Assembly: GCA_031377605.1 (NCBI GenBank)
Contig: JANMFB010000277.1
Span: 1-49,109 of the forward strand
Direction: 5' to 3'
Length of the DNA: 49,109 bases
From: Ferruginibacter sp.
Lineage (GTDB): Bacteria; Bacteroidota; Bacteroidia; Chitinophagales; Chitinophagaceae
Positions 1 through 49,109 of this stretch are shown in pieces. Numbering within the stretch: the stretch's first letter is position 1; each line of letters starts with the position of its first letter. The position numbers and the translations under genes were made by a program. The notes beneath the pieces were generated by a model. That model did not search any database, was not told the DNA's origin, and was given only the letters and a program-made list of their open reading frames with translations.

Positions 1-175
1 TATATGCTTTAAACCAAATAGTATCACCCGCAATATAACTTTGTCTATCGTAATGAATATAAATTTTCTCAGGAGTATAGTTAACACGGGTTTTTTCTAA
101 AAGCTCTTCGGGGGTTTGGCTATAAGCTATTTTAGAAAAAAGTAGCATAAATAGAATTGGTAGAATTTTTAACAT
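1..175 (-). CDS. Partial (N-terminus only) secreted MG2-domain / large outer-membrane-associated protein
   Basis: Manual translation from the ATG at 175 gives MLKILPILFMLLFSKIAYSQ...PEKIYIHYDRQSYIAGDTIWFKAY: a signal peptide plus an EKIYxHxD..Y..GDTIWFKAY motif common in Bacteroidota. Runs off the window edge. Confidence 0.65.
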   Translation of the reverse strand, partial: MLKILPILFMLLFSKIAYSQTPEELLEKTRVNYTPEKIYIHYDRQSYIAGDTIWFKAY

Positions 176-217
176 ACGTTTTTTTTTAAAAATAGCAATC
201 AATTGATTATTGAAAAG

Positions 218-1045
218 TTAAAACATTGTTATTTGGTAACTACCACTAGTTTGTTGTGTTTTATCAGGATCAACCGATTTAATATTTCTAATAGTGCACA
301 AGATACTTTCTTCTACTCTCGATGCTACTTCAACTTTTATTCCATTTGCATATTTGCTAAATAACTCTTTTACCAATTGTGGATCATTATTATCTTTCGA
401 CAAATGAGCTAAAAACAAATGTGTCATAAATGATGGCCGATGTTCCACAAACAAATCCAAGGCCTGCTTGTTGCTTAAATGACCATGCCCACCTCGAATT
501 CTATTTTTTAAGAAATCAGGATATTTTCCATTCTCTAACATTTCTTCATCATAATTTGCCTCTAAAAAAGCTGCATGACATTTTTTAAAATGATGAATCA
601 GATGTTCGCATGGAGCACCAATATCTGTAAATACACCCACCGTAATTTTATTGCCAGTAATGGTAAAACTAACAGGATCGGCAGCATCGTGTAATTTTGG
701 AAACCCTACAATGCTAAGTTTGCCAATAAGGATTGGTTCGTAAACATTGAAGTTTATACTAAAATTAGTTTTCAAATGATAACAACCCACTTTCGTTTTA
801 TCATTTACATAAACTGGCAATGAATATTTCTCGGCCAAGCCTGCAAGCCCTCTCACATGATCTATATGCTCATGAGAAACAAATATAGCTTTTACTTTGT
901 GCAAGGAAAGATTAAGCCGTTTCATGCGTCGTTCTATTTCTTTGCAAGACAAGCCTGCATCTATTAGTACAGCTTCGGTATCGTTACCAATGTAGTAACA
1001 ATTACCGTTGCTCCCGCTATTGAGTGATGAAATTTGTAAAGACAT
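218..1045 (-). CDS. MBL-fold metallo-hydrolase (YycJ/WalJ-like)
   Basis: SGSNGNC start, SHEHIDH (HxHxDH) motif, LEANYD, GHLSN and AHLS motifs. The likely start is MSLQISS at 1045 rather than 1096. Confidence 0.85.
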   Translation of the reverse strand: MSLQISSLNSGSNGNCYYIGNDTEAVLIDAGLSCKEIERRMKRLNLSLHKVKAIFVSHEHIDHVRGLAGLAEKYSLPVYVNDKTKVGCYHLKTNFSINFNVYEPILIGKLSIVGFPKLHDAADPVSFTITGNKITVGVFTDIGAPCEHLIHHFKKCHAAFLEANYDEEMLENGKYPDFLKNRIRGGHGHLSNKQALDLFVEHRPSFMTHLFLAHLSKDNNDPQLVKELFSKYANGIKVEVASRVEESILCTIRNIKSVDPDKTQQTSGSYQITMF

Positions 1046-1168
1046 TTGAGCAAAGAAAAGAAAAGTATTTGGTAGTTGGTATTGAATAGAAGTCAAAAAG
1101 TAGCGGCTATTCCAAAAAAAATCAACTAAGTAATTTTATACATTACTATAAGCTTATTTTTGCATTTC

Positions 1169-1768
1169 ATGATAGCCATAGAAAATGTTTTATTAAGCGA
1201 CCAAATTATAAACGACCAGTTTGTTTGCGACCTCACAAGCTGTAAAGGCGCTTGTTGCGTAGATGGAGATGCAGGCGCACCATTAAGCAACAAAGAACTT
1301 AAAGAAGTAGATGCCGTTTTTGCAGAAGTATTACCTTATCTGCGCAAAGAAGGGATTGATGAAATAAACAAGCAAGGGCGGTATGTGCACAACGAAGAAT
1401 TTGGATGGGTTACACCAACAATAGATAGCAAAATATGTGTATATGGTATTTTTGATGAGAATGGGATTGTAAAATGTGGCATAGAGCAAGCTTATCTCGA
1501 TGGGAAAACAAAATGGAAAAAACCAATTAGTTGCCATTTGTTCCCTGTAATAGTGAAGAAAAGTAAAGATGGTATTACAGAATTTGCAAACTATCAACCA
1601 AGGGAAGATCATTGTAAAGCTGCCTGTAGTTTAGGTAAAAAATTAAAAGTACCTGTATATCAATTTTTGAAAGAACCTCTGATAAGAAAATTTGGAGAAT
1701 CATTTTATGAAGCATTGGATGCGACTGCAAAACATATAAACGAAAGTAAAACAGCAAAGAAAAAATAA
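1169..1768 (+). CDS. DUF3109 family Cys-rich protein
   Basis: FVCDLxxCKGACCVxGDAGAPL and KPISCHLFP motifs; ATG at 1169. Confidence 0.8.
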   Translation: MIAIENVLLSDQIINDQFVCDLTSCKGACCVDGDAGAPLSNKELKEVDAVFAEVLPYLRKEGIDEINKQGRYVHNEEFGWVTPTIDSKICVYGIFDENGIVKCGIEQAYLDGKTKWKKPISCHLFPVIVKKSKDGITEFANYQPREDHCKAACSLGKKLKVPVYQFLKEPLIRKFGESFYEALDATAKHINESKTAKKK

Positions 1769-1773
1769 AAAAA

Positions 1774-2589
1774 ATGAAAATAGTAAGAGTTGGTTTTTTA
1801 GTAACGGTCTCAATAATATTGATACAAGCTTGCGCATTAAAAAAAGCAAAAATAGATAATGATTTAAAAAAATATTTTGATGAACAGAAAGTAGAAGGAT
1901 GCTTTACCATGCTTGATAATAGAGATGGCAGTATTACAATATACAATATGGCATTGGACACAACTAGATTCACACCTGCATCTACATTTAAAATTGCCAA
2001 CTCACTCATTGGTTTGGAGATTGGAAAAATTACCAGCGAAAAAATGATTATTAAATGGGATGGTGTAAAGAGAGACAACGAAGAATGGAATAAAGATATG
2101 GATATGACGGAAGCTTTTAAAGTAAGCTGTGTCCCTTATTACCAAGAAGTGGCAAGGCGCATCGGTAAAGATTCTATGAAATTATTTTTGGATACCCTTT
2201 CCTATGGCAATAAAAATATGAGTGGCTCAATAGATTCCTTTTGGTTAAACAATAAATTAAAAATTTCTCCAGATGAACAATTGGGGTTTCTAAAAAGATT
2301 ATATTTTGACCAATTACCTTTCAGAAAAAGTACGCAACAACAAGTAAGGGATGCCATGTTGCAAGAAGATAACACTACCTACAAATTGAGTTATAAAACT
2401 GGCTGGGGTGTAGATGAAACAAACAACCAGATTGGATGGCTTGTTGGCTGGGTAGAAGAAAACAAACATGTGTACTTTTTTGTGACATTGCTAAAAACGC
2501 CAAATAAAGATGTTGACTTTAAAACGATTAGATTGTCCATTACAAAAAATATTTTGAATCAATATGGCTTTTTAAAGGGAGAGAAGTAG
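1774..2589 (+). CDS. Class D beta-lactamase (OXA-like) / penicillin-binding transpeptidase, probable lipoprotein
   Basis: PASTFK (SxxK), SCV (SxV), YGN, FWL and KTG motifs; N-terminal IQAC lipobox-like signal. Confidence 0.85.
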   Translation: MKIVRVGFLVTVSIILIQACALKKAKIDNDLKKYFDEQKVEGCFTMLDNRDGSITIYNMALDTTRFTPASTFKIANSLIGLEIGKITSEKMIIKWDGVKRDNEEWNKDMDMTEAFKVSCVPYYQEVARRIGKDSMKLFLDTLSYGNKNMSGSIDSFWLNNKLKISPDEQLGFLKRLYFDQLPFRKSTQQQVRDAMLQEDNTTYKLSYKTGWGVDETNNQIGWLVGWVEENKHVYFFVTLLKTPNKDVDFKTIRLSITKNILNQYGFLKGEK

Positions 2590-2602
2590 TACACATTACC
2601 GT

Positions 2603-2623
2603 CCCTTCTCTTTCAGAGAAGGG
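2603..2623. repeat. GC-rich perfect hairpin CCCTTCTCT-ttc-AGAGAAGGG (REP-like or terminator)
   Basis: 9-bp perfect stem with a 3-nt loop just downstream of the beta-lactamase stop; no U-tract on the + strand. Confidence 0.6.
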
Positions 2624-2744
2624 TGACGTGAAGATTGTAGCGAATTTAAATATAAGGATGGAAGCTCTATTTTCTTATATTTTTAAAACGTTTATTCTTT
2701 CATTAACATCCTTTGCATTTGGATACACTAATTTGCAAACATAA

Positions 2745-4382
2745 TTGAACCTTTCATTTCAATATATTGAACTATTGTGGCTGTTATTGCTATTGCCGAT
2801 TATTACATTGGTATATTTTTGTGCGTTGTATAAAAAGAAAAAAGTAGCCAAGCTGATGGGTGATGCAGTTTTAGTAGAAGATCTCACTGCCAATTATAAT
2901 AAAAAATCTTACCCAAAAAAATTTTTAATACTATTCTTTGCTATGACTTTGATACTAATATCTCTGGCAAATTTGAGAACAAAAACTGGTTCAGAAAAAA
3001 TAAATAGAAATGGTATAGATGTAATGATAGCGATAGATGTGAGCAAAAGCATGCTTGCAAAAGATATACAACCAAACAGACTGGAGAGGGCAAAACAATT
3101 ACTGAATAAATTGATAGATAAGTTAAGCAATGATAGAATTGGCATTATAGTTTTTGCAGGAAAAGCATATTTACAAATGCCGCTAACGGCAGACCATGAG
3201 GCTGCAAAAATGTATTTATCAGCGGCATCTACAGAAACGGTACCGTCGCAAGGCACAGTAATAGGCGATGCTTTAAAAATGTGTTATGCAGCATTTAATG
3301 GCAAAGAAAAAAAATATAAAGCCGTTGTGCTAATAAGCGATGGGGAAGATCACGATGAAAATGCCATGCAAGTAGCTACAGAAATGGCACAGCAAGGAGT
3401 AGTAATAAACACCGTTGGCATTGGCTCCCCACAAGGCACTACTATTATTGATGAACTTACCGGTGAAGAAAAAAAAGATAACCAAGGTAATATTGTTATT
3501 ACAAAATTAAATGAACAAGCATTGGCGGATATTGCTTCAAAAGGAAATGGAGTTTATCAGTTGTATAACAATTCCGAAACAGTTGTGTCAAATCTCCAAA
3601 AGTCGTTAGCTATGATGGATACTAGGAATGTAGAAGATGAATCATTAGCAAATTATAAAAGCTGGTTTCAACTATTGTTGGGTTTTGCATTATTATTTTT
3701 AATTGTAGAATTTTTTATAAGCGAAGTGAGTAAGAAAAATAAGCATAGATTAAAATACATTACTGCTACTCTTTTAATATTTTGTAACAGTTCATCATTT
3801 GCCCAGGCTGAAAATGAAACTATAAAAAAAGGAAATGATGCCTATAAAAAAAGTGATTTTGAAACTGCCATAAAAGAATACCAACTTGCTGCTGATAAAA
3901 ATAAAAAAGGAACTATTGCACAGTACAACCTTGGTAATGCACTGTACAAGGCCGATAAAAAAGAAGAAGCGGTAATTTCCTATGATAAAGTAGTAAAAGA
4001 AGCAGTAAAACCTGCAGACAAAAGCAATGCACTTTACAACAAAGGCGTAGCCTTACAAACAAATAAAAAATTACAAGAAAGTATTGATGCTTATAAAAAA
4101 GCTTTATTACAAGATGCTACCAATGCAGATGCAAGGCATAACTTGCAACTTGCTATGAAACAACAAAAACAAGAAGAGCAAGAAAAAAAGGAGCAAGATG
4201 ACAAAAAGAACGATAATAAAGATAAAAAAGACGAAAAGGAACCCAAACCTCAACCAAGTAATATTTCTAAAAAAGACGCTGAGCAAAAGCTAAATGCCTT
4301 ACAACAAAAAGAAAAAGAACTGCAAGATAAATTACACAAAGTAAGTGCCGCAAGCCCTAATAAGCAGGAGAAGGATTGGTAG
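2745..4382 (+). CDS. VWA domain + TPR protein (BatB-BatC-like fusion)
   Basis: N-terminal TM helices, DVSKS MIDAS motif, ISDGEDH, a TM segment, TPR repeats (YNLGNALYK, YNKGVAL), a K/Q/D-rich tail and a KDW terminus; TTG start. Confidence 0.8.
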   Translation: MNLSFQYIELLWLLLLLPIITLVYFCALYKKKKVAKLMGDAVLVEDLTANYNKKSYPKKFLILFFAMTLILISLANLRTKTGSEKINRNGIDVMIAIDVSKSMLAKDIQPNRLERAKQLLNKLIDKLSNDRIGIIVFAGKAYLQMPLTADHEAAKMYLSAASTETVPSQGTVIGDALKMCYAAFNGKEKKYKAVVLISDGEDHDENAMQVATEMAQQGVVINTVGIGSPQGTTIIDELTGEEKKDNQGNIVITKLNEQALADIASKGNGVYQLYNNSETVVSNLQKSLAMMDTRNVEDESLANYKSWFQLLLGFALLFLIVEFFISEVSKKNKHRLKYITATLLIFCNSSSFAQAENETIKKGNDAYKKSDFETAIKEYQLAADKNKKGTIAQYNLGNALYKADKKEEAVISYDKVVKEAVKPADKSNALYNKGVALQTNKKLQESIDAYKKALLQDATNADARHNLQLAMKQQKQEEQEKKEQDDKKNDNKDKKDEKEPKPQPSNISKKDAEQKLNALQQKEKELQDKLHKVSAASPNKQEKDW

Positions 4383-4588
4383 ATTTTTGTTTACCTTATC
4401 TTTTGATTCTACCCAATAAATTTCAACACTTTTGAGCAAGAAACGACTTGACAATGTATTGTAAAGAAAGCATAATACAAAAGCCCTATAAATAATAACA
4501 TTTTAAACAAAATATAAAACTGTTCGAATATTAATCATTTACACAAACGCTTCCCAAACTTTCTCCTCCGCATCCTACCTACCCTTCG

Positions 4589-4596
4589 TATATTTG
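4589..4596 (+). promoter_or_regulatory. Bacteroidota sigma-70 -7 element upstream of ispG
   Basis: TATATTTG matches TAnnTTTG, 25 nt before the ATG. Confidence 0.6.
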
Positions 4597-4621
4597 CAAC
4601 TGATTTAATTATTAAAATTTT

Positions 4622-6691
4622 ATGCAATCTTACACAGAATCTTTAACCACATACAAGCGTTTAAAAACCAGAGAAGTAAAAATAGGAGCCCTATTACTTG
4701 GGGGTAACAATCCTGTGCGTATTCAAACGATGACAACTACAGATACGATGGATACCGCAGCAACAGTAGCGCAAACCATTAGGTGTATAGAAGCAGGTGC
4801 AGAGCTAGTGCGCATCACTGCACCATCGAAAAACGAAGCAGAAAATTTACAGAATATTAAAGATGAATTAAACAAGCTTGGCTATCATATTCCGCTTGTG
4901 GCTGATATACATTTTACACCCAATGCTGCAGAGATAGCAGCAAAAATTGTAGAGAAAGTAAGAGTGAACCCAGGAAACTATGTAGACAAGAAAAAATTTG
5001 AACAAATAGAATATACTGATGCCGAATATGCAGAAGAAATAGAGAGAATTAGAGATCGTTTTACACCGCTTGTGTTAATTTGTAAAGAACATGGAACTGC
5101 CATGCGCATAGGTACAAATCATGGTAGCCTTAGCGATAGAATTATGAGCAGGTATGGAGATACTGCTATTGGTATGGTAGAAAGTGCCATGGAGTTTCTA
5201 CGAATTGCTCGCAGCTTAGATTACCACAATATCGTTTTAAGCATGAAGAGTAGCAATCCGCTTGTAATGGTGCAAGCATATCGGTTGCTCATTACACATA
5301 TGCAAGAAGAATTTGGCGAATGTTATCCGTTGCACCTTGGTGTAACTGAAGCAGGAGATGGCGAAGATGGAAGAATAAAATCTGCTATTGGTATTGGCAG
5401 TTTAATGGAAGATGGTATTGGCGATACAATACGGGTGAGCTTAACAGAAGATCCAGAGTTTGAAATTCCTGTTTGCAAAGATTTGGTGGAGAGGTATGAA
5501 ATGGGCAGTTCACAATTCACAGTTCACAGTTCACAGTTGGCAGTTGATAGTGTACAGGAAACAGTTGGCAGTGTGCAAAATAATGAAACTTCAAAACTTT
5601 CAACTATCAGCCATCAACTATCAACTATCAACTTATGCTACTCTCCCTTTGAATATAAAAGACACACAACAACAGCAGTAAAAAATATTGGTGGTAAAAA
5701 TGTACCAGTAGTATTTGCAGATTTTATGATGGCTAAAAGCATTGTTGCAGCTGACTTAGAAGTGATAGGTTATAAATACGATGATGCTACGGACAAATGG
5801 AATATTGGAGATGCTGCGGCAGATTATTTGTACACAGCAGATAAATTAATAAACTTTGCATTGCCTGGCACACTTAATTTTATTTGTAATTATAAGATAT
5901 GGGAAGCAGCTACAACAGATACACAAAAATGTTTCCCCCTATATACTGCCTATGAATTTATCGGCGCAATGAAAATACACGATACATTAAATTTTGTTGG
6001 TGTAAATGTAGATGATGACAACAATGCGCTTATTAAAAAAATAGCTGACCAAAATAATATAGTGCTTTGCATTTATTCTGAAAGGAAAAACGCTATGCAG
6101 CAAATGAGGATTTTTGTAAACGAATTGATGAGCAAAAAAATAAATTGCCCAATTATAATTTCTGTTGAAAGTTCTCAAAACAATATTGATTCACAATTAA
6201 TTTCTTTTAGTGCAACAGCTGGCGGATTGTTGTTAGATGGAATGGGTGATGGTATTTGGCTCATGAATGACCCCACAAAAATTACCAATGATGTAATGAG
6301 CGGCAGAACGTACTTACCTATAAAAAATAACCATCAGTTTTTAAATAATACCTCATTTTCTATTTTGCAGGCTGTACGAACCCGTATTTCCAAAACAGAA
6401 TACATCAGTTGCCCAAGCTGTGGTAGGACGTTGTTTGATTTACAAGAAACTACATCTAAAATAAGAAATGTAACCAACCATCTTAAAGGATTAAAGATTG
6501 CCATAATGGGCTGTATTGTAAATGGCCCAGGAGAAATGGCTGATGCAGATTTTGGCTATGTAGGTAGCGGTACTGACAAAATAACTTTGTACAAAGGAAA
6601 AGAAGTGATGAAAAAGAACATCAGTAGTGAAATTGCAGTAGATGAATTAATTCTTTTGTTGAAAGAAAGTGGTGTATGGATAGATGCCTAG
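4622..6691 (+). CDS. ispG: (E)-4-hydroxy-3-methylbut-2-enyl-diphosphate synthase, long form
   Basis: PLVADIHF, RVNPGN, RIGTNHGSLS, HLGVTEAG, SCPSCGRT and MGCIVNGPGE motifs, with an extra middle domain. Confidence 0.97.
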   Translation: MQSYTESLTTYKRLKTREVKIGALLLGGNNPVRIQTMTTTDTMDTAATVAQTIRCIEAGAELVRITAPSKNEAENLQNIKDELNKLGYHIPLVADIHFTPNAAEIAAKIVEKVRVNPGNYVDKKKFEQIEYTDAEYAEEIERIRDRFTPLVLICKEHGTAMRIGTNHGSLSDRIMSRYGDTAIGMVESAMEFLRIARSLDYHNIVLSMKSSNPLVMVQAYRLLITHMQEEFGECYPLHLGVTEAGDGEDGRIKSAIGIGSLMEDGIGDTIRVSLTEDPEFEIPVCKDLVERYEMGSSQFTVHSSQLAVDSVQETVGSVQNNETSKLSTISHQLSTINLCYSPFEYKRHTTTAVKNIGGKNVPVVFADFMMAKSIVAADLEVIGYKYDDATDKWNIGDAAADYLYTADKLINFALPGTLNFICNYKIWEAATTDTQKCFPLYTAYEFIGAMKIHDTLNFVGVNVDDDNNALIKKIADQNNIVLCIYSERKNAMQQMRIFVNELMSKKINCPIIISVESSQNNIDSQLISFSATAGGLLLDGMGDGIWLMNDPTKITNDVMSGRTYLPIKNNHQFLNNTSFSILQAVRTRISKTEYISCPSCGRTLFDLQETTSKIRNVTNHLKGLKIAIMGCIVNGPGEMADADFGYVGSGTDKITLYKGKEVMKKNISSEIAVDELILLLKESGVWIDA
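5504..5636. repeat. In-frame inverted pair of degenerate 7-nt tandem arrays inside ispG
   Basis: Left arm: GGCAGTT CACAATT CACAGTT CACAGTT CACAGTT GGCAGTT GATAGTG TACAGGA AACAGTT GGCAGTG (5504-5573). Right arm: AACTTTC AACTATC AGCCATC AACTATC AACTATC AACTTAT (5595-5636). Confidence 0.9.
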
Positions 6692-6758
6692 GATTTTACC
6701 ACCCAAACAAAAAGTCGATAAGTTTTCATTGGTACTATAGGTTTACCATTATTATAAC

Positions 6759-6876
6759 TATGTGTCTGACAGCTTACTTGAAACATCGAAAAATTCAAAC
6801 CTCTTAGCTGTTATATGTGTCTGACAGCTTACTTGAAACAACGGAAAATTCAAACCTCTTAGCTGTCTGACACATA
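6759..6876. repeat. 55-bp tandem duplication of a palindromic REP/MITE-like element
   Basis: TATGTGTCTGACAGCTTACTTGAAACA...CCTCTTAGCTGT starts at both 6759 and 6814. The second copy closes with AGCTGTCTGACACATA, a 15/16 inverted match to its own start. Confidence 0.85.
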
Positions 6877-7002
6877 CAAGCGAGGGATTAAACCTTGCAA
6901 AATAAAATAATATATTATTTTTGTAACTTTCAATTCCAACTGTGCGTATAACAAGAAATAAATAACAAAATGTAATCTTTTTATAACCTGTTTACCAACT
7001 GC

Positions 7003-7488
7003 ATGACCGAAAAAGACTATAACGAATGTGTAAAATTATATGCAGATAATGTATATCGTTTCATCTTAAAGAATCTTAAAAACAAAGAAGATTCTAAAGA
7101 TGTGGTGCAGACAACTTTTGAGAAAATGTGGGTGAATAGGCTAACGGTTGATAATGATAAATGTAAGAGTTTTCTATTTACGGTGGCATATAACTCAATG
7201 ATTGATCATATTAGAAAAAATAAAAGAACTGTATTAAAAGAGGATTTTTCTGAAACTGCTTTGGGTAGTAGTAACCAAGCCTACAATACAAAAAGAATTT
7301 TACAAGAAGCATTGGGCAAGTTGAGTGAGAGAGATAGAAGTTTGGTTATGCTAAAAGATTATGAAGGATATAACTATGCAGAAATTGGAGAAATAACGCA
7401 ATTAAATGAAAGCCAAGTGAAAGTGTATTTGCATAGGGCAAGATTACAATTGAAAGAATATATTGTGAAGGTAGAAAATGTGATTTAA
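7003..7488 (+). CDS. ECF-type RNA polymerase sigma factor
   Basis: Region 2 (DVVQTTFEKMW) and region 4 (GYNYAEIGEITQLNESQVKVYLHRAR); 161 aa. Confidence 0.92.
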   Translation: MTEKDYNECVKLYADNVYRFILKNLKNKEDSKDVVQTTFEKMWVNRLTVDNDKCKSFLFTVAYNSMIDHIRKNKRTVLKEDFSETALGSSNQAYNTKRILQEALGKLSERDRSLVMLKDYEGYNYAEIGEITQLNESQVKVYLHRARLQLKEYIVKVENVI

Positions 7489-7618
7489 AGTTTTACAGAA
7501 CTGCAAAGACGCAAAGACCCTGAGTGGTAGAAATAAATAATTTAAATCAAATAATTATAAAAATATAATCGTTGGATGTTGGCGGCAAAATCGCTCAAGT
7601 AAAAATTAAAATATAAAA

Positions 7619-8737
7619 ATGCTCATTAACCGAAATAATTACGAAGACTTTTTTCTGCTTTATGCAGATGATGAGCTGAGTGCATATGAGCGTGAGGCAG
7701 TAGAAAAATTTGTGACTGTAAACGAAGATTTGAGGGTGGAATTAGAAATGATTCAAGCAGCTATTTTAACACCTGACGAAATAACGCTTACCGACAAAAG
7801 CTTTTTATATAAAGAAACTATTTTTAATACTGAATTTCAAGAAAAGTTACTATTAAAACTAGATGATGAATTATCAATAAATGAGTCGGCAGATATAGAT
7901 TCGTTACTGCAAAAAAACCGCAAAGTACAAACTGAGTATAATCAGCTTCTAAAAGCAAAATTAGACGCCTGCGAAAAAATAATTTTTCAAGAAAAGCATT
8001 TGTTATATAAAAAAGAAAAAGACAATGTAGTAATATTTGGTTACTTAAGATGGGCTGCTGCAGCTATTATTATTGGCATTGCATTATTTACAGGAATAAA
8101 ATTATACAACAATAAAAATGATCGTGAATCAGAATTAGTAATTAATCCTATAAAATCAATAAAGCCAACTAAAAATATAAATGAAGATGAGAAAAAAATG
8201 CTTGTTGAAAATGTAATCGAAAAAACGGTAGCAGTAAGAAATAATATCAAAACAAAATCAACCAACAATAAATTAATCATTGATGATAAAATAAAAAATA
8301 ACTCAAAAAATATTGTAACAAATACAAAAGACAAACGTATAATAAACAATAACAGCATCAATGAATTAAAAGAACTTAAAAACAACAATAACCAGTTTAT
8401 AGCAAAAGAGGATAGAATAAAACTTTTAGAAAAATTAGTGCCAAAAGAACTTACAAAAGAGAACGTAGTTATAGCTAAAAATAATTTGAAAGTAGTAAGT
8501 AAGATTGAAGAAAATATAAAACCTTTAGAAGATACATATAAAGACGCAGTGGCAGTAAACAATATAAGTGAAGAAGATAAAAATGAAAATAAAATTCTTT
8601 ACATGAGTGAGGAAAATGTAAAAAAATCTAAAGTGGGAGGTTTTTTTAGAAAAATAAAAAGATTTGTAGAACGTACAGCAAATGTAAAAACAGGAAACAC
8701 ATTACAAATAGCAGGCTTTGAAATAGCTGCAAAATAA
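7619..8737 (+). CDS. Putative anti-sigma-like single-pass membrane protein
   Basis: Follows the ECF sigma gene; INRNNYEDFFLLYADDELS N-terminus, TM segment WAAAAIIIGIALF and a low-complexity K/N-rich C-terminal region. Confidence 0.6.
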   Translation: MLINRNNYEDFFLLYADDELSAYEREAVEKFVTVNEDLRVELEMIQAAILTPDEITLTDKSFLYKETIFNTEFQEKLLLKLDDELSINESADIDSLLQKNRKVQTEYNQLLKAKLDACEKIIFQEKHLLYKKEKDNVVIFGYLRWAAAAIIIGIALFTGIKLYNNKNDRESELVINPIKSIKPTKNINEDEKKMLVENVIEKTVAVRNNIKTKSTNNKLIIDDKIKNNSKNIVTNTKDKRIINNNSINELKELKNNNNQFIAKEDRIKLLEKLVPKELTKENVVIAKNNLKVVSKIEENIKPLEDTYKDAVAVNNISEEDKNENKILYMSEENVKKSKVGGFFRKIKRFVERTANVKTGNTLQIAGFEIAAK

Positions 8738-8767
8738 TCAACACAATTTATAATTAAAACTAAGAAA

Positions 8768-9655
8768 ATGAAAAAGCTTTATTTTTTAGCGGCTCTTTGC
8801 GCTTTCACTTCAACAATTTTTGCTCAGCAAAAATCCGAAACCGATTCAACCATTGTTAAAAAAAGCAATAACGATACTATTCGTATTGGTAGCATTCTTA
8901 TCATTAAAAAAAATAAAAGAAGCAACAATGATTCCATGACTATTATTAAAGATGGTAGCGAAGTAAAACGAAATAAAAAAACCAGTACCAACTATTTTAT
9001 TGTTGATGTAGGTTTTGCAAATTGGGATGATCAAACCAACTATTCTCCTACTCCATCAAATATCATAAATAGGCCCGGCACGCCAGGTTTTAATGGAGAA
9101 GATTTAAAATTGAGAGGCGGTAAAAGCGCCAATGTGAATCTTTGGATTTTTATGCAAAAAATTAAATTGGCAAAAGAGAACGTAAATCTAAAATATGGAT
9201 TGGGCGTTGAATGGCATAATTATAATTTTCGTTCGCAAACTAGCTTTAGAGAATCTGGCATATTGCCAAACGGCTCAGGCTTAGGAACAAACGCACCTTT
9301 CATTTTTAGAGATTCTATTTCCTTCAGCAAAAACAAATTAAATCTTAAATATGTATCTGTTCCGTTGATGTTAAACTTTGCTACCAATAAGAAAAAAGGA
9401 ACCCCAAGATTGAGTGCAAGTATTGGTGTAAGTGCAGGTTATTTAATTAGAGAAAGGAATAAGCAAAATAGCAACGATAGAGGTAAGCAAAAAAATCAAG
9501 GGGACTATGATTTGGAACGCTTTAAATTTAGTTATATAGGAGAGCTTGGGCTAGGCCCGGTAAGGTTATACGGTTCTTACAGTCCTAAATCAATTTTTGA
9601 AAAGGGTTTAAATATTCGTCCATATGCTTTGGGAGTAAGATTTAGCAATTGGTAA
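8768..9655 (+). CDS. Outer membrane beta-barrel protein
   Basis: Signal peptide, alternating beta-strand pattern (KYVSVPLMLNF, YALGVRF) and an aromatic C-terminus. Confidence 0.7.
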   Translation: MKKLYFLAALCAFTSTIFAQQKSETDSTIVKKSNNDTIRIGSILIIKKNKRSNNDSMTIIKDGSEVKRNKKTSTNYFIVDVGFANWDDQTNYSPTPSNIINRPGTPGFNGEDLKLRGGKSANVNLWIFMQKIKLAKENVNLKYGLGVEWHNYNFRSQTSFRESGILPNGSGLGTNAPFIFRDSISFSKNKLNLKYVSVPLMLNFATNKKKGTPRLSASIGVSAGYLIRERNKQNSNDRGKQKNQGDYDLERFKFSYIGELGLGPVRLYGSYSPKSIFEKGLNIRPYALGVRFSNW

Positions 9656-9677
9656 TTCCAATAAAGAATAAATTAAT

Positions 9678-9789
9678 AAGGCAGCACAAAACAACTCAAA
9701 TTTGTACGTAAGGATTTACAAATTTGAACTAAATCGTTAGATATATTTCTACAAAAAAATCTAACTGTTGATTGTTTTGAGGCTGCCTT
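9678..9789. repeat. Nested inverted-repeat element, possibly acting as a terminator
   Basis: AAGGCAGCACAAAACAA (9678) and TTGTTTTGAGGCTGCCTT (ending 9789, then a T-run) enclose the perfect 10-bp IR CAAATTTGTA/TACAAATTTG (9697-9726). Confidence 0.65.
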
Positions 9790-9926
9790 TTTATATAGAA
9801 AATCTTTTATTGCCAATTACAATTTTTATAACATTTTCGTGTTTTACTATTTTGTATTTTTAGAGTCAGAAATCCATTGTTTATTGTAAAGTACATATTG
9901 TAATGTAGCAATCTAAAAGGCCCAAC

Positions 9927-10508
9927 ATGAAAAACACTCTAATTATTGGCATAATTGCTTTCATTTGCGTAACAGTACTCTCCTCTTTTGAGCCTGTAAC
10001 TAAAAACTTTCGTTCTTTAACGAAACGAGCAGGAGTTAAAAAATCCTTTAGGCTTAGAGGTGCAATAAATCCGTATTCAATTATTATTTTAAAAAAGAAA
10101 TATGAATTACAAGTTTTTGATGAAGAAGGTTGGTATGAAACCTACCCAATTGTATTTGGCAGCAAAGATCTTGGGGATAAAATGAGAGAAGGAGACAGAA
10201 GAACCCCAACAGGAAGTTTTAAAATAATCATGAAAAAGGTAAATAAAAGATGGGGACAAGAGTTGTTGTTAGATTATCCGAATGAAGAAAGTGTGCGTCG
10301 ATTTAAAGAGAGAAAAGCAAAAGGATTAATTGCTGCAAATGCCCGTATAGGTGATGGTATAGCTATACATGCTACACGCAAGGAGGAAGAGTGGACTATA
10401 GATAATTTTTACAATTGGACAGACGGTTGTATCTCTATAAAATATTCTGAAATGCAAGAGTTGTATGATTTTATACCAGTGGGAACACCTGTTACGATTC
10501 AGCCTTAG
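9927..10508 (+). CDS. L,D-transpeptidase (YkuD) family protein
   Basis: KMREGDRRTPTG and IAIH...WTDGCI (catalytic His/Cys); signal peptide. Confidence 0.88.
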   Translation: MKNTLIIGIIAFICVTVLSSFEPVTKNFRSLTKRAGVKKSFRLRGAINPYSIIILKKKYELQVFDEEGWYETYPIVFGSKDLGDKMREGDRRTPTGSFKIIMKKVNKRWGQELLLDYPNEESVRRFKERKAKGLIAANARIGDGIAIHATRKEEEWTIDNFYNWTDGCISIKYSEMQELYDFIPVGTPVTIQP

Positions 10509-11730
10509 CATTAATGTAAATCAAACTACTATCCCCATAACTTAAAAAACGAAAGTTTTTTTGCAAAGCATATTCATACATTTTTTTCCAATCACCACCA
10601 ATAGCTGCAGCTATAAGTAGCAATAAAGTAGATTTTGGCTGGTGAAAATTTGTAACCAACATATTTGCAATACGAAACGTATAGCCCGGTGCAATTAAGA
10701 TTTGCGTTTGAGTAAAGATATTTTCCAATTTATTTTCCTCCATCCATTCAATTAAAGCAGCTAGTACATCATTAGCATTTATGGGATTGCGGTTATTCTC
10801 TTCGGCATAAGCATCCCATTGTGTAATTATTAAGTCTTTCGCTTCTTTATTCTTAAGTATTCTCAATCCTATCCAATACAATGTTTCTATTGTTCGAAGA
10901 GATGTAGTACCTACTGCAGTAATTCTCCCAAGATTATGCTTTATGGTTTTAATCGTTTCTATGTTTACATCAATATACTCTGCATGCATTTCATGCTCAG
11001 CCATCGTATTTGCTTTTACGGGCTTAAATGTGCCCGCTCCTACATGTAAGGTTACGTATGCTTTATTTATATTTTTATTGGATAATTTTTTAAAAACGTT
11101 TTCAGAAAAATGCAAACCTGCAGTAGGTGCAGCTACGGATCCATCGTGGGCTGCATAAATAGTTTGATATCTACTTATGTCCTCTTTTTCAGTATTTCGT
11201 TTTATATATGGAGGCAACGGAACAAATCCCGCAGTTTCAATAATTTCCGCAAAAGTAAAATGTGTAGGCTGCCAAGCAAATTCAATAATAAATGCTTCTG
11301 TAATTTTTTCTACTTTAGTTGCTTTTAAAATCACTTTTTCGTTGCCTATCTCCATTTGCTTTTCAAGATAATCTTCTTTCCATTTAGCAGCACCACCTAC
11401 CAAACATTTCCATCTACTTACCTTTTTACGTAGCATTATACTGCTATACTCCGTAATATTTCCATAGGGCTCTAAGCAAAAAATTTCAATAGTAGAACCA
11501 TTGGTTTTAGTAAATTTTATTCTAGCATTTATAACTCTAGAATTATTAAAAACGAGTAAGCTATTTTCCTTCAAATGGGTATCAATATTTGCAAATGTGG
11601 ATTCGCTTATGTTGCCATTTTTATACAATAGTAATTTTGATGCGTCCCTTTCCGCTAGTGGATGCAAAGCAATTCGCTCATCTGGCAAATTGTAATCATA
11701 ATCATTGATAGATATTTCTTGTGGAATCAT
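10492..11730 (-). CDS. queA: S-adenosylmethionine:tRNA ribosyltransferase-isomerase
   Basis: YDYNLPDERIA, PLPPYI, YQTIYA, GSVAAPTAGLHF, TLHVGAGTF, VGTTSLR, TNFHQPKST and FLSYGD motifs. Confidence 0.95.
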   Translation of the reverse strand: MIPQEISINDYDYNLPDERIALHPLAERDASKLLLYKNGNISESTFANIDTHLKENSLLVFNNSRVINARIKFTKTNGSTIEIFCLEPYGNITEYSSIMLRKKVSRWKCLVGGAAKWKEDYLEKQMEIGNEKVILKATKVEKITEAFIIEFAWQPTHFTFAEIIETAGFVPLPPYIKRNTEKEDISRYQTIYAAHDGSVAAPTAGLHFSENVFKKLSNKNINKAYVTLHVGAGTFKPVKANTMAEHEMHAEYIDVNIETIKTIKHNLGRITAVGTTSLRTIETLYWIGLRILKNKEAKDLIITQWDAYAEENNRNPINANDVLAALIEWMEENKLENIFTQTQILIAPGYTFRIANMLVTNFHQPKSTLLLLIAAAIGGDWKKMYEYALQKNFRFLSYGDSSLIYINAKAES

Positions 11731-12665
11731 TATTTTAAAAATTCAGTTACAGAAGCCACCCATTTTTCATGTTCGTTTGCACAAAGAGATTGGTGCCCTG
11801 AGTTTTCATATACAACTAGCTTTTTAGGACTAGTAATATTTGCATAAACTTCGTTTGTTTCTTTTTGAGAAACTCTAGGGTCATTTTTGCCCCATTGCAC
11901 AAGGACAGGACATTTTATTTTTTTTACGTATTCTGTAGGTTTCATATTAAAGGCCCAGAAGCCATGCTCTACTCCACCCCAAAATGTTAACAAAACAGAA
12001 ATAGGTTGTGCTGGCAAGCCCATCATTTTCACTCGGCCTACCACTGCATCTGATAAAGAACCAAATGGCATTTCTAAAATAATTTTATTTGGCGTAAGTA
12101 GATAATCATTCATAGCTTTTGATACTGCCGATGCACCCATAGATATTCCCCAAAGTGTGATATTTTTTTCACCTTTTTGACTTAGATAATCATATGCAGC
12201 CTTTACATCATCGCTTTCATTTGCGCCTATAGTGCATGTATTACCTTCACTATTTCCATGCGCTCTAAAATCTATAAGTAGGGTATTGTACCCAAGGGTT
12301 CTAAAAGATTTTGCCTCTTCTAAAATGGCTGATTTTTTACTTCCATGACCATGAAACATAGCGACAGTTCCTTTTGCATTGGGAACAGAAATTATCCAAG
12401 CATCCAATTTTAACCCATCGGTAGTAGCCAACTTTATATCTTGATATGTACTATCGGGTGCAATATTTTTTTGTTTAATAGCATTTATACCAAAAAGTAT
12501 TTCTTTGGTAATATCCCATTTCGTTTTATCCTGTTGCTTTTTTATTGTTACTTCATTTGGCTCATAAAAATGGGTAAACTTATAGGCATGAAATATTACA
12601 ACCACATTTAATAAAATAAAAAGTACTAAGAAGCCTCTGAGAATATACTTTAGAATTTTTTTCAT
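11730..12665 (-). CDS. Alpha/beta fold hydrolase, membrane-anchored
   Basis: FHGHG, DFRAHGNSEG, GISMG nucleophile elbow, DPRV and GH; translationally coupled to queA. Confidence 0.85.
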   Translation of the reverse strand: MKKILKYILRGFLVLFILLNVVVIFHAYKFTHFYEPNEVTIKKQQDKTKWDITKEILFGINAIKQKNIAPDSTYQDIKLATTDGLKLDAWIISVPNAKGTVAMFHGHGSKKSAILEEAKSFRTLGYNTLLIDFRAHGNSEGNTCTIGANESDDVKAAYDYLSQKGEKNITLWGISMGASAVSKAMNDYLLTPNKIILEMPFGSLSDAVVGRVKMMGLPAQPISVLLTFWGGVEHGFWAFNMKPTEYVKKIKCPVLVQWGKNDPRVSQKETNEVYANITSPKKLVVYENSGHQSLCANEHEKWVASVTEFLK

Positions 12666-12860
12666 GCTGTAAATATATAAATTTTATGCTTGAATTATTA
12701 GGGAGTTAGTTTTAATGTAATCGCTTACTAAAATACTTCAATCCTCGTATTTTCATTTTTCTTCTTGAGCTTTTGGCAAAACATTCTGATATACCTTAGC
12801 CATTTATGGCTTACTTTAAAAACTTACTTTAATAGTATCTTTGTAACCTAATCTTTACAC

Positions 12861-14471
12861 ATGCAAACAGATATTTTAGTAATTGGTTCGGGTATAGCAG
12901 GGCTTACTTACGCTCTAAAATGTGCCCAAGCATTACCTGATAAAAAAATTACTATACTTACAAAAACACAAAGCGATGAAACGAATACAAAATATGCACA
13001 AGGCGGTATTGCTGGAGTAATAAATTTTGACGAAGATAGTTTTGCAAAACACATAGAGGATACGCTCATTGCTGGTGACGGCCTTTGCAATCCTCATGTG
13101 GTAGAAATAGTAGTAAAAGAAGGTGTAGAAAGAATTAAGGAGTTAATATCTTGGGGAGCAGAATTTGATAAAGATCCTGATGGTGATTATAAACTTGGCA
13201 AAGAAGGTGGGCATAGTGAGCATAGAATTTTGCATCACAAAGATGTTACAGGTAAAGAAATGGAACGAGCTTTACTAGAAGCCATTAAAAAATGTAGCAA
13301 CATTAATTTGATAAGCCATTGTTTTGTACTGGATATTATTACGCAACATCACCTTGGCTATTTGGTTACAAAATCTACTCCGGATATTGCTTGCTATGGT
13401 GTATATGTATTGAACCTTACTACAAATAAAATTGAAAAAATAACTGCTGCAATTACCATGCTTGCTACAGGTGGCAATGGGCAAGTTTATAGAAGTACAA
13501 CCAACCCTGCAATAGCTACAGGAGATGGTGTGGCAATGGTTTACAGAGCAAAGGGCAGAATTGAAAATATTGAGTTCATTCAATTTCATCCTACCGCATT
13601 GTACGAGGCGGGTGTACGTGGTCACTCGTTTTTAATTACCGAAGCAGTACGTGGAGATGGTGGTATTTTGCGCAATGCAAAGGGAGTTGCTTTTATGGAA
13701 AACTATGATGAAAGAAAAGATTTAGCTCCAAGAGATATTGTAGCAAGAGCTATTGACAATGAAATGAAAGTAAATGGAACAGAATTTGTTTACTTAGATT
13801 GTAGGCACATGGACCAAGAAAAATTTAAGGAGCACTTTCCAAATATTAGAGAAAAATGTATGAGTATTGGCATTGATGTTGCAAAAGATATGATTCCCGT
13901 TTCACCAGCTGCACATTATAGTTGTGGTGGGGTAAAAACGGATGAATATGGTCATTCATCTATAAGAAATTTATATGCTGCAGGTGAATGTGCAAGCACT
14001 GGCTTACATGGTGCAAATAGACTTGCAAGTAATTCACTTTTAGAGGCGATGGTATTTGCTCACAGAGCCTATACTGACACAATAGTTAAAGTTGAGTCTA
14101 ATAATTTTTCTATTATTAATGAAAACGAAATACCTTATTGGAACGCTGCGGGTACTACTGCCCCTAAGGAAATGATTTTAATAACCCAGAGCTTGAAAGA
14201 AATGAAACTGTTAATGAGTGATTATGTTGGTATTGTTCGTAACAATGAAAGATTACAAAGAGCAAATAGGCGAATAGATTTATTACACGAAGAAACAGAG
14301 CATTTGTATGAAAGAACAGAGGTATCTCCTCAATTGTGTGAGCTAAGAAACATGATCACGGTATCTTACCTTATTATAAAAAGTGCAGAGCTTCGCAAAG
14401 AGAGCAGAGGCTTACATTTTAATACTGATTATCCGAATAAACAAAAAGTTTTGCAAAATACCGTTTTGTAA
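12861..14471 (+). CDS. nadB: L-aspartate oxidase
   Basis: GSGIAG, YAQGGI, EGGHS, EFIQFHPT, DLAPRDIVAR and GLHGANRLASNSLLE motifs; TATCTTTG promoter at 12836. Confidence 0.96.
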   Translation: MQTDILVIGSGIAGLTYALKCAQALPDKKITILTKTQSDETNTKYAQGGIAGVINFDEDSFAKHIEDTLIAGDGLCNPHVVEIVVKEGVERIKELISWGAEFDKDPDGDYKLGKEGGHSEHRILHHKDVTGKEMERALLEAIKKCSNINLISHCFVLDIITQHHLGYLVTKSTPDIACYGVYVLNLTTNKIEKITAAITMLATGGNGQVYRSTTNPAIATGDGVAMVYRAKGRIENIEFIQFHPTALYEAGVRGHSFLITEAVRGDGGILRNAKGVAFMENYDERKDLAPRDIVARAIDNEMKVNGTEFVYLDCRHMDQEKFKEHFPNIREKCMSIGIDVAKDMIPVSPAAHYSCGGVKTDEYGHSSIRNLYAAGECASTGLHGANRLASNSLLEAMVFAHRAYTDTIVKVESNNFSIINENEIPYWNAAGTTAPKEMILITQSLKEMKLLMSDYVGIVRNNERLQRANRRIDLLHEETEHLYERTEVSPQLCELRNMITVSYLIIKSAELRKESRGLHFNTDYPNKQKVLQNTVL

Positions 14472-14569
14472 TATTTTGTATTATCAAGTGACTGACTGCT
14501 TATTCGAGACACCCAAAGGGTAGATGCATGAATCTGTCTTATACATAGCTTACTTGGTATCCTTCACCG

Positions 14570-14666
14570 TGTGTATTCGTAATAGTCCAATTGCATTGGC
14601 CTAAACGACTACTAGAGCGGCATTAAACAGAAAGTCAATTGGACTACATATCGATATAATTGGTAT
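14570..14666. repeat. 97-bp dispersed palindromic element, copy 1
   Basis: Perfect 11-bp IR TAGTCCAATTG (14583) / CAATTGGACTA (ending 14646). Ungapped inverted match to 26396-26492, about 13 mismatches by hand count. Confidence 0.9.
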
Positions 14667-14712
14667 TAGAGCCTTTGTGGTTCAAAAAAACTTTAGATTA
14701 TATTTGCAAACT

Positions 14713-15615
14713 ATGTACTACATTATTTACCCATTATTGTATTTGTTTTCTTTACTGCCGTTTTTTATACTATATGGTATTAGCGATTTATTTTCGTTCT
14801 TATTATGCCATGTTATAAAATACAGAAAAGAGGTTGTATTAAATAATTTACGCATAGCCTTTCCTGAAAAGACAGAAATAGAAAGAATTCAAATTGCTAG
14901 AAAATTCTATACCTACTTTACAGATACATTTATTGAGTCACTTAAATTTATTTCAATAAGTAAAAAACAATTATTAAAAAGAACAACAGGAGATTTTGAT
15001 TTGATAAATGAGTTAATAGAAAAAGGTTACAATATTAATTTAATGGCGGGGCATCAATTTAATTGGGAGTATGCCAATTTAATTTACTCAATTAATTTAA
15101 AAATCCCTTTTGTAGGCATTTATATTCCAATTACAAATAAGGCAATTGGAAAAATATTTTTTGATATACGATGCAGGTATGGAACTATTATGGTTGGTGC
15201 GAATGAATTTAAAAATAGGATGCACGACGTTTTTACAAAACAATATTTAATGGCATTGGCTGCAGATCAAAATCCTGGTGTGCCAAAAACAGCTTTCTGG
15301 CTCAATTTTTTTGGCCATCCAACACCATTTGTAACAGGCCCTGAAAAAGGTGCAAGAAAACACAATGCTGCAGTTGTTTATGTAGGCTTTAAGAAAGTAA
15401 AAAGAGGGCATTATAGTTTTAAAGCCAATTTGCTTTGCGAAAAAGGGGCAACTACTAAAGAAGGAGAACTTACAAATTTATATAGAGATATTTTAGAAAA
15501 AACCATTAAAGAAGACCCTGCTAATTATTTGTGGAGCCACCGTAGGTTTAAGTTTGAATGGAATGATAGCTATAAAGATTTGTGGATAGATAATAGAGCT
15601 CCAGTACCTCAATGA
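14713..15615 (+). CDS. Lipid A biosynthesis / lysophospholipid acyltransferase (LpxL/HtrB family)
   Basis: YRKEVVLNNLRIAFPE, GHQFNWE, ADQNP and YLWSHRRFK motifs; likely ATG at 14713 just after TATATTTG. Confidence 0.88.
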   Translation: MYYIIYPLLYLFSLLPFFILYGISDLFSFLLCHVIKYRKEVVLNNLRIAFPEKTEIERIQIARKFYTYFTDTFIESLKFISISKKQLLKRTTGDFDLINELIEKGYNINLMAGHQFNWEYANLIYSINLKIPFVGIYIPITNKAIGKIFFDIRCRYGTIMVGANEFKNRMHDVFTKQYLMALAADQNPGVPKTAFWLNFFGHPTPFVTGPEKGARKHNAAVVYVGFKKVKRGHYSFKANLLCEKGATTKEGELTNLYRDILEKTIKEDPANYLWSHRRFKFEWNDSYKDLWIDNRAPVPQ

Positions 15616-15633
15616 TAAATTATATTTACCATC

Positions 15634-16347
15634 ATGCCATTACCATTTTTCTTTACTGAGCCAATAAATTCTTCTGATAGTTTTGTTGTACTAAATGAAG
15701 AAAACTCCAAGCACATAGTGCAAGTACTTCGTATGCAGGCAGGCAAGCAAATAAAGCTTACTGATGGTTTTGGGAATATTTATTTGGCAGAAATTACAGA
15801 TGCAAATAAAAAAAAGTGTACCGTAAAAATTATTGATAGAGAATTTGTAGAAGCTAATAAAAACAAAATTTGCATAGCGGTTTCTCCAGTAAAAAATAAC
15901 AGCAGACTAGAGTGGTTTTTAGAAAAAGCTACTGAAATAGGCGTTACAGAAATTGTAATGCTTATGTGTGATAGAACCGAAAAACAATTCTTAAAAAAAG
16001 AGCGTATGAAAGGAATATTAGTAAGCGCTTTGTTGCAGTCTCAGCAAGCTTGGTTACCAATATTTACTGAAGCTAAAAAATTTGATGCATTTGTAAAAGA
16101 AAGAAAAGAAGAGCACAAATTCATTGCTCATTGTGAAGACGAAATTAAACATTCATTAAAAACTATCATTTCAACTCTTCAACCCTTTTACAATTCAACT
16201 ATAGTAGTTGGCCCCGAGGGCGATTTTACAAAAGAGGAAATAACACTTGCATTGCAAAATAAGTTTTTACCAGTATCTCTAGGCGATACAAGATTGCGAA
16301 CAGAAACTGCTGCATTGGTTGCTACCACATTGCTTTGCATAAAATAG
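15634..16347 (+). CDS. rsmE: 16S rRNA m3U1498 methyltransferase
   Basis: HIVQVLRM, EKATEIGV, VGPEGDF and LGDTRLRTETA motifs. Confidence 0.95.
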   Translation: MPLPFFFTEPINSSDSFVVLNEENSKHIVQVLRMQAGKQIKLTDGFGNIYLAEITDANKKKCTVKIIDREFVEANKNKICIAVSPVKNNSRLEWFLEKATEIGVTEIVMLMCDRTEKQFLKKERMKGILVSALLQSQQAWLPIFTEAKKFDAFVKERKEEHKFIAHCEDEIKHSLKTIISTLQPFYNSTIVVGPEGDFTKEEITLALQNKFLPVSLGDTRLRTETAALVATTLLCIK

Positions 16348-16349
16348 GT

Positions 16350-17159
16350 TTAATGAGCACTATCAGAAATCCCTTCCCCAGTATTCTCTTCAGGTAACAC
16401 TGGTTCATTCAAACGAACAACTCGTCTTTTCCTTGCTTTTCGTACTAGTCTAATATTAAGTAGTTCTACCAAAAATGAGAATGCCATGCCGAAGTAAACA
16501 TAATTTTTTAGATGTAAATCATGTGCTTTTTCACTATCCCAGCCTTCTATAACCAATGTAAGGCCTATCATAACTAAGAACGATAAAGCCAACATTTTTA
16601 ACGATGGATGCTTATGAATAAATGCAGAAATTTTTGGGCTAAATAAAAACATGATGATCATAGCAATAACAACCGCAGCAATCATAATTTCTACATGCTC
16701 AGCTGTACCTCCTGCTGTGATGATGCTGTCGAAAGAAAAAACTGTATCAATCAACATTATTTGCATCACGGCTTTACCAAAACTAAGTTCAGGTTTTTTC
16801 TCACCGTAAGCTTCATCATCTTCACCTTCAAGTTTATGGTGTATTTCTCTTACTGTTTTATAAATTAAAAACAAACCTCCTGCAAGCATTACGAGGCTAG
16901 CTATATCAAAATGCTTATCGAAAACATTTAATACAGACTTTCCTTTTTGAGCCAATAACCAGCCAAGCCCCATCAATAAAATACTTCTTATGAGAATACC
17001 TGCAATCATCCATACACGTCTAGCTTTTTTTTCTTTTGCTTGTGGCAGCCTATCAATGATTATACTTACAAAAATGACATTGTCAATTCCCAAAACAACT
17101 TCTAAAATTACTAAAACAAAAAAACTGATAATACTTTCCGATGTAAATAAATACTCCAT
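16350..17159 (-). CDS. TerC family membrane protein
   Basis: LEVVLGIDNVIFV, DTVFSFDSIITA and multiple TM helices. Confidence 0.92.
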   Translation of the reverse strand: MEYLFTSESIISFFVLVILEVVLGIDNVIFVSIIIDRLPQAKEKKARRVWMIAGILIRSILLMGLGWLLAQKGKSVLNVFDKHFDIASLVMLAGGLFLIYKTVREIHHKLEGEDDEAYGEKKPELSFGKAVMQIMLIDTVFSFDSIITAGGTAEHVEIMIAAVVIAMIIMFLFSPKISAFIHKHPSLKMLALSFLVMIGLTLVIEGWDSEKAHDLHLKNYVYFGMAFSFLVELLNIRLVRKARKRRVVRLNEPVLPEENTGEGISDSAH

Positions 17160-17212
17160 AAAAAAAATTTAAATTAATCCTTAACTATATTTTCGCATCA
17201 GAGTCATAGTGT

Positions 17213-17311
17213 TATTTCTAATATCTCCAATCTATTTTTTTCAATTCTTATGTCTTAATACTATTGTTTTAAGTCGCCAATCTTGCGTGTCAAATCTTAC
17301 GTTTTTTGCCT
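17213..17311. repeat. Degenerate 7-nt tandem array (NNAATCT-type) spanning the pyrD stop codon
   Basis: TATTTCT AATATCT CCAATCT ... TATGTCT TAATACT ATTGTTT TAAGTCG CCAATCT TGCGTGT CAAATCT TACGTTT TTTGCCT. Confidence 0.65.
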
Positions 17312-18529
17312 ATTTGCGGCAAGATAAGAAGTAATTTTTTTAACTATTGCAGGTCCTTCGTACACAAAGCCTGTCCACACTTGCACTAGCGATGCGCCAG
17401 CTTTCAATTTTTCTGCTGCATCTTCGCCTGTAAAAATACCTCCACTTGCCATAATCGGAATGGTGTTATTTGTTTGTTTGGCAATGTATGAGATCATTTC
17501 TGTTGCCCTTTGCTTTATAGGTAAGCCACTTAATCCTCCGAGTCCTATTGCCTCGAGTTGCGAATTAGGTGTTATTAAATTGGTCCTATCTAAGCTTGTA
17601 TTTGCCACTACCAATCCATCTAATTTTATTTCCAACGCTAAACTAATTACATCGTCAATTTGTGTTTGTGTAAGATCTGGTGCAATTTTTAAAAGAATAG
17701 GTTTTAGTAAAGTAGTTGAAGGTTGAAGGTTTGTGGAGTTTTCAGCCTCAGCTTGTTGAAAACCATTCTTTGTACTTAATTCCTCATTCTTAGTTTTTAA
17801 CTTTAAAAGAATTTTGCGAAGGCTTTCTTTTTCCTGCAATTCCCTTAAACCAGGCGTGTTTGGGCTGCTTACATTTACTACAAAATAATCTACATAAGGG
17901 TGAAGCGCAATGAAACAAGTTTCATAGTCTTTCCATGCATCTTCGTTGGGTGTAATTTTATTTTTTCCAATGTTGCCACCGATTATCAGCGGGCAGTGGG
18001 CAGTGGGCAGTGGGTTCTCAATTTGCAAACTTTCTTTTGCCAACTGTAAATTGTCAATTGCCAATTGCCCAAAGCCAACCTCCAACCGCCAACGCTTAAG
18101 ACGTTCCGCTACAACATCTACCCCATCGTTATTAAATCCCATTCTATTAATAAGCGCTTTATCTTTTGGCAATCTAAAAAGCCGCGTTTTAGTATTGCCT
18201 TCTTGAGCTAAAGGAGTTACCGTTCCTATCTCTACAAATCCAAAACCGAGGGCTTCTAATTCGTTCAAATATTTTGCGTTTTTATCGAAGCCTGCTGCTA
18301 GGCCAACAGGATTTTTAAAAGGAAGTTGTAAAAGTGTCGAATGTCGAGTGTCGGATTTCGGGTTATTTAACTCGTAACTTCCCACTCGTAACTCGTAACC
18401 TTTGTAATGTTTAGCAATTATATTTTTTATAAACTTTACACTGCAAAGAAACTTCAAACCATTCATAGAGAAATGGTGCACTTTTTCAGCATCGAACATG
18501 AAAAGGAAACTGCGAAGGAGATTATACAT
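17297..18529 (-). CDS. pyrD: Quinone-dependent dihydroorotate dehydrogenase (class 2) with repeat-derived insertions
   Basis: NPVGLAAGFDKN, GTVTP, NRMGFNN, NIGKN, VNVSSPNTPGLR, LKIAPD and GGLSG motifs; 410 aa. Confidence 0.96.
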   Translation of the reverse strand: MYNLLRSFLFMFDAEKVHHFSMNGLKFLCSVKFIKNIIAKHYKGYELRVGSYELNNPKSDTRHSTLLQLPFKNPVGLAAGFDKNAKYLNELEALGFGFVEIGTVTPLAQEGNTKTRLFRLPKDKALINRMGFNNDGVDVVAERLKRWRLEVGFGQLAIDNLQLAKESLQIENPLPTAHCPLIIGGNIGKNKITPNEDAWKDYETCFIALHPYVDYFVVNVSSPNTPGLRELQEKESLRKILLKLKTKNEELSTKNGFQQAEAENSTNLQPSTTLLKPILLKIAPDLTQTQIDDVISLALEIKLDGLVVANTSLDRTNLITPNSQLEAIGLGGLSGLPIKQRATEMISYIAKQTNNTIPIMASGGIFTGEDAAEKLKAGASLVQVWTGFVYEGPAIVKKITSYLAANRQKT

Positions 18530-18636
18530 AATTGCTGCAAATATAAACCATCCTTTTTTTTATTAATTGTTTTAAATTTCTATCTTTGAACTAGAAAGTT
18601 GCATAAACAACTATTATAAATTTAAAAAATACGCTC

Positions 18637-19815
18637 ATGCAAGAAGCATATATAGTAGCAGGTTTTAGAACGGCTGTTACAAAAAGTAAAAAAGGTGGAT
18701 TAAGATTTACAAGACCCGATGATTTGGCAATAGAAGTAATAAAGGGATTGATGGCTACAATGCCACAATTGGATACAAAGCGTATTGATGACGTTATCGT
18801 AGGAAACGCCGTACCTGAGGCTGAGCAAGGATTACAGTTCGGTAGAATTATTGCAGCAAAGGCATTGGGTGTTGAAGTGCCTGGTATTACCATCAATAGA
18901 TATTGCGGAAGTGGACTAGAAAGTATTGCGATGGCTACATCGAGAATACGGTGTGGGATGGCTGAATGTATAGTTGCTGGCGGTACAGAAAGTATGAGTT
19001 TGGTACCTACTGCAGGGTGGAAAACAGTTCCATCGTATGCAATTGCAAAAGATGATCCGGATTATTATTTGGGCATGGGGCTTACAGCTGAAGCTGTGGC
19101 CAATGAATACAATGTGAATAGAGCAGACCAAGATATGTTTGCATATAACAGTCATTTAAAAGCGGCAACTGCTATAAAAGATGGGCATTTTAAAGCAGGC
19201 ATTCTACCAATAAATATAGAGCAGGTTTATGTTGATGAAGCTGGCAAACGAAAAACGAAAACATACATTGTAGATACCGATGAAGGCGTAAGGACAGATA
19301 CAACACCAGAAGGTTTGGCAAAATTAAAACCTGCCTTTGCGGTAGGCGGAAGTGTAACTGCCGGCAATAGCTCACAAACGAGTGATGGTGCGGCTTTTGT
19401 GGTAGTAATGAGTGAGCGTATGTTAAACGAACTTGGTTTAAAACCAATTGCTCGTTTGGTTAATTGTGCAAGTGCGGGTGTGGAGCCTCGTATTATGGGG
19501 ATTGGCCCGATTGCAGCAGTACCAAAGGTTTTAAAACAAGCTGGTATGAGTTTAAATGATATAGATTTGTTTGAATTAAACGAAGCCTTTGCATCGCAAT
19601 CACTAGCTGTAATTCGTACACTTGAGCTTAATAACGACATTGTAAATATTAATGGCGGAGCCATAGCACTAGGGCATCCGCTTGGGTGTACAGGCGCCAA
19701 ACTTACCATACAAATAACCAACGATTTAAAACGCCTCAATAAAAAATACGGCATGGTAACCGCTTGTATTGGAGGCGGGCAGGGCATTGCAGGTATTATC
19801 GAAAATATAGATTAA
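18637..19815 (+). CDS. Acetyl-CoA C-acyltransferase (thiolase)
   Basis: INRYCGSGL, TAGNSSQTSDGAA, NEAFA, GHPLG and CIGGGQG motifs; TATCTTTG at 18581. Confidence 0.95.
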   Translation: MQEAYIVAGFRTAVTKSKKGGLRFTRPDDLAIEVIKGLMATMPQLDTKRIDDVIVGNAVPEAEQGLQFGRIIAAKALGVEVPGITINRYCGSGLESIAMATSRIRCGMAECIVAGGTESMSLVPTAGWKTVPSYAIAKDDPDYYLGMGLTAEAVANEYNVNRADQDMFAYNSHLKAATAIKDGHFKAGILPINIEQVYVDEAGKRKTKTYIVDTDEGVRTDTTPEGLAKLKPAFAVGGSVTAGNSSQTSDGAAFVVVMSERMLNELGLKPIARLVNCASAGVEPRIMGIGPIAAVPKVLKQAGMSLNDIDLFELNEAFASQSLAVIRTLELNNDIVNINGGAIALGHPLGCTGAKLTIQITNDLKRLNKKYGMVTACIGGGQGIAGIIENID

Positions 19816-20093
19816 TTTTTTTGGGTAACCAGCTTTTCAGCATTGGGCAACTGAATTGGCGACGCTCCGTTCAACAGTATATCATTGTTCAACTTTAATT
19901 ATGCAATATATAAACACAAATGCTTAGCGTATTTTGTTATAACCATTGTGTACTTTGTGAAATACTTTTTGCTCTTTGTGATAAACATTTAAAATCAAGC
20001 GCCTTTGCGCCTTCCTGGCAAAAATATTCTCTATATAAATCCTTAATTTGATTTTCATAAAACTAAAATTCACCTTTGCACTAATGTTAAAAT

Positions 20094-20678
20094 ATGAGTA
20101 CAGATAAAGAATTACAAAAACGAAGCGAAGGTGCTTGTGAATTATGCAAAGCAGATAATAACAACAAGCCTTATGCATTACCAATGAGCCCAAGTAAAAA
20201 TGCTGAAAATCAACTTTGGCTTTGCGAAACTTGCATTACTCAATTAGAAAACCCATCAGAAGCCGATGAAAACCATTGGCGTATGTTAAACGAAACCATT
20301 TGGAGCGAATTGCCTGCGGCTAAAATAGCCTCGTGGCGCATGTTACACAAACTTACACAATTCGATTGGACACAGGATTTAATAGATATGTCCTACCTCG
20401 ATGAGGAAGAACTTGAATGGGCAAAAGCAAACGGCGATGGCAAAAACCCCGATGATATCGTAACCCACCTCGATTGTTTTGGAGCAGTACTACATAATGG
20501 CGATAACGTTGTACTTACAAAATCGTTGGATGTAAAGGGTGCAACCTTTAGTGCCAAAGTTGGTACTGTGGTGCATAACATACGCTTAGTATCTGATAAT
20601 GCCGAGCAAATAGAAGGACGAGTAAACAATTCTATGATAGTAATTCTAACAAAGTACATTAGAAAAGTAGCAAAATAA
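20094..20678 (+). CDS. PhnA domain-containing protein
   Basis: CELC...CETC N-terminal domain and a C-terminal HLDCFGAVLHNGDNVVLTKSLDVKG...GTVVHNIRL PhnA domain. Confidence 0.85.
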   Translation: MSTDKELQKRSEGACELCKADNNNKPYALPMSPSKNAENQLWLCETCITQLENPSEADENHWRMLNETIWSELPAAKIASWRMLHKLTQFDWTQDLIDMSYLDEEELEWAKANGDGKNPDDIVTHLDCFGAVLHNGDNVVLTKSLDVKGATFSAKVGTVVHNIRLVSDNAEQIEGRVNNSMIVILTKYIRKVAK

Positions 20679-20786
20679 TTTTCGAGCAAATCCTCGTTAT
20701 TAAAAGCTAGTAGATTTTTAAAGCTATTTTAATCTTGTGTAAAGTTGGAGAAACTTATTAACGTTGACAAAACTAAAGAAAAAATA

Positions 20787-20845
20787 ATATTTGCAACGTT
20801 GCTGCAAATATAAATATATTGCTTACATTTGCAACATTGTTACAA
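20787..20845. promoter_or_regulatory. Two tandem TTGCAAC-N3-GTTGCAA-like palindromic operators overlapping a TAnnTTTG promoter
   Basis: ATATTTGCAAC-gtt-GCTGCAAATAT (20787-20811) and TTGCAAC-att-GTTACAA (20829-20845); TACATTTG at 20824-20831. Confidence 0.7.
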
Positions 20846-20925
20846 TTATAAATATTTACTGATCATTATAAAATTTGCATAACAAATTTTTAGCTCAAAT
20901 ACCATTCTAAGAAAAAAATTAAAAA

Positions 20926-23331
20926 ATGAAAAAAATACTATTTGTATTCGCAATGCTTATTGCTCTTTTAGCAAACGCTAACAATCCTTCAAATTTATTA
21001 AAGGGAAATTTTAGTGGTATTGTTACAGATGCTGCTACAGGAAAGCCTTTGAGTGGGGTATCTATTTATATTTCTGATACGAGAACCGGAACAGCTACCA
21101 ACGCTAATGGCGAATTTTTTATGACCAATATTCAAGAAGGTTTTCATTTGATAGAAATTTCGCATGTGGGTTACAATACAATTGCAGAGCGCATAGAAAT
21201 AAAAGGAGATACAAAAAAAGATTTTATTTTGGCTGAATCGGTGGTAGAAAACAATGCGGTGATCGTAACTGGCGTTACTCGTGCAGCACAATTAAAGAAA
21301 GTCCCTTTTCAAGTTTCAGTAATGCGTAAAGATGAATTGCAACAAACTACAGCAACCAATATTATCGATGCTATCACGAGAAAATCTGGTGTGACCTCTT
21401 TATCTACAGGCCCTGCCATTTCAAAACCAGTAATACGAGGACTTGGTTACAATCGTGTACTTACCATAAATGATGGAGTACGCCAAGAAGGTCAGCAATG
21501 GGGCGATGAACATGGTATAGAAATAGACGAAGCTAGTGTACAAAAAATAGAAATACTAAAAGGACCTGCTTCATTGGTATATGGTAGCGACGCAATGGCA
21601 GGAGTAATAAATATCATTAGCAATGTGCCTGTAGAAAATAACACCGTAAAATTAAATGTAGGTTCAAACTACCAGAGCAATAATAGACTAAGAAGTTTAT
21701 ATGGTAATGTAGGTGGAAATATAAATGGCTTTAGTTGGAATTTATATGGAACAACAAGAGCCGCTGCAGATTATAAAAATAAATACGATGGCAAGGTTTT
21801 CAACTCAAAATTTAATGAACAGAATTTTGGAGGCTATGTAGGATACAATGGTAGTTGGGGTTTTAGCCATTTAGTTTTTAGTGATTTCAATTTAAACCCA
21901 GGTTTGATAGAAGGCGATAGAGACAACAATGGAAATTTCATTAAAGCATTACCTGGTGGAGGCGAAGCAGCCCCAACTGATGCTGACTTTAAAGCTACGA
22001 AGCCTTTTGTTCCATTTCAACAAATAGGACATTTTAAAATTGCAAGCGATAACAATTTCAAAATAGGCAAAAACAATCTTACACTAAATGTGGGATATCA
22101 AAGAAATAAGAGAGAAGAGTTTGGTAATGTAGATGTCTTAACTGAAAGAGGATTGTTTTTCGATTTACAGACATTTACATATGCTGCACAATTTCATTTA
22201 AAAGAAGTAAATGGATGGAAGCCAAGCATAGGATCTAACGGTATGAATCAAAAAAATACCAACAGGGGTATAGAACAGTTAATACCAAATTACAATCTTA
22301 CTGACTTAGGTGTGTTTGGGTTTTTGGAGAAAGAAATAAAAAATGTTACTGTAAGTGGTGGTATGCGGTACGATAATAGAAATATTGATGTAGCCAATCT
22401 ATTAGAAACAGATGGTACCACAAAAGCAGACAAGTTTAAAAAATCATTTGGAAATTTCTCTGGTAGTGCCGGTTTAGCTTATGAAATAAACCAGCATGTA
22501 AATCTAAAATTAAATGTTGCCCGTGCCTTTCGTGCACCAAGTATACCAGAGCTCGCTAGCAATGGAAAGCATGAAGGAACAATAAGATATGAGATAGGTG
22601 ATGAAAATCTAAAAAGCGAAGTAAGTACACAATTTGATGCATCTATAGATTTGAATAACCAACACGTATCTTTCAATTTGGCTGGCTACATAAATTCTTT
22701 TAGTAATTTTATTTTTTATGAAAAACTAAGTTCTAAAGCAGGTGGAGACTCTATAACAGTTGTAGATGGAGAAGATGTAAGCACCTTCAAATTTGACCAA
22801 CGCAAGGCTTCTCTTGCAGGTATTGAAGCCACATTAGACATTCATCCCCATCCTATTGATTGGTTGCATTTTCAGAATACTTTTTCTTTTGTATCTGGTA
22901 ATTTTTCTGAACAAATAGAAGGTACAAGAAACTTACCTTTTATTCCTGCACCTAAATTACTTACAGAGTTAAGGGCTGATTTTAAAAAGATAGGTAATTC
23001 ATTTTCTAATTTTTATGCAAAAATAGAATTGGACAATACGTTTAAACAATCCAGAGCATTTACTGCATTTGATACAGAAACAACAACACCTGGTTATAGT
23101 TTATTAAACTTCGGTGTAGGAACGGATGTAGTTTCTAAAAAGGCTATTAAACTATTTAGCATAAATCTAGCTGCAAATAATATAACCGATGTTGCTTATC
23201 AAAATCATTTAAGCAGGTTAAAATATACTGCAACAAATCCTGTAACAAACAGAAATGGGGTATTTAATATGGGAAGAAATTTTAGTATAAGGGTAAATAT
23301 ACCGCTAGTGTTTAAGGTAAAGCATTCATAG
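20926..23331 (+). CDS. TonB-dependent receptor, likely metal uptake
   Basis: CarboxypepD_reg-like N-domain, plug motifs KPVIRGLGYNR, QQWGDEHG and IEILKGPASLVYGSDA, and C-terminal MGRNFSIRVNIP. Confidence 0.92.
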   Translation: MKKILFVFAMLIALLANANNPSNLLKGNFSGIVTDAATGKPLSGVSIYISDTRTGTATNANGEFFMTNIQEGFHLIEISHVGYNTIAERIEIKGDTKKDFILAESVVENNAVIVTGVTRAAQLKKVPFQVSVMRKDELQQTTATNIIDAITRKSGVTSLSTGPAISKPVIRGLGYNRVLTINDGVRQEGQQWGDEHGIEIDEASVQKIEILKGPASLVYGSDAMAGVINIISNVPVENNTVKLNVGSNYQSNNRLRSLYGNVGGNINGFSWNLYGTTRAAADYKNKYDGKVFNSKFNEQNFGGYVGYNGSWGFSHLVFSDFNLNPGLIEGDRDNNGNFIKALPGGGEAAPTDADFKATKPFVPFQQIGHFKIASDNNFKIGKNNLTLNVGYQRNKREEFGNVDVLTERGLFFDLQTFTYAAQFHLKEVNGWKPSIGSNGMNQKNTNRGIEQLIPNYNLTDLGVFGFLEKEIKNVTVSGGMRYDNRNIDVANLLETDGTTKADKFKKSFGNFSGSAGLAYEINQHVNLKLNVARAFRAPSIPELASNGKHEGTIRYEIGDENLKSEVSTQFDASIDLNNQHVSFNLAGYINSFSNFIFYEKLSSKAGGDSITVVDGEDVSTFKFDQRKASLAGIEATLDIHPHPIDWLHFQNTFSFVSGNFSEQIEGTRNLPFIPAPKLLTELRADFKKIGNSFSNFYAKIELDNTFKQSRAFTAFDTETTTPGYSLLNFGVGTDVVSKKAIKLFSINLAANNITDVAYQNHLSRLKYTATNPVTNRNGVFNMGRNFSIRVNIPLVFKVKHS

Positions 23332-23710
23332 AAAATTAAATACAGAACACTCTATTTAAAGATTCGCTATTATTTAATTGACTACGTTCTACTAACATGC
23401 TTTCATATGCTACGTATAAAATACTTATACATTAAAAACAACAAATGATTTTGATAGAATAAATAAATTGAAATATAGTACACTTTCCCTAAAACCTAAT
23501 TTGAAGAAATATCACTTAATATTAAAAGTAATAAAAGATTTATTATAATAATTTTCTCTACAATTCTTATTCGGTTCCTATTGTAATCTCAGTGATAGAC
23601 CTAATTGAAGGATAGCCCTTAATTTCATGCATAGAAAGTTAATAAAAAAAATGACAATCCTTGATTGGAAAATTGTCTAACTTTATCGCAGTACTGTATT
23701 ATAGGCCATT

Positions 23711-25804
23711 ATGAATAACCTTAGGATTTACATTGTAGTATCATTTTTACTTTTTACAACTCTTTGCCATTCTCAAAACCAAAATAACGTATGGTATTTT
23801 GGTGATAAGGCAGGCTTAAATTTTAATACAACTCCACCTACAGTATTGATAGATGGTGTATTTTCTCATGTTGAAGGTGTTAGCTCCATCTGTGATGCCA
23901 ATGGCGACTTGCTTTTTTTTACAAATGGAATTAATGTATGGAATTATAATAAGGAACAAATGCCTAATGGCTTTGGGCTTGGAGGAAACAATTCATCATC
24001 TCAAATTTTAGTTTTGCCTAAACCAGGAGATTGTAACATATTTTATATTTTTACAACTCCATCTCAAAATTTTGAGGGTGCTGCTTTATTTTCTATTGTA
24101 GATATGAGATTAGATTTTGGGAAAGGTAATGTAGTAAATAAAAACACATTTTTATTTGCTCCTACAACAGAGAGAATTCATGCTACATTTCAAAATAATG
24201 GGACTGATTATTGGGTACTTTTACAAGAATTAGGTTCAAATAAATTTTTATCATTTTCACTAAGCTCAACGGGTATAGATTTAAATCCAATTGTTTCAAA
24301 TGCAGGAATTGCGAATGCTCAAGTAAACGACGCTGTTGGATCTATGAAATTTTCTACTAACGGCAACAAATTATGTACTGCGAATGAATTAGGATTTGAA
24401 AAGTGTCAATTATTTGATTTCGACACCCAAACTGGAATTGTTTCAAACGGATTTGTAGTATCAGATAGTGCTGCATATGGGGTTGAATTTTCTAAAGATG
24501 ACAGTAAGTTATATTTATCAAGCTTTAGAAAATTTAAATTATCGCAATACGACTTAAGCTCAAATAACCCAACCATCATTAAAAATTCTGAGTTTATTTT
24601 AGCTAATTTAAACACAACAATTGAAAATGGGGGAGCTTTACAAATTGGTTCCGATAGCAAAATCTATGTAGCAAGAAATAACAAAACTTATGTGGGTATT
24701 ATTCAAAACCCAAATTTTCTTGGAGCAAGCTGTGGCTTTATAAATATTGGAATAAACTTAAATGGTAAATTATGTTTGACGGGATTACCTAATTTAATAA
24801 AAAGATATCCCTCCGCTTTCTGTGGTAATCTCCGTGCTAGCTTTACTCAATCAAATCTATGCAGCGGTAATGATATTACGATTATAGTGTCAGCTACGTA
24901 CGGTACTCCCGGTTATCAATACTCTCTAGATGGTATAAATTTTCAGAACTCAAACGTATTTACAAATTTAATTGCAAAAGATTATGAAATAACTGTAAAA
25001 GATGCTAACTCAGTTATTCGAAAAACGATTGTAAAAATACCTCCCGCAAATATATTCTCCCTAGCTATTTCAAATGTAACACAACCAGATTGTGGTTTTT
25101 CGAATGGTAAAGTTACGCTCACAACTACAAATGGCATTGCCCCTTTTCAATTTTCAAAAGATGGAATAAATTTTCAATCTAGCAATACTTTTACTAATTT
25201 ACCTGCATCACCAATAAATTTTATTGTAAGAGATGTAAATGGCTGTACAACAAATAAACAGCTAAATTTAGTTGCTACGAATAGATTTAAAATATTTGCA
25301 GGTAATGATACAGGTATTTTTATTAATCAAACCATACCATTATTTGCAAAAGATTTGACAAATAGTAATTTTATTACTTTTAAATGGTCTCCATCAGAAG
25401 GATTAGATAATCCATTTATTCAAAATCCAATTGCTACCATTACCAAAAATATACATTATACCATAGAAGCAACTACTGCTTTGGGGTGTATAGTTAGAGA
25501 CTCTATATATATTGAAGTGTATAAAGAAATAGGCATTTTTGTGCCTACTGCATTTACTCCAAACAATGACTACAGAAATGACTTTTTAAAAGCAATACCA
25601 AGGGGGATGAAATATTTAAAATACTTTAAAATATACAATCGATACGGAGAAATAATATTCTCTACAAATGATTTTTCCATAGGTTGGGATGGAAAAATAA
25701 GGGGTATAAGTCAAAACACTAGTACGTATGTATGGTTTGCAGAAGGAATAGATATCAATGGTAATATCGTTGAGAGAAAAGGATCATTTTCTTTAATTAG
25801 ATAA
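23711..25804 (+). CDS. T9SS type B (gliding motility-associated C-terminal domain) secreted protein with beta-propeller and SprB-like repeats
   Basis: WYFGDKAGLNF...GLPN N-domain, two G.PxYQYSxDGINFQxSNxFTNL repeats and C-terminal FVPTAFTPNxD...IYNRYGE...WDG...KGSFSLIR. Confidence 0.88.
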   Translation: MNNLRIYIVVSFLLFTTLCHSQNQNNVWYFGDKAGLNFNTTPPTVLIDGVFSHVEGVSSICDANGDLLFFTNGINVWNYNKEQMPNGFGLGGNNSSSQILVLPKPGDCNIFYIFTTPSQNFEGAALFSIVDMRLDFGKGNVVNKNTFLFAPTTERIHATFQNNGTDYWVLLQELGSNKFLSFSLSSTGIDLNPIVSNAGIANAQVNDAVGSMKFSTNGNKLCTANELGFEKCQLFDFDTQTGIVSNGFVVSDSAAYGVEFSKDDSKLYLSSFRKFKLSQYDLSSNNPTIIKNSEFILANLNTTIENGGALQIGSDSKIYVARNNKTYVGIIQNPNFLGASCGFINIGINLNGKLCLTGLPNLIKRYPSAFCGNLRASFTQSNLCSGNDITIIVSATYGTPGYQYSLDGINFQNSNVFTNLIAKDYEITVKDANSVIRKTIVKIPPANIFSLAISNVTQPDCGFSNGKVTLTTTNGIAPFQFSKDGINFQSSNTFTNLPASPINFIVRDVNGCTTNKQLNLVATNRFKIFAGNDTGIFINQTIPLFAKDLTNSNFITFKWSPSEGLDNPFIQNPIATITKNIHYTIEATTALGCIVRDSIYIEVYKEIGIFVPTAFTPNNDYRNDFLKAIPRGMKYLKYFKIYNRYGEIIFSTNDFSIGWDGKIRGISQNTSTYVWFAEGIDINGNIVERKGSFSLIR

Positions 25805-25823
25805 ATAAAAACCTAACTCATCA

Positions 25824-26129
25824 TTATGCTTGGCCTGCAGGCCCACCAAAATTGAAGGGTATTTCCACTGCTTCCAAATCCTGAATAACACCATTTACAG
25901 CTTCAAATTTTTGAACATTTTCTACCATGGCCTTCATAAAACGTTTAGCATGGAAGGGGGTCATAATGATTCTACTCTTTACTTTGCTCTTTGGCGTACC
26001 CGGCATTACATTTACGAAATCATACACAAACTCCGCATGGCTATGTGTGATTATTGCTAAGTTAATGTAGGTGCCTTCAGCTATTTCATCTGAAATTTCT
26101 ATATTAATTTGGTTTGGGGCTTGCTCCAT
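25824..26129 (-). CDS. DUF3467 domain protein
   Basis: QINIEI..EIAEGTYxNLAIITHSxxEFVxDF...SRIIMTPxHAKR motif. Confidence 0.85.
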   Translation of the reverse strand: MEQAPNQINIEISDEIAEGTYINLAIITHSHAEFVYDFVNVMPGTPKSKVKSRIIMTPFHAKRFMKAMVENVQKFEAVNGVIQDLEAVEIPFNFGGPAGQA

Positions 26130-26395
26130 TCTTGTCTTTTTATAATAGTTAAATGATGAATATTTTAATTAGAGAATGTATTTATAAATAAAAATATGTA
26201 TTTCTTCTTTTAAATTCTAGTTTTAAAGAAAATTATATATAGAGATAAATCTACTTCATAAAAGCATACGGAAATAAATAATTTACTATATAATATAAAC
26301 AAGTTATTGTTATAGATTTATATTAAATAAAAACTAATGAAGTGGGTGAAACGATTTTTACAATGTTTTTATCCGTAATAATTAAAAATACAATT

Positions 26396-26492
26396 ATACC
26401 AATTATATGGGAATGTAGTCCAATTAACTTTCAGTATAATGCCGCTTTAGTAGTCATTTAGGACAATACAATTGGACCATTATGAATAAACA
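26396..26492. repeat. 97-bp dispersed palindromic element, copy 2 (inverted relative to copy 1)
   Basis: GTAGTCCAATTAAC...ACAATTGGACC; the reverse complement aligns to 14570-14666. Confidence 0.9.
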
Positions 26493-26521
26493 GACGAAAT
26501 TAATCTCCTTTTGTATTAAAG

Positions 26522-26557
26522 TAAAGAGGCTGACTCGTAAATGAGACAGCCTCTTTA
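26522..26557 (-). terminator. Probable intrinsic terminator of the susC-susD-DUF1735 operon
   Basis: TAAAGAGGCTG-actcgtaaatgaga-CAGCCTCTTTA stem about 20 nt after the DUF1735 stop, with A/T runs on both sides. Confidence 0.7.
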
Positions 26558-26577
26558 ATATAAAAGATTAAAATAAA

Positions 26578-27540
26578 TTATCTTGGTCCTAAGTATGTAA
26601 GTTTTTGTGTCCACTCACGAGAAGTACCTAGTGCAAAATTACCCCCTACGTAACTGTAACCCCACCTTACATTAATAATCCTATTAACAGGATCATAATT
26701 GTTAGGATGTGTAGGATTCATGGTGTAGAAAGTAGCAGCTCCAGGAAAAGCGTTTTGAACTGTCACCGCATTTGTAGTTGGATTAATGGTGTACTCAGGC
26801 TCTTGAGATCCAAAATAGTTTAAAGCACCATTAAGTATAGCTGGGTTACCATAAGCACCCGCAGCAGTAAACCAAATTTTGCAAGCAGTTGCACTTGTTG
26901 TTCTTAGTTCCACCTCTTGAGTGCCTCCTGTATAACCAGGATTACTTGCAGGATGATAATTAGTGAAATCTACTTGATATCTACCATCATAAGCATTTTT
27001 AACAGAGATCATGCTTAAGAAAGAGTTGAAATTACCACTAATAACATAACCAGGGTTTGATATAGAAGCAATTTTGAAACCAATACCATATACGTTTATA
27101 AGACCTAAATCATTGGCATTTGCTTTGATTATTACGTTAGCCTCTCTTTTACCTTTTGGTATAACAACTTTTACACCATTTACAAAACTATGTATCGCCA
27201 AAGGCATACGAACCACAGTAGCACCATTGGCAGTATTATAATCATTAATGATAGTTGCAGACTGTGTAGTATCTAAAATTACTGTAATGTCCTCTGCTGC
27301 TGGTTCTGCAGCAGCAAGTCTTACTGTTGCTATATCAACATCTACTACTTGATTAACAGCATTTATACCAACAGTTTTGGTTTTTGCAGCACTATTAGGA
27401 GAAACTGCTAATTCTATAATCTTTGGAGCACTATCCAAATTTAAACCAACAACATTGTTGTCATAATCCTTATCCTTAAGGCAGGAAACGAGCCCAAGAA
27501 CAACAAATGCAAGGAATGTAAGCTTTAATATATTTTTCAT
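26578..27540 (-). CDS. DUF1735 (BT_3987-like) surface lipoprotein
   Basis: Lipobox LVSC and a DUF1735-like N-domain (YNTANG...V.IPKG...KNAYDGRY); lies downstream of susD. Confidence 0.75.
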   Translation of the reverse strand: MKNILKLTFLAFVVLGLVSCLKDKDYDNNVVGLNLDSAPKIIELAVSPNSAAKTKTVGINAVNQVVDVDIATVRLAAAEPAAEDITVILDTTQSATIINDYNTANGATVVRMPLAIHSFVNGVKVVIPKGKREANVIIKANANDLGLINVYGIGFKIASISNPGYVISGNFNSFLSMISVKNAYDGRYQVDFTNYHPASNPGYTGGTQEVELRTTSATACKIWFTAAGAYGNPAILNGALNYFGSQEPEYTINPTTNAVTVQNAFPGAATFYTMNPTHPNNYDPVNRIINVRWGYSYVGGNFALGTSREWTQKLTYLGPR

Positions 27541-27565
27541 TTTTTTTGTTTTTTAAAATTAAGAA

Positions 27566-29089
27566 TTATGGCATCCAAAATATCTTGTTTGTTTGAATAT
27601 TGATTGTTCCTTCTGCAGACACGTTACCTGCATTTGTATTAAATTCAACCTGAGGATAAGGGTATCTCTTAGGTATATAGGCAGTACCAACATTATTTGC
27701 TGCAGACTGAGGAACGGCAGGAAAACCTGTACGACGTAAATCCGCATAAATCTCAAAATTAGCTTGGCCAACTAGGCTAAAGTACTTTTGGTAAATAAGG
27801 GTTTGTAATTTATTTGTTGTAGCAGCATAATCTGTAAGCTGTATTGTATTTCCACCAATTACAGTTGTCTTTCCTGATGCAAGATAACTGGCTGCTGCAG
27901 CTGCAGCACCCGGAACTCCTAACCAAGTAAAAGACTCATTAACAGCTGCAGCAAACAAACTTGCATCTGTACCAGCAATTGTTGTAGTTGCTGGATATCT
28001 TAATTTAGCTTCTGCTTGAAGAAATAGACTTTCTGTTGATGTTAACATCCATTGATCTTGTGATGCTGATTTTGCTAAACCCTTTCCTGCAACACCAGAT
28101 TGATTATCAGAATTTAATGCAATAATTGGCTGACCATAAACTGTTCCTACATAAGCACCTCCAACTACTGTTGGCTCATAATAATACTCTCTACGTATAT
28201 CAGTAGGCGTTGCACTAAGAATATTAAGCGTAAAGGAATTTGCACGTGTAGATCTTGTAGCTTCATTACCATTTACAAGTTTTTTATAAGTATCCCAAAA
28301 AGGATTTTGTTGAGAAACGTTACTACCACTAAAAGCGGCTTTATAACCAGGATTCACAGCAGCTGTTTCGCCTGCACCTAGACAACCTTCAGCGGTTATT
28401 TTTGCAAGTTCAGTGCTTGGAACAATTATACCAGTGGTGTTTGCCAAACGCAATACCATTTTCAAACGAATAGTGTTAATGAATTCACGCCACTTAGATT
28501 TATCACCTTTAAACATAATATCTGCTGTTGCAATATTTATATCAGCACCTGCACTATTTATTAATGCCAATGCCTGGTCTAATTTCAAAAATAGATCTTT
28601 ATAAATATCAGTACCCTTATCGTATGTTGGTGATACCACATTAGCTAAGTTAAAAGCTTTTGTATAAGGCACATTGTTAAACAAATCTACCAATTCATAG
28701 AAGCAAACTACTTTCATCGTTTTTGCTATGCCTGAATAAAAATTTTGATTAAGTGCTTGCGCTTTTTTATCCATAACCTCATAATCATAAGCGTTGTCAT
28801 ACAAGGCATTCCAAGTACCATCACTAAAAGTAGCTACTACTTGGTAGGTTTCTGTTTGTACGTTTGGTCCAAAATCACCCCCACGACTAAATTGACCACA
28901 CCAATTGCCTACTGTTGCATAGCCTGCACCATGCCTAGCAGCTGTTGCATGTAATGCTCTTGGTAAAATAAGATCTGCTGTAATTATCCCATCACCGGGT
29001 TGGTTTGGGTTTTCATTAATGTCTAAGTAACCTTTTTTGCATCCGAATATTGATACAATAGTTACAAATATGATTATATATTTTTTCAT
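27566..29089 (-). CDS. SusD/RagB family outer-membrane lipoprotein
   Basis: Lipobox FGC-KK, LDINENPN, LVDLFNNVPY, DLRRTGFP and IPKRYPYP motifs; adjacent to susC. Confidence 0.92.
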   Translation of the reverse strand: MKKYIIIFVTIVSIFGCKKGYLDINENPNQPGDGIITADLILPRALHATAARHGAGYATVGNWCGQFSRGGDFGPNVQTETYQVVATFSDGTWNALYDNAYDYEVMDKKAQALNQNFYSGIAKTMKVVCFYELVDLFNNVPYTKAFNLANVVSPTYDKGTDIYKDLFLKLDQALALINSAGADINIATADIMFKGDKSKWREFINTIRLKMVLRLANTTGIIVPSTELAKITAEGCLGAGETAAVNPGYKAAFSGSNVSQQNPFWDTYKKLVNGNEATRSTRANSFTLNILSATPTDIRREYYYEPTVVGGAYVGTVYGQPIIALNSDNQSGVAGKGLAKSASQDQWMLTSTESLFLQAEAKLRYPATTTIAGTDASLFAAAVNESFTWLGVPGAAAAAASYLASGKTTVIGGNTIQLTDYAATTNKLQTLIYQKYFSLVGQANFEIYADLRRTGFPAVPQSAANNVGTAYIPKRYPYPQVEFNTNAGNVSAEGTINIQTNKIFWMP

Positions 29090-29102
29090 AATTATTTTAA
29101 AT

Positions 29103-32100
29103 TTAAAATGTAGCTGTTATGTTAAAACCAATAGTCCTTGTAGGAGGGTTAATTTGTGATGTACTAACACCATTGGCATTACCCGTAGTGAAGTTGAAGT
29201 CAGGGTCTGTATATTGATTTGATTTAGGAAGAAATAAAAATAAATTTCTTGCATTAATTGTGAAACTTAAATCTTTAATAACTTTTTGACCTGCTAAAAC
29301 TTGCTCAGGAAAACGGTATCCTAAAGAAACTTCTCTAATTCTAAATGATGCAGCGCTAGTGATAAAGTTAGAGGATGCATCTCTATAAACTCCCGTAAAA
29401 TAACTTTCAACATCATTTACCTGTATGTTTGTGTTTGGTACAAACTTAGTGCCATCATTGTAAACAGAATTAGGGTAAACGAAGCGCTCACGTCCATTCT
29501 GTGCAGTTGCAGCAGAAACACCCGTCCAAGCCATTTCATTTCCAATTCTATTGTATGCAATATGACCTGTTTTAAATTCGGTTACAACAGCTAAACGTAT
29601 ATTCTTATAAGACAGTGTAGGGTTGAAACCTGCAGTCCATAAAGGTAAAGTACGTCCAAATTGCTTTAGTGTAGGATTCACTGTAGGCAAACCTGTTGTT
29701 GCACTTACAATTACCTTTCCATCGGCTGTACGGTTATAATCATTAGCTAACAATACGAACGCTGGTTGTCCTACAAAAGCAAAGTTACTTGCAGTAGCAA
29801 AACCACCTATATTTAATCTGTCAAAACCATCTAAGATTCTTTCAACTTCACTGGTATTTCTACTAGCATTCAAATTTAAATCTAAATTAAATTTCCCTAA
29901 TTTGAAAAGCGGAGTAAGTTTTAGATCAAACTCAACACCTTTATTTTTAAAAGCTGCAGCATTACGGAAACTTGATGTAAAACCAGTAGTTGGAGAAACA
30001 CCAACACTAATTACTTGGTCTGTGTTGTCTTGTACATATGTACTTACCTCAATATTTACCCTGTTTTTAAATAACCCTATTTCAACACCAATATCATTAC
30101 TACGAATAATTTCAGGGCGTAACAAAGGATCTAAACTTGTATTACCTGTGGTAAAACCTGGTACATTGTAAGGAAAACCTGATGTTGTACCTGAGAAAAC
30201 GTTACTTAATCTGTAAGGAGCTAAATCAGAATTCGCAGATCTGTTTGTAGATCCCTTAAATTTCAAAAACGAGATAAAAGTATTGTTGTTTTGTAGCGCA
30301 GGAATCGCATCTGACGCTACGAAAGAAAGAGAAGCTCCAGGGTAAAAAATACTTCTGTTTTCAGGTGCATATACAGATGTCCATTCATTTCTTAAAGTTC
30401 CTTCCAAGTTTAACCAACCTTTGTAACTTAGATTTGCTTGACCAAACACCGCTGTTAATCTATCTTTTGAAAAAAAGCTATTCCCAGATGGATTACCTGC
30501 ACCATTACTTAAATTAAATAATCCAGGTGCCACAAGGTTAACTGTAGTAGCGTTTAAAATCTGTCTCTCTCTTTCTCTGAAAGAAGTTCCCGCCACAACA
30601 TTAAGTTTGAAATTTCCAAACTTTTTATCATAATTGGTACTAAGCTCTGTAAACAAATTACTTTGTCTATCAAATCCTTCGTTATAATTGCTTGGTACAG
30701 TATTATTAGTATTAGGTGCAGGTGTTTTCACTTCAAAACCTTTTGAAGTGCTTCTTGTGTTAAGATTTTTGATATTAGCTGCAACACGTAAAGTGAATTG
30801 AAGATTGCTAGCAGCTTTGTAAACAAAATCTGTATTGGCAATAATGTTATCAGTTCTTCTTTTCTGCCTCCAATTGTCTATTGCAAAATATGGGTTAAGT
30901 CCATAATGGTTATAGTAGTTATCAAATGTTGAGAATTTATCATTCAAATTTGAATAGCTCTTAAGAGGTATGTGTGCAGCAGTATTAAATACTAAGTTCA
31001 TTAAACCACTATTTAAACCAGCACCTACAACATTTGTTTGATAATCGGACATTGCATTATCATCAAAAACATTTACATTTTGTTGTACGTAGTTCATACC
31101 AACAGAAATCTTTAATTTCCCAATAGTTTTATCCGCATTTATACGAGCACTTATTCTTCTACTTTCATCATCGGGTACTATACCTTTTACTCTAGCATCT
31201 TGTACACTCAATAAAAAGTCTTTAGCTACTAATGAAACATCTGTTTGGTTGGTAATACCTGTATTAAAAAAGTTTTTTCTATCATTTGTAGGAGCATATT
31301 TCACATATTGCTGCGACCCATCTCTCAATGGAGAACCTTGTGTTCTAACGCTTCCATCATATCTATCTCCCCAACTCCAGTTTTCATAGTTTGTATAAGT
31401 TCCACCAAAGCCTTGCCCAAATTCAGTTTGCATAGCAGGAAAAAAAGATATTTGTGAAAACTGTGTTGTTCTTCCAATTGTTACAGTTGCTTTTTCGCCT
31501 TTTGAACCTCTTTTAGTTGTAACAATAAAAACACCATTTCTTGCAGCAGATCCATAAACACCTGCACCACCACTTCCTTTTATAATATTTACATCCGCGA
31601 TGTCTCTCGGATTTATGGTTGCTAGAAAACTAATATCAGTAATAACACCATCTAATAAAAGCATTGGATTATTATCTCCTGTAAGTGAACGAATACCACG
31701 TAATTGTATTTTCACTTCTTCTGTAACACCATTATTAACTGATGATATGTTTAAGCCTGATACTTTACCTTGTAAACCATTAACTAGGTTTACAGGTGCC
31801 GCCTGATTCAAAGCTACAGTACCAACTTTTGCAGTTGAATAACCTAGTTGCTTTGCTTGACGAACACTACCCAAAACACCTGTTACTACAACATTTTCTA
31901 AATTCACCTCTGTTTTTTTCAAATCTACTTGAAATCTCGCCCCAGTAATGTATTCGATTGTTTTTGACTCAAAACCACTTGAAGAAACGGTAATTTGCCC
32001 TCTCTCTGAGGTGGTTTTTACTTTGAATGATCCATCGGCATCGGCATTATCGCCTGTTTTGGTACCAACAATTTTGATTGTAGCAAACGGAACGGCAGCG

Positions 32101-32201
32101 CCATTACCATCTGTAACAAAACCCGAAATGGTACGGTTTTGTGAGAATGCTAGCACTCCGCTAAGCATAAACACTACAAATAGTGATAAGATTTTTGTCA
32201 T
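29103..32201 (-). CDS. SusC/RagA family TonB-linked outer membrane protein
   Basis: LQGKVSGL, IQLRGIRSL, YGSAARNGV..VTTKRG and FYPGASLSF motifs; C-terminal Phe; 1032 aa. Confidence 0.95.
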   Translation of the reverse strand: MTKILSLFVVFMLSGVLAFSQNRTISGFVTDGNGAAVPFATIKIVGTKTGDNADADGSFKVKTTSERGQITVSSSGFESKTIEYITGARFQVDLKKTEVNLENVVVTGVLGSVRQAKQLGYSTAKVGTVALNQAAPVNLVNGLQGKVSGLNISSVNNGVTEEVKIQLRGIRSLTGDNNPMLLLDGVITDISFLATINPRDIADVNIIKGSGGAGVYGSAARNGVFIVTTKRGSKGEKATVTIGRTTQFSQISFFPAMQTEFGQGFGGTYTNYENWSWGDRYDGSVRTQGSPLRDGSQQYVKYAPTNDRKNFFNTGITNQTDVSLVAKDFLLSVQDARVKGIVPDDESRRISARINADKTIGKLKISVGMNYVQQNVNVFDDNAMSDYQTNVVGAGLNSGLMNLVFNTAAHIPLKSYSNLNDKFSTFDNYYNHYGLNPYFAIDNWRQKRRTDNIIANTDFVYKAASNLQFTLRVAANIKNLNTRSTSKGFEVKTPAPNTNNTVPSNYNEGFDRQSNLFTELSTNYDKKFGNFKLNVVAGTSFRERERQILNATTVNLVAPGLFNLSNGAGNPSGNSFFSKDRLTAVFGQANLSYKGWLNLEGTLRNEWTSVYAPENRSIFYPGASLSFVASDAIPALQNNNTFISFLKFKGSTNRSANSDLAPYRLSNVFSGTTSGFPYNVPGFTTGNTSLDPLLRPEIIRSNDIGVEIGLFKNRVNIEVSTYVQDNTDQVISVGVSPTTGFTSSFRNAAAFKNKGVEFDLKLTPLFKLGKFNLDLNLNASRNTSEVERILDGFDRLNIGGFATASNFAFVGQPAFVLLANDYNRTADGKVIVSATTGLPTVNPTLKQFGRTLPLWTAGFNPTLSYKNIRLAVVTEFKTGHIAYNRIGNEMAWTGVSAATAQNGRERFVYPNSVYNDGTKFVPNTNIQVNDVESYFTGVYRDASSNFITSAASFRIREVSLGYRFPEQVLAGQKVIKDLSFTINARNLFLFLPKSNQYTDPDFNFTTGNANGVSTSQINPPTRTIGFNITATF

Positions 32202-32345
32202 GAGTTAAGAATTAATAATTAATGAAACGTAAAAATAAGGATAATTTTTTTAACATAAAATTTTTGTTAAATTAATTTTTTGTTTACCCTAGTATGATAA
32301 TGACATTCTATTATATGCTTACGCTGCATAAAACTAAAAAAAAAG

Positions 32346-34427
32346 TTAAAACCTATATAAAAATTGTAACTTAACATCCGTTCTTTGTTTACCTGCAATT
32401 TCGTCAAGTCCTGACCCTACAGACGCTCTTTCGGGGTAAAAGTATTGGGCTATCCTACCCCAAACAGTCAATTTTTTAGTAATATCATAATTTACATTGA
32501 GGTAATAACGGTAACCCTTTTCATAAAAAACCGGAATGGAAAAACTATATAATACATCATTCTCAAATGCATAAAGCCTACTGTTGTAGCTATCTGTCTC
32601 AAAATATTGTAGGCGAATGTTTGCCGAAAACGGTTTCATCATTGGTTTAAAAATAAGATCTGCATACATTAGAAATCCGGTTTCAGGGGCATCAGATTTT
32701 TTATCGAACCATAAAGCCTCTACCCTGCTCCGAAAAGTTATTATTGGGTTTATTTTATAGGAAAATTGAGTACGCCAATTTTGCTTAGGTCTTGGTATTA
32801 CCGGACTTAGCGTCAATTCTTTGGGATTGTAATTGATAGATTTGGTTTCAGCTCTAAATCTTGTATAAATTTCAAAAATCTTATTTGGTTTGTATGTTAT
32901 TTGAAATAGATAATCTGCACCTGCCATAGGTGCATTTATTCTATATTTTAGCCATGGAAACTTGTAAAAATCCGCATAGGCATCTACCCGCCACTCATTA
33001 TTAGGCTTTATTGATATGCCAGTAAATAAGCCCTTTTCATTTGAAGGGGTAGAACTTTCTGTAAAAGCATTTGTATAAAGTGATTGATAGCCCTTTGATA
33101 TATTCCTATAAACCAAACTCATATCTACATTATTTGCCACACTGATGAGTAACCCGTTTATTGTTGCATGATATTTTTTATCGTTGATAGCAAATTCACC
33201 AAAAAAATGAAAATTTTTGTGGGTATAGCTGTAATCTGTACTATAATTCCCAAAACTTTTGCCCGCTAAGGCAAATAAGTTGTATGGTTCTGCAGATTTT
33301 AACAAGGGGTATTTGAAGTTATATTGAACTGCATTTAAACCAACATGAAAACTTTTCATTTTATAGGTAACATTTCCACCAAAAGCAATTTGCGTTTGTA
33401 CCCCTTTATCTGCCACCTCGGATTTTGTCCTGTGAAAGCCAGAAGTTTGGAGTGAGGTAACAAAATCATCTTGTGATTGTAAAGTATCTATTCCCAAATC
33501 GAAATTTGCATCTATTTTTTTATAGGAGCCAAAAAGAGTTGTCTCAATATTTTTCTTTTTTACAGTGATACCAACACCTCTATGAAAAAATATTTCGCCT
33601 GCGGAATTATATGGTCTAAGCACATCTGCTTCTCTTTTTATTGCGAAAACATCAGGCCCTTTTTTAAATGCCAGGCTCATCCAAGATGTGAGCCCTTGCC
33701 CAAGATTTACAGTATAATCTCCAATAGCCAAAGATTTTATTACTCCTATATTTTTTGCGAATAAGTGTGCGGAATAAAAATCGAAACCTTGCTTTTGATT
33801 ACCCTTAAAAAGTTGCTCCCCAGCATCTTTTTCTCCTACAAAACCATACTGTAGTAAATTTTTATAATTATATCTGTAACGAACAAATAATTTCTGTTGA
33901 GAACCGGGGTAATAATTTTTACCAGCAGCAGGGTCAATTAAATAGCCTTTAGCATTTTCAAGTATTTGACTTGCCCTTATTAAAATAGTATGTTCACCTT
34001 TCTTTAATCTATCTTTAATAGAGCTAACAATGTTGACATTGGTATTTACAGTAACGTAAGGCCTTATTTTTTGAATAATAGCTAAGCTAAAGCTAGGCAC
34101 AGCCTGCAATTCATAGATATTTAAAAGCTTACCAAGGTAATTTCTATATTGGATGAAATTTTTTATTTGTATAGGCGAAAGCAAATGAAGTTGTTGTAAA
34201 TCTTCTTCTCTTGCATAATTTAAATTGATGGGATTTTTTTGATATTCCGTTAACTGTTGTATGTATGTATCATCTTCCGTTTCTGCATCTTCCCCATTTT
34301 CTGTTATATTCTCCAATTGTTGTTCCGTATTGGTATTGGTCTGCTCCTGCTGTCTTTCGGGCTGCTGTGCAAATGATTTGGCAAACAATATTAAACAGCA
34401 AAAAGTGATTGCAATTAATTTCATCAT
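32346..34427 (-). CDS. Helix-hairpin-helix (ComEA-like) domain outer-membrane protein
   Basis: Signal peptide, PINLNYAREEDLQQL...IYELQAVP HhH region and a beta-rich C-terminal domain ending in Phe. Confidence 0.75.
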   Translation of the reverse strand: MMKLIAITFCCLILFAKSFAQQPERQQEQTNTNTEQQLENITENGEDAETEDDTYIQQLTEYQKNPINLNYAREEDLQQLHLLSPIQIKNFIQYRNYLGKLLNIYELQAVPSFSLAIIQKIRPYVTVNTNVNIVSSIKDRLKKGEHTILIRASQILENAKGYLIDPAAGKNYYPGSQQKLFVRYRYNYKNLLQYGFVGEKDAGEQLFKGNQKQGFDFYSAHLFAKNIGVIKSLAIGDYTVNLGQGLTSWMSLAFKKGPDVFAIKREADVLRPYNSAGEIFFHRGVGITVKKKNIETTLFGSYKKIDANFDLGIDTLQSQDDFVTSLQTSGFHRTKSEVADKGVQTQIAFGGNVTYKMKSFHVGLNAVQYNFKYPLLKSAEPYNLFALAGKSFGNYSTDYSYTHKNFHFFGEFAINDKKYHATINGLLISVANNVDMSLVYRNISKGYQSLYTNAFTESSTPSNEKGLFTGISIKPNNEWRVDAYADFYKFPWLKYRINAPMAGADYLFQITYKPNKIFEIYTRFRAETKSINYNPKELTLSPVIPRPKQNWRTQFSYKINPIITFRSRVEALWFDKKSDAPETGFLMYADLIFKPMMKPFSANIRLQYFETDSYNSRLYAFENDVLYSFSIPVFYEKGYRYYLNVNYDITKKLTVWGRIAQYFYPERASVGSGLDEIAGKQRTDVKLQFLYRF

Positions 34428-35269
34428 TACAAGTCTTTAAAGTTGTATATCAATAAAAGTCCTGGCGATACCCCAAGTTGGGGGTGAAAACTAGAAGCAA
34501 TATCAATCCGTAATTTTTTGTACAAAAAGCCTGCCCCTGCAAACCCTGTACTGTTATCACTTCTAAGACCCGCTCTTACAAAAAATTGTTTTTTAAATTG
34601 ATATTGTACACTGCTCGTAACATTTAATGGTTGATTTTCTTCCTTCACTATCTCTGAGCTTATATAAAAGTTTTCTGAGGCATCGTACCCAATCCCTAGT
34701 TTATATGCAGATGCTAGTTTCTCATCGCCAGTTTTGCCAAGCTTTGCACTTACAGGGTTGTATACATGCACCCCGGCATTAAACTTTTCGGAAATATGAA
34801 AAATTGCTCCAGCCTCAAAATTTACTGTAGATGCGTTGTTGTATGCTGGAACATTGTAGCCATAATAATTAAATTGAACACCAATATCTATTTTGCTACC
34901 AAGCGATCTAGCGTAGGCTAACCCTGCTTTTTGTTCATTAAAATTCGCAAACCCTGCATAATTAACCTGAACACCAAAATTTCCTTTCTTAGTGGGAATA
35001 GCTGCACTAATACCATAAACATTATTCTCTGCTAATAAAAATCTTCGCTCACCATAAACACCTACTCCTCCCACTTTTACTTGCGCCAATGCAGCTTGGT
35101 TTCCTATAAAACTAAAAGGGTCTATTTGTTTTGTAGTATATGCTCCCAAACCAATATAAGGCATGGCTATATTATACCTAAGAGATTGAGCGTAGATCTT
35201 ATTAACAAAACATATAAATAAGCAAAAAGTAAGTTTGGGAATTAGCTTTGTTTTCAAACTGTTAAGCAT
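34427..35269 (-). CDS. Hypothetical outer-membrane beta-barrel protein
   Basis: Signal peptide, NQAALA motif, amphipathic strands and HPQLGVS; translationally coupled to the HhH gene. Confidence 0.6.
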   Translation of the reverse strand: MLNSLKTKLIPKLTFCLFICFVNKIYAQSLRYNIAMPYIGLGAYTTKQIDPFSFIGNQAALAQVKVGGVGVYGERRFLLAENNVYGISAAIPTKKGNFGVQVNYAGFANFNEQKAGLAYARSLGSKIDIGVQFNYYGYNVPAYNNASTVNFEAGAIFHISEKFNAGVHVYNPVSAKLGKTGDEKLASAYKLGIGYDASENFYISSEIVKEENQPLNVTSSVQYQFKKQFFVRAGLRSDNSTGFAGAGFLYKKLRIDIASSFHPQLGVSPGLLLIYNFKDL

Positions 35270-35416
35270 TAAAATTTAAAACAAATTAAGTAAATTAATT
35301 AAAAGAATAAAGTATAAGGGTTAAATTATGTGCTATGAATTAAGCTATCTTAATTCAACCAATCAAAAAAGCAATGGCAATTGTTTTAAGTGAAGATTGT
35401 TTGATACTTTTGCGCC

Positions 35417-36292
35417 ATGCAAATATTAGATGGAAAAATAGTTTCAGAATCAGTAAAAATCTCCATTAAAGACCGTACTCATCTTTATAAAACAACTACG
35501 GGAATAACACCACACCTGGTAGCGGTTTTAATTGGGAATAATGGCGCAAGTGAAACATATGTTGCTAGTAAAATAAGAAATTGTGCTGATGTGGGTTTTA
35601 AAAGTTCCCTTATTCGTTTTAATACGGATGTTACAGAAAAAGAAATCACAGATTGTATTATTAAATTAAACGAAGATGATGATGTACATGGCATTCTTGT
35701 TCAGCTTCCTTTGCCAAAACACTTTAATGAATCGTTGATTATAGATTTAATAAATCCAATAAAAGACGTAGATGGCTTTCATCCCATAAGTGTAGGAAAA
35801 ATGGTACAAGGTTTGGACAGCTTTGTACCTGCAACACCGCTTGGCATAATGTTGATGCTTAAATATTACAACATAGAAACTTCCGGTAAAAACGCAGTAG
35901 TAATAGGCAGAAGCAATATCGTAGGGAGGCCAATGAGTATTTTGCTAAGTCAAAATACAAATCCTGGAAATTGTACTGTAACACTTTGTCACAGTCGCAC
36001 AAAAGATTTGGAAAAAATTTGTAAAGAAGCAGATATCATTGTAGCAGCACTAGGCATACCAGGTTTTCTTACTGCTGATATGGTAAAAGATGGTGCCGTT
36101 GTAATAGATGTTGGTATAACAAGGGTTGCAGACCCTGCAAAAAAATCTGGCTTTGCGATAAAAGGCGATGTAGATTTTGAAAATGTAGCGCCAAAATGTG
36201 CTTATATAACGCCTGTACCTGGTGGTGTAGGATTAATGACGATTGCAGCGCTTCTGGAAAATACACTAAAGGCGGCGGGATTTAAGGGTTGA
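35417..36292 (+). CDS. folD: Bifunctional methylenetetrahydrofolate dehydrogenase/cyclohydrolase
   Basis: LDGK, GILVQLPLP, KDVDGFHP, GRSNIVGRP and TPVPGGVG motifs. Confidence 0.97.
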   Translation: MQILDGKIVSESVKISIKDRTHLYKTTTGITPHLVAVLIGNNGASETYVASKIRNCADVGFKSSLIRFNTDVTEKEITDCIIKLNEDDDVHGILVQLPLPKHFNESLIIDLINPIKDVDGFHPISVGKMVQGLDSFVPATPLGIMLMLKYYNIETSGKNAVVIGRSNIVGRPMSILLSQNTNPGNCTVTLCHSRTKDLEKICKEADIIVAALGIPGFLTADMVKDGAVVIDVGITRVADPAKKSGFAIKGDVDFENVAPKCAYITPVPGGVGLMTIAALLENTLKAAGFKG

Positions 36293-36347
36293 AGATGGTT
36301 GAAGGGTTGAACATAGTTGAAGGTGGTTTAAGGGTTTAGGAGTTTAG
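36286..36347. repeat. Degenerate GGTTGAAG-type tandem array overlapping the folD stop
   Basis: GGGTTGAAGATGGTTGAAGGGTTGAACATAGTTGAAGGTGGTTTAAGGGTTTAGGAGTTTAG, with an 8-10 nt period. Confidence 0.75.
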
Positions 36348-36452
36348 TAGGGCTAATACATATTTTGGAAATTTTAAAATATTTCTTGTTTTTGGAAATA
36401 AAATTTGAGTGATTTTTATTTTTGAAAAATTCACTCACAAAAAAAGATTAGT

Positions 36453-37049
36453 ATGAGTTTACCCATAATGGAACATTTTTACACAATCCAAGGGGAAGGT
36501 TTTCACCAAGGCAGGGCGGCATATTTTATTCGCCTTGGAGGTTGCGATGTAGGTTGTGTATGGTGTGATGTAAAAGACAGCTGGGATGCAAGTAAACATC
36601 CTCTACAATCAGTAGCATTTTTATTGAGTGAAGTGCAAAAAACTGCCTCCAAACTAGTCGTAATCACAGGTGGTGAACCACTGATGCATCCATTGGATGA
36701 GCTTACAAAAACTTTGCAAGATGCAGGGCTGGAAACAAATATAGAAACATCAGGTTCTTCTCCACTCTCCGGCTCATGGGATTGGATTTGTTTATCTCCC
36801 AAAAAATTTAAAGCGCCTTTACCAGAAGTTGTGCACTATGCAAACGAACTAAAAATTGTTGTATTTAACAAGAGTGATTTCAAATGGGCAGAAGAATATG
36901 CATCTCAGGTATCTTCTACTTGTAAATTATACTTGCAACCAGAATGGAGTAAGGAAAAAGAAATCATACCTATGATAGTTGAATACATCAAAGAAAATCC
37001 GAAATGGGAAATGAGTTTGCAGTTGCATAAATACATAAATGTTCCATAG
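36453..37049 (+). CDS. queE: 7-carboxy-7-deazaguanine synthase (radical SAM)
   Basis: FYTIQGEG, CxxxCxxC (GCDVGCVWCD), ITGGEP and LQLHK motifs. Confidence 0.93.
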   Translation: MSLPIMEHFYTIQGEGFHQGRAAYFIRLGGCDVGCVWCDVKDSWDASKHPLQSVAFLLSEVQKTASKLVVITGGEPLMHPLDELTKTLQDAGLETNIETSGSSPLSGSWDWICLSPKKFKAPLPEVVHYANELKIVVFNKSDFKWAEEYASQVSSTCKLYLQPEWSKEKEIIPMIVEYIKENPKWEMSLQLHKYINVP

Positions 37050-37136
37050 TTTATTTCACAATTAATTTACAATTCTAGTCTAAGTTTTGGCGTAATAATT
37101 TTATAAAAGTTATCTTCATAAAAATAATTTTAGAAG

Positions 37137-39056
37137 ATGATGAAACGATTGGCTATTAATTTTTGTTCAGTATTTTTTTTAGTTGTTGGTGATGCAAAAG
37201 CTCAATGGTATAACCCAGAAAAAATTAATAAAAAAGCAGTTGTCTTTTTTGAAAAAGCTTACGCTGATACTAAAGATGGGAAGTATGGAAATGCAATTTC
37301 AAATTTAACAGAAGCGTTAAAAATAGATCCAAATTATCTCGATGCTATTCTTGCACGTGCAGGAATTAATGCAGCTTCAAAAAAATACGCTCAAGCTTTG
37401 AACGATTATTCTTTATTCTTCTCTAAAGATTCAATCTATGCAAAAGAATACTTATCCGAATATGCCAACGCTTATGCTGGTTCAGGAAATTTTGATAAAG
37501 CTCTGGAAAAAATTAATCTCCTCTTAGCCACACCAAATTTATCTGAACAAAAGAAAAATTTATTTCAAAAGAAAAAGGACAGTTATGAATTTGCATTACA
37601 ATATGCAAAAAACCATCCTTCAAACGGATATATTTTTAACCCCATCAATATGGGCGATAGCATTAATTCTGATGCATTAGAATACCTTCCTTCAATAACA
37701 GTTGATGGAAATAAAATGGTTTTTAATAAACGTATAAACGGAGATGAAGACTTTTATGAAAGCATCAAAATAAACGGGGTTTGGCAAGGAGCTAAAATGC
37801 TGCCTGGCAAAATAAATACCAACTTAAATGAAGGGGCACAAAACATTTCGCAAGATGGGCAAGTATTAATTTTTACAGGTTGTAATTATCCAGAAGGATT
37901 GGGAAGTTGCGATTTGTATATTTCTTTTAAAGACAACAATGGTTTTTGGAGTGAGGCGACCAATATGGGTCCATTAATAAATACGGATGCTTGGGAAACA
38001 TCTCCATCTCTTTCGCCAGATAAAAGAGATCTATATTTTGCGAGTACTAGACCCGGTGGTTTTGGCGGGTCTGATATTTGGGTAAGTCATTTTGTAAACA
38101 ACAAATGGCAAAAACCTGAAAATTTGGGGGCTACAATTAATACCTCAGGAGATGAAAGCTGCCCATTCATCCATGCAGATAATCTCACACTTTATTTTAA
38201 TAGTAATGGGCATCAAGGTTATGGATTAAATGATTTATATGTAGCCAGAAGAAAAGAAAATTCTACTTGGCAAACACCTGAAAACTTAGGTTTTCCGATA
38301 AATACAATAGACGATGAAGGTTCGCTGATTGTGGCAGCAGATGGCAAAACAGCCTACTACGCAAGTGATAAAGGAGATGCTAAAAATAAAATTGATTTGT
38401 ACAGTTTCGAATTAAGAGATGATACAAAAGCAACAAAAACACTTTGGGTAAGAGGGAAAATATTTGATAAAAAAACAAACAAAGGCTTACCGGCTGAAGT
38501 AGAACTCACAACAATAGATAGCGGTTTTGTTATATCAAAATTACAGACCGATGCAGAGGGGAATTATCTTGTCACTTTACCAATTGGAAAAAATTATGCT
38601 TTTGATGTAAATAAAAAGGGATATCTATTTTATTCTGAAAGCTTTTCTCTAAAAGAAAAAAATTTAGACTCGCCTTTAGTTATTAATATCTCATTGCAGC
38701 CACTAGAAAAAGGTGCAGCCATCGTTCTTAAAAATATTTTCTTTGATAGCAAAAAAGCAGACTTGCAAAAAACATCATTTATAGAGCTAGATAGAGTTGT
38801 AAAGATAATGATGGAGAACTCCAATATGGTAATAGAAATAAGTGGACATACAGATAATGTAGGCCAGGCAAAAGATAATTTATTGTTGAGTAATAATAGA
38901 GCAAAGGCTGTTACCAATTATTTATTACAAAAAGGTATTGCCGCTAAAAGGCTTGTTGCAAAAGGCTTTGGTAGCACTAAACCAATAGAAAATAATAATT
39001 CGGAAATTGGCAGAGCCAAAAATAGAAGAACAGAACTTGCCATAATTTCAAATTGA
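37137..39056 (+). CDS. TPR + PD40 beta-propeller + OmpA domain protein (PorE-like)
   Basis: TPRs, PD40 repeats (FASTRPGGFGGSDIW) and OmpA_C motifs GHTDNVG, LSNNRA and NRRTE. Confidence 0.88.
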   Translation: MMKRLAINFCSVFFLVVGDAKAQWYNPEKINKKAVVFFEKAYADTKDGKYGNAISNLTEALKIDPNYLDAILARAGINAASKKYAQALNDYSLFFSKDSIYAKEYLSEYANAYAGSGNFDKALEKINLLLATPNLSEQKKNLFQKKKDSYEFALQYAKNHPSNGYIFNPINMGDSINSDALEYLPSITVDGNKMVFNKRINGDEDFYESIKINGVWQGAKMLPGKINTNLNEGAQNISQDGQVLIFTGCNYPEGLGSCDLYISFKDNNGFWSEATNMGPLINTDAWETSPSLSPDKRDLYFASTRPGGFGGSDIWVSHFVNNKWQKPENLGATINTSGDESCPFIHADNLTLYFNSNGHQGYGLNDLYVARRKENSTWQTPENLGFPINTIDDEGSLIVAADGKTAYYASDKGDAKNKIDLYSFELRDDTKATKTLWVRGKIFDKKTNKGLPAEVELTTIDSGFVISKLQTDAEGNYLVTLPIGKNYAFDVNKKGYLFYSESFSLKEKNLDSPLVINISLQPLEKGAAIVLKNIFFDSKKADLQKTSFIELDRVVKIMMENSNMVIEISGHTDNVGQAKDNLLLSNNRAKAVTNYLLQKGIAAKRLVAKGFGSTKPIENNNSEIGRAKNRRTELAIISN

Positions 39057-39081
39057 TTTTTGTATTATTGCTTTTACATTT

Positions 39082-40179
39082 ATGAGCAAAGATTTACTTT
39101 ATCAAATAGCACTCACACTCGTACCTAATATTGGCGACGTACGTGCAAAAGCATTGGTAGAACATTTTGGTGATGCTGAAAAAATATTCAAGATTTCTAA
39201 AAGTAATTTAGAAAAAATAGAAGGTATTGGTACAATTGCAGCAAATTCAATAAAACATTTCAATGACTTTAAAATTTGTGAAAATGAAATTGCCTTTATA
39301 GAAAAAAATAAAATTTCACCTCTTTTTATTACAGATGACAACTATCCGCAGCGGTTATTAAACTGCTACGACAGTCCTACCATGCTATATTACAAAGGAA
39401 ATGCAGATTTAAATAATCCTAAAATTATTTCTGTTGTAGGCACAAGAAGTAATTCTGATTATGGTAAATCTGTTTGTGAAAAATTAATAGCAGACTTGGC
39501 CAGTGAAAATATTTTAGTACTTAGCGGCCTTGCATTTGGCATTGATAGTATAGCACACAAAGCTTCCTTAAAAAATAACATCAAAACAGTGGGCGTAATG
39601 GCACATGGGTTAGATAAAATTTATCCTGCTCAAAATAAATCTTTGGCAAAAGAAATGCTATCTCATGGAGGTTTACTTACAGATTTTATGAGTGGCACTA
39701 ATCCAGATAGGCAGAATTTTCCTCGTAGAAATAGAATTGTAGCAGGCATGTGTGATGCCCTTATTGTAATAGAAAGTAGCGCAAAAGGTGGTTCACTTAT
39801 TACAGCAGAACTTGCAAATAGTTACAACAAAGACGTATTTGCAATACCTGGCAGAGTAACTGATGCAAGGAGTGAAGGTTGCAATTATCTGATAAAAAAC
39901 AATAAATCACTGCTTATAACCAGTGCCGAAGATTTAATGGATATTATGAATTGGAAAGCGGCTCCAATAAAAATAAAGAAACAAAAAGAGCTTTTTATAG
40001 AACTTACAGCAGATGAAAAAGTAATCATATCTATTCTACAGTCACAGGAAAATATACAAATAGACCAATTGTATTTTAAAAGTGGTTTGAGTAGTAGTGC
40101 GGTGGCACAAGCATTATTGATGTTAGAAATGCAAGGGGTTGTAACGGCTTTACCCGGGAAGGTTTTTAAGATGAGCTGA
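39082..40179 (+). CDS. dprA: DNA-processing protein DprA
   Basis: VVGTR, SGLAFGID, FPRRNRIVAG, GGSLITA and VFAIPGR motifs with a C-terminal wHTH. Confidence 0.96.
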   Translation: MSKDLLYQIALTLVPNIGDVRAKALVEHFGDAEKIFKISKSNLEKIEGIGTIAANSIKHFNDFKICENEIAFIEKNKISPLFITDDNYPQRLLNCYDSPTMLYYKGNADLNNPKIISVVGTRSNSDYGKSVCEKLIADLASENILVLSGLAFGIDSIAHKASLKNNIKTVGVMAHGLDKIYPAQNKSLAKEMLSHGGLLTDFMSGTNPDRQNFPRRNRIVAGMCDALIVIESSAKGGSLITAELANSYNKDVFAIPGRVTDARSEGCNYLIKNNKSLLITSAEDLMDIMNWKAAPIKIKKQKELFIELTADEKVIISILQSQENIQIDQLYFKSGLSSSAVAQALLMLEMQGVVTALPGKVFKMS

Positions 40180-40180
40180 G

Positions 40181-40299
40181 GAAGACGTTATATATTAGAT
40201 TTCAGATACTAAGTAAAATACAGCACTCCCTTCTTCTTTAATCTTAAAATCGAAGCTTACGATTCAAATCTTTTGTCTCAAATCTTGTGTCTTGTCTCT
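40181..40299. repeat. Inverted pair of degenerate 7-nt arrays between dprA and guaB
   Basis: Left arm: GAAGACG TTATATA TTAGATT TCAGATA. Right arm: CAAATCT TTTGTCT CAAATCT TGTGTCT TGTCTCT (40265-40299). Confidence 0.7.
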
Positions 40300-40318
40300 T
40301 TTGTATTTATCTTTGCCT

Positions 40319-41812
40319 ATGGCAACTAAAAAATCTCCCACAAACATTTTCACAAACAAATTTTTTGGCGAAGGGCTCACTTTCGACGACATTTTACTAG
40401 TACCTGCTTACTCGCAAGTTTTACCTCGTGATGTGAACATACAAACCATGCTCACAAAGAACATTAAGCTAAATGTTCCTTTATTAAGTGCAGCCATGGA
40501 TACTGTTACAGAAGCAACTTTGGCAATAGCACTTGCCAGAGAAGGAGGGCTTGGCATCTTACATAAAAACATGAGTATAGAGCAGCAGGCAGACCAAGTA
40601 CGTAAGGTAAAAAGAAGTGAAAATGGGCTCATTTTAGATCCGATAACGCTTACTGCTGAAGCAACTGTAGGTGAAGCAATGCGCATAATGGCCGAAAATA
40701 AAATTGGTGGTATTCCAATTGTAGACGCTACCAATAAATTGATTGGAATATTAACAAATAGAGATTTAAGATTCGAAATAAATAAAAAAATAAAAGTGAG
40801 TGAGGTAATGACTAAAGAAAACCTCATTACTGCACCGGAAGGAACTGATTTAAAAAAAGCAGAATTAATTTTCAAGAAAAATAAAATAGAAAAATTACCT
40901 GTTGTTAACAAGCAAGGTAAACTCATAGGGTTGGTAACTTTTGGAGATATTTTAAAACTAAAAAGTCACCCAAATGCGGTAAAAGATTCTTTCGGAAGAT
41001 TAATTGTAGGAGCAGGTGTAGGTATAACAAATGATACCATGCTACGAGTAGAATCTCTTTACAAAGCAGGTGTAGATATTATTTGTTTGGATAGTGCCCA
41101 TGGCCATACAAAAGGCGTGATAGACATGTTGAAAGTCATCAAAAAAGCATACAAAGATCTAGATGTAATAGCAGGGAATATTGCTACTGCAGATGGTGCA
41201 CTTGCACTAGCAAACGCGGGTGCAGATGCTATAAAAGTAGGTATTGGTCCTGGTTCTATTTGTACTACAAGAATTGTAGCAGGTACTGGTGTTCCACAAA
41301 TTACAGCTGTATTGGAAGCTGCAAAAGCACTGAGTAAAAAAAATATTGGTATTATAAGTGATGGTGGCATCCGTTACACAGGCGATATGGTAAAGGCATT
41401 ATCTGCAGGTGCATCATGCGTAATGATGGGCAACATGTTTGCAGGTACAGAAGAAAGCCCGGGAGAAACTATAATCTATGAGGGAAGAAAATTTAAACAA
41501 TACAGGGGCATGGGTTCGCTTGGTGCAATGGCACAAGGTAGTAGTGACAGATATTTTCAAGATGTAGAAGATGACATAAAAAAGTTTGTACCTGAGGGTA
41601 TAGAAGGACGTGTGGCCTTTAAAGGAAGCTTGAAGGAAGTAGTACATCAGTTTACAGGAGGATTAAAGGCTGGCATGGGCTACTGTGGTGCAGCAGATAT
41701 TAAAGCGCTGCAACGAGATTCAAAATTTGTAAAAATTACAAGCTCGGGTATTACAGAAAGCCATGCACATGACATTGCTATCACAAAAGAAGCACCAAAT
41801 TATAGTAGGTAA
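40319..41812 (+). CDS. guaB: IMP dehydrogenase
   Basis: [13 protein letters not shown], a CBS pair, [10 protein letters not shown] and YRGMGS; likely ATG at 40319 after TATCTTTG. Confidence 0.97.
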
Positions 41813-42036
41813 AAACGTTCCGCTTTTTGTATGATTTGGTTATTAGCATTTAATCTTCATGGCATCTCCATAGGCAAGATTTCTTTGTTATGTTTTTCAT
41901 TTTGGGGGAAAAGAAAAAGATAATCACTATTGATCATTATATCTTTTCTCATCATTTATTATGGTGTAGTATTATGCAAGTTGATTTTAAAATTATTTAC
42001 CAAGGATTACCACTTTTATAGTTCAATTCATTTAAA

Positions 42037-42477
42037 ATGGCGATGAAACTTAAAATAGACAACGAAACGCTGATTGAAGAATTCTTCGAAAACACTTGTC
42101 TATTGGGCATAGTTGCTCCTATGAAAGATTATTTAATAACATGGCATATAAATCAGTCACTAGGTTTTAATTTTAAAATAAATCACGGTATAGAAATAAA
42201 ACTAATCAAGAAAGAACGTACTTATTATTTCTCTATGTACGAATTTTTAGTACCAGGTTCTCAAATGGTACATTATTTATACAACAACCAAGATGATGGA
42301 GAATATCTATTGCCCGAGTTTAAACACTTAGATTTTCTTTGGTTAGCAAAAGGAGAGCAAATGGAAAGGCAAGAAGTGCAAAGCTTACAACAATCTTTGA
42401 GAACTATACCAAGCGTACAATTGGTTACAGAAATGACTAATGAAAAAATAAAGAACAAACAATTTTTAATTTTTTAG
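42037..42477 (+). CDS. IPExxxVDY-like family protein
   Basis: LLGI..P.KDY...W.IN..L and YLLPEFKHLDF motifs with a K.K..LIF terminus. Confidence 0.7.
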   Translation: MAMKLKIDNETLIEEFFENTCLLGIVAPMKDYLITWHINQSLGFNFKINHGIEIKLIKKERTYYFSMYEFLVPGSQMVHYLYNNQDDGEYLLPEFKHLDFLWLAKGEQMERQEVQSLQQSLRTIPSVQLVTEMTNEKIKNKQFLIF

Positions 42478-42535
42478 GAGCAAAAATATCCTTTCAAAAA
42501 TGCAAAACAAATCTTAATTTACATAAAAGAAAATT

Positions 42536-42766
42536 ATGTGGAAAGAAGAAGACAATAAACTTTACAAGAAATTTAAATTTACAGATTTTTCAGAAGCGTT
42601 TGCTTTTATGACAAGGGTTGCAATACTTGCAGAAAAAGCAGACCATCATCCTACTTGGCAAAATACGTACAATGTAGTAGAGATATGGCTTAGCACGCAC
42701 GACAAAAACAATACAGTTACAGAAAAAGACAGAAAGCTTTCTAATGCAATAGATGCGTTACTATAA
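42536..42766 (+). CDS. Pterin-4-alpha-carbinolamine dehydratase
   Basis: F.F.DF.EAF.FM..VA..AE..DHHP.W.N.Y..V.I.L.THD motif. Confidence 0.92.
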
Positions 42767-42866
42767 AAATACTTTGAATTATTAAAGTGATTTTTGAAAT
42801 TGAATAGAATAAATTTTGAGGCTGAAACAGTTTCGCACATGCGTTTTTCTGTCCTTACAACTTAAT

Positions 42867-43763
42867 TTATTCTACTTCTACTTGCTTTTTTGAAACTGCA
42901 CCCTCAAAAACCTCAGGGATAAAAACCCTACTATATGGATTGTATCCATTTCCTTTCTCTAGAAAATGTACCCGCATGTTTTCTATACTTATCGGACTAC
43001 CATCAGGAATATCAGCAATATTGCTGTGTTTAATATCATGCCCATCTAAAATTACCACCAAACCACTTCCTATAGCCTCCATTGTTTTCCCGTCTCTTAT
43101 AAGCACTCCTGTGTCTTCACCTAGCCCTATACCTATACAAGAAGGATTACTTGAAACTGCTTGAGCTAGCCTACCAAAACGTCCTCTTTTTTCAAAATGA
43201 GAATCAAATATCACATCATCCATAAACCCAAGCCCGGTTGTTATTTTTACTTCACCTTTTAAATGTGCTTTTGCTGCATTGCCTTCATAAATCATTGTAT
43301 TACTCATTGCCATAGCACCTGCGGAAGTACCCGCTACCAAAAAGTTTATTTCATTGTGATAACGTTCTAACAGGATTTGTAAAAAAGCAGTGCCACCAAA
43401 TGTAGTCGTAAGCCTTAATTGATTACCACCTGTAAACATAAGTGCATCACAGTTTCTGAGGCGCTCAATATAAGTTTCATCGGCTGCATCGTGCCTATTT
43501 CTTATGTGCATAAGGCCTATATTTATACAGCCAATTTTGCTAAAAGCATTGAGGTAATACTCTCCTACTTCTAATGGTATCATACTAGCAGTTGTAATTA
43601 CTTCAATTCTTTTTGTATTACCACCTACTTCTTCTACAATTCTTTTTAATATACCAAGCTCATAAAAATTGAGGTTATGCTGTAATAATTTTACAGTTTC
43701 GAGGTCTGTTCCTTTATCTTCCGCTCCGCCAATGGCTACGAGTTTTCCTTTTGGAAATTCCAT
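42867..43763 (-). CDS. cphB: Cyanophycinase (peptidase S51)
   Basis: IGGAEDK, TGGNQLRL, GTSAGA, DSHF..RGR.GRL and GIGLGEDT motifs. Confidence 0.88.
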   Translation of the reverse strand: MEFPKGKLVAIGGAEDKGTDLETVKLLQHNLNFYELGILKRIVEEVGGNTKRIEVITTASMIPLEVGEYYLNAFSKIGCINIGLMHIRNRHDAADETYIERLRNCDALMFTGGNQLRLTTTFGGTAFLQILLERYHNEINFLVAGTSAGAMAMSNTMIYEGNAAKAHLKGEVKITTGLGFMDDVIFDSHFEKRGRFGRLAQAVSSNPSCIGIGLGEDTGVLIRDGKTMEAIGSGLVVILDGHDIKHSNIADIPDGSPISIENMRVHFLEKGNGYNPYSRVFIPEVFEGAVSKKQVEVE

Positions 43764-43957
43764 GTATATCCGAGTTATGGTTAGTGCAAAAATAACGGTA
43801 ATGACTGTATATTATTTTATTGTTATCAACTTAATGTTAATTATTAACGTAGATTTTAGTTAATACCCAAATAATATCAGTGGAATTCATATATAAACAA
43901 TTTTCCATTATTGAATATTTTTTGATTGAAAAAAACTAAAACACTTAATTTGCAGCT

Positions 43958-44788
43958 ATGCAACAATACCATTCTTTGCTCAAAAGTATTATTGAAACTG
44001 GCTGTGATAAAGCAGATCGAACAGGCACAGGCACAAGAAGTATCTTTGGGTATCAAATGAGATTCAATTTAGCCGAAGGATTCCCATTGGTTACAACCAA
44101 AAAAGTACACTTAAAAAGCATAATACACGAGTTACTTTGGTTTTTGCAAGGCGATACAAACATTGCTTATCTTAAGGAGCACAATGTAAAAATATGGGAT
44201 GAATGGGCAGACGAAAATGGTAATCTTGGCCCTGTGTATGGCAAGCAATGGAGAAATTGGTCCGCAGGATCCGGCGGAGAAGGTTCAAATGGGGAAGAAA
44301 TAGACCAAGTAAAAGATGTAATTAATCAACTAAAAAATAACCCTGATAGCAGAAGAATAATCATAAGTGCATGGAATGTGGCAGACTTGCCGAAAATGAA
44401 ACTTATGCCGTGCCATTGTCTATTTCAATTTTATACAGGTGCGCCAAATGCTGACGGAAGAAGAAAGTTAAGCTGTCAATTGTACCAAAGAAGTGCAGAT
44501 GTATTCCTTGGAGTACCTTTTAACATTGCATCGTATGCATTACTTACAATGTTGATAGCTCAAGTATGCGATATGGATTTGGGAGATTTTGTGCACACTT
44601 TTGGCGATGTACATTTATATAGCAATCATTTTGAGCAAGCCAATTTGCAATTAACTAGAACTCCATTTCCTTTGCCACAAATGAAAATAAATAAAGAGGT
44701 TAAAGATATTTTTAGTTTCAAGTACGAAGATTTCGAACTATTAAACTACCAAAGTCATGAAGCTATAAAAGCACCTGTAGCTGTGTAA
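43958..44788 (+). CDS. thyA: Thymidylate synthase
   Basis: [38 protein letters not shown] and GVPFNIASY motifs. Confidence 0.98.
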
Positions 44789-44883
44789 GGAAATGTAAAA
44801 GGCGAAGTTCGTAAAATAAGAATTGTAAATAAAGTATGATAAATCTAATTTCAGATTTAAATAATACTAATAATAATTACGAA

Positions 44884-45282
44884 ATGAATGAAAGAAAATA
44901 TGATTTAGGGGAGAGGTTAGTTTCTTTCGTTTGTTTAATTCTAGAAGTATGTGATTTGTTACCAAACTCCAAAGCAGGCCAAAATCTTGAACATAAATTG
45001 TCAAAAAGCGGTACTTCTCCGGCTTTATATAATGGTGAGGCTCAAGCAGCAGAATCAAAACAAGATTTTATACACAAAATGAAAATATGTTTAAAGGAAC
45101 TTAGAGAAACAAAAATAACGCCTCGAATAATAATTCAAAAATCTCTAATAGTAAATGAAAAGCTAGAAATTATTTTGAAAGAGTGCAATGAATTGATTGC
45201 AATATTTGCCTCAAGCATAGAAACTACAAAGAGAAATCTCATAATAAAAAATAATTTGTTCATTAGAAACTTTAGCATTTAA
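44884..45282 (+). CDS. Four helix bundle protein (23S rRNA intervening-sequence protein / TIGR02436-like), possibly degenerate
   Basis: YDLxERL..F, SGTSPAL..GEAQAAES..DFIHKMKI.LKELRET and LKECNELIAIF motifs; probable start MNERKYDL at 44884 (the ORF is open from 44836). Confidence 0.88.
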   Translation: MNERKYDLGERLVSFVCLILEVCDLLPNSKAGQNLEHKLSKSGTSPALYNGEAQAAESKQDFIHKMKICLKELRETKITPRIIIQKSLIVNEKLEIILKECNELIAIFASSIETTKRNLIIKNNLFIRNFSI

Positions 45283-45301
45283 CATTCTACATTTAATATT
45301 T

Positions 45302-45790
45302 ATGCTTTCACTCATCGTAGCCGCTTCTGCAAACAACGCCATAGGCAAGTCAAATCAAATGCTGTGGCACCTCCCCGAAGATTTTAAATTTTTCAAAAAT
45401 ACTACTTGGGGTTTGCCTATTATTATGGGTAGAAAAACATTTGAATCCATTGGTAAAGCACTTCCAGGCAGAACAAACATAGTAGTAACTAGCAATGTAG
45501 CATTACAAATAGCAGAAGTACATGCAGTAAGGAGTATTGATGAAGCAATAAAACTTGCAGAAAGTACCAATGCAAAAGAAATTTTCATTACGGGCGGTGG
45601 TGAGATTTATAAACAAACAATGCCCATTGCAGATAAAATCTATATTACAAGAGTTAATACACATATTGACGGAGATGCATTTTTCCCCGAAATAGATGAA
45701 AATATATGGACATGTAACTATGAAATGAATGTAAAAGCAGATGAAAAAAATATATTTGATATGAGCTTTCAAACTTGGGTAAGGAAATAA
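45302..45790 (+). CDS. folA: Dihydrofolate reductase
   Basis: LIVA...N.AIG, WHLPEDF..FK, IMGRKTFESIG..LPGR.NIV, GGGEIY and GDAFFP motifs. Confidence 0.97.
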   Translation: MLSLIVAASANNAIGKSNQMLWHLPEDFKFFKNTTWGLPIIMGRKTFESIGKALPGRTNIVVTSNVALQIAEVHAVRSIDEAIKLAESTNAKEIFITGGGEIYKQTMPIADKIYITRVNTHIDGDAFFPEIDENIWTCNYEMNVKADEKNIFDMSFQTWVRK

Positions 45791-45889
45791 TTATTATTGG
45801 ATAATTTTATAAATGATAATGTGAAACAAAACAACTTGTTTACTACTAATATTTCAAATTCCTATATCCAAATCATTAAACACTAACCA

Positions 45890-46684
45890 TTGTACTCCCA
45901 GTTTCAGCTAGCCACAAAGTATTTAAAATATTATTTTACTGCTTCTAATAGCAAAGGGCATGGTATGCATTCTCCTTTTGTGTTTGACTTTATTAAATTT
46001 GTACTAAACGATAAAACCATATATCCAATATATGCGGAAGTAGAAAGGATGAGAACGGTATTGTTATGCAATAATGAAAGTATAGAGGTAGAGGACTTTG
46101 GTGCAGGTTCTTCCCTTATAAAAACAAAAAAAAGAATTGTAAAAGATATTGCATCTTCCTCTCTAAAGCCAAAAAAATATAGCCAACTTTTATTTAGAAT
46201 AATTAAATACTATAATAAAAGAAATATCTTAGAATTGGGCACTTCATTAGGGATAACAACAGCCTACTTATCATCAGTGGACGATGCTAAAGTAACAACA
46301 ATGGAAGGTTCTCAAAATATTGCCAATATTGCAAAACAAAATTTCAACAAACTGAAACGGGAAAATATATGCTTGACTATTGGAGAGTTTGGAAAAACAC
46401 TACCCACCTATTTGCAATCAAATAAGAATATCGATTTAGCATTTATAGACGGGAATCATAGAAAAAACCCAACAATTGAATATTTTAAGCAACTATTACC
46501 AAATATTGATGAAGAAACTTTTCTAATTTTTGACGATATTCATTGGAGTAAAGAAATGGAAGAAGCTTGGGAGTATATTAAAAAACATACAGCTGTAACG
46601 CTCAGCATCGATTTGTTTTTTATAGGAATAGTTTTTTTTAAAAAAGATTTTAAAGTAAAGCAACATTTTACCATTAGGTTTTAA
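45890..46684 (+). CDS. Class I SAM-dependent methyltransferase (Methyltransf_24-like)
   Basis: GHGMHSPFVF, LELGTSLGITT, FIDGNH and DDIHWS motifs; TTG start. Confidence 0.85.
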   Translation: MYSQFQLATKYLKYYFTASNSKGHGMHSPFVFDFIKFVLNDKTIYPIYAEVERMRTVLLCNNESIEVEDFGAGSSLIKTKKRIVKDIASSSLKPKKYSQLLFRIIKYYNKRNILELGTSLGITTAYLSSVDDAKVTTMEGSQNIANIAKQNFNKLKRENICLTIGEFGKTLPTYLQSNKNIDLAFIDGNHRKNPTIEYFKQLLPNIDEETFLIFDDIHWSKEMEEAWEYIKKHTAVTLSIDLFFIGIVFFKKDFKVKQHFTIRF

Positions 46685-46716
46685 TTTATTGTATCTTACA
46701 AACATTAATTTTTACT

Positions 46717-47832
46717 ATGACAATTGGAGTTTTAAAAGAACATGGAACAGAAACAAGGGTTTCATTATTGCCAGAACATATTGCTGCTTTTACAAAACTG
46801 CAAGTACAAGTTTTGGTAGAAACAGATGCTGGAAAAAAGTCATTCGCATCTGATGAGGACTATCAAAATGCAGGGGCTAAAATAGATAGTAGAAATAATA
46901 TTTTGCTGCAGGCTGAAATCATACTTTCTATAAATACCCTTTCTGATGGTGATATTGCAAACTGCAATGGAAAAATATTGTTAGGGTTCTATCAACCACT
47001 ATTTAATGCAGCTCAAATAAAAACCCTGAGTAATAAGGATTTTACTTTGTTCAGTATAGATATGATTCCTCGTACTACAAGGGCTCAAAGTATGGATGTG
47101 TTGAGCAGTCAAGCAAATATTGCTGGTTACAAAGCGGTTTTACTTGCTGCAAATATGTACCCTAAATATTTCCCCATGTTTATGACTGCTGCAGGAAGTA
47201 TTCCTCCTGCAAAAATGCTCATCCTTGGTGCAGGCGTTGCAGGATTACAGGCAATAGCTACGGCAAAAAGATTAGGTGCGGTGGTAGAAGTTTTTGATAC
47301 AAGGCCACAAGTAAAAGAAGAAGTAATGAGCCTAGGTGCAAAATTTGTAGAAGTGGAAGGTGCAGCAGATGCGGCTAGCGCAGGCGGTTATGCAGTGGAG
47401 CAAACAGCCGAGTTTATGCAAAAACAGAAAGCAAGAATTGCGGAAAGTGTTGCCAAATCTGATATTATTATAACAACAGCAGCAATTCAAGGAAAGAAAG
47501 CACCAATCTTGATTACTGAAGAAATGATTAACAGTATGAAAAAAGGTTCTGTAATTATTGATTTAGCGGCTTCTACCGGAGGAAATACTGCATGCACAAA
47601 AAATGATGAAACTGTTCATGTAAATGGCGTTTCCATCATTGCAGCATCTAACCTTGCTGGTACAATGCCAAGTGATGCAAGTAAATTATACGGAAAAAAC
47701 ATTCTAAATTTTTTACAACTCATTATTAAAGACGGAGAAGTAAATTTAAATTTTGAGGATGATTTGGTAAAAGGAACTTGTGTGGCGCACGGAGGAAAAA
47801 TAACAAACGAAAGAGTTTTGGCTTTAATATAA
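46717..47832 (+). CDS. pntAA: NAD(P) transhydrogenase subunit alpha, part 1 (domain I)
   Basis: ETRVS, PRTTRAQSMDVLSSQANIAGYKAV, GAGVAGLQA and GGYA motifs. Confidence 0.95.
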   Translation: MTIGVLKEHGTETRVSLLPEHIAAFTKLQVQVLVETDAGKKSFASDEDYQNAGAKIDSRNNILLQAEIILSINTLSDGDIANCNGKILLGFYQPLFNAAQIKTLSNKDFTLFSIDMIPRTTRAQSMDVLSSQANIAGYKAVLLAANMYPKYFPMFMTAAGSIPPAKMLILGAGVAGLQAIATAKRLGAVVEVFDTRPQVKEEVMSLGAKFVEVEGAADAASAGGYAVEQTAEFMQKQKARIAESVAKSDIIITTAAIQGKKAPILITEEMINSMKKGSVIIDLAASTGGNTACTKNDETVHVNGVSIIAASNLAGTMPSDASKLYGKNILNFLQLIIKDGEVNLNFEDDLVKGTCVAHGGKITNERVLALI

Positions 47833-47841
47833 ACACAAAAT

Positions 47842-47939
47842 GTTTGGCAAAAGATATTAGACTTTACAATTAGATGCTGTTATTAAAGTCGATGGATTAG
47901 AAAAAGATAGAATTCAATCTTAATTTTCTAAACCAGTTG
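47842..47939 (+). pseudogene. Possible frameshifted N-terminal remnant of a four helix bundle gene
   Basis: Reads VWQKILDF, then after a frameshift DAVIKVDGLEKDR, then FLNQL. This resembles the VWQK..DF...QL start of four-helix-bundle proteins; recognised by eye only. Confidence 0.4.
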
Positions 47940-47971
47940 TTTTAAAAATATTACATATAAAATACATAACA

Positions 47972-48280
47972 ATGCAAACATTTTTTAACTTTTTTACCAA
48001 TAACCAGCAATTGATTTACATGGTTATTCTCATGATTTTTTTGGGCATAGAGGTAATAGGTAGAGTGCCAAGTGTACTTCACACACCATTAATGAGTGGC
48101 GCAAATGCCATACACGGCGTAGTTATTATTGGTGCTTTAATTGTAATGGGAGAGGCTGCCTCTGATAATTATGTTGCCCTAATTCTAGGATTTCTTGCTG
48201 TAGTTTTAGGCACTTTAAATGTCGTAGGAGGATTTGTAGTAACTGATAGAATGCTAGAAATGTTTAAGAAGAAAAAATAA
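47972..48280 (+). CDS. pntAB: NAD(P) transhydrogenase subunit alpha, part 2 (membrane)
   Basis: VPSVLHTPLMSGANAIHG and NVVGGFVVTDRML motifs. Confidence 0.95.
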   Translation: MQTFFNFFTNNQQLIYMVILMIFLGIEVIGRVPSVLHTPLMSGANAIHGVVIIGALIVMGEAASDNYVALILGFLAVVLGTLNVVGGFVVTDRMLEMFKKKK

Positions 48281-48393
48281 TAGAACTAATCAGTGCACAT
48301 AAAACAGCAAATTAAATTAACCAATTCATACAATTATAAAGTTTCGTTTGCGAACGATATTAATTATCCATTATAAAATTATTTATTAAAGAA

Positions 48394-49109
48394 ATGCTTT
48401 CATCTATACTCAATATTATTTATCTCATTGCCTCAGTTACTTTTATTTTAGGATTAAAAATGCTATCACATCCAGAGTCTGCTCGTCGTGGAAACCTTGT
48501 GGCGGCAGGAGGAATGGGGCTTGCTATTTTTGGGACTATTTTTTTATATACAACAACTGAAGGAAACCATTTAGGCAATTTAGGTTGGATGTTTGCAGCC
48601 CTGTTAATTGGTGCGGTGCTAGGCTCAGTAAGTTCTCGCAAGGTAAAAATGACTGCTATGCCAGAAATGGTGAGTTTATTTAATGGTATGGGTGGGGCTT
48701 GTGCCATGCTTATTTCGTTAATAGAATTTAATCGCATTAGTGGAACTATTATTGAACTTGGGCATTTCATTGCAATTGTATTAGGACTTATTATTGGTAG
48801 CATTTCTTTTGCTGGTAGTATAATTGCCTATTTAAAATTAAGTGGTAAACTAAAAGATTTCAGCTTTCCTGGGCAGCATATTTTTAATGCAGTTTTATTT
48901 TTTATTATTCTCGCAGGGGCAGTAATCACTTACAATGCTAGTGCCGAAAATGCTAGTATGTATTTTTATGTAACATTTAGCTTAGCTATTGTTTATGGGA
49001 TATTCTTTGTGTTACCTATTGGTGGAGCAGATATGCCTGTTGTAATTTCGTTGCTCAATTCGCTTACTGGTGTAGCGGCAGCATGTGGTGGCTTTTTGTA
49101 TGATAACAA
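48394..49109 (+). CDS. pntB: NAD(P) transhydrogenase subunit beta (partial, truncated by window end)
   Basis: Manual translation from ATG 48394: ...LGLKMLSHPESARRGN...MTAMPEMVSLFNGMGG...PIGGADMPVVISLLNSLTG. Confidence 0.95.
   Translation, partial: MLSSILNIIYLIASVTFILGLKMLSHPESARRGNLVAAGGMGLAIFGTIFLYTTTEGNHLGNLGWMFAALLIGAVLGSVSSRKVKMTAMPEMVSLFNGMGGACAMLISLIEFNRISGTIIELGHFIAIVLGLIIGSISFAGSIIAYLKLSGKLKDFSFPGQHIFNAVLFFIILAGAVITYNASAENASMYFYVTFSLAIVYGIFFVLPIGGADMPVVISLLNSLTGVAAACGGFLYDN

Follow-up and report, generated by a model that had tools for sequence, protein, structure and literature searches.

The window analyzed here, a 49,109-nucleotide stretch of a Ferruginibacter sp. genome, includes ispG (4622-6691), pyrD (17297-18529), dprA, guaB, thyA and folA, gene identities that an earlier, preliminary description had assigned correctly. 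It also carries tandem arrays of 7-nucleotide units. Some are paired as a purine-rich (left-type) arm followed by a roughly complementary (right-type) arm, and they lie in frame within genes, between genes, or on both sides of a four-helix-bundle gene, an arrangement that we call a cassette (Table 1). The arrays, gene-less pairs and cassette described earlier are partly confirmed in the window and in the whole genome.

Table 1. Array arms, inserts and cassette features in the window
Feature	Position	Strand	Remarks
ispG left purine-rich arm	5506..5577	+	In frame; unit drifts CAGTTCA, CAGTTGG, AGTTGAT
ispG right arm AACTATC	5586..5633	+	Shorter by 21 nt in closely related strains
Decayed single left-type arm over pyrD stop	17205..17310	-	Weak
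pyrD site 3 insert	17708..17795	-	+63 nt; periodicity confined to right arm AACCTTC
pyrD site 2 arm pair CAATTGG / CCCACTG	17984..18097	-	About +75 nt versus shortest alleles of the genus
pyrD site 1 arm pair AGTTACG / CACTCGA	18330..18402	-	In frame; +42 nt versus modal allele
Short right-type 7-mer arm	32202..32223	-	Ends at start codon of a 1032-aa TonB-linked receptor gene
Left-type arm from folD stop	36284..36350	+	Mixed period 8-10; missed previously
Decayed gene-less arm pair, dprA-guaB	40180..40310	+	Arms moderately periodic
Decayed cassette left arm	44786..44832	+	Begins at thyA stop; not periodic alone
Four-helix-bundle gene, TIGR02436/PF05635	44836..45282	+	Open frame; likely start 44884
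Cassette right arm TTTAACA/TTCTACA	45262..45302	+	Overlaps cassette gene stop; ends at folA start

Period-7 arrays number 12, 8 and 4 in the window at scores 9, 10 and 13, versus 0.56, 0.18 and 0.02 expected from 100 shuffles. The whole genome has 44 at score 13, versus 0 to 2 in five shuffles. No Rfam family matched anywhere in the window. Arms have a median of 4.4 copies of the unit (10th to 90th percentile, about 2.6 to over 11). The proposal that period rather than sequence is conserved holds only in part: purine-rich units have a loose common core, R-G-W-N-N-T-D, and the period is 8 or 9 in 27 of 122 cassettes. Runs of three G are missing from most units. Arrangement relative to genes is regular: five arm pairs converge and none diverges, the purine-rich arm lies just past a stop codon in 20 of 21 cases, and the complementary arm lies ahead of a start codon in 12 of 13. 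Where an arm begins, it is in phase with the stop codon of the host gene, and this codon falls on the A-G core of the arm in 29 of 53 cases (about 15 expected).

Six pairs had been proposed in the window. Those in ispG and at pyrD sites 1 and 2 are true converging pairs, whereas pyrD site 3 and the cassette's left arm are weak. In ispG, both arms are periodic and complementary (p<0.001; fold z -1.6), and the linker of the protein has 56 aa, versus 24-28 aa in most relatives. An X9 contig omits 21 letters of the right arm at 5595, and an X3 contig spanning the site shows 21 gaps. At pyrD site 2, both arms are likewise periodic (complementarity p 0.024; fold z -2.1), and the right-arm unit matches the arms of the era-der cassette in the same genome. 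Site 1 has two periodic arms and a fold z of -2.6, with stems that alternate periodically between 5 bp and a 2x2 loop; its alignment gives p 0.08. Arms are able to overwrite host sequence with its length unchanged; at site 1, such replacement is found in 5 of 28 aligned rows. At site 3, the right arm is periodic, but the arms are not complementary (p 0.93; fold z +0.9), and the insert is unique to this genome among 29 rows. The array said to span the pyrD stop is present in weak form, with a lag-7 identity of 0.39 (p 0.055) and a lag-14 identity of 0.52. In the predicted structure of PyrD, pLDDT is below 50 at residues 46-64, 153-179 and 256-272 for sites 1, 2 and 3, respectively.

Alignment with relatives showed that inserts in genes such as ispG and pyrD are not conserved in orthologues, in agreement with the earlier proposal. 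The suggested selection on reading frame is also evident: a sense stop codon occurs in 1 of 21 units within ORFs, versus 66 of 124 strands outside them. In-frame arrays are found preferentially in conserved genes and with stop-free units, at positions predicted to be loops. Conserved genes here contain in-frame palindromic inserts, a feature shared with Rickettsia palindromic elements. An unrelated palindrome family also accumulates in the same loops and junctions.

Outside genes, the dprA-guaB pair retains moderately periodic arms, but complementarity (p 0.14) and folding (z -0.1) are weak, and relatives have different units or no arms at this junction. The short right-type arm preceding the TonB-linked receptor gene was absent from the preliminary list. 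At thyA-folA, the right arm is periodic (p 0.002), but the left is not (p 0.70) and the pair folds no better than shuffles (z +0.9); clear arms occur at the thyA site in two loci of relatives (L076 and L091). The encoded protein scores 58.9 bits against TIGR02436 (cut-off 24) and 34.1 against PF05635 (cut-off 33.8), and it matches PDB 2rld (five chains) with an E-value of 1.8e-10. It differs by substitutions at positions common to its orthologues, and its single-sequence model (pLDDT 38.7) is too poor for use. Inverted ends around an S23p-type ORF are seen family-wide and are weak in the window's copy (rank 7 of 38). This copy sits between thyA and folA and not in an rRNA gene.

The proposed association of arms with the four-helix-bundle gene is borne out in relatives: both flanks are periodic at 19 of 38 such loci, versus 1.5% of 1887 control ORFs. 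Arm symmetry is site specific, with the arm's own partner ranking first in 19 of 38 cases and, in a wider set, within the top three in 80 of 120. Periodic arms are retained by 106 of 122 cassette genes. At 90 of 122 loci, the gene is transcribed in the same direction as the genes on either side of it, and it is broken in 10 of 122 matched stretches. Cassettes number about ten per genome and occupy mRNA operon junctions in site-specific lineages. Their period is usually 7, less often 8 or 9, and 11 is also seen. It tracks the protein clade, as judged from a quick tree, across differing sites. Where the unit changes at a site, it does so in both arms.

A single junction, such as thyA or era-der, occurs in four states: empty, with gene-less arms, with a full cassette, or with an inverted gene. 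Between its arms, the full cassette can appear, disappear, be shortened or be flipped. Inversions are found at loci L074 and L096, and the thyA arms of L096 enclose a different gene. True empty era-der junctions are 8 and 14 nt long and have no arms, and 13 of 30 era-der loci have a period-7 score of 11 or more, with gene-less pairs of many units. Because one junction shows empty, armed and full states, gene-less pairs are derivatives and not empty sites. Thus, of the two roles previously offered for them, that of empty site is not supported, and that of non-autonomous relative of the cassette is supported by junction states and by unit sharing.

The cassette proteins of this genome are at most 32% identical to each other (seven full-length rows), so the complete cassette has not been copied recently here. 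The conserved terminal sequence typical of an insertion sequence or MITE is lacking, as units vary by site and species. Three matches to Y1 transposase, the one transposase family searched, occur in the genome, none adjoining a cassette. Comparison by eye of filled and empty junctions, from species that are diverged, revealed no target-site duplication.

Gene-less pairs and single arms often have the period and unit of a cassette located elsewhere in their own genome. Units agree in 15 of 56 cases, versus 3.7±1.8 expected, a count in which relatives are not independent and to which base composition may contribute. In this genome, 11 of 18 period-8 arrays match its one period-8 cassette, and for the genome alone the overall match is weak (18 of 54 versus 6.9±6.0, p 0.08; mean similarity p 0.04). 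CAGTKGG arrays are most numerous in exactly those three genomes that have the era-der cassette (56, 45 and 18 matches). For GACSACY arrays, the two genomes with the highest counts (26 and 10) have intact cognate genes, and three with broken copies have 0-2. A strict rule of one protein per unit is ruled out by counter-examples: genome G019 (94% complete) has nine matches of the 8-mer pattern with no matching cassette among the eight loci checked, and G016, G006 and G022 (71% complete) also have arrays without a matching cassette. The 8-mer protein clade and the 8-mer pattern do not co-occur (3 of 8 versus 4 of 12 genomes), and the remaining members of that clade bear other units.

We consider the chances about even that the arrays are arms or gene-less derivatives of one family of small selfish elements, which spread by DNA-level copying at short matches to the unit, not by cut-and-paste. 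The full element would be the four-helix-bundle gene flanked by converging tandem arms of 7, or sometimes 8 or 9, bases. New arms may be seeded through strand invasion or template switching at sequences that resemble the unit, such as stop codons; they could then lengthen or shorten by slippage, in 21-nt steps within genes, and conversion might keep the two arms matched. A putatively pentameric, Avd-like protein might also bind arm strands with little specificity and promote copying in trans. In-frame pairs presumably cannot be cassette remnants, because a full cassette within an essential ORF would break that ORF. The association and symmetry of arms, the four junction states, the sharing of units within genomes, the stop codons on the A-G core and the same-length replacements at pyrD site 1 speak for this reading. 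Against it stand arrays that lack a matching cassette, the 8-mer clade and pattern that do not co-occur, the weak unit match in this genome alone, its dissimilar cassette proteins, and the unrelated palindromes in the same loops and junctions. A fixed ruler of five subunits times seven bases is not supported, given arms of about 2.6 to over 11 copies and shifts of period to 8, 9 or 11. More tentatively, the putative pentamer, encoded between its own arms, may recognize the periodic A-G core and catalyze copying of arms into look-alike sequences genome-wide. Each intact cassette would then seed its own non-autonomous arrays, giving new loops in core enzymes. Orphan heptamers of Xanthomonas, cyanobacteria, Beggiatoa and Bacteroidota and ORF-bearing rRNA intervening sequences (IVSs) would be products of the same process, and such elements would form a class of mobile DNA that is new and uses no transposase.

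The protein might instead play no role in spreading. Arrays could be self-propagating, by way of slippage, repair and conversion in the host, with the four-helix-bundle gene a passenger trapped between two arms much as in a tiny composite element. This is a real but lesser possibility, suggested by array families that lack a matching cassette, the many units of gene-less pairs at era-der, the broken cassette genes, and the other gene within the L096 arms. Yet most cassette genes keep periodic arms, period follows protein clade from site to site, intact and broken copies track array counts in the GACSACY family, and a passenger does not explain why this protein family is the usual cargo.

Two further explanations invoke RNA. 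The preliminary description suggested that the arms could form RNA hairpins recognized by the protein; in a regulatory version, RNase III would cut them, splitting or tuning operon mRNAs. The prevailing co-orientation of cassette genes with their neighbours, the periodic stems of pyrD site 1, and the RNase III-cut Coxiella IVS with the same gene family and heptameric repeats (PMC4990558) are consistent with this. However, selection on hairpins is not apparent, in that G.U pairs show no bias to the sense strand (140 versus 124, p 0.36) and the window pairs fold weakly, three of six no better than shuffles. Relatives show empty, single-arm and inverted states, and cutting within ispG or pyrD mRNA would presumably harm the host. 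We therefore regard this explanation as unlikely. We find it highly improbable that the elements spread by way of RNA and a reverse transcriptase acting with the Avd-like protein, as in diversity-generating retroelements (DGRs). Avd does partner a reverse transcriptase (10.1101/2023.10.23.563531), and the era-der cassette protein passes the bAvd Pfam cut-off (61.8 versus 40), but the DGR-type link drawn earlier is not supported: a PF00078 search found no reverse transcriptase in this genome (95.8% complete), only 7 of 36 genomes of the genus have a match, and cassette-rich G012, G013, G023, G030 and G035 have none. Arm layout is also identical when read from either strand. The polarity of left arms near stop codons and right arms near start codons was dropped as evidence for an RNA step, because an inverted pair looks alike from both strands.

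If the arrays are one family of selfish DNA that spreads by short-homology copying, a single model would unite several orphan types of bacterial repeat. It would give one testable answer to both the bacterial excess of 7-base tandem repeats and the role of the widespread S23/IVS four-helix-bundle protein. Two candidate protein-unit pairs are available in one genome: CAGTKGG for the protein of the era-der cassette and an 8-base unit for that of the accB-accC cassette. Repeats that are not multiples of a triplet are also seen here to add or overwrite loops in conserved enzymes, including tRNA ligases, PolA, LigA, Mfd, IspG and PyrD.

Parts of this picture have been published separately, for 23S IVSs, Xanthomonas and Beggiatoa heptamers, and Rickettsia elements. 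We found no report linking arms, cassette and in-frame arrays in the literature covered, which comprised main texts and few subscription journals. The 23S rRNA IVS of Coxiella burnetii has a PF05635 ORF, upstream heptameric repeats of variable number, and a cut by RNase III (PMC4990558). The cassettes resemble such ORF-bearing IVSs in placing a PF05635-family protein between inverted ends; unlike them, they are found where genes of mRNA operons adjoin, number about ten per genome and have gene-less derivatives. Avd forms an RNA-binding barrel of five subunits similar to proteins of the S23 family (10.1101/2023.10.23.563531), and this genome differs from Avd-bearing DGRs in yielding no PF00078 match.

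Heptamers of Xanthomonas (GGGAATC) and Nostoc (GGGGA(C/T)T) form arrays of about four units and convergent inverted pairs, 70 of them in Xcc, with the G-rich arm just past stop codons and its complement ahead of start codons (PMC4692102, the main text of which does not contain the term "four helix"). The arrays here are similar in length, convergence and placement of the purine-rich arm after stop codons. However, those genomes have one G-quadruplex-type unit each, mostly intergenic, whereas here many units coexist and enter proteins, and most lack G-tracts for quadruplexes. The TAACTGA repeats of Beggiatoaceae and Bacteroidetes are heptamer arrays that end right before start codons (PMC4679880). 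Their unit fits our right-arm pattern. The description there is of single direct repeats that may be regulatory, without arm pairs or a cassette. Rickettsia palindromic elements, which are sequence families of 100-150 bp, are kept in frame in existing genes, possibly at hotspots (PMC3767692). The palindromic inserts reported here share the in-frame position within existing conserved genes but, unlike the Rickettsia elements, are tandem arrays that vary in unit and length and are tied to a cargo gene family.

Heptamer arms and the four-helix-bundle cassette constitute a real system. The preliminary description had proposed that the arrays are associated with four-helix-bundle genes, and this was borne out. 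Of 38 TIGR02436 loci, 19 were periodic on both flanks, as compared with 1.5% of 1,887 control ORFs, and in 19 the left flank was best matched by its own right flank. In a larger set of 122 cassette loci, drawn mainly from 150 among 336 matches, 96 of 120 scored higher than 95% of controls, and 80 of 120 had their own partner among the three best. At free unit positions, agreement was 0.53 to 0.80 between own arms and 0.25 to 0.35 between swapped arms (16 sites). The period of the 122 loci was 7 in 77, 8 in 18, 9 in nine and another value in four; 14 were uncalled.

TIGR02436 occurs at least once in 54 of 61 genomes, and the assembly holding the window (3.24 Mb, 95.8% complete; the window is contig C15) has ten loci with 11 matches, with cassette paralogues at most 32% identical. 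The window's low GC content and its SusC/SusD-like genes point to a member of the Bacteroidota. Cassette proteins cluster by site: of 85 with a site mate, 72 had their nearest neighbor at that site. Related proteins at different sites keep a similar unit or period, and cassettes have therefore moved over long times. The sole identical within-genome pair in the tree (L158 and L159, 3.3 kb apart on contig C44 of genome G009) is probably a segment duplication.

At score 13, this genome contains 44 period-7 arrays (periods 4 to 14 were compared), as against 0 to 2 in five shuffled genomes; periods 5, 6, 8, 9, 10 and 11 gave 0, 6, 18, 7, 0 and 1. The window alone has four, versus 0.02 expected. Period and symmetry, rather than sequence, had been thought to be conserved. 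Units do vary by species, but sequence is not free, because purine-rich arm units share a loose core, R-G-W-N-N-T-D (3.45 versus 2.80 ± 0.09 in column-shuffled controls; 49 arms). The sites listed earlier (window genes are named from NCBIfam) were of unequal quality: real pairs are present in ispG and at pyrD sites 1 and 2, only a right arm at pyrD site 3, a decayed pair at dprA-guaB, and a clear right with a decayed left arm at thyA-folA, and the array at the pyrD stop is weak. Very long perfect runs, some near contig ends, probably break assemblies and may conceal cassettes (see table). The motif beside the guaB arm is one that we take to be the Bacteroidota -7 promoter box.

Features located during the analysis (window positions unless a contig or locus is named)
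Feature	Location	Observation
Perfect heptamer runs, 13-27 units	G000 C145:21-143, C376:4076-4169, C369:926-1024; L263 (G016)	
TAnnTTTG motif	40308-40318	Right arm before guaB stops just upstream; most relatives keep motif beside start codon
ispG right-arm length variant	5595	21 nt (three units) absent in close-strain contig of sequencing run X9; 21 gaps across position in contig of run X3 (separate study)
thyA in-frame loop extension	about 44225-44270	16 residues between anchors versus 10 in all 29 relatives; not heptameric
99-bp dispersed repeat	14570-14668, 26396-26492	Internal inverted repeat
55-bp tandem duplication	6759-6880	Between ispG and sigma-70 family gene; ends form inverted repeat
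GC-rich palindromes, era-der	L239, L241, L243, L244, L246	
GC-rich palindromes, ispG	L047, L048, L059, L065, L070	
GC-rich palindromes, pyrD site 1	L014, L028	

Alignment of ispG, pyrD and thyA-folA with relatives, suggested earlier as a check, revealed filled and unfilled states. Behind thyA, 30 loci include five short junctions without arms, two gene-less arm pairs (L088, L089) and three full cassettes (the window, L076, L091). The 30 loci at era-der (era, der, accB and accC are names that we presume from reading translations) range from empty junctions of 8 and 14 nt to full cassettes, of which there are three; gene-less period-7 arrays, varied in unit, account for 13 and an 11-mer pair for one, and an unrelated palindrome is present in several copies. 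Given these arm-less, gene-less-pair and cassette states, gene-less pairs are not empty sites, one of the two possibilities raised earlier; empty junctions carry no arms. Also behind thyA, L074 (G009) retains an inverted gene remnant with both arms intact, and in L096 (G034), another gene separates thyA from the inverted cassette gene. The gene of L194 (G024) is likewise inverted between its arms.

Left arms start at most 14 nt from the host stop in 53 of 97 cases. In 29 of the 53, the A-G core of the arm coincides with the last base of the stop, versus about 15 expected (p = 0.002, a register p value that is too small, since sites recur in the sample), and the last ten host bases match the arm better in register (4.0 versus 2.9).

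Arrays also lie in frame within genes. Compared with orthologues (the best 30 matches among 61 genomes, per gene), the pyrD inserts add 42 nt (site 1), about 75 nt (site 2) and 63 nt (site 3), and the ispG linker has 56 residues versus 24 to 28 in most relatives. Period-7 arrays (score at least 11) are present at pyrD site 2 in 11 of the 30 rows and within the ispG linker in six of 29, and their units differ by species; at pyrD site 1, an array replaced host sequence without changing its length in five of 28. All three pyrD inserts lie in segments with pLDDT below 50, as do some other short segments (AlphaFold model, nine-row alignment). The ispG length variant is modest support, because the X9 contig has a depth of 2.3.

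Genome-wide, 21 in-gene arrays are spread over 15 ORFs, with hosts including ValS, MetG, LeuS, PolA, LigA, Mfd, TsaD, MnmH, PbpC and pyruvate dehydrogenase E2. A sense-strand stop occurs in the unit of one of the 21, versus 66 of 124 strands outside genes, in agreement with the claim that frame retention implies selection. The NCBIfam equivalog cut-off was passed by 12 of 15 hosts and by eight of 46 length-weighted control genes (p = 2e-5; the 46 come from the first 51 of 60 drawn, counting the five left out as passes gives p = 2e-4, and the scan threshold of 1e-45 may lose short control matches). This core-gene bias would have a neutral explanation if core genes simply stay longer.

Other repeats are also present. 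The 99-bp repeat, with at least 40 genome copies at 77-100% identity (40 of 65 candidates scored), is MITE-like and unrelated to the arms, and the 55-bp duplication is possibly another small element. GC-rich palindromic families share junctions and protein loops with the arms, sometimes in frame, and the array loops of pyrD and ispG are also used by a palindrome family unrelated to arrays.

Gene-less arrays matched a same-genome cassette arm (at least 5.5 of 7) in 15 of 56 cases, versus 3.7 ± 1.8 by chance (20 genomes; the cassettes compared were a subset of those in each genome, and between one and three of these matches may be outlying arms of a cassette). In this genome, era-der arms are the closest cassette arms for 17 gene-less arrays, and 11 of 18 period-8 arrays match its one period-8 cassette; the unit match to its own cassettes, in this genome alone, gave p = 0.08. 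CAGTKGG matches are most numerous in exactly those three genomes that possess the era-der cassette, although the arms of the cassettes themselves are included in these counts and G020 has just two further loci. With GACSACY, genes are intact in the two genomes that have most matches; three genomes whose genes are broken yield 0 to 2. The exceptions are four genomes (G006, G016, G019, G022) with array families that match no cassette at any of their TIGR02436 loci, three (G030, G017, G059) with arrays but without the tested protein clade, and an 8-mer protein clade whose distribution did not follow that of the 8-mer pattern (3 of 8 versus 4 of 12). Either arrays outlive the gene, or they accept any family member, or they spread unaided.

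We give an even chance to a scheme in which short homology would guide DNA-level copying of arm sequence into new sites, slippage would then change the arms, and selection would filter the resulting arrays; we propose it because it accommodates the inversions, the joint variation of the two arms, the overwriting of host sequence at constant length and the starts in register. The earlier idea that arms form RNA hairpins fared poorly, since arm-arm mismatches had no sense-strand G·U bias (140 versus 124; 94 loci). Reverse transcriptase was not found in this genome, 95.8% complete as assembled, and is present in only seven of 36 genus genomes; three Y1 transposase matches here all lie away from cassettes.

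The cassette protein may be a helper, a candidacy suggested by its constant position, clade-linked period and unit, and, by analogy, the RNA binding of Avd (10.1101/2023.10.23.563531). That it drives arm copying is a tentative proposal, and if true would define a new class of system. The main rival, in which repeats propagate themselves with the four-helix gene as a passenger, also strikes us as rather unlikely.

In the parts of the sources available, papers on 23S rRNA intervening sequences (PMC4990558), Xanthomonas heptamers (PMC4692102), Beggiatoa heptamers (PMC4679880) and Rickettsia palindromic elements (as summarised in PMC3767692) each cover one part of the present system. Our literature search found no description joining these parts; new here are the range of states documented at single sites, the sharing of units together with the cases that break it, and the negative results on RNA structure and on reverse transcription.
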